Source: Callorhinchus milii (taxonomy: Eukaryota). Taken from it: a stretch of DNA of 64,000 nucleotides. The DNA is taken from positions 5,704,001 through 5,768,000 of the forward strand of contig NW_024704758.1 of NCBI RefSeq assembly GCF_018977255.1. Reading direction: 5' to 3'. Position numbers and translations under genes: made by a program. Below are positions 1-64,000 of the stretch, piece by piece; positions within the stretch are counted from its first letter, which is position 1, and each line of letters begins with the position of its first letter. Below the pieces are notes generated by a model. The model made no database searches, was not told the origin of the DNA, and saw nothing but the letters and a program-made list of their open reading frames with translations.

Positions 1-137
1 GCAATTGGCTGCCGCGTTCGCCCACAAATATACAGTCAATTCACTTTACAGTGTGTTCTGTGAAACGCTTTGGGACGTCCTCCCGACGTGAAAAGCGCTA
101 TATCAAATGCAAGGATTATTATTATTATTATTATTAT
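1..137 (+). mobile_element. SINE 3' part ending in (ATT)n
   Basis: Matches the reverse complement of the 35200-35350 SINE tail. Confidence 0.85.
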
Positions 138-415
138 AGAACAATCGCTGCCTTTGAGACAGCGCCTTATCCCGTCTTTGAGACGTCTCAAAGCGCTTCA
201 AAGGATACACTGTGGAATGAGTTGACTGTATATTTTGTGGGCGAAACGCGGCGGCTAATTGCACACGGCAGCTTCCCACGAACAGTCGTGCATCGAGCGA
301 CCAAATTATTTATTTTGGAAGGGATTATTACCCCCGGAAAAGTGATCCCCCGATCGACTAACAACCGGGTTCCTACACACTGGAAGCTCAACAGAGCCAC
401 GTTGAGTAAGCACGG
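138..415 (-). mobile_element. SINE fragment (copy also at ~24411-24690)
   Basis: Same SINE body and tail, diverged. Confidence 0.7.
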
Positions 416-529
416 TCAGTAAGTTGAGATTCACGACCACGAGGTGAATGATCAATTAACCTGGAGGATTGAAACATAGAAGAGGGTTGTGGTGGACACC
501 GGCTTTTGCCCCGACACTGTCCTGAGGGA

Positions 530-900
530 CCACAACAACAAAATATCATAGTGCCTTTCAAGTCAGGAGGACATCCCAAGGTGCTGGACAGTCAGGGATC
601 TGCACCCGAGCTGGTAGCTGCGATCAGGAGGGGTGAAAGGCGGGGAGGGTAGGTGTGGCCGATGACATGGTCAAAGAGGAGGGTCTTGAAAGAGGCAAGA
701 GAGGGGTTGAGGTAGAGGAACCGTGGGATGGAGTTTCAGAGGGTGGGGGCAGTGAGGCTGATGGCCTTCATGTCATTGGTGAGGTGGACAAGGCGGGGGA
801 CGTGAAGCAGGCTGGAGCCCACTGAGCAGCGGGAACGGATAGGTTTAGAGAGGGTTAAGAGGTCACAGAGGTAGGGAGGACCGTCCTGAGCGAAGGGCAC
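530..900 (-). mobile_element. L2 LINE 3' fragment (copy at ~24805-25175)
   Basis: Similar to the 3' end of the 61830-63470 L2. Confidence 0.7.
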
Positions 901-2856
901 TCTGGTTGTTCTCATCTCTCTTGAACATCCAATGCATGTCAAACTTTTAGCGTGTAGGACATGTGTCCAAAACATTTCCCCTTTATGGTTCTGTACCTCT
1001 GGGGATTAGTGTGGAGAGGCTTCCTCTGGCCCATTTGCAAAATCAGGATCAAGGAATGAGATGGATTTGAGATAAACAGAGGCTGTCAGTAAGGAAGGTT
1101 CCAGCCTACGCTTACCTGCCACTGGGCACAGTGGAGGCAGAGTGATCTTCGCAGCACACCAATTTTACGCTTCCTCACATGAGGACCTGCAATAAACAGT
1201 TGATGCTGAGTAAGACAGGTGACAGGAGTTGGATAGCATTGGACTTGGCTGATACATCACATGCTGTTCTGTGAAGCGCTCTGAGACGCTACAATCTGTG
1301 GAGGAAGCTATGAAAGTGCAAGTTGTTGTAAAGGTCTTCGCCCTGAACTGAAGACAGGTATCCATCAGATAGATGATGAGAAAACTCTCAGCTTAGGGTG
1401 ACAACTGCTGGAAGGCATTACCTGGAATTTGAGTTTGTGAACAAACGTTCATATATATCCAGGGCTTGAAATCCACCATGATTGGTACGTAGAGAGGTAA
1501 GCTGCTGCTGCTCAAGCTCTGACCTCCAAACTGGCGGAACCATTACTCGATGTGTGTCTGTGCTGTGGACAGGAAGATGGTGGCAATGCTCTTGATGCAT
1601 TTCATGCTGAGCTGTGCTGCTCCCTCAGAGCAAAGAGTTCCTGCTCCCTGCCATCCACCTTGCGAGGGCTCAAACTCATGCTTGTCAGTTAGTGACTGTC
1701 CTCCTGAAAGTGGCTCCAAGGTGACTTGTTGGCAACAGAATGTCGGAATTCAGTCAACCCTCTGCGGTGGTCTGAGTCGTGCAGATCCTGAGCCAGGTGG
1801 GTCTGCAGTATTCCGTGGAACTGCTGTTGACAGCCCAGACAGCCTGCTTTATAAGTAAGACTTTGAGGGGCAGTCCAGATAGTGGGGAAGGGATTCTTCC
1901 CACTCAGCTGTTTTTAACCCCGCAAGCCAGAGCCTTCATGGGTACGATGGTCCAAGTTGGACAAGCAGTGGGAAGCCTGCCAGACGGCATTTCAATGGCA
2001 AGCTTCCCACTGCTTGTCCACCTTCAGCTGGTTATTTAGCTGGTTAAGCTTCAGCAGTAAACCAACGCATGTCACAGTCCAAGGTCTCCAAGGCTTGACT
2101 CTTGCAACCGTGTACCTAACACATCCTCTCACACCCGGAGTTAGGTAAGCATCACTCACTGAGGTCAGAAGATCTCAGCCTGGAATCAGCACCATTCTCC
2201 ACAGCGATAGAGCTTGTACTCAGCGTTGACAAGAAGCCACATTCACAAAGCCAGATGCATACACAACATGGCAGCACCTCCATGGACACCACAGTACCCC
2301 ATTTCCAGCACCTTGGCACGTCCTCTTGACGTGAAAGGCACTATACAAATGTAATTTGTTGTTGTTGTTCACAGGTCACAGTCTGTGCATTTAATGACAG
2401 TAATGGGTATCATGGTTTGGGATTCTTTCTACTAACTGACTCGGAGCAGGAATCTGGGAAACATTCAGCTGAAGCACCTCAGTGAAAAACAAAACTAGTG
2501 TGCGAGCATTTAATAACAGACTGTAGCAAAGCACTTACACATTAACTCAGCTCTCAGCAAACATTAAAGCAAATTTCATGTCAAACAAATCGCCTTCAGG
2601 AAATTAACAAAATTCACAGTAATTCTCCATAATTCTGCAAAACCGATATATTTCTTCGCTCTTCAGCAACTGACAAAGTTGATGAATATTCATATTCATT
2701 GTGGGTTGTCAGGAGGATGTTTACAGAATCAATAGCCATGACGATGACCGTAGCTCTTGTGAACACTCAGTGGATGTGTCAGGTGCGTAACAAGGGGGAG
2801 ACTGGCAATCGCACTATCCTCACAAACCATCCGTCTGGCGACTGGAAGACTGAAAG

Positions 2857-2870
2857 TTAATTCCCACCGT
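2857..2870 (-). CDS. A1 terminal coding exon (DGGN-stop)
   Basis: Acceptor tttcctttgatttag, phase 1, TAA after 14 nt; homologous exons follow the last Ig exon in all three genes. Confidence 0.6.
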
Positions 2871-5800
2871 CTAAATCAAAGGAAATTTCAATATATTAAT
2901 CACCCAAACAACACATTGTAATCCACAAACAGATCTCAAACAACTTCTGTTTCACATTATGAGAGAAACTCTTCTTTTATCAACAAATCTACTGAGCAAG
3001 AGATGTGTGTGAGTATGTGTGTTGTGTTTCTGTGTGTGTATGTGTGATTATGTGTGTGTGGATGTGAAAAATTAAGCAAGTGGGTGAAAATATGTGAGTT
3101 TGATAGATTGAATAAGTGGGTGACAGAGAGGGAGAGTGATTGACATTGTGTGTGAGTATGTGAGCGAGGGAATGTGTATGAGCGATAGAGTTGATGGCTG
3201 AGAAACAGATCATGGCTGAGTGACAAAGATAATGAGTGACAAATGGAGTGAGTGAGCAAGCGAGCGACAGAGATCGTGAGTAAGTAAGAGTAGATTTATG
3301 AGTGTGTTTCCACATCGTAAGAATTGTGGAAGACAGAAAGATGCAGAAATTATAAGCTATCTCTGACATTGTGCCTGCAATGTCAATGAATAAAGCACAA
3401 CTTCACACACAGCATATCCATTGGAGAGTTTTCTCATTGATTTCCAGGATTGTATAAACCCTTAGTCTTGTCAGAATCATTAGCTGAACACTGTGGAGCG
3501 ATGCGTGAGAGATGGCAAGGACATCGCTCAGAGGGAGAACTTACCTGTAACTTGTAATGTTACAGACTCAATAAGAGGCTCTTGGAGGGCCTCATGGACA
3601 ACCTCAACCATTAATTCAGCTCCGTCATCCTTAGAGGGGTCAGCACACATCGAAACACTGCAGTTTACACTGAACATCCCATTATTCTTCCGCACATAGT
3701 GGGGCATCACAGCAGTGAAGGAGCCATCTTCCTCACAGCCCTCTGTGACATTTTCAAGGGGAACACTGGCCGTCTTAGCTTCCTGTGGTTCCCCGTCTTT
3801 CTTTGGGATCCTCCAATGAAAGACTTTCTTTTTCTCCTGCTCCCCTTTCCTCTTCACGTAGGTAACAATGGAGATGGCCCGTGGGCTGAAGCCAACAACT
3901 GCCCAGCTCAGGCTGGCCAGCTCCCCGGGCGTGATCTCAGAGGGTTTCTTGATTTCAGTGATTGTGGGAGGAACTAGAAAACAATAATGTGTGTTAAATG
4001 GACGCTATAGTGTAATTCTATAACATGCTTCAGTTTGACAAACGCTCATTCAAAATTATATCCAGAGCGACAACCCATAAATAATCACTCAATACTGCAG
4101 AGGACACCAGACAAGTGCTGGAGAAAGGGGATAAGCTGCATTTTTATATATCATCAAAAACCACAACCTTAGGCATACCTGTACTTCGTTATATCAGCAT
4201 TTGCATGTATTCATCGTACAACTACGCACTTCGGAACACATGTCAACACACATACATGAATGCAGCTCTTACCTCCTGTAACATGTAATGTCATAGTTGT
4301 AGTGAGAGGAATCTTAAGAGCCTTGTGATTCACTTCGACAATTAGCTCAGCTCTATCATCCCTGCACATATCAGCAGTTATCCAAATGCTGCAGTTTACA
4401 CTGAATGTCCCATTGTTCTTCCTCACACAGTGGGGTGTCACAGAAGTGATGGCGTCATCTTCTTCACAGCGATCCCTCACGTCTGTGAGAGCAGTGCTCC
4501 CCATCTTTGCTTCGTCATCTATTCCTCCCTTCTCTGGGATACGCCAGTGAAACAGCCTCTTCTCTTTCAGCTCCCCTTTCCTCTTCAGCAAGAAAACAAT
4601 GGAAATGGGCTTTGGAGTGAACCCGGTGACTGACCAACTCAGACGGGCCACTTCACTATGTTTAATCTCGGGACGCAAGTCAATTTCAGTCACCGTAGGA
4701 GCAACTATAAAACAGACATAAACGGGTAAGGCTGGTATTAATGAACACTCAAGAAACATGCTATAGAATTCCTAGAGACTTCAGCCAAATGGGACCCCAC
4801 AATGTGCATTCGGATAACTGCTGGCAAATGGTCTTCTCAGTTAATACTGGTTGTGAATCCAGGAGTTATCCGAATGCACACTTCTCTCTGGACACCACAC
4901 TGATAGCAGAACCTACCTCCAGGAACTTGTAATTTTATTCTCTCAATGCAAGTGTCACGGTCATTGAGAGCCTCGTGCTTAACCTGAACAGTTAATTCAG
5001 CTTCATTATCCGTGGACGCATCAGGAGTCACGGTGATGCTGCACATTACTCTGAAGGTTCCGTCTTTGTGTTTGTCTTGTTCACATTTGGGCACCTGAGC
5101 AGTGAATGAGGCATCTTTATTGCGTCCATCTGATAGGTCTTTGAGAGAAAAGGCACTTGTCTTCCCTTCAAATGTTTTCTTATCTTGAGCTTCCCAATGA
5201 AACAGTTGCCTTATTTGCTCTCCTTTCCTCTGTACACTGGAAATAATCGACATTTTCCCAGGAGTGAACCCAGTCACTGCCCATTGCAGCTCGGTTTTCT
5301 CACCGTGTTTAATTTCCTTGGGCTTGGACTCAATTGCAGTAATTTTAGGAGGAACTACAAAACAAAATGACAAACCTGATTTAAACATTCTAGTCTTTTT
5401 CTGTGTGAGACACAAATCAAATACACGGAAACAAGTGAAAAGCCTGCACATCATGGCAGAGGGCACGAGGCTGAAGCTGTTGAATAATGTTAAACTCCGT
5501 CATAAGCTCACAGTCTGTCTGAGCCTCCAGTAATCTGCAAGTGCTGCTCCCATATAGGGAGCACACAGTCATTTTGACAAATAATTAATTTAAAGTTCTA
5601 CATTTTATCCCAACTGAATACAAGAGAAATGAAGAGAAAAAGTGGGAATGAAGGACAAAGAGAGACAGGAAGAGAGGGAGAGATCTTCACACAGAGGGAG
5701 AGACATAGACAATGGGAGACACTCCCTTTTCTTTTCGATGGTGCTGTGGGATTTTTAACATTTAGCTGATATTAACATTCTAGTTATCCCAATGCACACT

Positions 5801-8800
5801 TCTCTCTGGACACAACACTGATAGCAGAACCTACCTCCAGTAACGTGTAATTTTATTCTCTCAATGCAAGTGTCACGGTTATTGAGAGCCTCGTGCTTAA
5901 CCTCAACAATTAATTCAGCTTCATTATCCGTGGACGCATCAGGAGTCACGGTGATGCTGCACATTACTCTGAAGGTTCCGCCTTTGTGTTTGTCTTGTTC
6001 ACATTTGGGCACCTGAGCAGTGAATGAGGCATCTTTATTGCGTCCATCTGATAGGTCTTTGAGAGACAAGGCACTTGTCTTCCCTTCAAATGTTTTCTTA
6101 TCTTGAGCTTCCCAATGAAACAGTTGCCTTATTTGCTCTCCATTCCTCTGTAGACTGGAAATAATCGACATTTTCCCAGGAGTGAACCCAGTCACTGCCC
6201 ATTGCAGCTCGGTTTTCTCACCATGTTTAATTTCCTTGGGCTTGGACTCAATTGCAGTAATTTTAGGAGGAACTACAAAACAAAATGACAAACCTGATAT
6301 AAACATTCTAGTCTTTTTCTGTGTGAGACACAAATCAAATACACGGAAACAAGTGAAAAACCTGCACATCATGGCAGAGGGCACCAGGCTGGAGCTGTAG
6401 AATGAAGTTAAACTCCATCTTAAGCGCACAGCCCGTCTGAGCCTCCAGTAACCTGCAAGAGCAGCCCCCAGACAGGGTGCACACTGTCATTTTGACAAAT
6501 AAATAATTTAAAGTTCTACATTTTATCCCAACTGAATACAAGCGAAAGGAAGAGAGAAAGTGGGAAAGAGAGACAAAGGGAGACAGTAAGAGAGGGAGAG
6601 ATCTTCACACAGAGGGAGAGACATAGACACTGGGAGACACTCCCTTTTCTTTTCGATGGAGCTGTGAGATTTTTAACATTTAGCTGAATAGTTAGGCGGG
6701 ACTATGGTTCAACAACCAAACCAAAAACGGCACCTCCAGCATCGCACGGCTCCCCCAACACACACTGCAGTGTCATCCTAAGAAAGAGTTTAACTGAAAG
6801 TTGTGTGTGAGAAAAACAACTTTCAGGAGACAAGAGCTAATTTCTCTCACTGGCCATTCACTGTTCACTCCCCAACCTTAGAAAGCTGACTTATCTCACA
6901 GATACTGTTTCCTTGCTTATAATGCCTATAAGCAAGAAGAGTGACCTGAAAGCATGGTTGTTTGTTACTTCGGCAATGTGCACTGAACTGGGGAACATGC
7001 TGTGAGTTGGCACATTTGCGGTTAAAGTTCAGACATTGCTGAAACAGGCTGAGTATATGTATGGGCTACTAATCACAAGATAGAGAGAGAGGAGAAAGAG
7101 AGAGAGAGGCAGGCCAAGGAAAAGAAACTGAGAAGTAAGAGACCACATGAGCTCACTCAGGGGAAAGGTAACTGATCACTGCTACTTCTGAGTTAGTCAC
7201 TACTTTATCTGGAAACTTGGATACTGTCTGGTACGTGTATAACCATTGTCTTCAGAACTTATTTAATAAAGGAAACTGGAATTTGAAATTGATTTACTTG
7301 TGGAGACAATTTGGGAGAAGCTTATTGCTCAGCAATGGTTTTTATTGGGACAAAAATATCTATATACCTAACATCCTTAAAGTGATAGATAACCACAGTG
7401 CTGATCAGGGGGTGAGCTTTGATTATATTTTCCACTTATTACCAGGAATTCTTCTGTCTCAGCTCAGACAGCAAACGTGGGCAGGAGATTCACACACAGA
7501 GACCAAATGGACAGCATAGCTACTGCCTCGGTCAGATCAGATCAGATCCCAGAACAGCACTTGAAACTTAGAGCTTCTGACCTGAGAAGCTCAACACTGT
7601 ACTGAGCAGTGACTTAAGCTGCTGGGCCATCGGGCAGCAATGGACAGCACAGCTACTGCCTCGGTCAGATCAGATCAGATCCCAGAACAGCACTTGAAAC
7701 TTAGAGCTTCTGACCTGAGAAGCTCAACACTACTGAGCAGTGACCTCAGCTGCTGGGCCAGCGGGGAGCAAATCATTACAATATCCTAAACATTGTTATA
7801 GAGCAGGTGGGACAGAGAGGACACCACACTGATAGCAGAACATACCTCCAGGAACTTGTAATTTTATTCTCTCAATGCAAGTGTCACGGTCATTGAGAGC
7901 CTCGTGCTTAACCTGAACAGTTAATTCAGCTTCATTATCCGTGGACGCATCAGGAGTCACGGTGATGCTGCACATTACTCTGAAGGTTCCGCCTTTGTGT
8001 TTGTCTTGTTCACATTCGGGCACCTGAGCAGTGAATGAGGCATCTTTATTGCGTCCATCTGATAGGTCTTTGAGAGAAAAGGCACTTGTCTTCCCTTCAA
8101 ATGTTTTCTTGTCTTGAGCTTCCCAATGAAACAGTTGCCTTATTTGCTCTCCATTCCTCTGTAGACTGGAAATAATCGACATTTTCCCAGGAGTGAACCC
8201 AGTCACTGCCCATTGCAGCTCGGTTTTCTCACCGTGTTTAATTTGCTTGGGCGTGGACTCAATTGTAGTAATTTTAGGAGGAACTACAAAACAAAATGAC
8301 AAACCTGATATAAACATTCTAGTCTTTTTCTGTGTGAGACACAAACCAAATACACGGAAACAAGTGAAAAGCCTGCACATCATGGCAGAGGGCACGAGGC
8401 TGAAGCTGTTGAATAATGTTAAACTCCGTCATAAGCTCACAGTCTGTCTGAGCCTCCAGTAATCTGCAAGTGCTGCTCCCAGATAGGGAGCACACAGTCA
8501 TTTTGACAAAAAATTAATTTAAAGTTCTATATTTTATCCCAACTGAATACAAGAGAAATGAAGAGAAAAAGTGGGAATGAGGGACAAAGAGAGACAGGAA
8601 GAGAGGGAGAGATCTTCACACAGAGGGAGAGACATAGACAATGGGAGACACTCAATTTTCTTTTCGATGGTGCTGTGGGATTTTTAACATTTAGCTAAAC
8701 AGTTAGGCGGGACTGTGGTTCAAAAACTGAACCAAAAGATAGCACCTCCAGCATTGCAGGGCTCCCCCAGGACACGTTGCAGTGCTATCCTTGGAAAGAG

Positions 8801-11800
8801 TTTAACTGAAAGTTGTGTGTGAGAAAACTGACTTTCAGGAGACAAGAGCTAATTTCCCTCACAGGCCTTTGTCCATTCCCCAACCGTAAAAAGCTGACAT
8901 ATCTCACAGATACTGTTTCCTTGCTTATAATGCCTATAAGCAATGTGAGTCACTTTAAAGCATGGTAGTTTGTAATTCTCACATTGCTTCACGCACAATT
9001 TATAATCTAAATCTTTAGCAAAGTTTCAGAAAGAGCTTCACACTATTACAGAGAACAGCAGACAATGCTGCAGACTGATGCTGAGCGGGACCATGACCAC
9101 AGAGTCTCATCACTTCTCCATCAACCTACAACAGAGCGACCCCCAAACACAACTACAACTAATCCTGCAAAATGTACACACTGTAATATTGTTACTCAGA
9201 GTACTTATGTCCTCTGCATAGTGTGTTGACAGCATTGAGGCTGTTCCTTCCCAGCTGCAAAGACGTGACCCTTGGATGAGATGTTAAACCAAAGTCTTGT
9301 TTGCCTGTTCAGTTGGGCATTAAAGATCCTGTGGCACTATTCAAAAAGAGAAGGGAGTTCTCCCGGTGTCCTGACCAACAATCGCCCTCAAAAANTTGAT
9401 TCACCGCTTTGGCTCTTTGTGAGACATTGCTGTGTGCAATTGTGCTGCCACATTTGCCTAAAAATACGCAGTCACTCCATTTCACAGTAAATCTTGTGAA
9501 GCACTTTGAGATGGTCCTCCAGACATAAGGCATTGTACCAAAATGCAAGGATTATTATTTTAGTCCTGTAGCATATTGGTTAGAGTTGACGTGTATCAAG
9601 CAACAGGACTCGGATTCAATTCTCGTACAGTGCAAAATCTAAATTTCCTTACGCCACACACCTGTTTACTTAGCAGTATGTGGTTGTTGATGGTGGATTG
9701 AGGATCACTTTCCAGCGTTAATAATCCCTCCAAAAAAATAATAATAATAATTTGGTCACTCAATCCACGATATTTGTGGGACACTGCTGTGAGTAATTGG
9801 CAACCGCATTTCAAATCTATTTCTGTGTCAAACAGAAACTGGAAACCAAATCCACAGAAACGAGTGAAAAGCCTGCACGTCATGGCAAAAGGCACCAGGC
9901 TGGAACTGTATATCTATATCAAAACGCAAGGATTATTATTATTATTATTTATATCCTCTGCACGGTGTGCATAAAGGCTGTTACTTTCCAGCTGCAAAGA
10001 TCTGATCTGCCCAATATCGTGAAGGTGAGAGATGTCCACAGTGCTGATCAGGAGATGAGCTTTGCTCATTTCATCTATTAATTACCAGGGTTTCTCATGT
10101 CTCAGCCAAGACAGTCAATGTGGGCAGACGATTCACACACAGAGACCAAATGGAGGAGCACAGCTACTGCCCCACCTCAGCTGAGTGCACCTGGGGGGAG
10201 GGGGNAAGCGTTGGTGGGCAGGGTCTCCACTGAGATGAGCTGGCTACAAGATGCTAATAATCTTTATAATCCTTGCAACTGATATAACACCTTAGCACGT
10301 CATCCAGACGTCTCATAGCGCTTCAAGGATTTTAAAGTGAAGTACATTGACTGTGTATTTGAAGGGAGAATGTGTCAGTCAATTTGCACACAGCAGTGTT
10401 CCACAAACAGCCATGAAGTAAGTGATGCATTTTATTTGGGAGATTGTTGGCCAGGACATGGGGACAAACTCCCTTCTCTTTTTGAACAGCTTGAGAACGG
10501 AATATTGGAATCCAGTCAATCCTCTGGAACAGTCTTGGAAGTTAAGTTCCCGATCCAAGTGGCTTCACAACAATCCAGAGCACTGCTGATTATACACCAG
10601 CAGCCTGGCTCGTCGACAGGCCTCAGACAGGAAGACCAGTGACTGGAATCAGGGATTCTACCCACTCAGATCTTGGTAATCCTGAAAGCCAAAGCCTTAA
10701 CAAGTAGCGCAGTCCTACCTGGAAACAGCAAGCTCTGTGCGTTTCCCTTTTTAAGCTCCAGCAGTATCCCAGTGCACACTCAGTGGTCCCCAAGCCATGC
10801 GTCTTGCCAACCTGCACCAAATACTCTCTGGTATTAGGTAAGTAGGATGCATAACTACTGTGAGCGTTCCATTCTAAACACGGGGAAGTTTCCATGCGTA
10901 ACTGGCATATATGAACCGTCTGGTTTGGATATCCTGAAGCACAGTGACGGGTTTTCTCAAATGCCAGACACCCGGCTGCCCAAAATAAACAGATCAGTGA
11001 CCAGAGCAGCACGGAGCCAGCGACATTCTGACCAGAGAGGCTCAGGGCTTCACTGAATGGGGACCTCAGTCGCTGGATCATCGGGAAGGAAACTGTTACT
11101 TTATCCTAAATATTGTCACAGAGCACGTGGTACAGAGAGGACACAATACTGATGGCTGAACCTACCTCCAGCAATGTTTATTCCGAAATGCTCAGTGAAA
11201 GGCACAGGCAATGCCTCATGATTAACCTGAACAATTAAAACAGCTCCATCATCCGTGGCCTCATGAGGAGTCATAACGATTCTGTAATTTACTCTGAAGG
11301 TTCCGTCTTTGGTGTCAGGTTCACATTTGGGCACCTCAGCAGTGAAGGCGGCATCTTTACTGTTTCTGTCTGATCGGTCCTCAAGAGGAAAGGATTTTGT
11401 TGAACTTCGAAATGCTTTCTTATTTGGAATTTCCCAGTGAAACAGTTGTCTTAGTGGCTGTTCTTTCCTCTGTAGACTGTAAACAATCGAGATGGTCCCA
11501 GGAGTAAACCCAGTCACTGCACATTGCAGCTCAGCTCTCTCACCATGTGTCATTTTCCTGGGTTTCGGAATTGTAATTTTAGGAGGAACTACAAAACAAA
11601 ATGACAAACCCGATGTAAACATTCAAATCTATTTCTGTGTCAACACAAACTGGAAACCAAATCCACAGAGACAAGTGAAAAGCCTGGACGTCATGGCAAA
11701 AGGCACCAGGCTGGAACTGTAGAATGGTGTTAAACTCCATCATAAGCGCACAGCCCGTCTGAGCCTCCAGTCACCTGCAAGAGCTGCTCCCAGACAGAGT

Positions 11801-14800
11801 GTACACTGTCTTTTGGGCAAATAAATAATTTAAAGTTCTACATTTTATCCCAACTGAATACAAGAGAAAGGAAGAGAGAAAGTGAGGGAAGAGGGACAGA
11901 GTGAGAGATGCACCACACACAGGGAGAGAGAGATAGAGGCACAGCACAGACTGCAGTGGCATCCGAGTGTAAGGAAAGAGTTTAACTGAAAGTCACATGT
12001 GGGGAAACTGACTTGAGCGGTACCAACTGCACCAGGCTGACACATAAACACAGCACCCAGTGAAACTGAAACAAAAATGAGTCCTGTATCATTTACATTC
12101 TGTTATATTGTTACTCTGAGAGTCTTTCGCCCACAAACATGTACAGTCAATTCACTTTACAGTACATTCTGTGAAGCGCTTTGAGACAATAATAATCCTT
12201 GCATTTGATATAGCGCCTTATCATGTCTTTGAGAGGTCTCAATGCCCTTCACAGAATATACTGCAAAGCAAATCGACTCTACTTTTTGTTGACAAAAATC
12301 GGCAGCTAATTGCGCACAGCAGTGACCCACAACAGTCGTGGTTTGAGTGACCAAATTATTATTGGGTTTTTTTCAGAAAGTATTATCCCCAGAAAAGCGA
12401 TCCGCCAATCGACTAACAAATAGGTTCCTGCTTATTGCAAGGTAAACAGAGGCTTGTGGAGTAAGGAAACCTGCTCAACATTTCAGCCAGGTCTCTCGCT
12501 TGAGTGGCAAGCGAACTAACCACTGAGCTACAGCACTTGGAGATGTCTCAACGATGTGATAAGGCGCAATATCAAAATGCAAGGATTATTATTATTATTT
12601 ATATCCTCTGCACGGTGTGCATAAAGGCTGTTACTTTCCAGCTGCAAAGATCTGATCTGCCCGATATCGTGAAGGTTAGAGATGTCCACAGTGCTGATCA
12701 GGAGATGAGCTTTGCTCATTTCATCTATTAATTACCATGTCTCAGCCCAGACAATCAATGTGGGCAGATGATTCACACACGGAGACCAAATGGAGGAGCA
12801 CAGCTACTGCCCCACCTCAGCTCAGTGCACCTGGGGGGAGGGGGGAAGCGTTGGTGGGCGGAGTCTCCTCTGAGATGAGCTGGCTACAAGATGCTAATAA
12901 TCTTTATAATCCTTGCAACTGATAAAACACCTTACCACATCATCCAGATGTCTCACAGTGCTTCAAAGGATTTTAAAGTGAAGTACAAAGACTGTGTATT
13001 TGAAGGAAGAATGTGTCAGCCAATTTGCACACAGCAGTGTTCCACAAACAGCCGTGAAGTAAGTGATGCATTTTATTTGGGGGATTGTTGGCCAGGACAT
13101 GGGGACAAACTCCCTTCTCTTTTTGAACAGCTTGAGAACGGAATATTGGAATCCAGTCAATCTTCTGGAACAGTCTTGGAAGTTAAGTTCCCGATCCAAG
13201 TGGCTTCACAACAATCCAGAGCACTGCTGATTATAAACCAGCAGCCTGGCTCGTCGACAGGCCTCAGACAGGAAGACCAGTGACTGGAATCAGGGATTCT
13301 ACCCACTCAGATCTTGGTAATCCTGAAAGCCAAAGCCTTAACAAGTAGTGCAGTCCTACCTGGAAACAGCAAGCTATGTGCGTTTCCCTTGTTAAGCTCC
13401 AGCAGTATCCCAGCGCACACTCAATGGTCCCCAAGCCTTGCGTCTTGCCAACCTGCACCAAATACTCTCTGGTATTAGGTAAGTAGGCTGCATAACCACT
13501 GTGAGCGTTCCATTCTAAACACGGTGAAGTTTCCATATGTAAACTATCTGGTTTGGATACCCTGAAGCACGGTGACGGGTTTTCTCAAATGCCAGACACC
13601 CGGCTGTCCAAAATAAACAGATCAGTGACCAGAGCTGCACATAGCCAGCGACTTTCTGACCAGAGAGGCTCAGGGCTTCACTGAATGGGGACCTCAGTCG
13701 CTGGATCATCGGGAAGGAAACTGTTACTTTATCCTAAATATTGTCACAGAGCACATGGTGCAGAGAGGACACAATACTGATGGCTGAACCTACCTCCAGC
13801 AATGTTTATTCCGAAATGCTCAGTGAAAGGCACTGGCAATGCCTCATGATTAACCTGAACAATTAAAACAGCTCCATCATCCGTGGCCTCATGAGGAGTC
13901 ATAACGATTCTGTAATTTACTCTGAAGGTTCCGTCTTTGGTGTCAGGTTCACATTTGGGCACCTCAGCAGTGATGGCGGCATCTTTATTGTTTCTATCTG
14001 ATTTGTCTTCAAGATGAAAGGATTTTGTTGAACTTCGAAATGCTTTCTTATTTGGAATTTCCCAGTGAAACAGTTGTCTTAGTGGCTGTTCTTTCCTCTG
14101 TAGACTGGAAACAATCGATATCGTCCCAGGAGTGAACCCAGTCACTGCACATTGCAGCTCAGCTCTCTCACCATGTGTCATTTTCCTGGGTTTCGGAATT
14201 GTAATTTTAGGAGGAACTACAAAACAAAATGACAAACCCGATGTAAACATTCAAATCTATTTCTGTGTCAAACACAAACTGGAAACCAAATCCACAGAAA
14301 CCAGTGAAAAGCCTGGACGTCATGGCAGAGGGCCCCAGGCTGGAGCTTTAGAATGATGTTAAACTCCATCATAAGCGCACAGCCCGTCTGAGCCTCCAGT
14401 AACCTGCAAGAGCTGCTCCCGCACAGGGTGCACTGTCCTTTCGACAAATAAATAATTTAAAGTTCTCCATTTTATCCCAACTGAATACAAGAGAAAGGAA
14501 GAGAGAAAGTGAGGGAAGAGGGACATAGAGTGATGCAAAACACAGGGAGTGAAAGATTGAGGCCCAGTACAGACTGCAGTGGCATCCTAGTGTAAGGAAA
14601 GAGTTTAACTGAAAGTTATGTGTGAGGAAAACGACTTTCAGGAGACATGAGCTAATTTATCTCACAGATGTTGATTTTCTTCACTCCCTGACCTTAAAAA
14701 GCTGACTTATCTTCAATGACCCTCCTCTTTGACCATGTTTTGAATCACCTTGCTTCTCCCGCCTGCCCTCTACCCTCCCCAATCCTGACCCCCAGCTCAG

Positions 14801-17800
14801 GTCCGAAACACTGACTGTCCAGCGCCTTGGGAAGTCCTCCCGACGTGAAAGGCGCTATGCAAATATAATTATGTTGTTGTTGTTATCACACAGATACTGT
14901 TTCTTGATACATCTACAGCCTATGAGCAAGATCAAGTGAACTTAAGGCATGGTTGTTTGTAACTTCTGCAATGTGCACTGGACCTGGGAACATGCTGTGA
15001 TTTGGCACGTTTGGGGTTAAAGTTGAGTCATTGCAGAAACATGCTGTGTATAAGTATGAGCTGCTAACACAAGAGTCACAGAGAGAGCGAGCGAGCGATG
15101 AAGGAAAAGAAACTGAGAAGAGACTGCCTGAGCTCTCCCAGGGAAAGGGTAACTGATCACTGCTACTTCTCCTGAATTAGTTACTGCCTTATCTAGAAAC
15201 TTAGATACTGTCTAGTATGTGTATAACCACTGACTTAAGAACTTCTGTAATAATTTTATCCCAACTGAATACAAGAGAAAGGAAGAGAGAAAGTGGCAAA
15301 GTAAGAGAGAGAGAGAGAGAGATGCACACACAGAGGGAGAGAGAGGTAGAGGACAAAACATTGGGAGAAATTCCCTTCTCTTTTAATGCTTTGGGAATTT
15401 TAACATTTAGCTGAACACCAAGACGGGATCATGGTTTAACATCTCAACTGAAAGACTCCAGCATTGTAGGGCTCCCCCAGCTCACACTGCAGCGTCATCC
15501 GAGATTGTAATAAAGGAAATTATTATTTGAAATTGAAACCATTGTCGACAACCAAATTCTTTATAAGATATTATCAACTCATTTCCTTATTACAAATCCC
15601 TACACTAGACTGTAAGTTCAGGTCCTGATGTGAACTCACAACTTTCTGGACAAGAGATAACAGTGCATATATAATAGTTTCAAATATTATATTTTAATAT
15701 TATGTATTTGTCAGAAATCACCAGATTATTTCTAATCTACAAAATAATAAATCCCCTTTGACCATGTGATTGTGGAGCCCTGAATAAAGCCTCCCTTCAC
15801 AAACAGCTTCAACTCTCCCTCTGGAGATTAACTGTTCATTTCAAACTCTCCTCGTTGGTAAAATCATTTGCTTCACCTGAATATTTCTACAGTTATGTGT
15901 GAGGGAGAGAAAGAGGAGACCAGACAGAGCAGCACTTACCCCCTTTAACGTGTAATGTTCCAATTTTAGCTTCCTTCAGAGATCCCTTCAGAGCCTCGTG
16001 TTTAATTTGAACAATCAACTCAGTGCCATCATCCCTGGATACATCAGCACACATGGTAACGTCGCACCTCACACCGAAAGTCCCAGTTGTTCTCTGTGTA
16101 ATCACCGCCATCGAGGGAGTGATGGAGACATCCTGTGTGAGAGAGGTAACTGGAATGCCTACTGGCTTGTTTCCTGCAGGTTGTTCTTTCTCTATCGTCT
16201 GCCAATAAAACAGTTTCTCTGGTGTCCGCTCCCCTCCTCTCTTCAGTAATACAGCAATTACAATGGGCCGTGGATTGAACCCAGACACTGACCAACTCAG
16301 AGTGGAGCAATCACCATGTGTCATGTCAATGGGCAGATGGATATCAGTAATTGTGGGAGGAGCTATAAAACAAACACAAGCAGCAGATAAAGATTAAATC
16401 CAGTTCCAGGACACACCGCACTGCCTCACACACACTTTACAATGTAAACCTGCAGCAACACTTCAGAGTTACACAATATTACAACAATAGCAACTTCCAT
16501 TTGCACAGCAGCCTTCGTGCAGTGTAGTGTCTTGGAGCGTTTTTGAGTGCTTAACAATAGCGTAGTTTGACACTGAGGTGGGGAGAGAGGGAAGGTGATG
16601 GAAGGCAGCGTCAGAGAGTAAAACTCTTCAGGTATGATCTGAAGGGGGATAGAGGGAGGCAATGTGGAGGGTTGAGGTAGGGAGATCCAGAGGTTCAGGG
16701 TATTGTTGCTGAATGCCAGGCTGCCGATGGTTTCATACAGGGGGTCAAGGGAAATGTAGACGACCTGAGCAAATGACGGCAGCGGGTTGAGGAGTGGATG
16801 TGAGCAGGTTGGAGAGGTAGAGAGGCGCTCTGGCAAGAACAACAGGATTACAACAAGATTACATTTGTATGGCGCCTTTCAAGTCGGGAGGACGTCCCAA
16901 GACATCCCAAGGCGTCCCAAGAAGTGATTTGTAGGCAAGTGTGAGGATTTCAAAATAGATTTGTTTAAGTTACTCAAGTCAGATAACGTGTCAGAGTGAT
17001 TTACAGTGATGGGTTCGTACACTGAGCATGGGTACAGGGGGGAGGGGGAAGCGACCATAGGTATGGTCGCCTATGTGACAATACATCACTGTCACAACAA
17101 AAATAACCATTGGTTCACAACTGATTGCAGGATAGAGGGACACATACAGTCACACGCCTGTACTGCAACTCACAGATATAAGTGCCACATAGAGAGAGGA
17201 GACCACACAGAGATAGAACTTACCTGCAACATATAATGTTACACATCCAGTGAGAGGATTCTCCAGAGCCGTATGTTTAACTATAACAATGAATTCAGCA
17301 CCATTATCCCTGGATACATCAGCACACATGGTAGCGCTGCAATTCACACTGAAAGTCCCTGTATCTGTCTGTTTTATCTTTGCCACCTCAGCAGTGAAGG
17401 AGTTAATCAGTGTAATCTCCTTAACACTGGGGGTAATATCTGATGGGATTGTCTGCTTTTCTTTCTCTGGGATCTGCCAATGAAAGAGTTCCTTTGCTTC
17501 CTGATCCACTTTCCTCTTCACCAATACAGCAATTTCAATGGCCTGTGGATTGAAGCCATTAACCTCCCACGTCAGAGCCACCTTGTCACCGTGCACAATA
17601 CCAGTGGGCATCTTGATTTCAGTCATTGTGGGAGGAACTGTAAAACACAAGCAGCAGGTCAACATTATACTGTAATTCTGTAACAAGCCGCACTGTGTCC
17701 AGCTACAGATCATAAAATCAATCCAGGGGCTCACACTGAGGTCTCACATTGAGCCCCTGGATTCCGCTTGGTCTTCAATATCAGGCTGGGCGTCAGGAGC

Positions 17801-20800
17801 CCTTTTAGTTGCTTGCTGAGCTGCCTCCCTGTGTCCAATACCCGTGCCCTCTGCCCGTACCCTCTGCCCGTGCCCTCTGCCCGTGTCCTCTCCTCAGGGC
17901 CCTCTCCCCAGGGCCTCTTCCACTGACTTCCAGTGTGACAGCATGTGACGAGTTCTCAGGCTGCTCTAAACTGACATCTAGGAGCTTCCATGTTACTCCT
18001 GATGACATGATCCAAAGTATAAAAGTGGTATGGACACAAACGGTCTCTCTGTGTTTTTATGTCTCCTCACACTCTCTGTCTGTTTCCCCCCACAATCTAC
18101 TTTCGTCTCTCTCCAAAGCTGAGAGAGAGAGAAAGAATAATACAGAGCGAAAGAGAGAGCAACACACAGTGAGAGTTACAGAGAGAGTTAGGTGGCGTCT
18201 ATATTGCTCGGGGTGAAGGGGAAGTTCTCAGATTCCAATTGAAACACTCACAACCTTCTGACCCAAAGGCGAGTGTTACCAACTGAGTCAATCTGTCACC
18301 TGAACTCACAGGGTTAATGGAGCATAAAATATGTCACGAGGTAACTATCCGAGCTGAGACAGTAACAATGTTCCAGGTGATTTGAAGAAGTGTTGAAGCA
18401 GCATGTCAATACGATCGGGTAAGAGAGAAGAGTAGGATGAGAGGAGATAGCTCGAGTGGAGGAATGAGCAACAGTATAGGTGTAACAAAAACAGAGAGAG
18501 CTGGGAAAACTCAGCAGGTCAGGTAGCATCTATGGAGAAAGGAAAGTGAGTCAACGTTTCGGGTCCATGACTCTTCGTCAGAACGAAACGTTGACTCACT
18601 TTCCTTTCTCCATAGATGCTGCCTGACCTGCTGAGTTTTCCCAGCTCTCTCTGTTTCTGTTTCAGTTTCCAGCATCTGCAGTATTTTGTGTTTTGACCAG
18701 TATAGGTGTGATGGGGTGAAAGGCCCTCTGTGCTGTAATTATAATGATAATGATAATAATTCTTGCATTTGATGTAACGCCTTATCACATTGTTGAGACG
18801 TCTCAAAGCCCTCCACAGAATACACCGTAAAATGTATTGACTATATTTTATGGGCAAAACGCAGCAGCCAATTTCACACAGTAGTCGTGGATTGAGTGAC
18901 CAAATTAGTTTTATTTTTTGTTGTTGGAAGGGATTATTAACCCTGGATTTCTATGATTCTATATATTCCGAATGTTTGAACACCGACATGTAGGTGTTGC
19001 TGGGCGGGGGTGGGGGGATAGAGGTTGCACAATGCAATTCTTACCTTCAACTTCGAATTTACAGATTTTTCGAGAGACGTTTTCAGAGTCTTGTGATGAA
19101 CTTTTACAGTCATTTGAGCTCCGTCGTCCTCAGATACATCAGGACAGAATCCTATCAGACACTTTACACTGAAGGTCCCATTTTCGAGTTGAACACATCG
19201 TGGGGGCTCAGCAGTGAAGGAATTCACCCTCTCACATCCATCTTTTATATCTACGATGGGAACACCTTCTTCAATCTGACATGACACATTTTCATCCTTT
19301 GTGAAGTTCCAGACAAATAACTTCAGTTGTTCTTTTCTTTTTCTCGTCAGTAATACCACAATCTCTATCTCTTTTGGTTTGAATCCAGTAACTTCCCAAC
19401 TCAGATCGGCACGCTGCCCATGTATAAAGCGAGCGGGTTTGTGGATTTCAGTGATCTTGGGAGGAGCTGTGAAACGTACAAAACTTAGAATCAAATATTC
19501 TAATTCTCTAAAGATACCGGCGTAATGATCACCACATTTATAACAAGAATTTGCCCTTATATGCCACCTTGCCAACATTGATACTTTCTCAAAGCACTTT
19601 ACAGGAACTTTACAGTGTCCATCACTGAGCAAAGGGGCAAGAGAAAGCAGGGGAATGGTGACAGTGACCAAAAGCACAATCAAGCAGGTAAGTTTTTAGA
19701 AGGGATTTGGGTAAGCATTCCAGAGAGCGGAGGCCTAGACACAGCCTTTCGCTATGTCATTAGCACAATATCTGTTTCAGTTGATCATTGTGTCGGCTGA
19801 TAGTTCTCTGTTGAGAGAAAATGTGCACAAGAGCATTTAATGTTCAATAATTCACCGCCACATTTGCCATTGTACTTTAGGACTGTGAAGATCCTTACCT
19901 TGATTCCATTTCTTCCAAAAGCCAAATGCCGCTACAGCAAGGAGCACAATCACCAGCAGGCCAACGACACCTCCAATAACAGCTCCAGGCCCATTTCCTG
20001 CAGGTTCCTGTGGTTTCTTAACTACCACAGTCAGCTCTGCCTCCAGTGTAAAATTATCACTGAATGCTCTGTGCTTCACCACACATCTGTACCGATTACC
20101 ATCGTCATCCAGGGTTGGTCTGATATTCAACTTGCTGGAAACACTGAATGTTCTGTCACTGTTGTGAGCTACAATTTGTGTGATGATTCCTGTTGTAATC
20201 TCCGTCTCCACACCACGCGATACCTTGACCCAGCGGATCCCGTGAGTCTTTGGGTAAAATCTATTAACATCACATGTCAAAGCACCTTCCGAACCATTGT
20301 TGATTGTGAAGTGACGTTTAGACAAGGTAACCTTTGGCTTAGCTGTAGAGATCACAAAATTGCCCTCTATTAATATTCTCTTTGAAGCAGCATTTTTATC
20401 TTCTACAAACAACATACACACCACTGACAACTCGTATTTACTCCAGCCTCAGCAACAGGAAGCTGGGAATTCCACCTTGTCTTTAGAAATCCCTGAGTGG
20501 AATCTGGAGGACAATATCATGGAATAATAATATTATAACAATCCTTGCATTTGATAGAGCACCTCACCATGTTATTGAGATGCCTCATAGAATGTTACAG
20601 GCCAGAAACAGGCCAGTCACCCATCAAATCTGCATTGCTGTTTTACTTCCTATCACCATGACCCACCTAATGACACTTTCCAGATCACTCCCTCAATATT
20701 CCTCTTTTTCAGTGCTTGGGTTGCTACCTTGTTCAAGGGGCACTATGTAATTGCAAACTGTTGTTGTTTTTCAAGCACCTAATCCCCCTTTAGAAAGAAT

Positions 20801-23616
20801 TTACAAACTCTGCCTCAAGAATGGATAATGGCAGAGAGTTCCACATTACAGCAGCTGTTGGGTAGAGCATTCTTTCTACCCTCCCCTTCAATTCACAATA
20901 TCGTGGACATTTGCATTACAGAAAGGGGCCATTCATCCCATCGAGCCTCTCTCCAGCTTTCAGTGCAAGTCATTCATTGAATGCCACTGCCCTGTCATTC
21001 CCCCGAACCCCTTCAAGCCTCTCATATGATCTTCTGGAAACCCACATTGGACACTGCTTTTCATTCTTTTTATGAGTCTTACCCCCTTACTTGGCAGGCC
21101 ATTCCACATCCCAACAACTCTGAGCAAACAATGTTTGCCCAAGCTCTCTTATCACTCTTCTTATGACACTTATAACCATACCACATAGTCACTTAACTCC
21201 CCGACTCATGGAATAGCTTTGTCCTGTTTAACCTGTCAAACCCTTTCATAATTGTGTACGTCTCTAGCATTCGTCTTGTGATTATCTTAAACCTGTATCC
21301 TCTTGTAACTGGCTCACCAACCAGTGGAATTAATAAGTTACTATTTACCCTATCATAACCAGGGCCAATAGAAAATTGCGGAAATATTTGCCCAAAATTG
21401 CGGGGAAATTTTGCAAGGCTGCGGTGGGGGGGGGGGTTGATTGGTGCTATTGAGGTACATTTTACAGGCAACCTACATTTTTTCACTTCATTGATGAAAA
21501 CTAAACATGAAGAAATAACACATATTAAACTGTTGCAAAAAAAATTATTGCTTTGTTTAACAAACTTGGGTTTGTTCCTGCTTCTCCTGAGAACCTCCTG
21601 CTTCTCAAGGCCTGTCACCACACAGACACACACTCACAGGGAGACACACAGAGAGGAGAGAGAGACACAGACACATACTCAGACAAACAGAGGAGAGAGA
21701 CACACACAAACAATCACAACAGCAGTGCCTCGGAGACAGCAAAGTCCATTTCCCCATTCAGGCCTACACTGGTGTTACCCCCCACCCACCCACCCCAAGT
21801 GGACTACCCAGTTTTTGTTAAAGAAAGCATAGTTTTTTTNGCAACAGTCTAATATGTGTAGCATCCTCGAAGCACTCCGGGATGCTACCCAGTGTGAAGG
21901 GCGCCATTTAAATGCAAGTTGTTTTTGTTGTTATTGCTTCATATTTATTTTTTATCAATAAAGTCTTGAGAGATGTCTTAGAGGGAAAATATAGAAAACA
22001 TTTCAAAATGCGATTGAAAAAATAAAGCCAGAACTACTTTATGATGTATCAAGATGGCAGAATAAGAGGATATAGATTTAACAACAACAATTTGCCTTTT
22101 TGTATAATATAGCGCCCTTCACGCAGGCTAGCGACCCCGAGCACTTCAAGGTGCTTGAGTCCGACAACGAGTTGCAAAAGGTAATTTCAGGACAGACGTC
22201 AGAAAGTATTTCTTTATCTAACGGCTGATTAATGACTGGAACAGGTTGCAAGGAAAGGTGTTTGAGGCCAGGACACTAGAATAGCTTGATGAATTGATGG
22301 AAGGATGGGTCTTCTGGAATGGATACGCTCAGATGGCCTGAAGAGCTACCTTCATCTGAACCAATCCTGTAAATACAGTATTACAAGCCGCACAATAACA
22401 CACACACCCGGCGAGATGCTTCACTGTACTTACCTAACACTCTCACAGACGAACTCTTTTCTGCTTTTGATGGGGTCACATAAACAATACACTTGTACTC
22501 TCCTTCTTCTTCAATCTGCACTTTTGGGAGATGTAGCGAGGCATCGCCTCTCTTCAAGTTTTCTATTGTTACTGTTGCTCCGGGTCTGAGTGCATCAATA
22601 AACCCTCCATTAAATGAATAGACCAGTTGTTGAGTAGAGACAAATCTCCACTCAACAGCAACGAAACTAAGGTTGAGAACTGCCGGAGTGTAGCCGGTTA
22701 CCTTACAATCAAGGACAACATCTTGACCCTGAAAGACCTCCAGCTGGTCTTTAAATATTGTCATCTCCAATGCATCTGTGTAAAAACAGGAGGCATTCCA
22801 AAACATTAATGACAGTTAAGCATTTTAAATGCCAGAATACCAGGTCTGAGTATCTGAGATTAGAAGCAGGTTAAAAGCCATGGGTTTGGGATTAGCTGCT
22901 GCTTCAAGAACAATGGAGAAAGGGAATCTCGTCCTCCTCATGGGTTTGGTGACAATACCAATCAGGACAATGTTAAACAACATGCTGGTGTGCACGTGCA
23001 GATAACGGCCACTTGGGCAGAGCACTGGAGCACAGCCAGTGCCTATGGAATTATACCCTGCAGGTTATCCAGAGAATGAGGGATTGGGGCTTGTGTCAAA
23101 ACTCTGCCGCCCGTGTCCTCACCCGTTTGAGACTCCGCAACCCCCATTTCCCCAGTTCTTGCATGACTCCACTGGCTGCCTGTTGCAGAACGGATCCATT
23201 TCAAGATCCTCGCGTTCACTTTCGAATCCTTTCCGACTCTGACCCCCCCCCTCCCTACCTCTGCGATCCGCTTACACCCCACTCCATACCCACCGCCTGA
23301 GCTCAGCTGCAAGGTCTCGTCCCCTCAACTAAACCCGTGACGGCCGTGCTTTCAGCCATTACACTCCGAGCCTCCGGAATTCGCTACTTCAATCCCTTTG
23401 CTTTGCCTCATCTTTGCCCGTCTTCAAATCGCACCCGAAGACTTTCCTCATCGACCGTGCTTTCGGTCGCCTCCCCTCCCTCTCCGGGTTGCCGTGAAAC
23501 CACGCCGCTGTTTAAGTGCTCCAAGACACGACCGCCCCCTCCCCCCCACCCTCCCCGTGAAGAGCGCAATAAAAATGTAAGTTGCTGCGAGTGCGGAGAA
23601 ACTCGTAATAAGCCAT
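2857..23616 (-). CDS. NCR3LG1: Gene A1: B7-H6/NCR3LG1-like IgSF receptor, leader-IgV-IgC1/TM plus 10 post-TM Ig-C1-like exons and a terminal exon (multi-exon span)
   Basis: 14 exons with AG/GT ends. All Ig exons are phase 1-1 and open except the 422-nt exon at 19045-19466. V domain (LDCKV..VEW..GDASLHL..EEGEYKCIVYVTPSKA) and C1-TM layout resemble B7-H6-like proteins; orthology is not proven. Confidence 0.7.
3000..3300. repeat. TG/GAGT-rich low-complexity tract (copy at ~27270-27560)
   Basis: Degenerate dinucleotide repeats. Confidence 0.8.
3545..3973 (-). CDS. A1 post-TM Ig-like exon 10 (shared with gene B)
   Basis: 429 nt, phase 1-1; VPPTITEI..LSWAVVGFSP..GMFSVNC; near-identical to 27808-28236. 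Confidence 0.85.
4273..4704 (-). CDS. A1 post-TM Ig-like exon 9 (shared with gene B)
   Basis: 432 nt, phase 1-1; VAPTVTEI..LSWSVTGFTP..GTFSVNC; near-identical to 28537-28968. Confidence 0.85.
4917..5354 (-). CDS. A1 post-TM Ig-like exon 8
   Basis: 438 nt, phase 1-1, near-identical to exon 7 (offset 918). Confidence 0.85.
5835..6272 (-). CDS. A1 post-TM Ig-like exon 7
   Basis: 438 nt, phase 1-1, near-identical to exons 6 and 8. Confidence 0.85.
7510..7770. repeat. Direct tandem duplication of a ~130-bp unit
   Basis: ggacagca(t/c)agctactgcctcggtcagatcagatcagatccc.. occurs twice; single related copies at ~37600 and ~39070. Confidence 0.8.
7846..8283 (-). CDS. A1 post-TM Ig-like exon 6
   Basis: 438 nt, phase 1-1; VPPKITTIES..LQWAVTGFTP..GTFRVMC..HEAL. 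Confidence 0.85.
9265..9800 (+). mobile_element. Two adjacent SINE copies, A1-specific
   Basis: SINE body and tail at 9265-9560, then a degenerate tRNA head AGTCCTGTAGCATATTGGTTAGAG at ~9563. Confidence 0.65.
10440..11060 (+). repeat. Unclassified interspersed repeat family (~0.4-0.6 kb)
   Basis: Related sequence at ~1690-2130, 13080-13700, 25960-26400, 29200-29345, 33150-33560, 40860-41480, 57690-58085, and inverted at 63490-63850. Confidence 0.6.
11166..11588 (-). CDS. A1 post-TM Ig-like exon 5 (duplicate of exon 4)
   Basis: 423 nt, phase 1-1, near-identical to 13794-14216 (offset 2628). Confidence 0.85.
12125..12600. mobile_element. Cluster of SINE fragments in both orientations (copy at ~39905-40380)
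   Basis: Plus-strand tail, minus-strand SINE with head ..CTAACCACTGAGCTACAG, plus-strand tail. Confidence 0.65.
13794..14216 (-). CDS. A1 post-TM Ig-like exon 4
   Basis: 423 nt, phase 1-1; VPPKITIP..LQCAVTGFTP..GTFRVNYRIV..HEAL. Confidence 0.85.
14710..14885 (+). mobile_element. L2 3' fragment (copy at ~42520-42690)
   Basis: L2 3' UTR and tail ending in GTT repeats. Confidence 0.65.
15940..16362 (-). CDS. A1 post-TM Ig-like exon 3
   Basis: 423 nt, phase 1-1, open; APPTITDI..LSWSVSGFNP..GTFGVRC..HEAL. Confidence 0.85.
16580..16920 (-). mobile_element. L2 fragments (copy at ~44400-44710)
   Basis: Purine-rich plus strand, endonuclease-like sequence and L2 tail. Confidence 0.55.
17224..17637 (-). 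CDS. A1 post-TM Ig-like exon 2
   Basis: 414 nt, phase 1-1, open; VPPTMTEI..LTWEVNGFNP..GTFSVNC..HTAL. Confidence 0.85.
17840..17890. repeat. 13-bp minisatellite (cccgtgccctctg) in an A1-only insertion
   Basis: About 4 units; ~17780-18050 is absent from the A2 paralogue. Confidence 0.7.
18489..18656. mobile_element. Penelope-like inverted repeat with a hammerhead-like core (copy at ~46043-46210)
   Basis: 73-bp arms with 1 mismatch around a 22-nt spacer; minus strand reads CTGACGA-AGAGTCATGGACCC-GAAACGTT. Confidence 0.6.
19045..19466 (-). CDS. A1 post-TM Ig-like exon 1 (422 nt, ends in phase 0)
   Basis: APPKITEI..LSWEVTGFKP..GTFSVKC..DDGAQMTVKVHH; donor AAG|gtaaga falls on a codon boundary. 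Confidence 0.85.
19899..20342 (-). CDS. A1 IgC1 + transmembrane exon
   Basis: 444 nt; LTCDVNRFYP..IRW..TFSVSSKL..YRCVVKH, then TM AVIGGVVGLLVIVLLAVAAFGF and basic WKKW; donor G|gtaagg. Confidence 0.92.
20780..21340 (-). mobile_element. CR1 LINE 3' fragments (copy at ~48330-48890)
   Basis: Translates to CR1 ORF2 C-terminal-like PLVGEPVTRGYRFKI..ETYTIMKGFDRL and RVVGMWNGLP. Confidence 0.7.
22434..22775 (-). CDS. A1 IgV exon
   Basis: 342 nt, acceptor tttttacacag, donor G|gtaagt; canonical Cys-Trp-Cys V-set with D-x-x-x-Y-x-C-like EEGEYKC. Confidence 0.92.
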
Positions 23617-24250
23617 TTTCCCAATTTTCTTGGCTGCGCATCTGACTTCGCTCACTGTGTACAAGTTGACACGACTTCTCCTGGAGACACACTCCCAATT
23701 GGGCACTGGGCGGCAGTTGGGGAAGTGAGACCCCTTCTCTCAGACACAGTGGCGCTTCACAAGATTGGGCTCAGATAACTGAGGCTCTCGGATGTTCCCA
23801 ATGTTACTGCTCCAGTTACTGCACTGGACCTTAATATGACACATCACACACCAGGCAATCCGCACGGGCTGCGGAGAGTCGCGGGTCACTGAGTTAAAGA
23901 CCCCACCGCCAGCACTCAGCCGGACATTGCTTCACATATAAAGTGCTGCAGAAACCCGCACCGCTCCCGACAGCGCCGCTCAGGAGCGCAACGGGGAATC
24001 GATCTCTCGCTCAGCGGCGGATCAGCGTCACTGACGTTTGCGCCTTTTCTGTACCTGATCCCGCAATGGAAACCCAGAGGATCAGGAGGAGGGTCGTCCC
24101 CTCGGAAGCTCCACCGGGTGCGGACATCGTGGAGGGGTTTGTGACCCCCAACGCGGTCTCTCTCCTCCTTCCAACGGCAGCGACTGAGCCGCACTTTCAT
24201 TTTCGTTCTGTCTCGTGATTTCTCGGAAATGGGTTATGTTCTCAGCGCTG
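23000..24250. promoter_or_regulatory. CpG island / probable A1 promoter (copy at ~50600-52050)
   Basis: GC- and CpG-rich, spans the putative leader exon. Confidence 0.6.
23550..23616 (-). CDS. A1 putative leader exon (MAYYEFLRTRSNLHFYCALHGE)
   Basis: Good-context ATG (gggaaaATGG); 67 nt to a phase-1 donor G|GTGGGG followed by intronic G-runs; phase matches the V exon. The peptide is only weakly hydrophobic. Confidence 0.4.
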
Positions 24251-27120
24251 CGATTGCACTCCAACAGTTTAAAGTTTAAAGCTCAAATGCGCTATTGTCA
24301 TTTCAAGGAAAAGAGAAGAAAAGTTGGTGGTGTGGGGAGTGGGTAAACCACAGGGAAAAATAGGGTCCGAAAGCACTTTGCAGGTCAACTTTCTTAATGC
24401 TATGATTGTGAGAACAATCGCTGCCTTTGAGACAGCGCCTTATCCCGTCTTTGAGACGTCTCAAAGCGCTTCAAAGGATACACTGTGGAATGAGTTGACT
24501 GTATATTTTGTGGGCGAAACGCGGCGGCTAATTGCGCACGGCAGCTTCCCACGAACAGTCGTGCATCGAGCGACCAAATTATTTTTCTTGGAAGGCATTA
24601 TTACCCCCGGAAAAGTGATCCCCCGATCGACTAACAACCGGGTTCCTACACACTGGAAGCTCAACAGAGCCACGTTGAGTAAGCACGGTCAGTAAGTTGA
24701 GATTCACGACCACGAGGTGAATGATCAATTAACCTGGAGGATTGAAACATAGAAGAGGGTTGTGGTGGACACCGGCTTTTGCCCCGACACTGTCCTGAGG
24801 GACCACAACAACAAAATATCATAGTGCCTTTCAAGTCAGGAGGACATCCCAAGGTGCTGGACAGTCAGGGATCTGCACCCGAGCTGGTGGCTGCGATCAG
24901 GAGGGGTGAAAGGCAGGGAGGGTAGGCGTGGCCGATGACATGGTCAAAGAGGAGGGTCTTGAAAGAGGCAAGAGAGGGGGTGAGGTAGAGGGACCGTGGG
25001 ATGGAGTTTCAGAGGGTGGGGGCAGTGAGGCTGATGGCCTTCATGTCATTGGTGTGGTGGACAAGGTGGGGGACGTGAAGCAGGCTGGAGCCCACTGAGC
25101 GGCGTGAACGGATAGGTTTAGAGAGGGTTAGGAGGTCACAGAGATAGGGAGGACCGTCCTGAGCGAAGGGCACTCTGGTTGTTCTCATCTCTCTTGAACA
25201 TCCAATGCATGTCAAACTTTTAGCGTGTAGGACATGTGTCCAAAACATTTCCCCTTTATGGTTCTGTACCTCTGGGGATTAGTGTGGAGAGGCTTCCTCT
25301 GGCCCATTTGCAAAATCAGGATCAAGGAATGAGATGGATTTGTGATAAACAGAGGCTGTCAGTAAGGAAGGTTCCAGCCTACGCTTACCTGTCACTGGGC
25401 ACAGTGGAGCCAGAGTGATCTTCGCAGCACGCCAATTTTACGCTTCCTCACATGAGGACCTGCAATAAACAGTTGATGCTGAGTAAGACAGGTGACAGGA
25501 GTTGGATAGCATTGGACTTGGCTGATACATCACATGCTGTTCTGTGAAGCGCTCTGAGACGCTACAATCTGTGGAGGAAGCTATGAAAGTGCAAGTTGTT
25601 GTAAAGGTCTTCGCCCTGAACTGAAGACAGATATCCATCAGATAGATGATGAGAAAACTCTCAGCTTAGGGTGACAACTGCTGGAAGGCATTACCAGGAA
25701 TTTGAGTTTGTGAACAAACGTTCATATATATCCAGGGCTTGAAATCCACCATGATTGGTACGTAGAGAGGTAAGCTGCTGCTGCTCAAGCTCTGACCTCC
25801 AAACTGGCGGAACCATTACTCGATGTGTGTCTGTGCTGTGGACAGGAAGATGGTGGCAATGCTCTTGATGCATTTCATGCTGAGCTGTGCTGCTCCCTCA
25901 GAGCAAAGAGTTCCTGCTCCCTGCCATCCACCTTGCGAGGGCTCAAACTCATGCTTGTCAGTTAGTGACTGTCCTCCTGAAAGTGGCTCCAAGGTGACTT
26001 GTTGGCAACAGAATGTCGGAATTCAGTCAACCCTCTGCGGTGGTCTGAGTCGTGCAGATCCTGAGCCAGGTGGGTCTGCAGTATTCCGTGGAACTGCTGT
26101 TGAAAGCCCAGACAGCCTGCTTTATAAGTAAGACTTTGAGGGGCAGACCAGATAGTGGGGAAGGGATTCTTCCCACTCAACTGCTTTTAACCCTGCAAGC
26201 CAAAGCCTTCATGGGTACGATGGTCCAAGTTGGACAAGCAGTGGGAAGCACGCCAGACGGCATTTCCAATGGCAAGCTTCCCACTGCTTGTCCACCTTCA
26301 GCTGGTTATTTAGCTGGTTAAGCTTCAGCAGTAAACCAACGCATGTCACAGTCCAAGGTCTCCAAGGCTTGGCTCTTGCAACCGTGTACCTAACACATCC
26401 GGAGTTTGGTAAGCATCACTCACTGAGGTCAGAAGATCTCAGCCTGGAATCAGCACCATTCTCCACAGCGATAGGGCTTGTGCTCAGTGTTGACAAGAAG
26501 CCACATTCACAAAGCCAGATCCATACATAACATGGCAGCACCTCCATGGACACCATGGTACCCCATTTCCAGCACCTTGGCACGTCCTCCTGACGTGAAA
26601 GGCACTATACAAATGTAATTTGTTGTTGTTGTTCACAGGTCACAGTCTGTGCATTTAATGACAGTAATGGGTATCATGGTTTGGGATTCTTTCTACTAAC
26701 TGACTCGGAGCAGGAATCTGGGAAACATTCAGCTGAAGCACCTCAGTGAAAAACAAAACTAGTGTGCGAGCATTTAATAACAGACTGTAGCAAAGCACTT
26801 ACACATTAACTCAGCTCTCAGCAAACATTAAAGCAAATTTCATGTCAAACAAATCGCCTTCAGGAAATTAACAAAATTCACAGTAATTCTCCATAATTCT
26901 GCAAAACCGATATATTTCTTCGCTCTTCAGCAACTGACAAAGTTGATGAATATTCATATTCATTGTGGGTTGTCAGGAGGATGTTTACAGAATCAATAGC
27001 CATGACGATGACCGTAGCTCTTGTGAACACTCAGTGGATGTGTCAGGTGCGTAACAAGGGGGAGACTGGCAATCGCACTATCCTCACAAACCATCCGTCT
27101 GGCGACTGGAAGACTGAAAG

Positions 27121-27134
27121 TTAATTCCCACCGT
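27121..27134 (-). CDS. B terminal coding exon (DGGN-stop)
   Basis: Acceptor tttcctttggtttag, same coding sequence as 2857-2870. Confidence 0.6.
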
Positions 27135-30100
27135 CTAAACCAAAGGAAATTTCAATATGTTAATCACCCAAACAACACATTGTAATCCACAAACAGATCT
27201 CTAACAACTTCTGTTTCACATTATGAGAGAAACGCTTCTTTTATCAACAAATCTACTGAGCAAGAGATGTGTGTGAGTATGTGTGTTGTGTCTCTGTGTG
27301 TGTATGTGTGATTATGTGTGTGTGGATGTGAAAAATTAAGCAAGTGGGTGAAAATATGTGAGTTTGATAGATTGAATAAGTGGGTGACAGAGAGGGAGAG
27401 TGATTGGCATTGTGTGTGAGTATGTGAGCGAGGGAATGTGTATGAGCGATAGAGTTGACGGCTGAGAAACAGATCATGAGTGAGTGACAAAGATAATGAG
27501 TGACAAATGGAGTGAGTGAGCAAGCGAACGACAGAGATCGTGAGTAAGTAAGGTCGATTTATGAGTGTGTTTCCACATAGTAAGAATTGTGGAAGACAGA
27601 AAAATGCAGAAATTATAAGCTATCTCTGACATTGTGCCTGCAATGTCAATGAATAAAGCACAACTTCACACACAGCATATCCATTGGAGAGTTTTCTCAT
27701 TGATTTGCAGGATTGTATAAACCCTTAATCTTGTCAGAATCATTAGCTGAACACTGTGGAGCGATGCGTGAGAGATGGCAAGGACATCGCTCAGAGGCAG
27801 AACTTACCTGTAACTTGTAATGTTACAGACTCAATAAGAGGCTCTTTGAGGGCCTCATGGACAACCTGAACCATTAATTCAGCTCCGTCATCCTTAGATA
27901 GGTCAGCACACATCCAAACACTGCAGTTTACACTGAACATCCCATTATTCTTCCGCACATAGTGGGGCATCACAGCAGTGAAGGAGCCATCTTCCTCACA
28001 GCCCTCTGTGACATTTTCGAGGGGAACACTGGCCGTCTTAGCTTCCTGTGGTTCCTCGTCTTTCTTTGGGATCCGCCAATGAAAGACTTTCTTTTTCTCC
28101 TGCTCCCCTTTCCTCTTCACGTAGGTAACAATGGAGATGGCCCGTGGGCTGAAGCCAACAACTGCCCAGCTCAGGCTGGCCAGCTCCCCGGGCGTGATCT
28201 CAGAGGGTTTCTTGATTTCAGTGATTGTGGGAGGAACTAGAAAACAATAATGTGTGTTAAATGGACGCTGTAGTGTAATTCTATAACATGCCTCAGTTTG
28301 ACAAACTCTCATTCAAAATTATATCCAAAGCGACAACCCATAAATAATCACTCAATAACTGCAGAGGACACCAGACAAGTGCTGGAGAATGGGGATAAGC
28401 TGCATTTTTATATATCATCAAAAACCACAACCTTAGGCATACCTGTACTTCGTTATATCAGCATTTGCATGTATTCATCGTACAACTACGCACTTCGGAA
28501 CACATGTCAACACACATACATGAATGCAGCTCTTACCTCCTGTAACATGTAATGTCATAGTTGTAGTGAGAGGAATCTTAAGAGCCTTGTGATTCACTTC
28601 GACAATTAGCTCAGCTCCATCATCCCTGCACATATCAGCAGTCATCCAAATGCTGCAGTTTACACTGAATGTCCCATTGTTCTTCCTCACACAGTGGGGT
28701 GTCACAGAAGTGATGGCGTCATCTTCTTCACAGCGATCCCTCACGTCTGTGAGAGCAGTGCTCCCCATCTTTGCTTCGTCATCTATTCCTCCCTTCTCTG
28801 GGATACGCCAGTGAAACAGCCTCTTCTCTTTCAGCTCCCCTTTCCTCTTCAGCAAGAAAACAATGGAAATGGGCTTTGGAGTGAACCCGGTGACTGACCA
28901 ACTCAGACTGGCCACTTCACTATGTTTAATCTCGGGACGCAAGTCAATTTCAGTCACCGTAGGAGCAACTATAAAACAGACATAAACGGGTAAGGCTGAT
29001 ATTAATGAACACTCGAAACATGCTATAGAATTCCTAGAGACTTCAGCCAAATGGGACCCCACAATGTGCATTGGGATAACTGCTGGCAAATGGTCTTCTC
29101 AGATAATACTGGTTGTGAATCCAGGAGTTATCCCAATGCACACTTCTCTCTGGACAACCACTGCCTGACACTCTACAGTGAGTTAAGCAAGGTGCATCCC
29201 TCCAGGGAGAGAGTGCATATTCTATTCCAGACACAGGGAAATTTCCATCTCTTGGTGGCATACATAAGTGGAACTCTCACTTATGTCTGGATTCTCTTAG
29301 GCGTACTTGTCAGACACTCAGCTGACCAAATAAACCGATTGTATTGGGCTAACGTGAACCAGCCTGGCTGTAACAAATACAGTGTTTGAGTGCCAGTTCA
29401 GGTTGAGCTAAACCCTATTCATCCACCGTTTCGTCTACCCCCATCCCATACCACACAATCACCCAGTAAGACTTTGGTCTCTGGATGTGGGTGCTTATTG
29501 TCAGAAGTTAAAAGTCTGAAATATTCCAAAATAATGTTTAGTGTGTGTGTGGTGTGGGCAGTGGGGGAGGACTCCAATATTGGCTCGTCGGGCTGGATAG
29601 CCTTCTGTGCTGTAATTTCTATGATTCTATGTTGCAATATGCTGGGATTGTTGGGTGGGAGAAGGGTGTAGAACCCAATCCTTACCTCCATCAACGACTA
29701 ACGTCACGGATGAAGTGAACGGCTTCCTATGGGTCTTGTGGTTAACCTCCAGTGTGACTTCAGCACCATCATCCTCTGATGCATCAGGACAGACTGTTAT
29801 CATGCACTTCACACTGAAGCTCCCGTCATCCAGTTGAACGCACATTGAGATTGCAGCAGTAATGGAGTCTTCTTTCTTATTCCCGTCCAGTACACATGAC
29901 GAGTTGGAGAGAAGAGCTTCCTCGTCATTTTCTAGTGGGTCTTCATCATTTTTCAAATTCCACTCAAATAATTTCTGTGGTTCCTTTCCTTTTCTCCTCA
30001 CGAATAAAGCAATGGTTATCATCCGGGGGGTGAACCCAGAAACTTCCCAGTTCATATGAGACGCCACACCATGTGCGAAGTGGTCGGGTTTGCTCAATTC

Positions 30101-32868
30101 ACTGATCCGAGGAGGAACTAAAAGGGAATTCAAACAAAATGGAATAAGACATTTCAAGTTTCTCCCATGCAATATTGGGTTCTAATTTGCAGTATTCACA
30201 GTAGTAAGACACCATTTGGTTATTGGAAGGAGTTCATATTCACTCAGTTTCCTTCTTAAGGAACCCTGTTGGAAATCAACTTATGTTCGGCCTCCATATG
30301 CCTTTATGTGGGAGTCCGGTTGTTTGTAGCAACAGATATTACACAACCGTTTCAATGTCAAATAACTGACTCTTACCTCCTTCTTTCTCGGTCCCTTCAG
30401 TTTGCTTCCTACAGCAACAGAAAAGTGCCAAATTAAGCAACACAATCAACGATATGACACTGATGCCTCCAACAATTTGTGGTAGTACAGTAGGTTCCTC
30501 CACAGTCAGCTTTGCCTCCAGTGCAATATTATCATTGAGTGTTCTGTGTGTCACGACACAGCTGTACTTATTACCATCATCATCCAGGTTTGGTTTGATC
30601 CTCAACTGGCTGGAAACTCTGAATGTTCCATCCCTGTTGGCAACTGTATACTCCGTGCTGAAATCTGATGAAATAATGTCGTTCTCACTGCCTCGCGATA
30701 CCTTGACCCAGCTGATCTGGTGATCATGAGGATAAAATCCAGTTGCTTCACATCGCAGAAAGCCCACTGAGCCATTGGTGATGAGGATTTTCTGTGGAGA
30801 CAAGCTGACCTTTGGCTGAGCTGTAGGGATTATAAAGGTTTTCTTGTAACTACATAAATCAGGCCATACATTTAAATCATAAGAGAGGTTTGGATGAAGA
30901 AGAACCTTTTGTTCATCCCTACAATAAAAACATCCTCCTACCCTCCAAGCACTTAATTTCTTAAATGGGTTGAGCTTCCTTGCCTTAACCATCTGCTGGG
31001 TAACCCAATTCAATTGTTAATGTGTGTAAAAAAAATCCTAGTGTCTGACCTCAAATTGCCCATTGCAACCCTGAAATTGTGCCCCTTTTTGCTTCTTCTT
31101 GTTGTTGTATCCCTGAACCTGTTGCCTTGTTCTCTATGAAAGCATTGCTCTCAATCCAATATAAAGTTGTATATATCTGAACAAAGTATTCCTGAAATGG
31201 GACCAGAACAAATATTGGGTTCTGTCATGTGTTTACAGAATAGCATTCCTCATTCTCACTGTTCGTTTTTTTCCCCAATCTTCTGCAACCCTAATACCCT
31301 GATTATTCCCACCGCTCTACCAATTCCAGCCCGCTTCATCCTCCTCCCTCTCACCTGCTCCGACCCACCATCAGCAGGCAATCCTTCAGATACCTTGCCC
31401 CTTCCTTCTGGAACTCTCTCCCGAAATTCCTCCGCCTCTCTCAAGTCCCGCCTGAATACCTACCTTTGTGACTGAGCTTTCAGCCATCTTGCCTCTCTCT
31501 GCTCCCCCTCCCGCCAAAACCTCACCCCACAGCTCAGGCTCCTGCTCAGTCTTTGTAAGGTTTCCTAACGTGAAAGTTTCTACATCAGTGTAAATTATTG
31601 TGCGTCTCAACAGGTGGTCGATCCAGACTCTCAGATGCTTCACAAGCACAATTCAATGTAATGCACATCTCAACAAAACAGCTATTAGGGACAAGATGCA
31701 TTTAAAAAAAAGTTACCTGACACTTGTAACAATGAGGTCTTTTCAGTTCTTTTGGATGTGCAAAATACGGTGCAGGTGTATTCTCCCTCCTCATCAAATT
31801 GCACGTTTGAAAGGAACAGCGCAGCGTTGCCAGTTCGCAGCTCGTGGACCCACGGTCTTGCTCCAGGTCGGCACGAGTGATTTGTCCTTCCATCAGAACT
31901 GCACACTAGCCTCATGTCGGTTCCATTCCTAAAGGACCACGTGACATTAACACCAGCATCGCAGCCGGACACCAAACAGGTCAGGAGCACATCTTCATTT
32001 GCCGAGGCTTCCAGCAGGCTTTCAAATATGGCAAGATCCAAGGAACCTTGGTACAAAGAACAATTAAGTTTGTTAGGATCTCCTTCAGTTTCCCCCTTTG
32101 GCAACTTCAACCCCATCCGTAGAGTATTTGTGTTTGCTGTTCTCGTATCCTATATATACTACCTCACATTCAGCAGGATTCAGTTTCAAAGACTTGATAA
32201 GGTGCTGTGTTCAAGGCGAGAACTATCAGAAATGTCCCTAAATCGCTTCCCGGGGGTAATAATCCCTTTCTTAAAAAATAATGCGGTCACACAATCAATC
32301 CACGACAGTTTGTGGGACAATGCTGTGCGCCATCGGCTTTCCGTGTTTCACCCCCAAAATCCACTTTACAATGTTTTCCGTGAAGCGCTTTGAGGCGTCT
32401 CAAAAGACGTGAGAGGGCGCGATATCAAATGCAAGATTGTTGGCACATTTTGTAGGACCTCCACAGCAATCACCTCCCGGAGCTCAGGAGATGGCAGTAC
32501 CGCACTTACAAACAGTGCAACAAGCTTTTAGGGTGAGAACCAATGGTGACAAGAAGCCCAATGTAACACTACTATTAACATTAATATTATTAATATTATT
32601 ATCATTATTATTATCATTGGAGCATCAGAAAATCCCCTGAAACACAGCCGCCCCCCACCCACGATCACTGCCGGGAGTCTGAGCGTGTGATTTCGCACAA
32701 TAGCGAAAGGCGGATTTTTTCCCCGAGCTGAGGGTTACGGTGCAGACAGAGGGCGGAGACCACCGACCGCCCTCCGGGGACGCGCTTTGCCGTACCTGCC
32801 GGTGAGACCAGACACCCCAGCAACAGGCTCAGGGCTGCGGGCGGCCACAGCACACGCAGCCCCTCCAT
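27121..32868 (-). CDS. NCR3LG1: Gene B: complete B7-H6/NCR3LG1-like receptor, signal-IgV-IgC1/TM plus 3 post-TM Ig-C1-like domains, 717 aa predicted (multi-exon span)
   Basis: Exons of 73+330+444+432+432+429+14 = 2154 nt join in frame from ATG to TAA using canonical splice sites. Confidence 0.75.
27808..28236 (-). CDS. B post-TM Ig-like exon 3
   Basis: 429 nt, phase 1-1, paralogue of 3545-3973. Confidence 0.87.
28537..28968 (-). CDS. B post-TM Ig-like exon 2
   Basis: 432 nt, phase 1-1, paralogue of 4273-4704. Confidence 0.87.
29686..30117 (-). CDS. B post-TM Ig-like exon 1
   Basis: 432 nt, phase 1-1; VPPRISEL..MNWEVSGFTP..GSFSVKC..DDGAEVTLEVNH. Confidence 0.87.
30377..30820 (-). CDS. B IgC1 + transmembrane exon
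   Basis: 444 nt; LRCEATGFYP..ISW..TFRVSSQL..YSCVVTH, then TM IVGGISVISLIVLLNLALF followed by CCCRK. Confidence 0.92.
31270..31495 (+). mobile_element. L2 3' fragment
   Basis: Pyrimidine-rich L2 ORF2 end (..WNSLP..KSRLNTYL-like). Confidence 0.6.
31717..32046 (-). CDS. B IgV exon (extra cysteines)
   Basis: 330 nt, phase 1-1; LLTCLVSGC..VTW..GNAALFL..EEGEYTCTVFC. Confidence 0.9.
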
Positions 32869-33150
32869 CCCTCTCGCCTTGTCCGGGCTTCTGCCGACAC
32901 CACAGATCGCCTCCGTCCCGGAAATCTCTGAGCATTTGCTTTCGCTTTCGCTCAAAGCGAAAGGATCGCTTTCTTTCCGGGTCCCGGGATCGCCGCCCCA
33001 CAGAGGGGCACAGTCTGGGACGTTGGCTCTCTGGAGAGGTTCCTTGTGCTGATGGATGAATGGGCGCAGGTGGTCCCCATCCAACAAGCGGATGGAGACA
33101 CCCTGCCCGTCTCCTGCCCGGTTTCGGAGTGGCCGCACTTCCAACAATAT
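32640..33150. promoter_or_regulatory. CpG island / probable gene B promoter
   Basis: CpG-rich, surrounds the signal-peptide exon. Confidence 0.6.
32796..32868 (-). CDS. B signal-peptide exon (MEGLRVLWPPAALSLLLGCLVSPA)
   Basis: Hydrophobic leader, phase-1 donor G|gtacgg, inside a CpG-rich region. Confidence 0.85.
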
Positions 33151-35199
33151 GGCTAATGCGCGTCCACTTTGGAGCACCTCAAGCCTTGTCTAACGCTGAG
33201 GGTGGTCCGAGCTGGACAAGCAGCGGGAAAGCTTGGCCAGACCGCAATATCGATGGCAAGCTGTGCAGGATTTAGCTGGTTAGACCCCAGCGGTTACCCC
33301 CAACGCACACTCTGGGGGCCCCAAGCCTTGGCTCTTGCCAACCTGCGTCTCATACTTCCCGCAATGAGGGACCATGATGCGACCATCCAGGGAGAGAGTG
33401 CGTGTGCCATTCCAACAATCCCTCTCTGGGATTTCCACGTGTAGGTGGGAATGCGTGGAAATTTTGGCTTGGTTCGGTTACTCTTAACCATGGTGATGGA
33501 TTTCCACATGTGTCGGTCAAAATGTCCCAATGAGCTTCACAGGATTTTACCGTAAAGTGTAGTGACTGTGTATTTCCTGCCACAGAATTCTCTGAAACTG
33601 GAACTGAAGAACTCTCAGGCACCACCACCACAACAACAACTTGCATTAAAATCGCACCCTTTTCCTGCAGGATAGTGTCTCGGAGCACTGCACAGTGGGG
33701 AGTTGGACGCTGAGCAAGGAGGCAGCAAAGGTGACCATAAGTCTTCAGGTGGGATTTAAAGATTAAGCAGAGGGTGGGTGGTGGCTGTGGGGGAGTGATT
33801 CGACGCACAGGGGTCCAGAGATTAGGGCCACAAACTGAACATGTATGAATGCATTCAACAGCCACAATGTGCAGCATTCTGATGTTCTTTCCATTGTGAG
33901 TTACACTCAAGCCTTTAAACTCACAGTCAAGGTTGACACTCCAATGCAATGCAGGGGTTGCCATCTCTCTTGTGATGAGATGTTAAGATAAATACAGAAT
34001 AAATACATCCTGTCTGCCTGTTCTGGTGAACATTAAAGATCCCTTGGCATGACTCGAAAAGAGAAGGGAGTGTCTGTCTCGCTGTGTTCTGGCCAACAAA
34101 CAATCAGATGAAATTGGCCATTCACACCATGGCTGTTTGCTGGACATTGCTGTGCGCTGTTGAATTAAATTGTCACAGTATCTTAATTATATTTATTCTG
34201 TATTATTTTAAATGAAATTATTGACTCATAAGTCTTTTTATGTTTTCTGAAAGCAAGCTCATGGAAACGTTTAAGAAATCTTTACACAGTACAGCAATGT
34301 GCGTGATACAGAGTTATTTTAATGTTGGGGAACAGCATAACTTCTATTTCTTTATTCTTTTTGTGTGTATTCTTGTATTTTTGTCTTCTATCTTCCTCAC
34401 AAGACTGTTCAGAAGACAAGCAGTTACAAAAGTTACATTTATTCCCACTTGCTTGCTTAGCCGTTTCTTCAATTCACAAGCTGCAACACCACCGGTTGGT
34501 TTATAACACAATAATTATCATTAGAACATTCCTTCTCCCGTGACTACATGTTGATCACATTGGTAAACAAGGGACTTAGATAAGGAAGCACAGCTTGCAC
34601 AAGTAAACCAGTGACATGAGATTAGGAGGCTCCAATTTCTCCAATTATGACACAAGACCATTTCTGCACTTGTGACCCAAGGCCATCCCATTAACACATA
34701 CATCAACGCTGTTTCTTTGTTCCACTTCTCACCCAAGACATGGATCATCTTGTAGTGCATCCCTTCTCCTCTTTAACGTAACCAATGAACCAAGGAAAGG
34801 ATAACTTATATCCATCAGGTCCAAACCGAGAAATGTCACAAAATTATCAATACAACCTCACTTCAAAGTATAGCAGTTTGTAGGATCACTTGCGAGACAA
34901 TAACCACGCCTGAAATGGTTTCAAAAAATTATAGACTTTATTAATCAACAATAATAGTGAATCCAGTTAAACTGCCAATAAAAGCACAGTCAGATACAGC
35001 AATGTTGACTTTATAAGAGACCATAATATAGTAGCAACTCATTCAGAGATCATGCTGGTGATCAGTTACCTTCTCTGGAAGAGGAATGACTTGTCTTAGC
35101 CAACTGCTTCTTCAGGCACCTCGTACTGAACTTTGACTAAACTTCCATTTTTACATCCCAATTATTATTATTAAATCCTACTTTTAGATACAGCAGAAC

Positions 35200-35523
35200 A
35201 AATAATAATATAGTAATAATCCTTGCATTTGATATAGCGCTTTTCACGTCGGGAGGACGTCCCAAAGCGCTTCACAGAACACACTGTAAAGTGAATTGAC
35301 TGTATATTAGTGGGCGAACGCAGCAGCCAATTGCGCACAGCAATGTCCCACAAACAGTCGTAGATTGAAAATGACCAATTTAATTATTGTTTTTGTTTTT
35401 TGGAGGGATTATTATTAGGCGTGTGGAGTAAGGAAACTTGCCCAAGGTTTCGCCCTCTGCCTGGAATTGAACTCAGGTCCTTCGCTTGCAACGCGAGTAC
35501 TCTAACCACTGAGCTACAGGACT
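35200..35523 (-). mobile_element. Full-length tRNA-derived SINE with L2-type tail
   Basis: Head AGTCCTGTAGCTCAGTGGTTAGAG (A box) ... GAGTTCAATTCC (B box), central domain, tail ...GCGCTATATCAAATGCAAGGATTATT. Confidence 0.85.
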
Positions 35524-37102
35524 CCAAAGGTTAAGAAACTTCCATTATATGCAAAATGCATAATAAAACAGTATAATAGTTGACTTAATTGCTCTATAAT
35601 GTTAAAGTGATTACAAATATATGTTTCATTCTGGCGAAGCTTAGCAATGCTATATAATACATATATATGGCAAGAACAACACAACCATGATGTTTCAGCA
35701 CAAATTTGCTGTCAAGTCAAAATACTCAGTGACTATACTTTAAAGGATAATGATAAGCCTTCCATTTGATACAGCTTTTTTCATGTCTTCTAGAAGTGTA
35801 AAATGAAGCGCGAGGCGCGATGTGACAAATGCAAGAATAGGATTTCAGCTGTAAAATTGGGTTTGAGGTACGGTCAGAGATGGGCAATGTGGAAGGTAGA
35901 GAAAGGCGATCCTGGTCAGTGACTGGCAGCTAAGGATTGAACCTGATGTCTAGGTTACACATTGGTTCAGTAAGGCTGAAGGATAGGCAGGGGAGCTTAA
36001 GAAGATTGGAGTTGCATGTGACAAGATGTTAACCAGAGTTAAAGACTTTGGCTTCTGTCTTGTCAACATTCAGCTGCAGAAAGTTGACTCTCCTCCATCC
36101 CTTGACAAGCAAGTGGACAGAACATCGGTGGACCTGGAGTTGCAGCTGGAGGAGGAGAAACAGTCAACCACATATACATGCAACTTGACCAATTTCTGCG
36201 GAGCATAAACAAAGAAAAGTAGATGACCAAGGATGGAACCTTGGATATGCCACAGGAGAACCGGGGACAGGGGAGAGGAAAATGGGATGGCATGATCAAA
36301 ACAGAACATAGAAAAAAACAACTATTATGGTGGCTGGGCACATCTCATTTGTGACAGTCACTCGATCAAAAAATTATCACTTTCCAATAGCCGATGAGTC
36401 AAAATACAACCTGAAGCACACAGACAAGGAGGTCACACTTCCTGCTCAGGGCTAAGTCCACTGATCGCAGCCAGGGCAGCAGTTGGGTGCTCCAATTGGT
36501 CTTGTTGTCCTGGGATAGTGAGAAGGGCTGAATTACCTTCTCTTCCAGGTCAGAAGATCACAGCCTGGAATTGGCACCTTTCCCCACAGCGTCAGGGCTT
36601 GTGTTCAGCGTTGACGGGAAGCCACCTTCACGAAACCAGATCCATCCGTAACAACAACGACAACAACAACAAAATTACATTTATCGAGCGCCTTTCATGT
36701 CCCTGGCAGCACGACCCTGGACAGCACTGTACCCACGTCACATAACACAGTCTATGGCTTTACAGACTGTGACGTGTATGATGGTTTGGGATTCTTTCCA
36801 CTGACTGACTCGGGAGCAGGAATCTGAGAAACATGCAGCGAAGCACCATAGTGAAAAACAAAACTAGTTTGCGAGCGTTTAATAACAGACAGAAGCAAAG
36901 CACCGACACGTTAAGCCTTTGCTCTTAACAGAATTATCATTACACAGTGATTCTTTATACTTCTGCAAAACTGATACATTTCTCATCACTTTCCAATAAC
37001 TGCCAAAGCTGATCAATAGTCACATTGTGGTTGTCAGAATCGAAAGCCATGACGATGACTGTGGCTGTTACACACGGGGAGAGACTGGCAATCGCACTGT
37101 CT

Positions 37103-37149
37103 TCACAAACCATCCATCTGGCGGCTGGAAGATTGAACATTTCCACCTC
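37103..37149 (-). CDS. A2 terminal coding exon (GGGNVQSSSRQMDGL-stop)
   Basis: Acceptor tttcctttggtttag, phase 1, TGA; flanks homologous to 2150-2950. Confidence 0.65.
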
Positions 37150-40100
37150 CTAAACCAAAGGAAATTTCAATAGATTAATCACAAAAACAGCACATTTCAG
37201 TCCAACAAACACCTCATCATAACTTGTAAGTATTAAAAAAAAAGTTTGCTTCATTTAACAAAGTGACTGTGGAGAACTGGAAGACAGCAAGTAGGATAGG
37301 TAGTTACGTGGACAAGGATTGTAGCTCTGAGCAGATGGTGAGGCCTCTTCATTTGACTCCCACTGTGTTGTGTTTGGCGAGATGCTGATTCACCTGTGGA
37401 GACAAATTTCAGAGAAAGTTATTGCTCAGAAAGGGTTATTATTGGGACAAACATATTTATATACTTAACATCCATGAAGTGAATTATACCCATGGTGCTG
37501 ATCGGGAGGTGAGCTTTGTTTATATTCTTTATTAATTACCAGGGTTTCTCATGTCTCAGTCCAGACAGTTCATACACACAGGGCCCCAGAGACCAAATGG
37601 AGCAGCACAGCTACTGCCCCCAGGTCAGCTCAGATCATCTCAGACCAGAACTCGAACCTAAGATCTTCTGACCTGAGAAGCTCAACACTGTTCTGAGCAG
37701 TGACTTCAGCTGCTGGGCCATCGGGGAGCAAATCATTACAATATCCTAAACATTGTCACAGAGCACGAGAGACAGAGAGGACACCTACCTCCCGTAACGT
37801 GTAATTTTAACTTCTCAATGAGAGGTTCACAAACACCAAGAGCCTCGTGCTGAACCTGAACAGTTAATTCAGCTTCATTATGCCTGGACACGTCAGGAGT
37901 CACGGTGATGCTGCACTTTACTCTGAAGGTTCCGTCTTTGTCTTTTTCACATTTGGGCACCTGAGCAGCGAACGAGGCATCTTTATTGCGTCCATCTGAT
38001 AGGTGTTTGAGAGAAAAGGCACTTCCCTTCCCTTCAAATGTTTTCTTATCTTGAGCTTCCCAATGAAACAGTTGCCTAATTTGCTCTCCATTCCTCTGTA
38101 GACTGGAAATAATCGACATTTTCCCAGGAGTGAACCCAGTCACTGCCCATTGCAGCTCGGTTTTCTCACCGTGTTTAATTTCCTTGGGCTTGGACTCAAT
38201 TGTAGTAATTTTAGGAGGAACTACAAAACAAAATGACAAACCTGATGTAAACATTCTAGTCTTTTTCTGCGTGAGACACAAACCAAATACACGGAAACAA
38301 GTGAAAAGCCTGGACATCGTGACAAGAGAAAGGAAGAGAAAAAGTGGGAAAGAGGGACAAAGAGAGACAGGAAGAGAGGGAGAGATCTTCACACAGAGGG
38401 AGAGACATAGACAATGGGAGACACTCCCTTTTCTTTTCGATGGTGCTGTGGGATTTTTAACATTTAGCTAAACAGTTAGGCGGGACTGTGGTTCAACAAC
38501 TGAACCAAAAGATGGCACCTCCAGCATTGCAGGGCTCCCCCAGGACACACTGCAGTGCTATCCTTGGAAAGAGTTTAACTGAAAGTTGTGTGTGAGAAAA
38601 CTGACTTTCAGGAGACAAGAGCTAATTTCCCTCACAAGCCTTTGTCCATTCCCCAACCGTAAAAAGCTGACATATCTCACAGATACTGTTTCCTTGCTTA
38701 TAATGCCTATAAGCAATGTGAGTGACCTTAAAGCATGGTTGTTTGTAACTCTCACATTGCTTCACACACAATTTATAATCTAAGTCTTCAGCAAAGCTTC
38801 AGAAACAGCTTCACACTATTAGAGAGAACAGCAGACAATGCTGCCGGCTGATGCTGAGCGGGACCATGACCACAGAGTCTCATCATTTCTCCATCAACCT
38901 ACAACAGAGCTACACCCAAACACAACTACAACCTCATCCTGTAAAATGTACACACTGTAATATTGTTACTCAGAGTACTTATATCCTCTGCACAGTGTGT
39001 TGACAGTATTGAGGCTGTTCCTTCCCAGCTGCAAAGTGCTACCACTGCTCCAGGCTGACATACAAATGGAGCAGCACAGCCACTGCCCCAGGTCAGCTCA
39101 GATCAACTCCCTGCCAACCGCACTCAAACCTTAGAGCTTTTGGCCTGAGAGGCTCAACACTGTACTGAGCAGTGACCTCAGCTGCTGGGCCATCGGGGAG
39201 CAAATCGTTACAATATCCTGAACATTGTCACAGAGCACGAGGGACAGAGAGGACACCACACTGATAGCAGAACCTACCTGGAATAATGTGCAATATTACA
39301 CTCTTCACGATAGAGGCATCAAGAGCCTCATGATGAACTTCAACAGTTAATTCAGCTCCATCATGCAAGTTTATATCAGGAATCACATTGATGATGCAAT
39401 TTACTCTGAAACTCCCATCTCCAATAGGTTCACATTTTTGCTCCTCAGCAGTGAAGGAGACAACTTGATTGTCTCTATCCGATCGGTTCTGGAGAGGAAC
39501 ATTTCTTCCTTTAAACTCTTGAAATGTTTCCTTTTTTGGAATTTCCCAGTGAAACAGTCGCACTTTTTGCTGTTGCTCTTTCCTCCTTAGACTAAAAACG
39601 ATGGCCATTGCTCCAGGAGTGAAACGAGTCACTTGACATTGCAGTGTGTCTTTCACACCATGCATAATTGGCTTGGGTAGGAAGGGTCCATTAAGTTCAG
39701 GAGGAACTGTAAAACAGAAACATGATATAAACATTGCAGCATTGCACTGGAGCGTCAGCGGGACTTGAACCCAAAACCTTCTGACACAGAGACAAGAGCG
39801 GTACCAACTGCACCAGGCTGACACATAAACACAGCACCCAGTGGAACTGAAACAAAAATGAGTCCTGTGTCATTTACATTCTGTTATATTGTTACTCTGA
39901 GTCTTTCGCCCACAAACATGTACAGTCAATTCACTTTACAGTACATTCTGTGAAGCGCTTTGAGACAATAATAATCCTTGCATTTGATATAGCGCCTTAT
40001 CATGTCTTTGAGAGGTCTCAATGCCCTTCACAGAATATGCTGCAAAGCAAATCGACTCTACTTTTTGTTGACAAAAATCGGCAGCTAATTGCGCACAGCA

Positions 40101-43100
40101 GTGACCCACAACAGTCGTGGATTGAGTGACCAAATTATTATTGGGTTTTTTTCAGAAAGTATTATCCCCAGAAAAGCGATCCGCCAATCGACTAACAAAT
40201 AGGTTCCTGCTTACTGCAAGGTAAACAGAGGCTTGTGGAGTAAGGAAACTTGCCCAACATTTCAGCCAGGTCTCTCGCTTGAGTGGCAAGCGAACTAACC
40301 ACTGAGCTACAGCACTTGGAGATGTCTCAACGATGTGATAAGGCGCCATATCAAAACGCAAGGATTATTATTATTATTTATATCCTCTGCACGGTGTGCA
40401 TAAAGGCTGTTACTTTCCAGCTGCAAAGATCTGATCTGCCCGATATCGTGAAGGTGAGAGATGTCCACAGTGCTGATCAGGAGATGAGCTTTGCTCATTT
40501 CATCTATTAATTACCATGTCTCAGCCCAGACAGTCAATGTGGGCAGACGATTCACACACGGAGACCAAATGGAGGAGCACAGCTACTGCCCCACCTCAGC
40601 TCAGTGCACCTGGGGGGAGGGGGAAGCGTTGGTGGGCGGGGTCTCCACTGAGATGAGCTGGCTACAAGATGCTAATAATCTTTATAATCCTTGCAACTGA
40701 TATAACACCTTAACATATCATCCAGACGTCTCACAGCGCTTCAAGGATTTTAAAGTGAAGTACATTGACTGTGTATTTGAAGGGAGAATGTGTCAGCCAA
40801 TTTGCACACAGCAGTGTTCCACAAACACCCATGAAGTAAGTGATGCATTTTATTTGGGAGATTGTTGGCCAGGACATGGGGACAAACTCCCTTCTCTTTT
40901 TGAACAGCTTGAGAACGGAATATTGGAATCCAGTCAATCCTCTGGAACAGTCTTGGAAGTTAAGTTCCCGATCCAAGTGGCTTCACAACAATCCAGAGCA
41001 CTGCTGATTATAAACCAGCAGCCTGGCTCGTCGACAGGCCTCAGACAGGAAGACCAGTGACTGGAATCAGGGATTCTACCCACTCAGATCTTGGTAATCC
41101 TGAAAGCCAAAGCCTTAACAAGTAGTGCAGTCCTACCTGGAAACAGCAAGCTATGTGCGTTTCCCTTGTTAAGCTCCAGCAGTATCCCAGTGCACACTCA
41201 GGGGTCCCCAAGCCGTGCGTCTTGCCAACCTGCACCAAATACTCTCTGGTATTAGGTAAGTAGGATGCATAACCACTGTGAGCGTTCCATTCTAAACACG
41301 GGGAAGTTTCCATGTGTAACTGGCATATATGAACTGTCTGGTTTGGATACCCTGAAGCACGGTGACGGGTTTTCTCAAATGCCAGACACCCGGCTGCCCA
41401 AAATAAACAGATCAGTGACCAGAGCTGCACATAGCCAGCGACTTTCTGACCGGAGAGGCTCAGGGCTTCACTGAATGGGGACCTCAGTCGCTGGATCATC
41501 GGGAAGGAAACTGTTACTTTATCCTAAATATTGTCACAGAGCACGTGGTACAGAGAGGACACAATACTGATGGCTGAACCTACCTCCAGCAATGTTTATT
41601 CTTAAATGCTCAGTGACAGGCTCAGGCAATGCCTCATGATTAACCTGAACAATTAAAACAGCTCCATCATCCGTGGCCGCATTAGGAGTCATAACGATTC
41701 TGTAATTTACTCTGAAGGTTCCATCTTTGGTGTCAGGTTCACATTTGGGCACCTCAGCAGTGAAGGCGGCATCTTTATTGTTTCTATCTGATCGGTCCTC
41801 AAGATGAAAGGATTTTGTTGAACTTCGAAATGCTTTCTTATTTGGAATTTCCCAGTGAAACAGTTGTCTTAGTGGCTGTTCTTTCCTCTGTAGACTGGAA
41901 ACAATCGATATCGTCCCAGGAGTGAACCCAGTCACTGCACATTGCAGCTCAGCTCTCTCACCATGTGTCATTTTCCTGGGTTTCGGAATTGTAATTTTAG
42001 GAGGAACTACAAAACAAAATGACAAACCCGATGTAAACATTCAAATCTATTTCTGTGTCAAACACAAACTGGAAACCAAATCCACAGAAACCAGTGAAAA
42101 GCCTGGACGTCATGGCAGAGGGCCCCAGGCTGGAGCTTTAGAATGATGTAGAATGACATTAAACTCCATCATAAGCGCACAGCCCGTCTGAGCCTCCAGT
42201 AACCTGCAAGAGCTGCTCCCAGACAGGGTGCACACTGTCCTTTCGACAAATAAATAATTTAAAGTTCTCCATTTTATCCCAACTGAATACAAGAGAAAGG
42301 AAGAGAGAAAGTGAGGGAAGAGGGACAGAGAGAGATGCAAAACACAGGGAGTGAAAGATAGAGGCCCAGTACAGACTGCAGTGGCATCCTATTGTAAGGA
42401 AAGAGTTTAACTGAAAGTTATGTGTGAGGAAAACGACTTTCAGGAGACATGAGCTAATTTATCTCACAGATAATGTTGATTTTCTTCACTCCCTGACCTC
42501 AAAAAGCTGACTTATCTTCAATGACCCTCCTCTTTGACCATGTTTTGAATCACCTTGCTTCTCCCGCCTGCCCTCCACCCTCCCCAATCCTGACCCCCAG
42601 CTCAGGTCCGAAACACTGACAGTCCAGCGCCTTGGGACATCCTCCCGACGTGAAAGGCGCTATGCAAATGTAATTTGGTTGTTGTTATCACACAGATACT
42701 GATTCTTGGTACATCTACTGCCTATGAGCAAGATCACGTGACCTTAAGGCATAGTTGTTTGTAACTTCTGCAATGTGCACTGAACCTGGGAACATGCTGT
42801 GATTTGGCACGTTTGGGGTTAAAGTTGACTCATTGCAGAAACATGCTGTGTATAAGTATGAGCTGCTAACACAAGAGTCACAGAGAGAGAGAGCGAGCGA
42901 TGAAGGAAAAGAAACTGAGAAGTAAGAGACTGCCTGAGCTCTCCCAGGGAAAGGGTAACTGATCACTGCTACTTCTCCTGAGTTAGTTACTACTTTATCA
43001 AGGAACTTAGATACTGTCCAGTATGTGTATAACCATTGACTTAAGAACTTCTGTTATAATTTTATCCCAATTGAATACAATAGAAAGGAAGAGAGAAAGT

Positions 43101-43102
43101 GG

Positions 43103-43142
<40 letters not shown>

Positions 43143-46100
43143 CACACAGAGGGAGAGAGAGGTAGAGGACAAAACACTGGGAGAAATTCCCTTCTCTTTT
43201 AATGCTATGGGATTTTTAACATTTAGCTGAACACCAAGACGGGATCATGGTTTAACATCTCAACTGAAAGACTCCAGCATTGCAGGGCTCCCCCAGCTCA
43301 CACTGCAGCGTCATCCTAGATTGTAATGAAGGAAATTATTATTTGAAATTGAAACCATTGTCGACAACCAAATTCTTTATAAGATATTATCAACTCATTT
43401 CCTTATTACAAATCCCTACACTAGACTGTAAGTTCAGGTCCTGATGTGAACTCACAACTTTCTGGACAAGAGATAACAGAGCATATATAATAGTTTCAAA
43501 TATTATATTTTAATATTATGTATTTGTCAGAAATCACCAGATTATTTCTAATCTACAAAATAATAAATCCCCTTTGACCATGTGATTGTGGAGCCCTGAA
43601 TAAAGCCTCCCTTCACAAACAGCTTCAACTCTCCCTCTGGAGATTAACTGTTCATTTCAAACTCTCCTCATTGGTAAAATCATTTGCTTCACCTGAATAT
43701 TTCTACAGTTATGTGTGAGGGAGAGAGAGAGATTAGACAGTGCAGCACTTACCCCCTTTAACGTGTAATGTTCCAATTTTAGCTTCCTTCAGAGATCCCT
43801 TCAGAGCCTCGTGTTTAATTTGAACAATCAACTCAGTGCCATCATCCCTGGATACATCAGCACACATGGTAACGTCGCACCTCACACCGAAAGTCCCAGT
43901 TGTTCCCTGTGTAATCACCGCCATCGAGGGAGTGATGGAGACATCCTGTGTGAGAGAGGTAACTGGAATGCCTACTGGCTTGTTTCCTGCAGGTTGTTCT
44001 TTCTCTATCGTCTGCCAATAAAACAGTTTCTCTGGTGTCCGCTCCCCTCCTCTCTTCAGTAATACAGCAATTACAATGGGCCGTGGATTGAACCCAGACA
44101 CTGACCAACTCAGAGTGGAGCAATCACCATGTGTCATGTCAGTGGGCAGCAGGATATCAGTAATTGTGGGAGGAGCTATAAAACAAACACAAGCAGCAGA
44201 TAAAGATTAAATCCAGTTCCAGGACACACCGCACTGCCTCACACACACTTTGCAATGCAAACCTGCAGCAACACTTCAGACAAAGTTACACACTGTTACA
44301 ACAATAGCAACTTCCATTTACACAGCAGCCTTCGTGCAGTGTAGTGTCTTGGAGCGTCTTTGAGTGCTTAACAATAGTGTAGTTTGACACTGAGGTGGGG
44401 AGAGAGGGAAGGTGATGGAAGGCAGCGTCAGAGAGTAAAACTCTTCAGGTATGATCTGAAGAGGGATAGAGGGAGGCAATGTGGAGAGTTTGAGGGAGGG
44501 AGATCCAGAGGTTCAGGGTGTTGTTGTTGAATGCCAGGCTGCCGATGGTATAGTACAGGGGGTCAAGGGACATGCAGACGACCTGAGCAAGTGATGGGAG
44601 CGGGTTGGAGAGGTAGGGAGGTGCTCTGGCAACAACAACAGGATTACAACAAGATTACATTTGTATAGCGCCTTTCACGTCGGGAGGACGTCCCAAGACA
44701 TCCCAAGAAATGATTTGTAGGCGAGTGTGAGGATCTCAAAATTGATTTGTTTAAGTTACTCAAGTCAGATAACGTGTCAGAGTGATTTACAGTGATGGGG
44801 GTCATACACTGAGCATGGGTACAGGGGGGAGGGGGAGGTGACCATATATATGGTCGTCTATGTGACAGAACATCAGCGTCACAAACAAAAATAACCATTA
44901 GTTCACAACTGATTGCAGGATAGAGTGACACATACAGTCACACGCCTGTACTACAACTCACGGAGTCCCACATAGAGAGAGGAGACCACACAGAGATAGA
45001 ACTTACCTGCAACATGTAATGTTACACATCCAGTGAGAGGATTCTCCATAGCCGTATGTTTAACTCTAACAGTGAATTCAGCACCATTATCCCTGGATAC
45101 ATCAGCACACACGGCAACGCTGCAATTCACACTGAAAGTCCCTTTTTCTGTCTGTTTAATCTTTGCCACCTCAGCAGTGAAGGAGTTAACCTGTGTAGTC
45201 TCCTTAACACTGGGGTTAATATCTGATGGGATTGTCTGCTTTTCTTTCTTTTGGATCTGCCAATGAAAGAGTTCCTTTGCTTCCTGATCCACTTTCCTCT
45301 TAACCAATACAGCAATTTCAATGGCCTGTGGATTGAAGCCATTAACCTCCCACGTCAGAGCCACCTTGTCACCGTGCACAATACCAGTGGGCATCTTGAT
45401 TTCAGTCATTGTGGGAGGAACTGTAAAACACAAGCAGCAGGTCAACATTATACTGTAATTCTGTAACAAGCCACACTGTGTCCAGCTACAAATCATAAAA
45501 TCAATCCAGGGGCTCACACTGAGGTCTCACATTGAGCCCCTGGATTCCGCTTGATCTTCAATATCAGGCTGGGCGTCAGGAGCACTTTTTTATGTCTCCT
45601 CACACTCTCTATCTGTTTCCCCCCTCAATCTACTTTCGTCTCTCTCCAAAGCTGAGAGAGAGAGAGAGAGAGAAAGAATAATACAGAGCGAAAGAGAGAG
45701 CGACAGACAGTGAGAGTTACAGAGAGAGTCAGGTAGCGTCTATATTGCTAGGGGTGAAGAGGAAGTTCTCAGATGCAACGAACAATTGAAACACTCACAA
45801 CCTTCTGACCAGAGGCGAGTGTTAACAACTGAGTCAATCTGTCACCTGAACTCACAGGGTTAATGGAGCATAAAATATGTCACGAGGTAACTATCCGAGC
45901 TGAGACAGTAACAATGTTCCAGGTGATTTGAAGAAGTGTTGAAGCAGCATGTCAATACGATCGGGTAAGAGAGAAGAGTAGAGAATTACGGTGAGAGGAG
46001 ATAGCTCGAGTGGAGGAATGAGCAACAGTATAGGTGTAACAAAAACAGAGAGAGCTGGGAAAACTCAGTGGGTCAGGCAGCATCTATGGAGAAAGGAAAG

Positions 46101-49100
46101 TGAGTCAACGTTTCGGGTCCATGACTCTTCGTCAGAACGAAACGTTGACTCACTTTCCTTTCTCCGTAGATGCTGCCTGACCTGCTGAGTTTTCCCAGCT
46201 CTCTCTTGTTTTTGTTTCAGATTCCAGCATCTGCAGTATTTTGTGTTTTGACCAGTATAGGTGTGATGGGGTGAATGGCCCTCTGTGCTGTAATTATAAC
46301 ATTGATCATAATTCTTGCATTTGATGTAACGCCTTATCGCACTGTTGAGACGTCTCAAAGCCCTCCACAGAATACACCGTAAAATGTATTGACTATATTT
46401 TATGGGCAAAATGCAGCAGCCAATTTCACACAGTAGTCGTGGATTGAGTGGCCAAGTTAGTATTTTTTGTTGTTGGAAGCGATTATTAACCCTGGATTTC
46501 TATGATTCTATATATTCCGAATGTTTGCACACCGACATGTAGGTGTTGCTGGGCGGGGGTGGGGGGATAGAGGTTGCACAATGCAATTCTTACCTTCAAC
46601 TTCGAATTTACAGATTTTTCGAGAGACGTTTTCAGAGTCTTGTGATGAACTTTTACAGTCATTTGAGCTCCGTCGTCCTCAGATACATCAGGACAGAATC
46701 CTATCAGACACTTTACACTGAAGGTCCCATTTTCGAGCTGAACACATCGTGGGGGCTCAGCAGTGAAGGAATTCACCCTCTCACATCCATCTTTTACATC
46801 TACGAGGGGAACACCTTCTTCAATCTGACATGACACGTTTTCATCCTTTGTGATTTTCCATACAAATAACTTCAGTTTTTGTTTTCTTTTCCTCGTCAGT
46901 AATACCACAATCTCTATCTCTTTTGGTTTGAATCCAGTAACTTCCCAACTCAGATCGGCATGCTGCCCATGTATAAAGTGAGTGGGTTTGTGGATTTCAG
47001 TGATCTTGGGAGGAGCTGTGAAACGTACAAAAAGTAGCATCAAATATTCTAATTCTCTAAAGATACCGGGGTAATGATCACCACATTTATAACAAGAATT
47101 TGCCCTTATATACCACCTTGCCAACATTGATACTTTCTCAAAGCACTTTACAGGAACTTTACAGTGTCCATCACTGAGCAAAGGGGCAAGAGAAAGCAGG
47201 GGAATGGTGACAGTGACCAAAAGCACAATCAAGCAGGTAAGTTTCTAGAAGGGATTTGGGTAAGCATTCCAGAGAGCGGAGGCCTAGACACAGCCTTTCG
47301 CTATGTCATTAGCACAATATCTGTTTCAGTTGATCATTGTGTCGGCTGATAGTTCTCTGTTGATAGAAAATGTGCACAAGAGCATTTAATGTTCAATAAT
47401 TCACCGCCACATTTGCCATTGTACTTTAGGACTGTGAAGATCCTTACCTTGAGTCCATTTCTTCCAAAAGCAAAATGCCGCTACAGCAAGGAGCACAATC
47501 ACCAGCAGGCCAACGACACCTCCAATAACAGCTCCAGGCCCATTTCCTGCAGGTTCCTGTGGTTTCTTAACTACCACAGTCAGCTCTGCCTCCAGTGTAA
47601 AATTATCACTGAATGCTCTGTGCTTCACCACACATCTGTACCGATTACCATCGTCGTCCAGGGTTGGTCTGATATTCAACTTGCTGGAAACACTGAATGT
47701 TCTGTCACTGTTGTTAACTACAATTTGTGTGATGATTCCTGTTGTAATCTCCGTCTCCACACCACGCGATACCTTGACCCAGCTGATCCCGTGAGTCTTT
47801 GGGTAAAATCTATTAACATCACATGTCAAAGCACCTTCCGAACCATTGTTGATTGTGAAGTGACGTTCAGACAAGGTAACCTTTGGCTTAGCTGTAGAGA
47901 TCACAAAATTGCCCTCTATTAATATTCTCTTTGAAGCAGCATTTTTATCTTCTACAAACAACATACACACCACTGACAACTCGTATTTACTCCAGCCTCA
48001 GCAACAGGAAGCTGGGAATTCCACCTTGTCTTTCGAAATACCTGAGTGGAATCTGGAGGACAATATCATGGAATAATATTATAACAATCCTTGCATTCGA
48101 TAGAGCACCTCACCATGTTATTGAGATGCCTCATAGAATGTTACAGGCCAGAAACAGGCCAGTCACCCATCAAATCTGCATTGCTGTTTTACTTCCTATC
48201 ACCATGACCCACCTAATGACACTTTCCAGCTCACTCCCTCAATATTCCTCTTTTTCAGTGCTTGGGTTGCTACCTTGTTCAAGGGGCACTATGTAATTGC
48301 AAACTTGTTGTTTTTTAAGCACCTAATCCCCCTTTAGAAAGAATTTACAAACTCTGCCTCAAGAATGGATAATGGCAGAGAGTTCCACATTACAGCAGCT
48401 GTTGGGTAGAGCATTCTTTCTACCCTCCCCTTCAATTCACAGAATCGTGGACATTTGCATTACAGAAAGAGGCCATTCATCCCATCGAGCCTCTCTCCAG
48501 CTTTCAGTGCAAGTCATTCATTGAATGCCACTGCCCTGTCATTTCCCCTTCAAGCCTCTCATATGATCTTCTGGAAACCCACATTGGACACTGCTTTTCA
48601 TTCTTTTTATGAGTCTTACCCCCTTACTTGGCAGGCCATTCCACATCCCAACAACTCTGAGCGAACAATGTTTGCCCAAGCTCTCTTATCACTCTTCTTA
48701 TGACACTTATAACCATACCACATAGTCACTTAACTCCCCGACTCATGGAATAGCTTTGTCCTGTTTAACCTGTCAAACCCTCTCATAATTGTGTACGTCT
48801 CTAGCATTCGTCTTGTGATTATCTTAAACCTGTATCCTCTTGTAACTGGCTCACCAACCAGTGGAAATAATACGTTACTATTTACCCTATCATAACCAGG
48901 GCCAATAGAAAATTGTGGAAATATTTGCCCAAAATTGCGGGGAAATTTTGCAAAGGCTGCGGTGGGGGGGTTGATTGGTGCTATTGAGGTACATTTTACA
49001 GGCAACCTACATTTTTTCACTTCATTGATGAAAACTAAACATGAAGAAATAACACATATTAAACTGTTGCAAAAAAAATTATTGCTTTCTTTAACAAACT

Positions 49101-51219
49101 TGGGTGACCCACTCTGGCTGTGGGGCTCGAGGAGGTCACCACCTCCTGCTTCTCAAGGCCTGTCACCACAGACACACACTCACAGATACAGAGAGACACA
49201 CTCACAGAGAGACACACAGAGAGGAGAGAGAGACACAAACACACACAGAGAGGAGAGAGACACACAGACACATACTCAGACACACAGAGGAGAGAGACAC
49301 ACACAAACAATCACAACAGCAGTGCCTCGGAGACAGCAAAGTCCATTTCCCCATTCAGGCCTACACTGGTGTTACCCCCCACCCACCCACCCACCCCAAG
49401 TGGACTACCCAGTTTTTGTTAAAGAAAGCATAGTTTTTTTTGCAACAATCTAATATGTGTAGCATCCTCGAAGCACTCCGGGATGCTACCCAGTGTGAAG
49501 GGCGCCATTTAAATGCAAGTTGTTTTTGTTGTTATTCCTTCATATTTATTTTTTATCAATAAAGTCTTGAGAGATGTCTTAGAGGGAAAATATAGAAAAC
49601 ATTTCAAAATGCGATTGAAAAAATAAAGCCAGAACTACTTTATGATGTATCAAGATGGCAGAACAAGAGGATATAGATTTAACAACAACAATTTGCCTTT
49701 TTGTATAATATAACGCCCTTCACGCAGGCTAGCGACCCCGAGCACTTCAAGGTGCTTGAGTCCGACAACGAGTTGCAAAAGGTAATTTCAGGACAGACGT
49801 CAGAAAGTATTTCTTTATCTAACGGCTGATTAATGACTGGAACAGGTTGCAAGGAAAGGTGTTTGAGGCCAGGACACTAGAATAGCTTGATGAATTGATG
49901 GAAGGATGGGTCTTCTGGAATGGATACGCTCAGATGGCCTGAAGAGCCACCTTCATCTGAACCAATCTTGTAAATACAGTATTACAAGCCGCACAATAAC
50001 ACACACACCCGGCGAGATGCTTCACTGTACTTACCTAACACTCTCACAGACGAACTCTTTTCTGCTTTTGATGGGGTCACATAAACAATACACTTGTACT
50101 CTCCTTCTTCCTCAATCTGCACTTTTGGGAGATGTAGCGAGGCATCGCCTCTCTTCAAGTTTTCTATTGTTACTGTTGCTCCGGATCTGAGTGCATCAAT
50201 AAACCCTCCATTAAATGAATAGACCAGTCGTTGAGTAGAGACAAATCTCCACTCAACAGCAACGAAACTAAGGTTGAGAACTGCCGGAGTGTAGCCGGTT
50301 ACCTTACAATCAAGGACAACATCTTGACCCTGAAAGACCTCCAGCTGGTCTTTAAATATTGTCATCTCCAATGCATCTGTGTAAAAACAGGAGGCATTCC
50401 AAAACATTAATGACAGTTAAGCATTTTATATGCCAGAATACCAGGTCTGAGTATCTGAGATTAGAAGCAGGTTAAAAGCCATGGGTTTGGGATTAGCTGC
50501 TGCTTCAAGAACAATGGAGAAAGGGAATCTCGTCCTCCTCATGGGTTTGGTGACAATACCAATCAGGACAATGTTAAACAACATGCTGGTGTGCACGTGC
50601 AGATAACGGCCACTTGGGCAGAGCACTGGAGCACAGCCAGTGCCTATGGAATTATACCCTGCAGGTTATCCAGAGAATGAGGGGTTGGGGCTTGTGTCAA
50701 AACTCTGCCGCCCGTGTCCTCACCCGTTTGAGACTCCGCATCCCCCATTTCCCCAGTTCTTGCATGACTCCACTGGCTGCCTGTTGCAGAACGGATCCAT
50801 TTCAAGATCCTCGCGTTCACTTTCGAATCATTTCCGACTCTGACCCCCCCCCCTCCCTACCTCTGCGATCCGCTTACACCCCACTCCATACCCACCGCCT
50901 GAGCTCAGCTGCAAGGTCTCGTCCCCTCAACTAAACCCGTGACGGCCGTGCTTTCAGCCATTACACTCCGAGCCTCCGGAATTCGCTACTTCAATCCCTT
51001 CGCTTTGCCTCATCTTTGCCCGTCTTCAAATCGCACCCGAAGACTTTCCTCATCGACCGTGCCTTCGGTCGCCTCCCCTCCCTCTCCGGGTTGCCGTGAA
51101 ACCACGCCGCTGTTTAAGTGCTCCAAGACACGACCGCCCCCCTCCCCCCCACCCTCCCCGTGAAGAGCGCAACATAAATGTAAGCTGCTGCGAGTGCGGA
51201 GAAACTCGTAATAAGCCAT
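37103..51219 (-). CDS. NCR3LG1: Gene A2: B7-H6/NCR3LG1-like receptor paralogous to A1, with 6 post-TM Ig-C1-like exons (multi-exon span)
   Basis: Leader, V, C1/TM and post-TM exons 1-4 are near-identical to A1. It has its own fifth exon, a diverged exon-7-like sixth exon and a longer terminal exon. Confidence 0.7.
37789..38220 (-). CDS. A2 post-TM Ig-like exon 6 (related to A1 exons 6-8)
   Basis: 432 nt, phase 1-1; 3' third diverged from A1 exons 6-8. Confidence 0.85.
39278..39706 (-). CDS. A2 post-TM Ig-like exon 5 (absent from A1)
   Basis: 429 nt, phase 1-1; VPPELNGP..LQCQVTRFTP..GSFRVNC..HEAL. Confidence 0.85.
41584..42006 (-). CDS. A2 post-TM Ig-like exon 4
   Basis: 423 nt, phase 1-1, paralogue of A1 exons 4 and 5. 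Confidence 0.85.
43753..44175 (-). CDS. A2 post-TM Ig-like exon 3
   Basis: 423 nt, phase 1-1, open. Confidence 0.85.
45007..45420 (-). CDS. A2 post-TM Ig-like exon 2
   Basis: 414 nt, phase 1-1, open. Confidence 0.85.
46594..47015 (-). CDS. A2 post-TM Ig-like exon 1 (422 nt, ends in phase 0)
   Basis: Same length and phase-0 donor as in A1. Confidence 0.85.
47448..47891 (-). CDS. A2 IgC1 + transmembrane exon
   Basis: 444 nt, paralogue of 19899-20342. Confidence 0.92.
50035..50376 (-). CDS. A2 IgV exon
   Basis: 342 nt; 3 nucleotide differences from the A1 V exon by manual comparison. Confidence 0.92.
51153..51219 (-). CDS. A2 putative leader exon (MAYYEFLRTRSSLHLCCALHGE)
   Basis: Same 67-nt ATG-to-phase-1-donor arrangement as in A1. 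Confidence 0.4.
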
Positions 51220-53519
51220 TTTCCCAATTTTCTGGGCTGCGCATCTGACTTTTGTCCACGTTGACACGACTTCTCCTGGAGACACACTCCCAATTGGGCA
51301 CTGGGCGGCAGTTGGGGAAGTGAGACCCCTTCTCTCAGACACAGTGGCGCTTCACAAGATTGGGCTCAGATAACTGAGGCTCTCGGATGTTCCCAATGTT
51401 ACTGCTCCAGTTACTGCACTGGACCTTAATATGACACATCACACACCAGGCAATCCGCACGGGCTGCGGAGAGTCGCGGGTCACTGAGCATTGAGTTGAA
51501 GACCCCACCCACAACCTCTCCTCATTGTGTAACTGCATCTGCCGCCAATTACTTGTCAACGCAGTCACATTGCAGACCGCAAAATGGCAATTCCTCCCCC
51601 ACTCCCCCTCCAAACCGCATCCTTTTTGCTCTCACTGCCCCTCCTATGCGGGTGGGGGTGGGGGGGGGGAGGGGGGGCTGAGGGGCTCCCGATAAGGGCC
51701 TCTCGCTGCGGTGCTGCGGCGGTGGTCCCCCGTTTCATCCGCTAAACCCCAACAGCGCAGAAACCCGCTCCGCAATCGCGGTGCGGCCGCTCCCGACAGC
51801 GCCGCTCAGGAGCGCAACGGGGAATCGGCTCAGCGGCGGATCAGCGTCACTGACGTTTGCGCCTTTTCTGTACCTGATCCCGCAATGGAAACCCAGAGGA
51901 TCAGGAGGAGGGTCGTCCCCTCGGAAGCTCCACCGGGTGCGGACATCGTGGAGGGGTTTGTGACCCCCAACGCGGTCTCTCTCCTCCTTCCAACGGCAGC
52001 GACTGAGCCGCACTTTCGCTTTCGTTCTGTCTCGTGATTTCTCGGAAATGGGTTATGTTCTCAGCGCTGCGATTGCACTGTTGTGTTTTCAGCTGAAATT
52101 CAATTGCAAAAGAAGCTGTTGCGATTTCTGGGGAAAGGAAGATCAACACCAGAGGGGAGATAGCGTCTGGGAGCACTTCACCCGTCAACTCTATTGATTG
52201 TAGTGATTGGTGTGATGATAATCTTTGCGTTCGATAGATAATAATCCTTGTGTTCGATACAGCGCCCCATCGCGTCGTTGAGAGGTCTGAAAGCGCTTCA
52301 CGGAATATACTGTAAAAGTGTATATTTTGTGGGGGGGAATGCGAGTTGAACGGCACTCTGGTCCCTTCTCCCTTCTCCTCAAGGACAGCACAGTCCCAAT
52401 GCATATGCCAAGTTTGTCGCATGTAAGACACGTACCCGAAACCTTTATGGTTCTGAATTACACCTGACTTTGGAGTCTCTCCTTCAGATGAGCTCCCATC
52501 CCTAGATAAGATGTACAACTGAGGTCCAGTCTGCCTTTCTCACGTTTTCCTCCAAAGACAGCACCTCTGAAAATGCAGCGCCCCCACCATCATCACTGCA
52601 CTGGAGTGCCGGCCTAGAAATGCAAGTTCAAGAGTGTGACGATTGTGAGTGTAACTGCTACCAACTGTGGCAGAGATCCAGGTAGGTTTTATGGTGGAAT
52701 TTGAAGACGTATAGTGAGGGGGGCAAGACAGACGTATGGAGGCAGGGAGTTCCAGAGATTAGGGGTATAGTGGATGAAAACATGGGGAATGGCAGAGGAG
52801 TGAAGTACAAGCTGGTCATAGGCAAAGGATGTGCCAGGGCAAGAAGGGATTGATATGTAAGAGGAGGACCTTCAAGTTGATCCATTCAAACCCTTCCAGG
52901 ACAGCCCCTTTATCTCCACCTGAATCACAAGAGACTGAACTAAATTAGTAATGCGCCTGGAAAACAAGAACAATGAACAGTGGTCTGAAAATAAGTAATA
53001 AAATTGTATTAAATTTACAATAGTGTTTATTCAGAAAACAGAGTAAAATACAGATCATTGGAAGTCAGATCTTGGTTGTCCAATAGTTACAAACTCTCAA
53101 GACCTATAACCTATGTTATTTGAGTGGAACTGTAAATGGTGTGATTTTCTCCACATTCCAAAAATAAGAAATAAAAGAAGAAGATGCAAATGGAAACTGA
53201 TTTTTTGCATTCGAAAAGACACAACCTCCTCCCCATTGATAATAAAAGTCAGAAATGCACTGTGAGTCAACTAGTATAAAGAGGAGACATCCAAAATGTA
53301 CCTACATGTTCCCCACTAAATCTCCCTAATTAAAATGAGAGGTTCAAATAGAGAATATCTGACCAGACAGACACAATCATCTGCAACCCCAACCAGAAGA
53401 CCTGAAGGCTTTGTTGGCTCCCTGGGGCCGGGGTGAAGGATGTCTCGGCAGGGATAGAAGATAATTTAAAATACAATGGCAAGGATCCATCCGCTGGTGG
53501 TACTTCACATCGGATGTAC

Positions 53520-53730
53520 TTCACATCATTCTACCGAATGACATCGGTAGAGTTGGCCAAGATGACTTGAGAAGGGAATTTGAAGAGCTGGGGTCCAAAT
53601 TGAAGTCAAGATCATCGAAGGTGGTGATATGGGGACTACTGCCTGTACCATACGACAATTGGTACAGGAACAAACAACTTAAGGACTTGAACGCATGGCT
53701 AAAAGAGTGGTGCGGAACTCAGGGGATTTG
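53520..53730 (+). mobile_element. CR1 ORF1 esterase (SGNH-like) fragment
   Basis: EFEELGSKLKSRSSKVVIWGLLPVP..LNAWLKEWCG. Confidence 0.75.
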
Positions 53731-54969
53731 TCACTTTTTAGTGCTAACAATTTTCCTAGCACCAACTTAAAATCATAGTTCTTAATAAAATACACCATGT
53801 TTTGGTCAGACGGGTATCTGATGCATGCGGAAACCCATTTCCATGCTTAAGGGTATCTAAACCAAACTGAGAATTCTATGCATGCCACCTACATATGGAA
53901 TTCCAATATTACTTCAACAAGAGTAGAACCAGACAGTCTTAAACTTTGCAAACTATTGAATTAAAGAGAGTTACTCATGTATCATGTGGCACTCTGTTGC
54001 AGAATGACATTGCCTGGAATTTCTCCACCCACTTGAACCCCAAAGTTAGAAAATGTACACTTTTTTAGTGCTGAAACAATGGCTTAATCAGGAACATTAT
54101 ACAATATGAAAGCTCTTTCTTTACATTGCTTCAGGAAAGAAGATACCAAAACTGGTCTTGTTCTTTGATACACCTGTTGGGCCAGTAGCTGTAGCCTTCA
54201 AACTATTTCGACTCTGTCATAGTTCATAGGTAAATGAAAACCTTAGTAGAGCAAGACACAGACCAAATGTCAATCAATTTTTGGCTTCAAATTTTATTTA
54301 TGAACAACTCGGCCTTTAATCCTGGCGGTGAGAATAGTCTAATGTGTAGACTTTTCTTAACTCTACTTTATCTACTGTACTTCAAGGGGAACTATCCCAA
54401 TCTCACGTCACGCTTTGTGTTTGGTTTCCTTTTGTGTTCATGTCATCTGATACTGCAGGCGCAGGTCAGGTTGCATGACTTTCAGTTGTTTCAATGGGTA
54501 CATGTACTACATGGTAGTCACACTGAATCATTAGTTTGTCAAGATCTCCGATTGATTCCCTGGACTGTGCAGACTCAGCCAGGTCAGCTATAGAGGCACT
54601 GGAAATGGTTTGAGTGCTGCTGGGCTAGCTAGGAGTTTCACCGCTGAATATTATCCAGTGCCCTCATTCCAGTTCCCCCATGGCACATGTGTATAGTGGG
54701 TGAATACAGGAACACGCTTGCTTGGGATGGTCCCACTCTATTCCACCACCCTTCCCCAGCACTGGATTGGATTGTCAGCCTAGACTGAGCTCAAATCCTG
54801 ACGTGGGGCTTGAAGCCACAACCTTCAGATCTCAGGGGGTGTGAGTGATAGTAGCTGAACCACACTGACATCTTAACCCCACCCCTCCACCATGGCAGTC
54901 TGACTCTTTTTGGGAGTGCTTGAGACCTCCCTCTACAGTGGAAACGGCTTTGAAAAAAGCGATACTGAC

Positions 54970-55284
54970 CTTTCAGGAGCAATGCAAAATCTTTCTCTTG
55001 AACTTTATCTGACGCTGAGTGAGTGACCTCACATATGATCATGTCTCCCTGGTCCCAAGAGTTTGGAACAAATTCTATTTGTGAAACTGAAGATTACAAG
55101 CTGTTCTCGGCGATCACTGGGCTGCTGTTGAAGACTTCCCCAGCGTAAGGCTCCCACTTTTTCAACCAGCGGATTCTGATTCCATCAGTAGAGTAATCGG
55201 TCAGAGAAACGCTCAACATTACTGGTTTATCAGCCTCTGGCTCTGCGGGGTCACTCCAGATATCTGATACATTGGGGTACAAAG
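54970..55284 (-). pseudogene. Orphan IgC1-like exon with an in-frame TAA
   Basis: 315 nt, acceptor tttctcttcgcag, donor G|gtcagt; ALYPNVSDI..LSVSL..IRWLK..ENSL*SSVSQIEFVP..DMIICEVTH; stop at 55094-55096. Confidence 0.75.
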
Positions 55285-55949
55285 CTGCGAAGAGAAAGAT
55301 CAGCATAGAAACATATACCAACAACTACTTGCATGTGTACGGCGTTCTTCATGTTGGATAATATCTCGGAGCGCTTCGAAGTAGAGCTGTTGGACGCTGA
55401 GCAAGAGAAAGTGGGGAGTGAGAGGTGACCATAGACACAGTTGAAGAGAGGGGATTTATGGTGGGACTTAAAGATAGATGGAGAGGTAGCGAAGTGGAGG
55501 CATGGAGGTCAGGAGTGAAGTAACTGAAAGCTCGGTCACCGATAGTGCCGCAAAGGGTAACAGAAATTTCTGCACCAAGGAGGCCAATTCGTCCCATTGT
55601 GTCTGGAGACGACTGCGCACTCTCTCCTTGAAGGGACCCCAAATTTAGTGACTGTATACTTGTAGGCAACTGTCCCCTTTAACAACAACAGCCAACAAAT
55701 TACATTTGTGCAGCACCTTTCACGTTGGGAGGACATCCCAAGGGCGACTGAACACTGAACAAATGGAACCAGAGTCCAGGACACACACAGTCTACGCAAA
55801 ACTTGCTGAACAAAAACAGAACAAACTTCAGGTGGATAGAGAGAGAAAGAAAGATAAATCGGGCTCAGGAACAAAGATTAAGCCTTTGGCAAACAGAAGC
55901 ACTTTGAACAACCCACAGTTCATTCTCCTTTGAATACGTGACAAACTCT

Positions 55950-56420
55950 GGTTTCAATTGCAATTACATTTTTGAGGTTCCAGAGAGAGAAAACAAATAC
56001 CCTCTGGGGTCGCAGCGCAGTGTAAGTCAATCGATCGATGCCCTGAATTCGCGAATGATATCTGACCTGAGTGGGCGATGCTGGCGGTCAGGACAACCAG
56101 TGTCACATTCGTGCGCCCTCTCCCCGGGGTCCAGGCACCGATGCCCCTCGAGACACCCCACTGGTCGGAGATACTGCCCTCTGTCTTGCCCCCTGTATCT
56201 TCTGATTTGTATTATTCCCGCAACAAAGGCTATGGGGCCGCTCACTCTCCACTCTTGCGGAAGTCACTGCCTTTTCATTCCTGCACGGATGCTTCTCTCT
56301 GTTTGCGTGAGCCCCGGCCAACGATTCCGCACCCACTCCCCCCCACCCACTCCGATGCAATCCGTGCGTAGTCTCGGGTCCTCACCTGTGCCTTCTCCAC
56401 GAACAGCAACTATTTTGTTG
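55950..56420. promoter_or_regulatory. CpG-rich region upstream of the dioxygenase copy
   Basis: Local CpG enrichment just 5' of the ATG at 56428. Confidence 0.4.
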
Positions 56421-56427
56421 GGCTGAG

Positions 56428-57567
56428 ATGGACATCGCCGTGGTTGACTTTGGGTCCTTTGGCTTAGGCAAAGCCCAGCCCTCGGCCAAGGAACTGCAAC
56501 GATTGAGCTCTGAGATGATGAGGGCCTTCACTGACATTGGGTTTGTGTACCTCAAGAACACTGGGTTTGAACAACAAAACGTGAGTACCATTCATTACCC
56601 ACACTCTGTTGGCTAATATTACACCGTGGTGCTACATGTCATGTCAAGTCACTAACTTTCTTTTCCTTTTATAAAGCAGCTGTATCTGATGCAAACTTTA
56701 ACAATTCTGATTCTGCAACTGAAAAAGCTCAGCTTTGAAAATCCACGGATGTTTGCCTTTTTTTTAAAAAAAAATCACAGACCGCAGGGTTTTATAATTT
56801 TTCACTTAATTGCTCTGTAGGTATTCAGAACAATGGAGATCTGCAAGAAGTTTTTCGTGCTTCCCAGAGACATTAAAAACCTGTATTCCCATTCAGTTGA
56901 CTCCAATGTATTCCATCATGGTTGGGTTCCAGGAGAGGCCGAAAGGTAGGATTCCTTGAAGCACTTCCCACAGGTAGAACTGTCAAGCGCTCTGGGACCC
57001 TACCCTGTGTCAAGGGCCCTATATAAATGCATGTTGCTCTTGTTGTTATAACATGGCTGTTTATGGGACACCGCTGTGCGCAAAATAGGCTGCTGCGGTT
57101 GCCTTCAGATAAAGTCACGGCACTTCACTGTAAAATCCTTGCGAAGCAAATAGGTCCTCTCTGACATGAATGTCACTCTACCAAATCTAAGGAAATTTCT
57201 AGGTGATGAATTCTGAATATAAAGGCTCAGGGTGGGATGCATTGGGTATGAAAATTAAAATAGAAATATTTCTTCTTCCCAGATTAAACCCCAATCGTCC
57301 TGCCGACCAGAAGGAAGCTTATGATGTGACAGGATCACCAAATCATGTGAGATCTCAGAGCACAGGTCATTGTTGCACGTCATACATGTGCTCAGCTCGG
57401 ACATGATTTTAATGAGAAGTTGGCCAGACCATGAGATTGTCATTGAACTTCCTTCTCTACAAGCTGAGTTCACATTCAGATCAGAGCAATTGTAGGAAAA
57501 TCTGAATCTTGCACTGAACATGGTTCCATATAGCTTGATAAGAGACACAAAGAGCTTCTGGGCAAAG
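56428..57567 (+). pseudogene. 2-oxoglutarate/Fe(II)-dependent dioxygenase (isopenicillin N synthase-like family), exons 1-3 intact, exon 4 degenerate
   Basis: Exons 56428-56580 (MDIAVVDF..AFTDIGFVYLKNTG), 56821-56945 (..KKFFVLP..HHGWVPGEAE), 57283-57346 (RLNPNRPADQKEAYD). About 57415-57567 gives WP..HKELLGK with a stop and frameshift. No catalytic HxD exons were found before the next copy. Confidence 0.7.
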
Positions 57568-60500
57568 GTTTAGAGTGATTGTCATTAACCCTTACACTGT
57601 CAGCAAGCTTCCCAAATGTCCAATCTTTCACAGTTAGTCTGTTTTAGTACTTACACTGCAACGCTGAAATAAAACAGCAATTAATCAGTCTCAGTAGTCC
57701 AGGTCCTGAGCCAGGTGGGTCCACGGTATTCCCGGGCACTGCTGATGACAACACAGCCAGCCTGGCTCATCAGCAGGACCTGCAAGGGCAGACGAGTCAC
57801 TGGAAACGGAGTCATCCCAATCAGCTCCTGTTAACCCTGCAAGCCAAAGCCCTAACGGGTAAGGTGGTCCAAGCTGGACAAGCAGCAGGAAAGTTTGCCA
57901 GACAGCAATATCATGCTGTGCGGTTTTAACTGGTTAGAGAGTGCACATTCCATTCCAACAATCTATCACTGGGATTTCCATGTGTAGGTGGGTTGCATGG
58001 AAATCACAGCTTGGTTTGGATATTTGTAAGCACGGTGATGGGTTTCTGCATGTGTCAGACACTCAGCTGACCAAAATAAAATAGCCAGAATTGAGAAGTT
58101 CAGTCCCATAGGATCTGCACTCTGTCTGAGAGACTGAGATTGACAAGATCAGACTGTTAAATTATAAAGGAGATGGAATTTGTGGCTCGAAGGGAGAAGA
58201 GCAGACAACAAACAAGCAGACTTGGTTAAAGGATTACTGCAAGCAAACCTCCCCCACACAGGCTTGATCACCTAATAGTTTGGAACTACGCACCACAGTT
58301 TTAAGTGTATTATAACTGTTGTGCTATACCATTTTAGCTTGGTAAATATCAATGTCTATCTTGATTTATCATGGGGTTTCACAAGCTCAAGTGACCTTTA
58401 CACTAAAAGTAATAGTTACTTTAAAAGATCTAATAGTAGATTTTGGGATCTCGTACCTTCAAAAAATAAACTGCACAATTTTCAGTTATTCAACCAAACT
58501 CGATAAATGGTTAATGTTTTCATAATACATGTTATTATTAAAATCAGTAGTTTTTTTCTACGATTGATTGAAACCACTTAGACCTTAGCTTCTGAAGAAT
58601 AATTCTGTGGTTCCTTTATCACTCTATTAATGTACTAGTGCCCTGTGTTAACATTTACTGTCAAAATAAAGTGTTATATTGTACGCTGCATTCATTCTCT
58701 GGAATCTTGTGCGCTAGCTGCCACATTTCACCTACAAAATACACAGGCAATCCACTTTACAGTATATCCTGTGAAGTACTTTGACACGTCTCAACAACGT
58801 GATAAGGTACTATATCAAATGCAAGATTATTATTATCTTATTTGGTAATCTTTCCAAACCTAGATTTTGAGTCTCAACCATTCACCTAGTACCAATAAAA
58901 AGGATGCCACACAGAGAGAAAAAGAGAGACAGATAGAATGAATTGGGCCCTTGTTTCCCAGAAAAGTGCCTGAGGAAAGAATTCTGGTTTGCGTTCACAT
59001 CATAGTGACTCTAAGAATAAAGAATAAAGAATTAAGAATAAAGCATCAAAATGGGATGTGCTGAATGAGGGGAACAATATACAAGTGTTGAAAACTATCC
59101 AACTCCCCCAATCCCTCCCCAAAATCACACGCACTCTCACACAGAGCTTTCCAAGTGTGTTTGCCACTTCTGCCTGTCATAAATTCAGCCATTGCAGTAT
59201 AAGCATTCAACAGGGTTAGGAGCTGGTAAGTAGACTGCCAAAAAGCTAAGGCATTTAGAATACATAGTTCGAACGGAAGTGTACATGATCTGAATGTTGA
59301 GTAACAAACAGAGCTACGGAAATGGCAGAGGTTTGGCTGCTTATTGTTTCACATTCAAAACATTTCGGTCACTGGCATGTTTTGGGGTGAGGGATAATGG
59401 TGGCAATGTCTTCCATCATTCTGAACATTTTCAACCCATTCTTGGCAATGAAACGGAGAGTCCGTCTGAAGCTGAGATGACCCTGAGATGGCAATGTTGG
59501 AGGATGGAACATTGAAGAAATTGTGTTTCACTGACCTCCACGTTCAAAGACCCGACATGTCACACGTTTAAAAAAATACAAGAGGAGGGAAGATCCTGTG
59601 GGAGAGAAATATTCTGCTCAGTCTCTGAGTTCTAATTCTTCGACATGTGCTTAGTTCAGAGTGGAAATTACTGTGGAGTGTTCAACCCGACCATTGGTTG
59701 CATGATTCAGATAAAGAAAGTTGCTATTCAGGCGAATTATCAGTGTTGTGCAGATTGGTTGTGTATTCATTATTTTCCCCCATCAAATATACACTTTACA
59801 GTATATCTTGTGAAGCGCTTTGAGGTGTCCTCCTCATGTGAAAGGCGCTATAAAAAAATGCAAGCATTGTTAATATTACACACAATGAAAATGTTTGATT
59901 AAATGAAATTAAAACAAATTATATTCATATTGGTAAATTTTTTTTTGAAAAGACAGGTTAAAAAAAATTCTTGATAGAGTGCCTTTTATATCGGGAGGAT
60001 GTCTCAAAGTAATTCACCTGATACACTGTAAACTAATGTTAACGTAGGAAAATGATGAGTTAGGCTGACACACAATTATGCTTAATCCCTTGCGTTACAA
60101 ATATGTGGGTGAGAGATGTGAGGTCACATATTTCACTGTGATTAAGTATGATCTATGAGGGTGGCCTTGAAAGTAACTATGGATCCTGACCTCTTGACAA
60201 GATATCTAGCGGCTGGTTAAGTGCTGTTTACAGATTGGAAGTCAATGAATTATTAGTTCAGCTTCTTTCACAGAGGAGCCAAGCTGGAAGAATTCATGTC
60301 CCTAGTAAATTTTTAACTTAACTTGAGAGCAATATTTCGTAAAACCATCACTGCATCGCTCTGTAAAACAAAACAGGCTGCTGTGCTGGAGGTCACTGGT
60401 TGGTGGCTGAGATGTTAAACCGAGATCCCGTCTGCCCATTCAGGTGGACATTAAAGTTCCTGTGGCAGTAGCCGAAGAGAGAAGGGAGTTTCTCCTATTG

Positions 60501-61510
60501 TCCTGATCAACAAGCCTTCAGATAAAATCGCTCCCTCATTAATTGGCTGTTTGTGGGACATTACAGTGTGCAAATTGGCTGTTGCGTTCACCTACAAATA
60601 CACAGTTACTACATTGTACAGTACATCCTTTGTAAATTTTGATTTTTTTACTCGTTCTTTTTTGCCCAGATCATGACTTGCATTAAAATTTAAATGGTGT
60701 ACACAATTACCATTGGCAGAACCTGAACCTGTGTCAGATCACAAAAACTGATTTAATGCGTTAATATGTATACAGGCCACATTTCACAAGTAGGCTGCGG
60801 CCAGCCAACTTTGTGAGCAAATAGTTTGTCACGATTTTAAACAGTATTTGCAATAGGAGTCATCTGATAAAAGTGCTTGCTTGTGATCGCGCCCAAGGTT
60901 CAACTGCAGAGTTCTCAGACAGGAGATCTGGGAGCAACTCAAATCCAATTCATAGCATCTGAGGATTGCGCGTGAGGGGAATAACACAGAAGAAAAGGTG
61001 TGGGAGGAGAGGAAAAGAGAATTTTAGGTGAAGTTTTTAAAATCTATGTGATAATAATCCTTGCATTTGATATAGCACCTTATTATGTCATTTTAGACAT
61101 CTCAAAGAGCTTTAATATTTAATATTTTGTCTAGTTGGGACATTGCTGTGCGCAATTGGCTGCTGCGTTCGCCCACAAATATACAGTCAATTCACTTAAC
61201 AGTGGAAGAGGATGTTTCACGTACAAGGCGAAATTTCACTGAAAATACCAGTTTCAAGAAGCAATTCTTAGCTTCCTCCTTGACTGGTTTGCAGTGTTTT
61301 TGATAGGTCTGGCTCTTTCCTCTGGGCAGGTATCCGTTTCCTTCACCTCACACAGAGTCCAAAGATTCCCCCATATCTGGAGAGCACAATTGAGGCAAGA
61401 AACCTAAGAATGAAGTGAGAACATTTTCTCTCAGTCTGATTCTCACTTTTCTATTGTAACAATTATTTTGTTGTGTTTATTTACTAGAAATCTATCATCC
61501 TTGGGCTGAG

Positions 61511-61663
61511 ATGGACATCACCGTGGTTGACTTTAGCTCCTTTGGCTTAGGCAAAGCCGAGCCCTCGGCCAAGGAACTGCAACGATTGGGCTCTGAGATT
61601 ACGAGGGCTTTCACTGACATTGGGTTTGTGTACCTCAAGAACACTGGATTTCAACAACAAAAT
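61511..61663 (+). CDS. Exon 1 of a second 2OG-Fe(II) dioxygenase copy
   Basis: 153 nt, MDITVVDFSSFGLGKAEPSAKELQ..GFVYLKNTGFQQQN, donor AAT|gtgggt; the rest is not in the window. Confidence 0.8.
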
Positions 61664-61829
61664 GTGGGTACCATTCATTATCACACTCTATTGGCTTTGC
61701 TACACCATGTTATTACATGTCATCTGACATCACTAACTTCCTTTATATAAGGGTGAAGTATGCAACTTTTCAATACATTTCTTGTGTTAATTTGTTTTGG
61801 GTGAGCCCGGTGGAATCCAATCACAATAC

Positions 61830-63470
61830 ACAACAGCAACAAAATTACATTTGTATAGTGCCTTTCACGTTGGGAGGACATCCCAAGGCACCGGACAGAC
61901 AGAGTTACAGACCCGAGCTGGGGATTGGGGTGGGTGGAGGGCAGTGGGGGGGGAAGCAGGGAGATTGAAAGCACGTTCGAAGAGGGACGTCTTGAGATGG
62001 GTCTTGAAGGTGGTTAGGGAGAGGTTAAGGTGGAGGGACTACGGGATGGAGTTCCAGAGGGTGGGGTCAGAGTGGCGGAAGGTTAGTGTGCCAATAGTGG
62101 GGCGGGTGAGGTGGAGGACGTGAAGCAGGCCGGAGCCCGCTGAGCGGAGGGAGTGAGCAGGATGGTAGGGAGTTAGGAGGTCGCAGAAGTAGGGGGGAGC
62201 AAGTCTGTGGAGGGCTTTGAAGGTGAAGACCAGGATCTTGAACTGTATCCTCTGTGTGATGTTAATCCAGTGGAGTTGGGCAAGGATGGGGGTGATAGGG
62301 TCGCAGAGCTTAGTGCGGGTGAGGACACAGGTTGCAAGTTCAGGATAATCTGCAGCCTGTAGATGAAGGAGTTGGGGCGACCTACAAGCAATGCGTTTCC
62401 ATAGTCAAGCCTCGATGTAATGAAAGCATGTATGAGGGTTTTGGCGGCCTGCCATGTGATACAGAGGTGGGACCAGGTGACGTTGCGGAGGTGGGGGAAG
62501 GCAGAGTGGGTCATGGCGCAGATGTGCGGTAGAAAGGATAGTTGAGGGTCGAACAATACCCCAAGGTTCCAGACTGGCTTAACAAGGTGTGCAACCATGG
62601 ATGGTAATGCTGTCAGCACCTGAGGTGAGGAGGCACTGATGGGAGCCAATTAGTAGAGCCTCGGTCTTGTTGACATTCAACTGAAGAAAGTTAGCTCTCA
62701 TCCAGGTCTTGATGTCTAACAGACATTCTGTAAGCACAGCAGTGGTCCCGGAGTCAAGGGTGGAGGCAGAGAGGTAGAGTTGGGTGTCATCCGCATACAC
62801 GTGGAAGTTGACCCCATGTCTGCAGATGATGTCATCAAGAGGGAGCATATAGATATTGCAGAGGAGGCGACCAAGGACAGAGACCAGAGGAATACCAGGT
62901 CAAGGGAGTGACCGCGGACATGGGTGGAGGAGTGAATGTGGAAGGAGAGATTGAGGGAGGAGATAAAGGAGGAAAAGTCAGTGGAGGTAGAGCAGGAGGG
63001 AGTGAAGTGAAGGTTGAAATCGCCTTGGATAATGAGGCGTTCGGAACAGATGGCAAGGGAAGATAGGAGGGTGGAGATGTTGGGGGTGAATGTGGGGGAG
63101 GACTCGGGGAGGACGGTAGATAAAGAGAATTTTGAGGGAAAGGTCGGAGGGGTGATAAAGGTTAAGGCGCTCAAAGCAGAGGAAAGTTCCAGAGGAATAA
63201 GGAAATAGACTGAGCGGGGACCAGGAGATGAGAGCCACACCGCCACCAAAGTGGTTAGGGCATGGGATATGATGGAATGTGCAGCCGGGTGATGTGACCT
63301 CTATCAGGGGGAAGGTTTGGCGAGGGAGAGAATGTCGATGTTTTCATCGACGATGAGGTCTTGGATGGTGAGTGGTTTGTTGGAGAGGGAGCGGACATTT
63401 TGTAGACCGATGCGGAGGGGACAGTTTGTGGCGGAAAGTGGGGTGCGAGGAGGAGGACTTACAGGGAAGG
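61830..63470 (-). mobile_element. L2-clade LINE, internally deleted and degenerate
   Basis: APE endonuclease start (LRIGLQNVRSLSNK) and end (GHSLDLVF) joined directly to RT motif YADDTQLY; L2-type 3' tail at ~61830-61890. Confidence 0.85.
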
Positions 63471-64000
63471 TGGGAATATGTATACATAAGAGTATCCCAC
63501 CAGACTGAGAGTTCCACATATGTTTTCCAATTACTCATGGAAATTTCCCTGTGTCTGGAATGGAATGCACATTCTCTCCCTGGAGAGACACCCACTGCTT
63601 ACTTAATTCTGGAGAGTATTATGGTTTGGTCAGCAAGAGCCAAGGCTTGAGTACCCCAGAGTGTGTATTAGGGTAACTGCTAGTGTTTAACCAGCAAAAA
63701 CCATAGAGCTTGCTAGTAAGAGCACTGTGTCGCAAGCTTCCCCCTGCTTGTGCACGTAGAGCCCTCCTTCCCATTAGGGGATTGGTTTGCAGGATAAACA
63801 GGAAGAGAATTCCATTGGAATCCTGCTACTGAGCCAGGCTGACTGATGCGTTAATTAGCACAATGAATCCCCACAGACTTTAGCCCATCATAACTATATT
63901 CAAACATAATGTTCCTCTTAATCTCCCTCTTACAACCTCTATTTCCAATCAACAAGTGGAAACGGATCTTCGATGTCCAATTTATTCAGTCAGCTTCTAC

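Follow-up and report, generated by a model that had tools for sequence, protein, structure and literature searches.

In the textbook view of the surface receptors of the immunoglobulin (Ig) superfamily, the Ig domains are located outside the cell and short signalling motifs inside it. Human B7-H6 (NCR3LG1), the ligand of NKp30, is a single-pass type I protein with a signal peptide, an IgV domain and an IgC1 domain, and its cytoplasmic tail is said to have been described as Gag-like by Brandt et al. in 2009. The butyrophilins BTN3A1 and BTN2A1 are B7-related ligands with an intracellular B30.2 domain and serve as the model of inside-out control of a lymphocyte ligand. In cartilaginous fish, the genes for IgM and UrIg2 encode one C1 domain per phase-1 exon, and their arrays were enlarged through exon duplication (PMC12227049). 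The window analysed here, a stretch of 64,000 nucleotides from Callorhinchus milii, contains three neighbouring B7-H6-like genes (A, B and C), all on the minus strand. Like IgM and UrIg2, these genes have one C1 domain per phase-1 exon and duplicated arrays, but the arrays of IgM and UrIg2 are placed before the transmembrane segment (TM), are disulfide-bonded and are extracellular, whereas those of the window follow the TM. The best overall explanation, which we consider probable, is that three B7-H6 (NCR3LG1)-like genes with Ig-module tails in the cytosol are clustered in tandem.

Each gene consists of a leader exon, an IgV exon, an IgC1+TM exon, 10 (A), 3 (B) or 6 (C) module exons and a short last exon, an order that had been predicted originally and that is confirmed by tblastn and splice sites. 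Over the whole window, tblastn detected three IgV exons and three IgC1+TM exons, and with the module set it detected exactly 19 post-TM modules (10 in gene A, 3 in gene B and 6 in gene C) and no decayed module copies. Neither leader, V nor TM exons were found between the modules by tblastn of the window, nor was any NKp30-like gene found in the window. Every module exon encodes one module of ~140 aa and is flanked by a polypyrimidine-AG acceptor and a GTAAG or GTAGG donor. The module exons are 414-444 nt long (~430), divisible by 3 and of phase 1-1, with the exception of the first post-TM exons of genes A and C (A1 and C1), which are one base short, so that phase 1-1 is kept in 17 of the 19. 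The arrays terminate in a tiny terminal exon. The single short terminal exon originally predicted for each gene is alike in genes A and B, where it has the form (D)GGN*, but that of gene C differs.

Gene B comprises a leader exon (32796-32868; MEGLRVLWPPAALSLLLGCLVSPA), supported by splice sites and RefSeq comparison, an IgV exon (31717-32046; splice sites, Pfam V-set) and an IgC1+TM exon (30377-30820; splice sites, Pfam, hydropathy), in which the TM IVGGISVISLIVLLNLALF is followed by CCCRK. These are followed by module B1 (29686-30117; splice sites, RefSeq identity), module B2 (28537-28968; splice sites, AF2, Foldseek), module B3 (27808-28236; splice sites, RefSeq identity) and the terminal coding exon (D)GGN* (27121-27134; splice sites). 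The spliced product of 717 aa is 100% identical to the RefSeq XP model P0003 (LOC121850342), in agreement with the unbroken 717-aa frame, the signal peptide and the post-TM CCCRK motif claimed for this gene beforehand.

Gene A, named 'NCR3LG1-like' in RefSeq, begins with a leader exon (24055-24127; MSAPGG...IAGS, phase-1 donor) that is the start of RefSeq model P0197, mapped via L001. Its IgV exon (22434-22775) was placed by splice sites, tblastn and the Pfam V-set match of the homologous gene B exon, and its IgC1+TM exon (19899-20342), in which the TM VIGGVVGLLVIVLLAVAAF precedes FWKKW, by splice sites, hydropathy and tblastn. Module A1 (19045-19466) was delimited by splicing and paralogue comparison, and modules A2 (17224-17637), A3 (15940-16362; included in RefSeq model P0196) and A4 (13794-14216) by splice sites and tblastn. 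Module A6 (7846-8283) was recognized by its splice sites, and the following modules by splice sites and module comparison: A5 (11166-11588), a tandem duplicate of A4 with 96% aa identity; A7 (5835-6272) and A8 (4917-5354), both duplicates of A6; A9 (4273-4704), with 98% aa identity to B2; and A10 (3545-3973), with 96% aa identity to B3. The terminal coding exon (D)GGN* (2857-2870) is the same as that of gene B and is the end of P0196; its outer edge coincides with the start of the range originally given for the locus. The arrays have grown and shrunk via tandem exon duplication and deletion and via segmental duplication between genes, and the array is expandable as foreseen, its module number varying among the genes compared.

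The leader exon of gene C (51874-51946; 24/24 identity to P0202) falls ~730 nt past the end of the range of 2857-51219 to which the locus had been assigned. It is followed by the IgV exon (50035-50376; splice sites, tblastn, comparison with P0202), the IgC1+TM exon (47448-47891; splice sites, tblastn) and module C1 (46594-47015; splicing and paralogues). Splice sites define modules C2 (45007-45420), C3 (43753-44175), C4 (41584-42006), C5 (39278-39706), which by module comparison is of a type missing from gene A, and C6 (37789-38220), which matches the final module of P0194 at 143/143 positions. A short distal exon (37358-37393; G-ESASRQTQHSG...) corresponds to the tail of the paralogue P0194; its 3' end is uncertain, as the exon may finish at a weak donor at 37357 or run on to a stop ~100 nt further. 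P0202 is gene C in an older data set, with 98-100% identity per exon.

The ectodomain supports the proposed B7-H6-like identity. Residues 1-282 of gene B match Pfam V-set (4e-10) and C1-set (2.9e-15), and the top three matches of the ectodomain among PDB sequences are human NCR3LG1 (3.5e-24 to 6e-24), seven orders ahead of the next matches, UrIg2 (5e-17) and CD276 (8e-16). The shark genes share the signal peptide, IgV, IgC1 and a predicted single-pass type I organization with human B7-H6, but they carry 1-10 Ig modules in the place of the tail reported as Gag-like; a module profile gave no match to the human tail, a result that serves as a lead only. The butyrophilins resemble the window genes in the B7-type V-C ectodomain, the single TM and the folded beta-sandwich domain on the (here predicted) cytosolic side, but that domain is PRY/SPRY in the butyrophilins and Ig C1-like in the window genes. 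Neither the window proteins nor 10 homologues gave a B30.2 (SPRY/PRY) match, which speaks against a butyrophilin-type receptor identity.

The prediction that the post-TM exons encode Ig C1-like domains is upheld by structural modelling. The AF2 model of module B2 (pLDDT 90.5, pTM 0.85) has a C1-set fold, its top Foldseek matches are MHC-II beta2 and beta2-microglobulin (probability 1.0; TM-scores normalized to target length reach 0.75), and the full-length model contains five beta domains and one helix. The module profile matches C1-set chains only, with IgM constant domains as the best sequence matches. In Pfam, the modules do not reach the C1-set gathering score (best 20.7 bits versus a cutoff of 21, in partial stretches only), and two of the five modules searched lack any match. 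An I-set match was obtained for one module with an E-value of just 0.13, and this weak match together with the C1-set fold matches speaks against identity with cytoskeletal I-set repeats. Titin, obscurin, MyBP-C and filamin have tandem, disulfide-independent and cytosolic Ig-fold repeats, as is predicted here for the window modules, but they are soluble cytoskeletal proteins with I-set or filamin-type domains, whereas the window modules are C1-set-derived, tethered to a membrane receptor and provided with a disordered acidic central loop (an acidic insert of 30-40 aa in each module). The canonical cysteine pair of the B and F strands is found in none of the 19 window modules: Trp occupies the B-strand position in 15 of them and Cys in the other 4, and at least 90% have Val at the F-strand position. 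The modules are C1-set-derived Ig folds with a Trp/Val core in place of the canonical disulfide, a loss that is expected for the cytosol.

Among database relatives, a TM followed by a module is found in sharks, rays, coelacanth, lungfish, bichirs, frogs, a lizard and a marsupial NCR3LG1, and several of the frog and marsupial homologues are named NCR3LG1(-like) by NCBI. The first post-TM module is common to B7-H6-type proteins from chimaera to a marsupial. Spliced bullfrog mRNA contigs encode V-C1-TM-module in one ORF with one TM, from a gene that spans 31 kb; together with frog proteins of ~430 aa, they fit a remark in the original prediction that a single cytoplasmic Ig domain occurs in non-mammalian B7-H6. 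The multi-domain array, suggested there as the possible novelty of the locus, is more widespread, as several post-TM Ig domains are also present in coelacanth, bichir, lungfish, lizard, ray and marsupial models. NCR3LG1-type proteins (C. milii LOC103174895 and those of coelacanth, bichir, lungfish, rays, Pogona and Dromiciops) share V-C1-TM and a disulfide-less first module with the window genes, but their further domains are more canonical C1-like, many with both cysteines, whereas the window arrays consist of disulfide-less copies. Both cysteines are present in only 2 of 60 first post-TM modules of homologues. The later post-TM domains of orthologue-type proteins have them in ~40% of cases, a higher share than irrelevance of the disulfides would lead one to expect. 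What sets the window genes apart is that the disulfide-less module type itself has been expanded. Our literature search found no paper describing B7-H6-like receptors with post-TM Ig arrays.

In the assembled sequence, the reading frames of genes A and C are broken before the end of the array, which corrects the original prediction. A1 and C1 are 422 nt long and run from phase 1 to 0, so that canonical splicing stops at ...SKLK-FLPQ* (431 aa), because an A-run in A1 (~19060) and in C1 (~46609) is one base shorter than in the in-frame paralogues and in the older copy of gene C. P0197 ends at 19060 in this short A-run, and RefSeq therefore represents gene A by two models, a 'partial' one of 422 aa and another of 1139 aa; no RefSeq annotation covers the distal exons of gene C. 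Since both genes break where their first module ends, and given how RefSeq treats them, it could be argued that the receptors keep this module only, as the single-module forms of frogs really do, and that the distal 9 (A) and 5 (C) exons are 3'-UTR, are decaying or belong to a separate transcript for a soluble cytosolic Ig array. The dN/dS of ~1 between recent paralogues, which indicates weak or diversifying constraint at the amino-acid level, would agree. We regard this as unlikely. Between genes A and C, the introns have gathered 5.1 indels per kb, 82% of which are not multiples of 3, whereas a single in-frame indel and no stop codon occur in 1.7 kb of distal exons (Poisson P ~0.002), and differences between paralogues are underrepresented in conserved columns (OR 0.48, p = 0.003); open frames and fold-defining residues are kept, and surface residues change fast. 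One extra A in the run gives the in-frame arrays of P0202 and of the paralogues P0194 and P0007, and skipping of A1 restores an unbroken 1576-aa frame of gene A that ends in the shared DGGN* exon. Moreover, the distal exons have neither a leader nor a promoter-like first exon, and the distal RefSeq model begins at an internal Met. The break in genes A and C appears to be an assembly error or a polymorphism, or to be bypassed through skipping of that exon.

Nearly all the proteins found to have several modules come from Gnomon or Ensembl predictions, direct RNA evidence was obtained only for the single-module frog protein, and for the window genes no C. milii transcript-derived ORF across the TM-to-module junction was found. 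Gene prediction might accordingly have chained phase 1-1 Ig exons of neighbours, with mRNAs carrying at most one post-TM module, but we think this highly improbable: leader, V and TM exons are missing between the modules, the tiny terminal exons are conserved and common to different genes, the same chaining recurs where different assemblies were annotated independently, isoforms of the horn shark differ from each other in whole modules, and C. milii LOC103174895 (UniProt V9K7L7, P0164), which presumably derives from a 2014 transcriptome, has V-C1-TM and ~8 Ig domains. The placement of the array relative to the membrane rests on hydropathy and loss of cysteines. A Kyte-Doolittle scan of the window proteins detected the leader and one strong TM (KD 2.5-3.0) only; in 60 of the 82 database proteins that contain a near-full module, a TM lies no more than 80 aa upstream of it, and none of the 82 has a TM after it, as the original failure to find a second hydrophobic segment had suggested. 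Ig C1 domains are classically extracellular, some sequons are present (1.1 N-X-S/T per 100 aa in the tail of gene B) and the cysteine pair persists in many later domains of orthologue-type proteins, all of which would suit an extracellular or luminal array produced by an unusual topology, by a second TM exon that escaped annotation or by alternative splicing that takes out the TM. Such a location is barely plausible given that the TM shares an exon with IgC1 and has no good in-phase donor upstream, that basic residues follow it (CCCRK in gene B, FWKKW in gene A), that the bullfrog mRNA encodes one TM and that the disulfide pair is missing in 19/19 window modules and 58/60 first modules. With their signal peptide, their single TM and the lack of any hydrophobic segment after it, the sequences argue strongly for the predicted placement of the post-TM modules in the cytosol.

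By analogy with the butyrophilins, we tentatively propose that such a cytosolic Ig array may be a binding and self-associating platform that couples the display or clustering of an NK-cell ligand to the cell interior. The array would bind proteins and self-associate as a modular platform, and the platform would couple surface display or clustering to the state of the cell interior, an inside-out control functionally like that by the intracellular B30.2 of the B7-related butyrophilins. Module number could tune valency, and a conflict with intracellular pathogens could explain why the module surfaces evolve fast. Among the members tested, none was found fused to a known cytosolic signalling domain. 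A further and rather doubtful extension is that ancestral B7-H6 was two-sided, with an NKp30-facing V-C1 region and a cytosolic, disulfide-free Ig array that sensed or bound intracellular partners derived from stress or pathogens and controlled display from within, as an Ig-based equivalent of signalling through butyrophilin B30.2. In this view, host-pathogen conflict drove the expansion of the array in chimaeras and sharks, and eutherians would have lost it with the replacement of the tail.

The analysis also flags annotation problems: these genes carry the label 'uncharacterized', and a probable homopolymer error has divided one of them. Three to ten antibody-like domains in a predicted intracellular tail are very unusual for a surface receptor. 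The modules provide natural cases of C1-type Ig domains whose folding needs no disulfide, which is of use in the design of intrabodies. If the cytosolic placement is true, a conserved and folded Ig module that lacks the disulfide, follows the TM of B7-H6-type NK-cell ligands directly and can be multiplied up to 10 copies would be a new receptor-tail design. It would also mean that B7-H6 had an ancestral intracellular function that was lost in eutherians, and why and how NK ligands appear on the stressed cells of early vertebrates would become testable.

The three B7-H6 (NCR3LG1)-like genes of the window, A, B and C, are all located on the minus strand. Gene A consists of a leader exon (24127-24055), an IgV exon (22775-22434), an exon encoding both IgC1 and the transmembrane (TM) segment (20342-19899), ten post-TM modules between 19466 and 3545 (A1-A10) and a terminal exon (2870-2857). 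Gene B consists of a leader (32868-32796), IgV (32046-31717), IgC1+TM (30820-30377), three modules between 30117 and 27808 (B1-B3) and a terminal exon (27134-27121), while gene C consists of a leader (51946-51874), IgV (50376-50035), IgC1+TM (47891-47448), six modules between 47015 and 37789 (C1-C6) and a short exon from 37393. When the whole window was searched by tblastn with the module set, exactly 19 post-TM modules, three IgV exons and three IgC1+TM exons were found, with no further copies of any of them. A pyrimidine-rich acceptor (AG) precedes every module exon and a GTAAG/GTAGG donor follows it; the module exons are 414-444 nt long and of phase 1-1, except the first post-TM exons A1 and C1 (422 nt). 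The exons are thus as the original prediction described them, except that the leader of gene C lies beyond the range that it had given. Splicing of gene B also reproduced the predicted unbroken frame of 717 aa, which includes a leader, a single TM and a CCCRK motif, and the product is 100% identical to RefSeq LOC121850342 of the elephant shark, Callorhinchus milii; the matching locus of assembly GCA_018977255.1 agrees with the window base for base. The distal short exon of gene C is unlike the terminal exon of genes A and B, which encodes (D)GGN* (DGGN exon), and the RFK* last exon of the paralogue P0194 was sought for gene C and not found.

Several other sequence elements are found in the window. 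Long CA/GA-type low-complexity tracts (HTHT.../SLSL...) at 2957-3369, 27221-27523, 21398-21852 and 48935-49453 sit downstream of the last module, before the terminal exon, and in the intron that separates IgV from IgC1+TM, and give spurious ORFs in both orientations. A tRNA-Leu(CAG)-like sequence called by ARAGORN at 37637-37727 (minus strand), directly downstream of module C6, is probably an intronic tRNA-derived SINE. ORFs at 62176-63300 (minus strand) resemble by eye the reverse transcriptase of a non-LTR retrotransposon in its C-terminal part; neither these LINE-like ORFs nor the other flanking ORFs have a Pfam match. Short interspersed repeats recur, e.g., at 3-262, 12191-12313, 15253-15352 and 35214-35357.

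The ectodomain matches the Pfam V-set and C1-set families, and among solved structures it is closest to human B7-H6/NCR3LG1 (3.5e-24), followed by UrIg2 (5e-17) and CD276 (8e-16). The post-TM modules give only sub-threshold and split C1-set matches in Pfam, in which no family for the module exists, and all chains matched by the module profile are of the C1-set, among them IgM constant regions and beta2-microglobulin. An AlphaFold2 model of the module, built from the alignment of the 19 modules (pLDDT 90.5, pTM 0.85), was matched by Foldseek to MHC class II beta2 and beta2-microglobulin with a probability of 1.0, which bears out the Ig C1-like identity by the very check that had been named for it. 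An acidic central loop, modeled with low confidence, makes the modules exceed a normal C1 domain by about 45 residues. At the canonical cysteine positions, the 19 modules have Trp (15/19) or Cys (4/19) at one and Val (at least 90%) at the other, and therefore no module in the window can form the Ig disulfide. A viral structure library contained only generic Ig-fold look-alikes of the module, and the tail of human B7-H6 did not match it in a comparison that serves as a lead only.

A profile searched against 1.84 billion representatives returned 346 matches. A near-full module is present in 82 of the best 149 of these matches; the TM lies no more than 80 residues upstream of the module in 60 of the 82, and a hydrophobic segment follows it in none (0/82). 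Similarly, hydropathy analysis of all window proteins and their paralogues revealed only a leader and one TM (KD 2.5-3.0) with basic residues after it, so the predicted lack of a second hydrophobic segment holds for window proteins, paralogues and these 82 homologues alike. The model of the full-length protein shows five beta domains and one helix at residues 257-272. The TM and IgC1 are encoded in one exon; splicing-out of the TM was considered and rejected, as no good in-phase donor is found upstream and the sole phase-1 GT (GAG|GTGTCG) is weak. Given the cleaved leader and the disulfide-bonded V-C1 outside the cell, the post-TM part is strongly predicted to be cytosolic. Homologues checked for fusion partners that could fix the topology contained no B30.2, and no partner domain able to fix module function was found. 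At residues 436-661 of P0094 (Xenopus laevis OCT83549.1), a V-C1-TM-module model runs into a Tachylectin beta-propeller (Pfam E = 6e-30), which is either a real tail-side domain fusion or a merged gene model.

Canonical splicing of genes A and C leads to a stop four codons into the exon after the first module (...SKLK-FLPQ*, 431 aa). On the minus strand, A1 (19060) and C1 (46609) read GTAAATTC, where GTAAAATTC would be expected from the in-frame paralogues and from an older gene C copy. The in-frame reading of the first-module end would be ...SV-KFEVE-G|gt, and the premature stop in both genes arises because the A-run of GTAAATTC is one base too short. The RefSeq model of gene A ("NCR3LG1-like, partial", 422 aa) ends exactly at 19060, and modules A3-A10 with the DGGN exon are annotated as a separate gene of 1139 aa beginning at an internal Met. 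At the exact break site, the frame is intact in the RefSeq protein P0194 (LOC103173843), in the older model P0007 and in P0202, whose exons each match gene C at 98-100%. Therefore, the break is a homopolymer error of the assembly, a polymorphism or a lesion of very recent origin; one of the former two is probable. With exon A1 skipped, gene A has an unbroken frame of 1576 aa to the shared terminal exon. A phase-0 acceptor at 17677 (ttacag|AAT) would also rescue the frame of gene A, but its pyrimidine tract is poor, and its use is less likely than either an A-run error or exon skipping.

The module types are only 30-58% identical to each other and are therefore old. Their order is 1-2-3-4-4-6-6-6-9-10 in gene A, 1-2-3-4-5-6 in gene C, 1-2-3-4-5-6-6-6 in P0194, B1-9-10 in gene B and B1-B1-B1-9-10 in P0001, a protein of C. 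milii LOC103174897 outside the window. A 4.8-kb segmental duplication with 98% identity (129-4902 versus 24401-29163), which includes the last two modules together with the DGGN exon and downstream intergenic DNA, passed the tail of gene B to gene A, and the tail of gene A is therefore of gene B type. The variable module order and this duplication indicate that the arrays grow and shrink by exon or segment duplication, in agreement with the expandable array proposed originally. The gene cluster probably extends past the left edge of the window. Comparison of 9262-9916 in gene A with 39036-40348 in gene C revealed that the C5-type exon is absent from gene A, where only upstream intron-like sequence is left; single Ns are found nearby at 9395 and 10205. 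In P0001 and P0002, both from LOC103174897, an A/C-type leader is joined straight to IgC1 without IgV and is followed by five or four modules; the two isoforms are one whole module apart, which suggests module skipping.

Between genes A and C, substitutions affect 3.4% of intron positions and indels occur at 5.1 per kb, 82% of the indels not being multiples of three. The distal exons (1.7 kb) differ by 4.0% substitutions, which is similar to the introns, and contain no stop and one in-frame 6-nt indel, versus about 8.6 indels expected (Poisson P ~0.002). The dN/dS values of recent paralogues (~0.5-2.5, pooled ~1.1) are based on too few changes to be informative, and the ectodomain displays the same pattern as the modules. 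Amino acid differences between paralogues are two-fold rarer in the fold-defining columns (OR 0.48, p = 0.003). The scarcity of indels and the sparing of fold-defining columns argue, at the sequence level, that the modules behave like translated and folded domains whose surfaces are changing rapidly.

Organisms with members of the family include sharks (horn shark, with eight modules and acidic linkers, and catsharks), rays, a skate, C. milii itself (LOC103174895), a group of coelacanth, lungfish and bichirs (in which one model bears the name NR3L1), many frogs (NCR3LG1-like being the name of several), the lizard Pogona and the marsupial Dromiciops, whose protein is named NCR3LG1 itself by NCBI. 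Of 60 proteins, 58 have no Cys pair in the first post-TM module; among the tail domains further on, which are closer to canonical C1 domains, about 40% keep the pair. In P0008 (Heterodontus francisci) and in P0011 and P0013 (catsharks), each module follows an acidic linker of about 30 aa. The linker-plus-module unit of sharks forms near-identical repeats, up to eight, and its expansion is independent of that in the elephant shark. For transcripts, the bullfrog gene spans 31 kb, and two contigs of 1.7 kb from independent RNA-seq runs hold the whole 451-aa V-C1-TM-module ORF; these spliced contigs are therefore direct mRNA evidence for the TM-to-module junction. The junction is thus confirmed for a single bullfrog module and not for C. 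milii, for which no RNA-derived ORF was found in large databases, including with a junction-spanning 219-aa query, or by exact look-ups of P0164 (UniProt V9K7L7, probably cDNA-derived), P0202 and P0056. P0046, considered as transcript evidence, proved to be a genome model. The multi-domain tails are supported by gene models that several pipelines produced on different assemblies, and by V9K7L7 as well.

These proteins are labeled "uncharacterized" in RefSeq. The accessible literature yielded no account of a B7-H6 tail with Ig domains, and phrases for cytoplasmic or intracellular Ig-like or IgSF domains gave only irrelevant matches; an earlier description is possible. The array genes are a variant within the known B7-H6 family. 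Because pairing is a classic role of C1 domains and the module surfaces evolve fast, we hypothesize that the array may serve as a cytosolic platform for binding and self-association, for which the B30.2 domain of the B7-related butyrophilins provides a model. Such an array would tie the display or clustering of an NK ligand to the state of the cell interior.

Follow-up and report, generated by a model that had tools for sequence, protein, structure and literature searches.

A C1-related Ig domain lacking the B–F disulfide follows the membrane anchor of B7-H6-like proteins

C1-type Ig domains are regarded as extracellular markers of adaptive immunity, being found in antibodies, T-cell receptors, MHC, tapasin and B7, and we know of no C1-type Ig domain described in the cytoplasm. 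The window analysed here, a stretch of 64,000 nucleotides from Callorhinchus milii, encodes 19 Ig-like domains that follow a transmembrane (TM) segment and have lost the canonical disulfide. This raises the question of what these domains are, and on which side of the membrane they lie. We think it likely that the 19 exons are tandem copies of one ancient Ig-fold domain, membrane-proximal and cytoplasmic, in B7-H6 (NCR3LG1)-like type I proteins.

Gene architecture of the locus

The window contains three genes in head-to-tail tandem, all on the minus strand (Table 1). Each consists of a signal peptide exon, an IgV exon, a single exon encoding both IgC1 and TM, and then domain exons of 138–146 codons, of which gene C has six, gene B three and gene A ten. 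The earlier note had placed 19 post-TM domains in the window, and tblastn of the domains against it recovers exactly those 19, all on the minus strand. All are open and retain both acceptor and donor splice sites; the acceptors are AG in phase 1 in 19/19, while donors are in phase 1 (G/GTAAG or G/GTAGG) in 17/19. The TM exon has a phase-1 donor and the first domain exon a phase-1 acceptor, so that the two are splice-compatible. The RefSeq predicted gene models XP_042197527.1, XP_042197506.1 and XP_042197224.1 from C. milii correspond exactly to exons of the window, and in them the TM exon is spliced to those of the domains. UniProt V9K7L7, which we take to be derived from cDNA, is a long Callorhinchus paralogue.

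Table 1. Coordinates of exons of the three genes in the window; a slash marks a splice junction.
Feature	Position	Strand	Remarks and basis
Gene C leader (signal peptide) exon	51878..51946	-	peptide identical to RefSeq leader MSAPGGASEGTTLLLILWVSIAG; tblastn
Gene C IgV exon, approximate, codon-aligned	50036..50377	-	91% identity to P0212 by tblastn; Pfam V-set found in gene A copy
Gene C IgC1 + TM exon	47449..47892	-	LTC..W..YRC, TM, donor CAA G/GTAAG phase 1; codon listing
C1, post-TM domain exon type 1, 141 aa	46594..47016	-	donor phase 0 as assembled
C2, post-TM domain exon, 138 aa	45008..45421	-	splice sites, alignment, tblastn
C3, post-TM domain exon, 141 aa	43754..44176	-	splice sites, alignment, tblastn
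C4, post-TM domain exon, 141 aa	41585..42007	-	B-strand Cys retained; splice sites, alignment
C5, post-TM domain exon, 143 aa	39279..39707	-	B-strand Cys retained; splice sites, alignment
C6, post-TM domain exon, 144 aa	37790..38221	-	splice sites, alignment, tblastn
Gene C terminal exon, candidate start	37110..37149	-	tttag/GAGGTGGAAAT...; only similarity to A and B terminal exons
Gene B leader exon	32794..32868	-	identical to P0002 residues 1-25
Gene B IgV exon	31718..32044	-	identical to P0002 residues 26-134
Gene B IgC1 + TM exon	30378..30821	-	LRC..W..YSC, TM, donor GGA G/GTAAG phase 1
B1, post-TM domain exon, 144 aa	29687..30118	-	F-strand position Leu; alignment, RefSeq map
B2, post-TM domain exon, 143 aa	28538..28966	-	alignment, RefSeq map
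B3, post-TM domain exon, 143 aa	27809..28237	-	alignment, RefSeq map
Gene B terminal mini-exon	27121..27135	-	..DGGN-stop; agrees with P0002 C-terminus
Gene A leader exon	24059..24127	-	peptide match, tblastn
Gene A IgV exon	22435..22776	-	Pfam V-set E 1.5e-7; identical to P0212
Gene A IgC1 + TM exon	19900..20343	-	Pfam C1-set E 8.8e-11; identical to P0212
A1, post-TM domain exon type 1, 141 aa	19045..19467	-	donor phase 0 as assembled
A2, post-TM domain exon, 138 aa	17225..17638	-	splice sites, alignment, tblastn
A3, post-TM domain exon, 141 aa	15941..16363	-	splice sites, alignment, RefSeq map
A4, post-TM domain exon, 141 aa	13795..14217	-	B-strand Cys retained; alignment, RefSeq map
A5, post-TM domain exon, 141 aa	11167..11589	-	B-strand Cys retained; alignment, RefSeq map
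A6, post-TM domain exon, 146 aa	7847..8284	-	splice sites, alignment, RefSeq map
A7, post-TM domain exon, 146 aa	5836..6273	-	splice sites, alignment, RefSeq map
A8, post-TM domain exon, 146 aa	4918..5355	-	copy used for structure model; splice sites, RefSeq map
A9, post-TM domain exon, 143 aa	4274..4702	-	differs from B2 at 3/429 nt, 3/143 residues
A10, post-TM domain exon, 143 aa	3546..3974	-	near-copy of B3; RefSeq map
Gene A terminal mini-exon	2857..2871	-	..DGGN-stop; agrees with P0211 C-terminus

Signature, origin and distribution of the post-TM domain

Alignment of the window domains places Val at the F-strand Cys position in 18/19 and Leu in the remaining one, with Cys in none, in agreement with the loss that the earlier note had reported for every post-TM domain. 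The replacement of the B-strand Cys by Trp, which it had seen in most, holds for 15/19; the other four (A4, A5, C4 and C5) all read LQC. The K/R-R-K patch (its Arg invariant in the alignment), the LF.W/VF.W motif (19/19) and the extended length of 138–146 aa were likewise as described, and the three pre-TM C1 domains retain LTC/LRC, W and YRC/YSC. The canonical C-strand Trp is absent from the post-TM domains, the aligned residue being Ser, Val, Leu, Phe or Thr, and the invariant Trp of LF.W sits in an inserted C' strand. Family-wide, the canonical position is Trp in 19/101 domains and otherwise Leu, Val, Phe, Thr, Ile or Ala; 16 of the 101 are canonical domains of a second type, with an F-strand Cys, that were admitted by the score cut-off and correspond approximately to the 19 with Trp. 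Throughout the domain type proper, strand F carries Val, Ile or Leu where the Cys would be, and the B–F disulfide is gone. On strand B, cartilaginous-fish copies have Trp in place of the Cys that most bony-vertebrate copies retain; on strand E, a lone Cys, widely conserved, stands where C1 domains have an invariant Ser.

When the domain profile was compared by hhalign with the family's own pre-TM IgC1, the two aligned with a probability of 98.2% (E 4.9e-14), pairing Trp25 with the B-strand Cys, Ser39 with the canonical Trp, Cys105 with the invariant E-strand Ser and Val123 with the F-strand Cys. The domains are homologous over their full length, with ∼35 residues added between strands C and D that make the C' strand bearing the invariant Trp. 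Against PDB sequences, the best 60 rows are all C1-type constant-domain proteins (Ig constant regions, MHC II beta2, SIRP-alpha, beta2-microglobulin). At the level of profile comparison, this shows that the post-TM domain derived from the family's own extracellular C1 domain. It shares with the Pfam C1-set (PF07654) the GF.P after strand B, V.H..L in F–G, the DGTF that starts strand E and phase-1 exon boundaries, but differs in having neither the B–F disulfide nor the canonical C-strand Trp, in the C–D insert of ∼35 residues with its C' strand, and in its location after the TM. None of eight post-TM domains scanned reached the PF07654 gathering threshold of 21 bits, scoring 17–20.4 bits (E 7e-4 to 8e-3) or giving no match, as compared with 42.4 bits for the pre-TM C1 domain.

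AlphaFold2 modelled A8 as an Ig sandwich (pLDDT 94.5, pTM 0.88) with strands A, B, C, C', D, E, F and G. The extra C' strand, at residues 49–56, and short added elements between C and D depart from the seven-strand C-type topology, which has no C'/C''; the best Foldseek neighbours of the model are V domains, with TM-scores of only ∼0.5.

Searched against 1.84 billion representatives, a profile of the 19 domains matched 361 proteins (E<=1e-3). Among the first 150 of these, 72 carry a full-length domain, with a TM upstream only in 57, downstream in 0, and no TM in 15, which are mostly fragments. In 57/57 representatives with both features the domain follows the TM, its start lying at a median distance of 10 residues. 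The earlier note had suggested searching with a profile for where else the domain occurs; it was never N-terminal to the TM (0/57). Named members come from sharks, rays, chimaera, coelacanth, lungfish, sturgeon and bichir, and from amphibians, turtles, crocodilians, snakes and one lizard, several of them auto-named NCR3LG1 by NCBI; among the ∼70 named matches listed there were none from mammals, birds or teleosts. From chimaeras to reptiles, B7-H6-like proteins conserve this C1-derived domain directly behind their membrane anchor; Pfam has no family for it, and annotations give it no name. The F-strand loss and the motifs are common to homologues of other vertebrate classes, from sharks to reptiles, so that the loss in 19/19 represents one old event in 19 copies that are not independent, being ∼9 exon types multiplied by recent duplication (2–4% divergence).

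Long paralogues carry other C1 domains after the TM, and 172/213 of these retain both Cys and the canonical Trp, a pattern expected of oxidised extracellular domains. Cys is missing in 41/213, as compared with 0/67 pre-TM domains, a sign of some relaxation.

Membrane topology and alternative readings

The family proteins have a signal peptide and a single strongly hydrophobic segment, with basic residues after it; a Kyte–Doolittle scan (19-residue window, threshold >=1.9) of these proteins found no second hydrophobic segment after the TM. The 10-residue flanks of the TM, with net charge summed over 79 family proteins, are negative N-terminally (−41) and positive C-terminally (+156), in obedience to the positive-inside rule. 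N-x-S/T sequons are enriched 1.6-fold before the TM (247 observed, 156 expected) and are at expectation after it (266 observed, 266.3 expected from shuffles). These features indicate that the post-TM domains are probably in the cytoplasm. The earlier note had favoured the same topology and had taken the missing disulfide as independent support for it. The single TM, flank charge, sequons and splicing bear out the topology, but as independent proof the disulfide loss is weak, because it reflects one ancestral event and because so many post-TM domains of the long paralogues retain the Cys pair.

That retention would also suit a reading in which unusual topology, processing or release puts the post-TM domains in the lumen or outside the cell, with the B–F bond replaced by a non-canonical disulfide or a metal site formed by D/E-strand and neighbouring Cys. 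The D- and E-strand Cys, which the earlier note had called frequent, occur in 13/19 and 16/19 window domains, respectively, and many window domains have 3–5 Cys on or near the D–E hairpin, which speaks for this reading. Nevertheless, the two occur together in only 10/19 domains, with just one present in 9/19, and the Cys count is odd in 13/19; an obligate pair, whether a disulfide or a shared metal site, therefore looks unlikely, and the co-occurrence counts make a non-canonical disulfide within the domain unlikely. The suggestion that the retained Cys/His bind metal or are modified finds no support in these same counts. The E-strand Cys, kept in 84% family-wide and the only one of the D/E Cys so conserved, is retained equally whether the strand B residue is Cys, Trp or Phe. 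By predicted strand limits, with the register assumed, the partner of the D-strand Cys91 would be position 103, not Cys105. Together with the single TM, the basic residues that follow it and the unenriched sequons, these points make a lumenal placement very unlikely.

Loss of Cys could instead reflect absence of selection, the extra exons being relaxed or non-functional duplicates. The dN/dS between recent paralogous exons of the window is ∼1, so that current constraint on single copies is not demonstrated. Furthermore, A1 and C1, the first post-TM exons, have a phase-0 donor because a homopolymer is 1 nt shorter than in their in-frame paralogues. Spliced as assembled, A1 and A2 read ...NSKLK FLPQ-stop, ending four codons into the following exon, and translation of A2–A10 and C2–C6 would require either the skipping of exon 1 or an error in the assembly; NCBI annotates gene A as one partial model and a second model. 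However, the same exon type is in frame in a model from an older assembly and in a paralogue (P0011 and P0209), and the frameshift in the homopolymer run may be an assembly error. Gene B, with its three domains, gives a clean predicted model without interruption. The 19 open exons with both splice sites, the identical substitutions and motifs in homologues from sharks to reptiles, and the confidently predicted fold also argue against decay, to which we give very little credence. It is scarcely credible that the domain exons are a separate gene joined to the B7-H6-like genes by faulty gene models, and that these genes stop at the TM exon. With the post-TM intron retained, gene B would end ...FDIETVV-stop, a plausible short tail; but the TM exon has a consensus phase-1 donor, the next exon is in phase 1 without a leader or start codon of its own, and the order signal peptide–IgV–IgC1–TM–domain recurs, with the same short gap after the TM, in the 57 representatives, from many species.

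Related systems and proposed role

Ranked against solved structures only, the ectodomain is closest to human B7-H6 (E 2.5e-23), followed by CD276 (E 1.5e-15) and TAPBPR (E 1.2e-12). B7-H6/NCR3LG1 (PDB 3PV6, 4ZSO, 6YJP), the ligand of the NK receptor NKp30, has the same arrangement of signal peptide, IgV, IgC1 and single TM. The cytoplasmic tail of the human protein is non-Ig and has signalling motifs, whereas the tails of the window genes comprise 3–10 Ig modules. On the reading that we prefer, a phase-1/phase-1 domain exon would have been multiplied by tandem duplication in the elephant shark, and the cytoplasmic domains would fold without any disulfide around a core re-packed with Trp/Cys (strand B), Val/Ile/Leu (F) and Cys (E). 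On the cell surface, the head would be presented to an NKp30-like receptor, while the tail of 3–10 highly charged Ig modules would be an intracellular protein-binding scaffold, coupling the ligand to cytoplasmic partners.

Titin, obscurin, MyBP-C and filamin contain cytoplasmic Ig sandwiches in tandem arrays that serve as scaffolds and, in a reducing environment, fold with no structural disulfide; the domains here are likewise predicted to lack one. Those domains, however, are I-set or filamin-type and belong to soluble cytoskeletal proteins, whereas the present ones are C1-derived and tethered to a membrane head resembling an immune ligand. If the cytoplasmic topology is true, they would provide a natural constant-type Ig fold re-engineered to fold disulfide-free, useful for intrabody design, and the B7/butyrophilin superfamily would gain a new kind of cytoplasmic module; it would also become testable how, in cold-blooded vertebrates, NK-ligand-like molecules are connected with the cell interior.

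Butyrophilins, which are B7-related proteins with IgV, IgC, a TM and an intracellular B30.2 domain, and chicken BG proteins also place a B7-superfamily head on a large folded or extended cytoplasmic module. The Ig array here stands in place of B30.2 or a coiled coil; the analogy is functional only. The intracellular domain of BTN3A1 serves in ligand sensing and inside-out signalling. By analogy, the cytoplasmic Ig array might be a sensor or adaptor for a stress- or pathogen-derived or cytoskeletal partner, controlling display or conformation of the head, with the E-strand Cys perhaps redox-sensitive or modified; we regard this as a speculative and rather unlikely role. Such control of the head by the array would amount to inside-out signalling analogous to that of the butyrophilin B30.2 domain.

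Signature and fold of the post-TM domain

Genes A, B and C, three tandem B7-H6 (NCR3LG1)-like genes, encode 19 copies of the post-TM domain (exons A1–A10, B1–B3 and C1–C6), and the signature ascribed to these copies in an earlier note, made from the sequence alone, is borne out. In the alignment of the 19 window domains, the F-strand Cys position is occupied by Val (18/19) or Leu (1/19) and the B-strand position by Trp (15/19) or Cys (4/19), while the pre-TM C1 domains of the window retain LTC/LRC, W and YRC/YSC. An LF.W or VF.W motif is present in all 19 copies, the Arg of the shared basic patch is invariant, the domain exons have the extended length of 138–146 codons, and Cys is frequent on both the D strand (13/19) and the E strand (16/19). 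Charged residues make up about 28–30% of these modules. This description is correct but needs two corrections: the canonical C-strand Trp is lost, the conserved Trp lying elsewhere, and the 19 copies are not independent observations, since recent duplication has multiplied about nine exon types to this number (recent duplicates differ by 2–4% at the nucleotide level).

The Pfam C1-set model gives 17–20 bits or no match on the post-TM domain (threshold, 21 bits). The best 60 rows of a search of PDB sequences with the domain profile were nevertheless C1-type constant-domain proteins only (Ig constant regions, MHC class II beta2, SIRP-alpha and beta2-microglobulin); the matches are all partial, covering strands A–C and E–G, with a best E of 1.5e-6. 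Profile–profile alignment with the family's own extracellular C1 domain spans the whole length (98.2% probability, E 4.9e-14). In the numbering of A8, the modelled copy (146 aa), it sets Trp25 opposite the B-strand Cys of C1, Ser39 opposite the canonical Trp, Cys105 opposite the invariant E-strand Ser, Val123 opposite the F-strand Cys and His127 opposite a C1 His; an insertion of about 35 residues separates strands C and D as compared with C1. An AlphaFold2 model built from a 44-sequence alignment (pLDDT 94.5, pTM 0.88) predicts strands B (21–30), C (35–42), C′ (49–56), D (90–93), E (101–109), F (120–127) and G (136–141), the added C′ strand holding the LF.W Trp. Because of the C–D insert, the closest solved folds are V domains (nanobodies), at a TM-score of only ~0.5. 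We therefore conclude that the post-TM domain is an Ig sandwich that descends from C1, has a V-like number of strands and lacks a disulfide.

The earlier note had also proposed that the retained Cys and His residues might bind metal or be modified. D- and E-strand Cys occur together in only 10/19 window domains, the Cys count is odd in 13/19, and the E-strand Cys is equally frequent whether the B-strand residue is Cys (45/54), Trp (18/21) or Phe (7/8); the pattern therefore does not fit obligate partners, either in a disulfide or in a shared metal site. The D-strand Cys is almost confined to Callorhinchus members (3/101 domains family-wide), and the E-strand Cys is found in 84% of domains of the post-TM type. 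From strand alternation and the alignment to the C1 Ser, we infer that the latter occupies an inward-facing position adjoining the old disulfide site. The simplest reading is a free thiol buried in a core that has been re-packed; a redox or modification role is conceivable.

Distribution of the family

The 19-domain profile matched 361 proteins at E<=1e-3 among 1.84 billion representatives. Named matches come from fishes (sharks, rays, chimaera, coelacanth, lungfish, sturgeon and bichir) and tetrapods (caecilians, salamanders, frogs, turtles, a gharial, snakes and a lizard); about 70 of them were inspected, and none was from a mammal, bird or teleost. Throughout the family, Val, Ile or Leu fills the F-strand position, and both the C′ Trp and the E-strand Cys are widely conserved. 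On the B strand, bony vertebrates mostly have Cys, and the copies amplified in cartilaginous fishes have Trp. Annotations are all ‘uncharacterized’ or automatic (NCR3LG1, butyrophilin-like, hemicentin-like). Among solved structures, human B7-H6 best matches the window ectodomain (E 2.5e-23), followed by CD276 (E 1.5e-15); tapasin/TAPBPR, a first guess at an ectodomain relative, was rejected because B7-H6 scores much better.

In ‘long’ members, such as coelacanth XP_014340773.1 and Callorhinchus LOC103174895, which shares a 15.6-Mb scaffold with the window, the post-TM domain occurs once, directly after the TM, and is followed by several Pfam-called C1-set domains. These later domains are bona fide C1-set in a predicted cytoplasmic position (homologues P0009, P0012, P0018 and others), and in one orthologous later domain Phe consistently stands in for the F-strand Cys. 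A different arrangement is seen in the shark homologue XP_067902348.1 of Heterodontus francisci (P0001), in which seven near-identical domain copies are spaced by acidic linkers, each about 25 residues long (GKTIPKEIEDDSDRSLLENVPDSER). Such linkers are absent from the elephant-shark genes, and amplification therefore appears to have taken place separately in the two lineages.

The genes are already annotated but uncharacterised, and the post-TM domain is without a Pfam family. The searchable literature yielded no account of B7-H6-like proteins whose cytoplasmic tail contains Ig domains, although an earlier one may exist. The new aspect is probably the adaptation of a C1-derived Ig domain to a post-TM, probably cytoplasmic, position in such proteins.

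Topology of the post-TM domains

A cytosolic location, which the earlier note had taken the loss of the disulfide to support independently, was assessed by four independent lines. The proteins have a signal peptide and one strongly hydrophobic segment, with none later. Summed over 79 family proteins, the net charge of the ten residues on each side of the TM is −41 before and +156 after. N-x-S/T sequons exceed the expectation from composition-preserving shuffles before the TM (247 observed, 156 expected) and equal it after (266 observed, 266.3 expected). Finally, both Cys are kept in 67/67 pre-TM C1 domains, while at least one is missing in 41/213 post-TM domains, the first domain type not being counted. 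Taken together, these lines make a cytoplasmic location the best reading. We hold it as likely and no more strongly than that, mainly because both Cys and the canonical Trp are kept in 172/213 later post-TM C1 domains, a retention that it leaves unexplained.

That retention, and the frequency of D- and E-strand Cys, are what could be said for the rival view that the post-TM domains are extracellular and held by a non-canonical disulfide. Against it stand the four lines, the poor fit of the cysteines to obligate pairing, and the position of the domain in other proteins. Among the first 150 representatives (of 361), 72 have a full-length domain; the sole TM lies upstream of it in 57/72, with a median gap of 10 residues, and downstream in 0/72, while 15/72, mostly fragments, have no TM.

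On the cytoplasmic reading, the products would probably be type I membrane proteins that carry a head resembling B7-H6 outside the cell and, inside it, a chain of highly charged Ig modules lacking the disulfide. The chain might, we suggest tentatively, serve as a protein-binding scaffold. More speculatively, and with little likelihood, it could be an intracellular sensor with inside-out control, a role likened to that of butyrophilins, in which the B30.2 domain provides such control.

Gene layout, duplication and other features of the window

The genes lie head-to-tail in the order C, B, A, with all features on the minus strand (see table), and three Callorhinchus milii (elephant shark) RefSeq proteins match the window residue for residue: XP_042197527.1 (LOC121850342, 717 aa), XP_042197506.1 (‘natural cytotoxicity triggering receptor 3 ligand 1-like, partial’) and XP_042197224.1 (LOC103174414, 1139 aa). 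Each gene comprises a leader exon, an IgV exon, a further exon for the canonical C1 domain plus the TM, the domain exons and a tiny terminal exon, which encodes DGGN-stop in genes A and B and is a candidate in gene C. Read-through of the last domain exon to a stop (GKFCL-stop or GKFSL-stop) was rejected, as the RefSeq models splice to this 5-codon exon, which was found in the window. A secreted isoform using an internal donor before the TM was likewise rejected: IgC1 and TM share one exon, and the sole GT available in it is a weak site whose phase does not fit. Retention of the intron after the TM exon of gene B would end the protein in GGKSQLFDIETVV-stop, a short tail whose C-terminus resembles a class I PDZ ligand, and a short isoform of gene B is possible by this route. 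The same read-through in genes A and C stops at ...QWQMWR-stop.

Features of the window and their coordinates (a slash marks the splice site)
Feature	Position	Strand	Remarks
Gene C	51946 down to about 37100	minus	6 post-TM domain exons
Gene B	32868 to 27121	minus	3 post-TM domain exons; 717 aa
Gene A	24127 to 2857	minus	10 post-TM domain exons
Exon C1, 3′ end	46594-46614	minus	...TCTGTAAATTCGAAGTTGAAG/GTAAGA
Exon A1, 3′ end	19045-19065	minus	...TCTGTAAATTCGAAGTTGAAG/GTAAGA
Gene B, read-through past TM exon	30339-30420	minus	
Segmental duplication	129-3545; 24401-27808		3.4 kb, 98% identity
Intronic repeat	10337-11081; 12891-13536; 40755-41499		three copies, always just downstream of A4/A5/C4-type exon
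Short interspersed repeat	1-262; 35201-35361; 24413-24535; 12188-12313; 39967-40092; 18738-18879; 46284-46431; 58717-58842		about 130-260 bp
Two adjoining ORFs	62173-63249	minus	resemble C-terminal part of LINE reverse transcriptase
Microsatellite-like low-complexity tracts	2957-3369; 27221-27523; 21400-21850; 48935-49453		gene introns or flanks
Single-base N	9395; 10205; 21840		all outside described exons

The final five codons of exons A1 and C1 (window sequence GTAAATTCG) are out of register with in-frame relatives, which end ...SVKFEVE (P0209, a paralogue) and ...SVNFEVEG (P0011, an older-assembly model). Genes A and C share the same difference, one base fewer in a homopolymer, which may be genuine or an error of the assembly. 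In the present assembly it places the donor in phase 0, and joining to exon 2 yields ...NSKLK FLPQ followed by a stop; NCBI accordingly has two models for gene A, a partial one for the 5′ part and another for the 3′ part. In the window, tblastn found exactly 19 domain copies; all 19 exons have an AG acceptor in phase 1, and 17/19 have a phase-1 donor (G/GTAAG or G/GTAGG). The TM-to-domain junction is in frame because the TM exon also closes with a phase-1 consensus donor, which speaks against the rival view that a gene-model artefact joins the post-TM exons to the TM. The shifted ends could be cited for a further rival, decaying duplicate exons, as could the dN/dS of recent exon pairs, which is around 1; this value may reflect selection that is relaxed or diversifying, or simply a number of changes too small for a verdict. 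Even so, all 19 domain exons keep an open reading frame and both splice sites.

In genes A and B alike, the segmental duplication takes in the region of the last domain exon, the terminal exon and the flank downstream. Homology extends upstream across exons A9/A10 and B2/B3; the 3′ end of gene A is therefore a recent copy of that of gene B, or the reverse.

For the remaining long ORFs of the window (intronic repeats, 52–64 kb), a Pfam scan gave no match, and the adjoining ORFs near the end of the window, one with ...TSRLDYGNALL..., had none at threshold. In the intronic repeat, long ORFs overlap on the two strands (MKYIDCVFEGRMCQ... on plus, METSPCLEWNAHS... on minus), without a Pfam match; the repeat probably either belongs to the duplicated unit or is an old mobile element. 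The short interspersed repeat occurs in many copies and both orientations, two of them forming an inverted pair right where the window begins, and the low-complexity tracts translate to His/Thr/Ser/Arg-rich ORFs on both strands.
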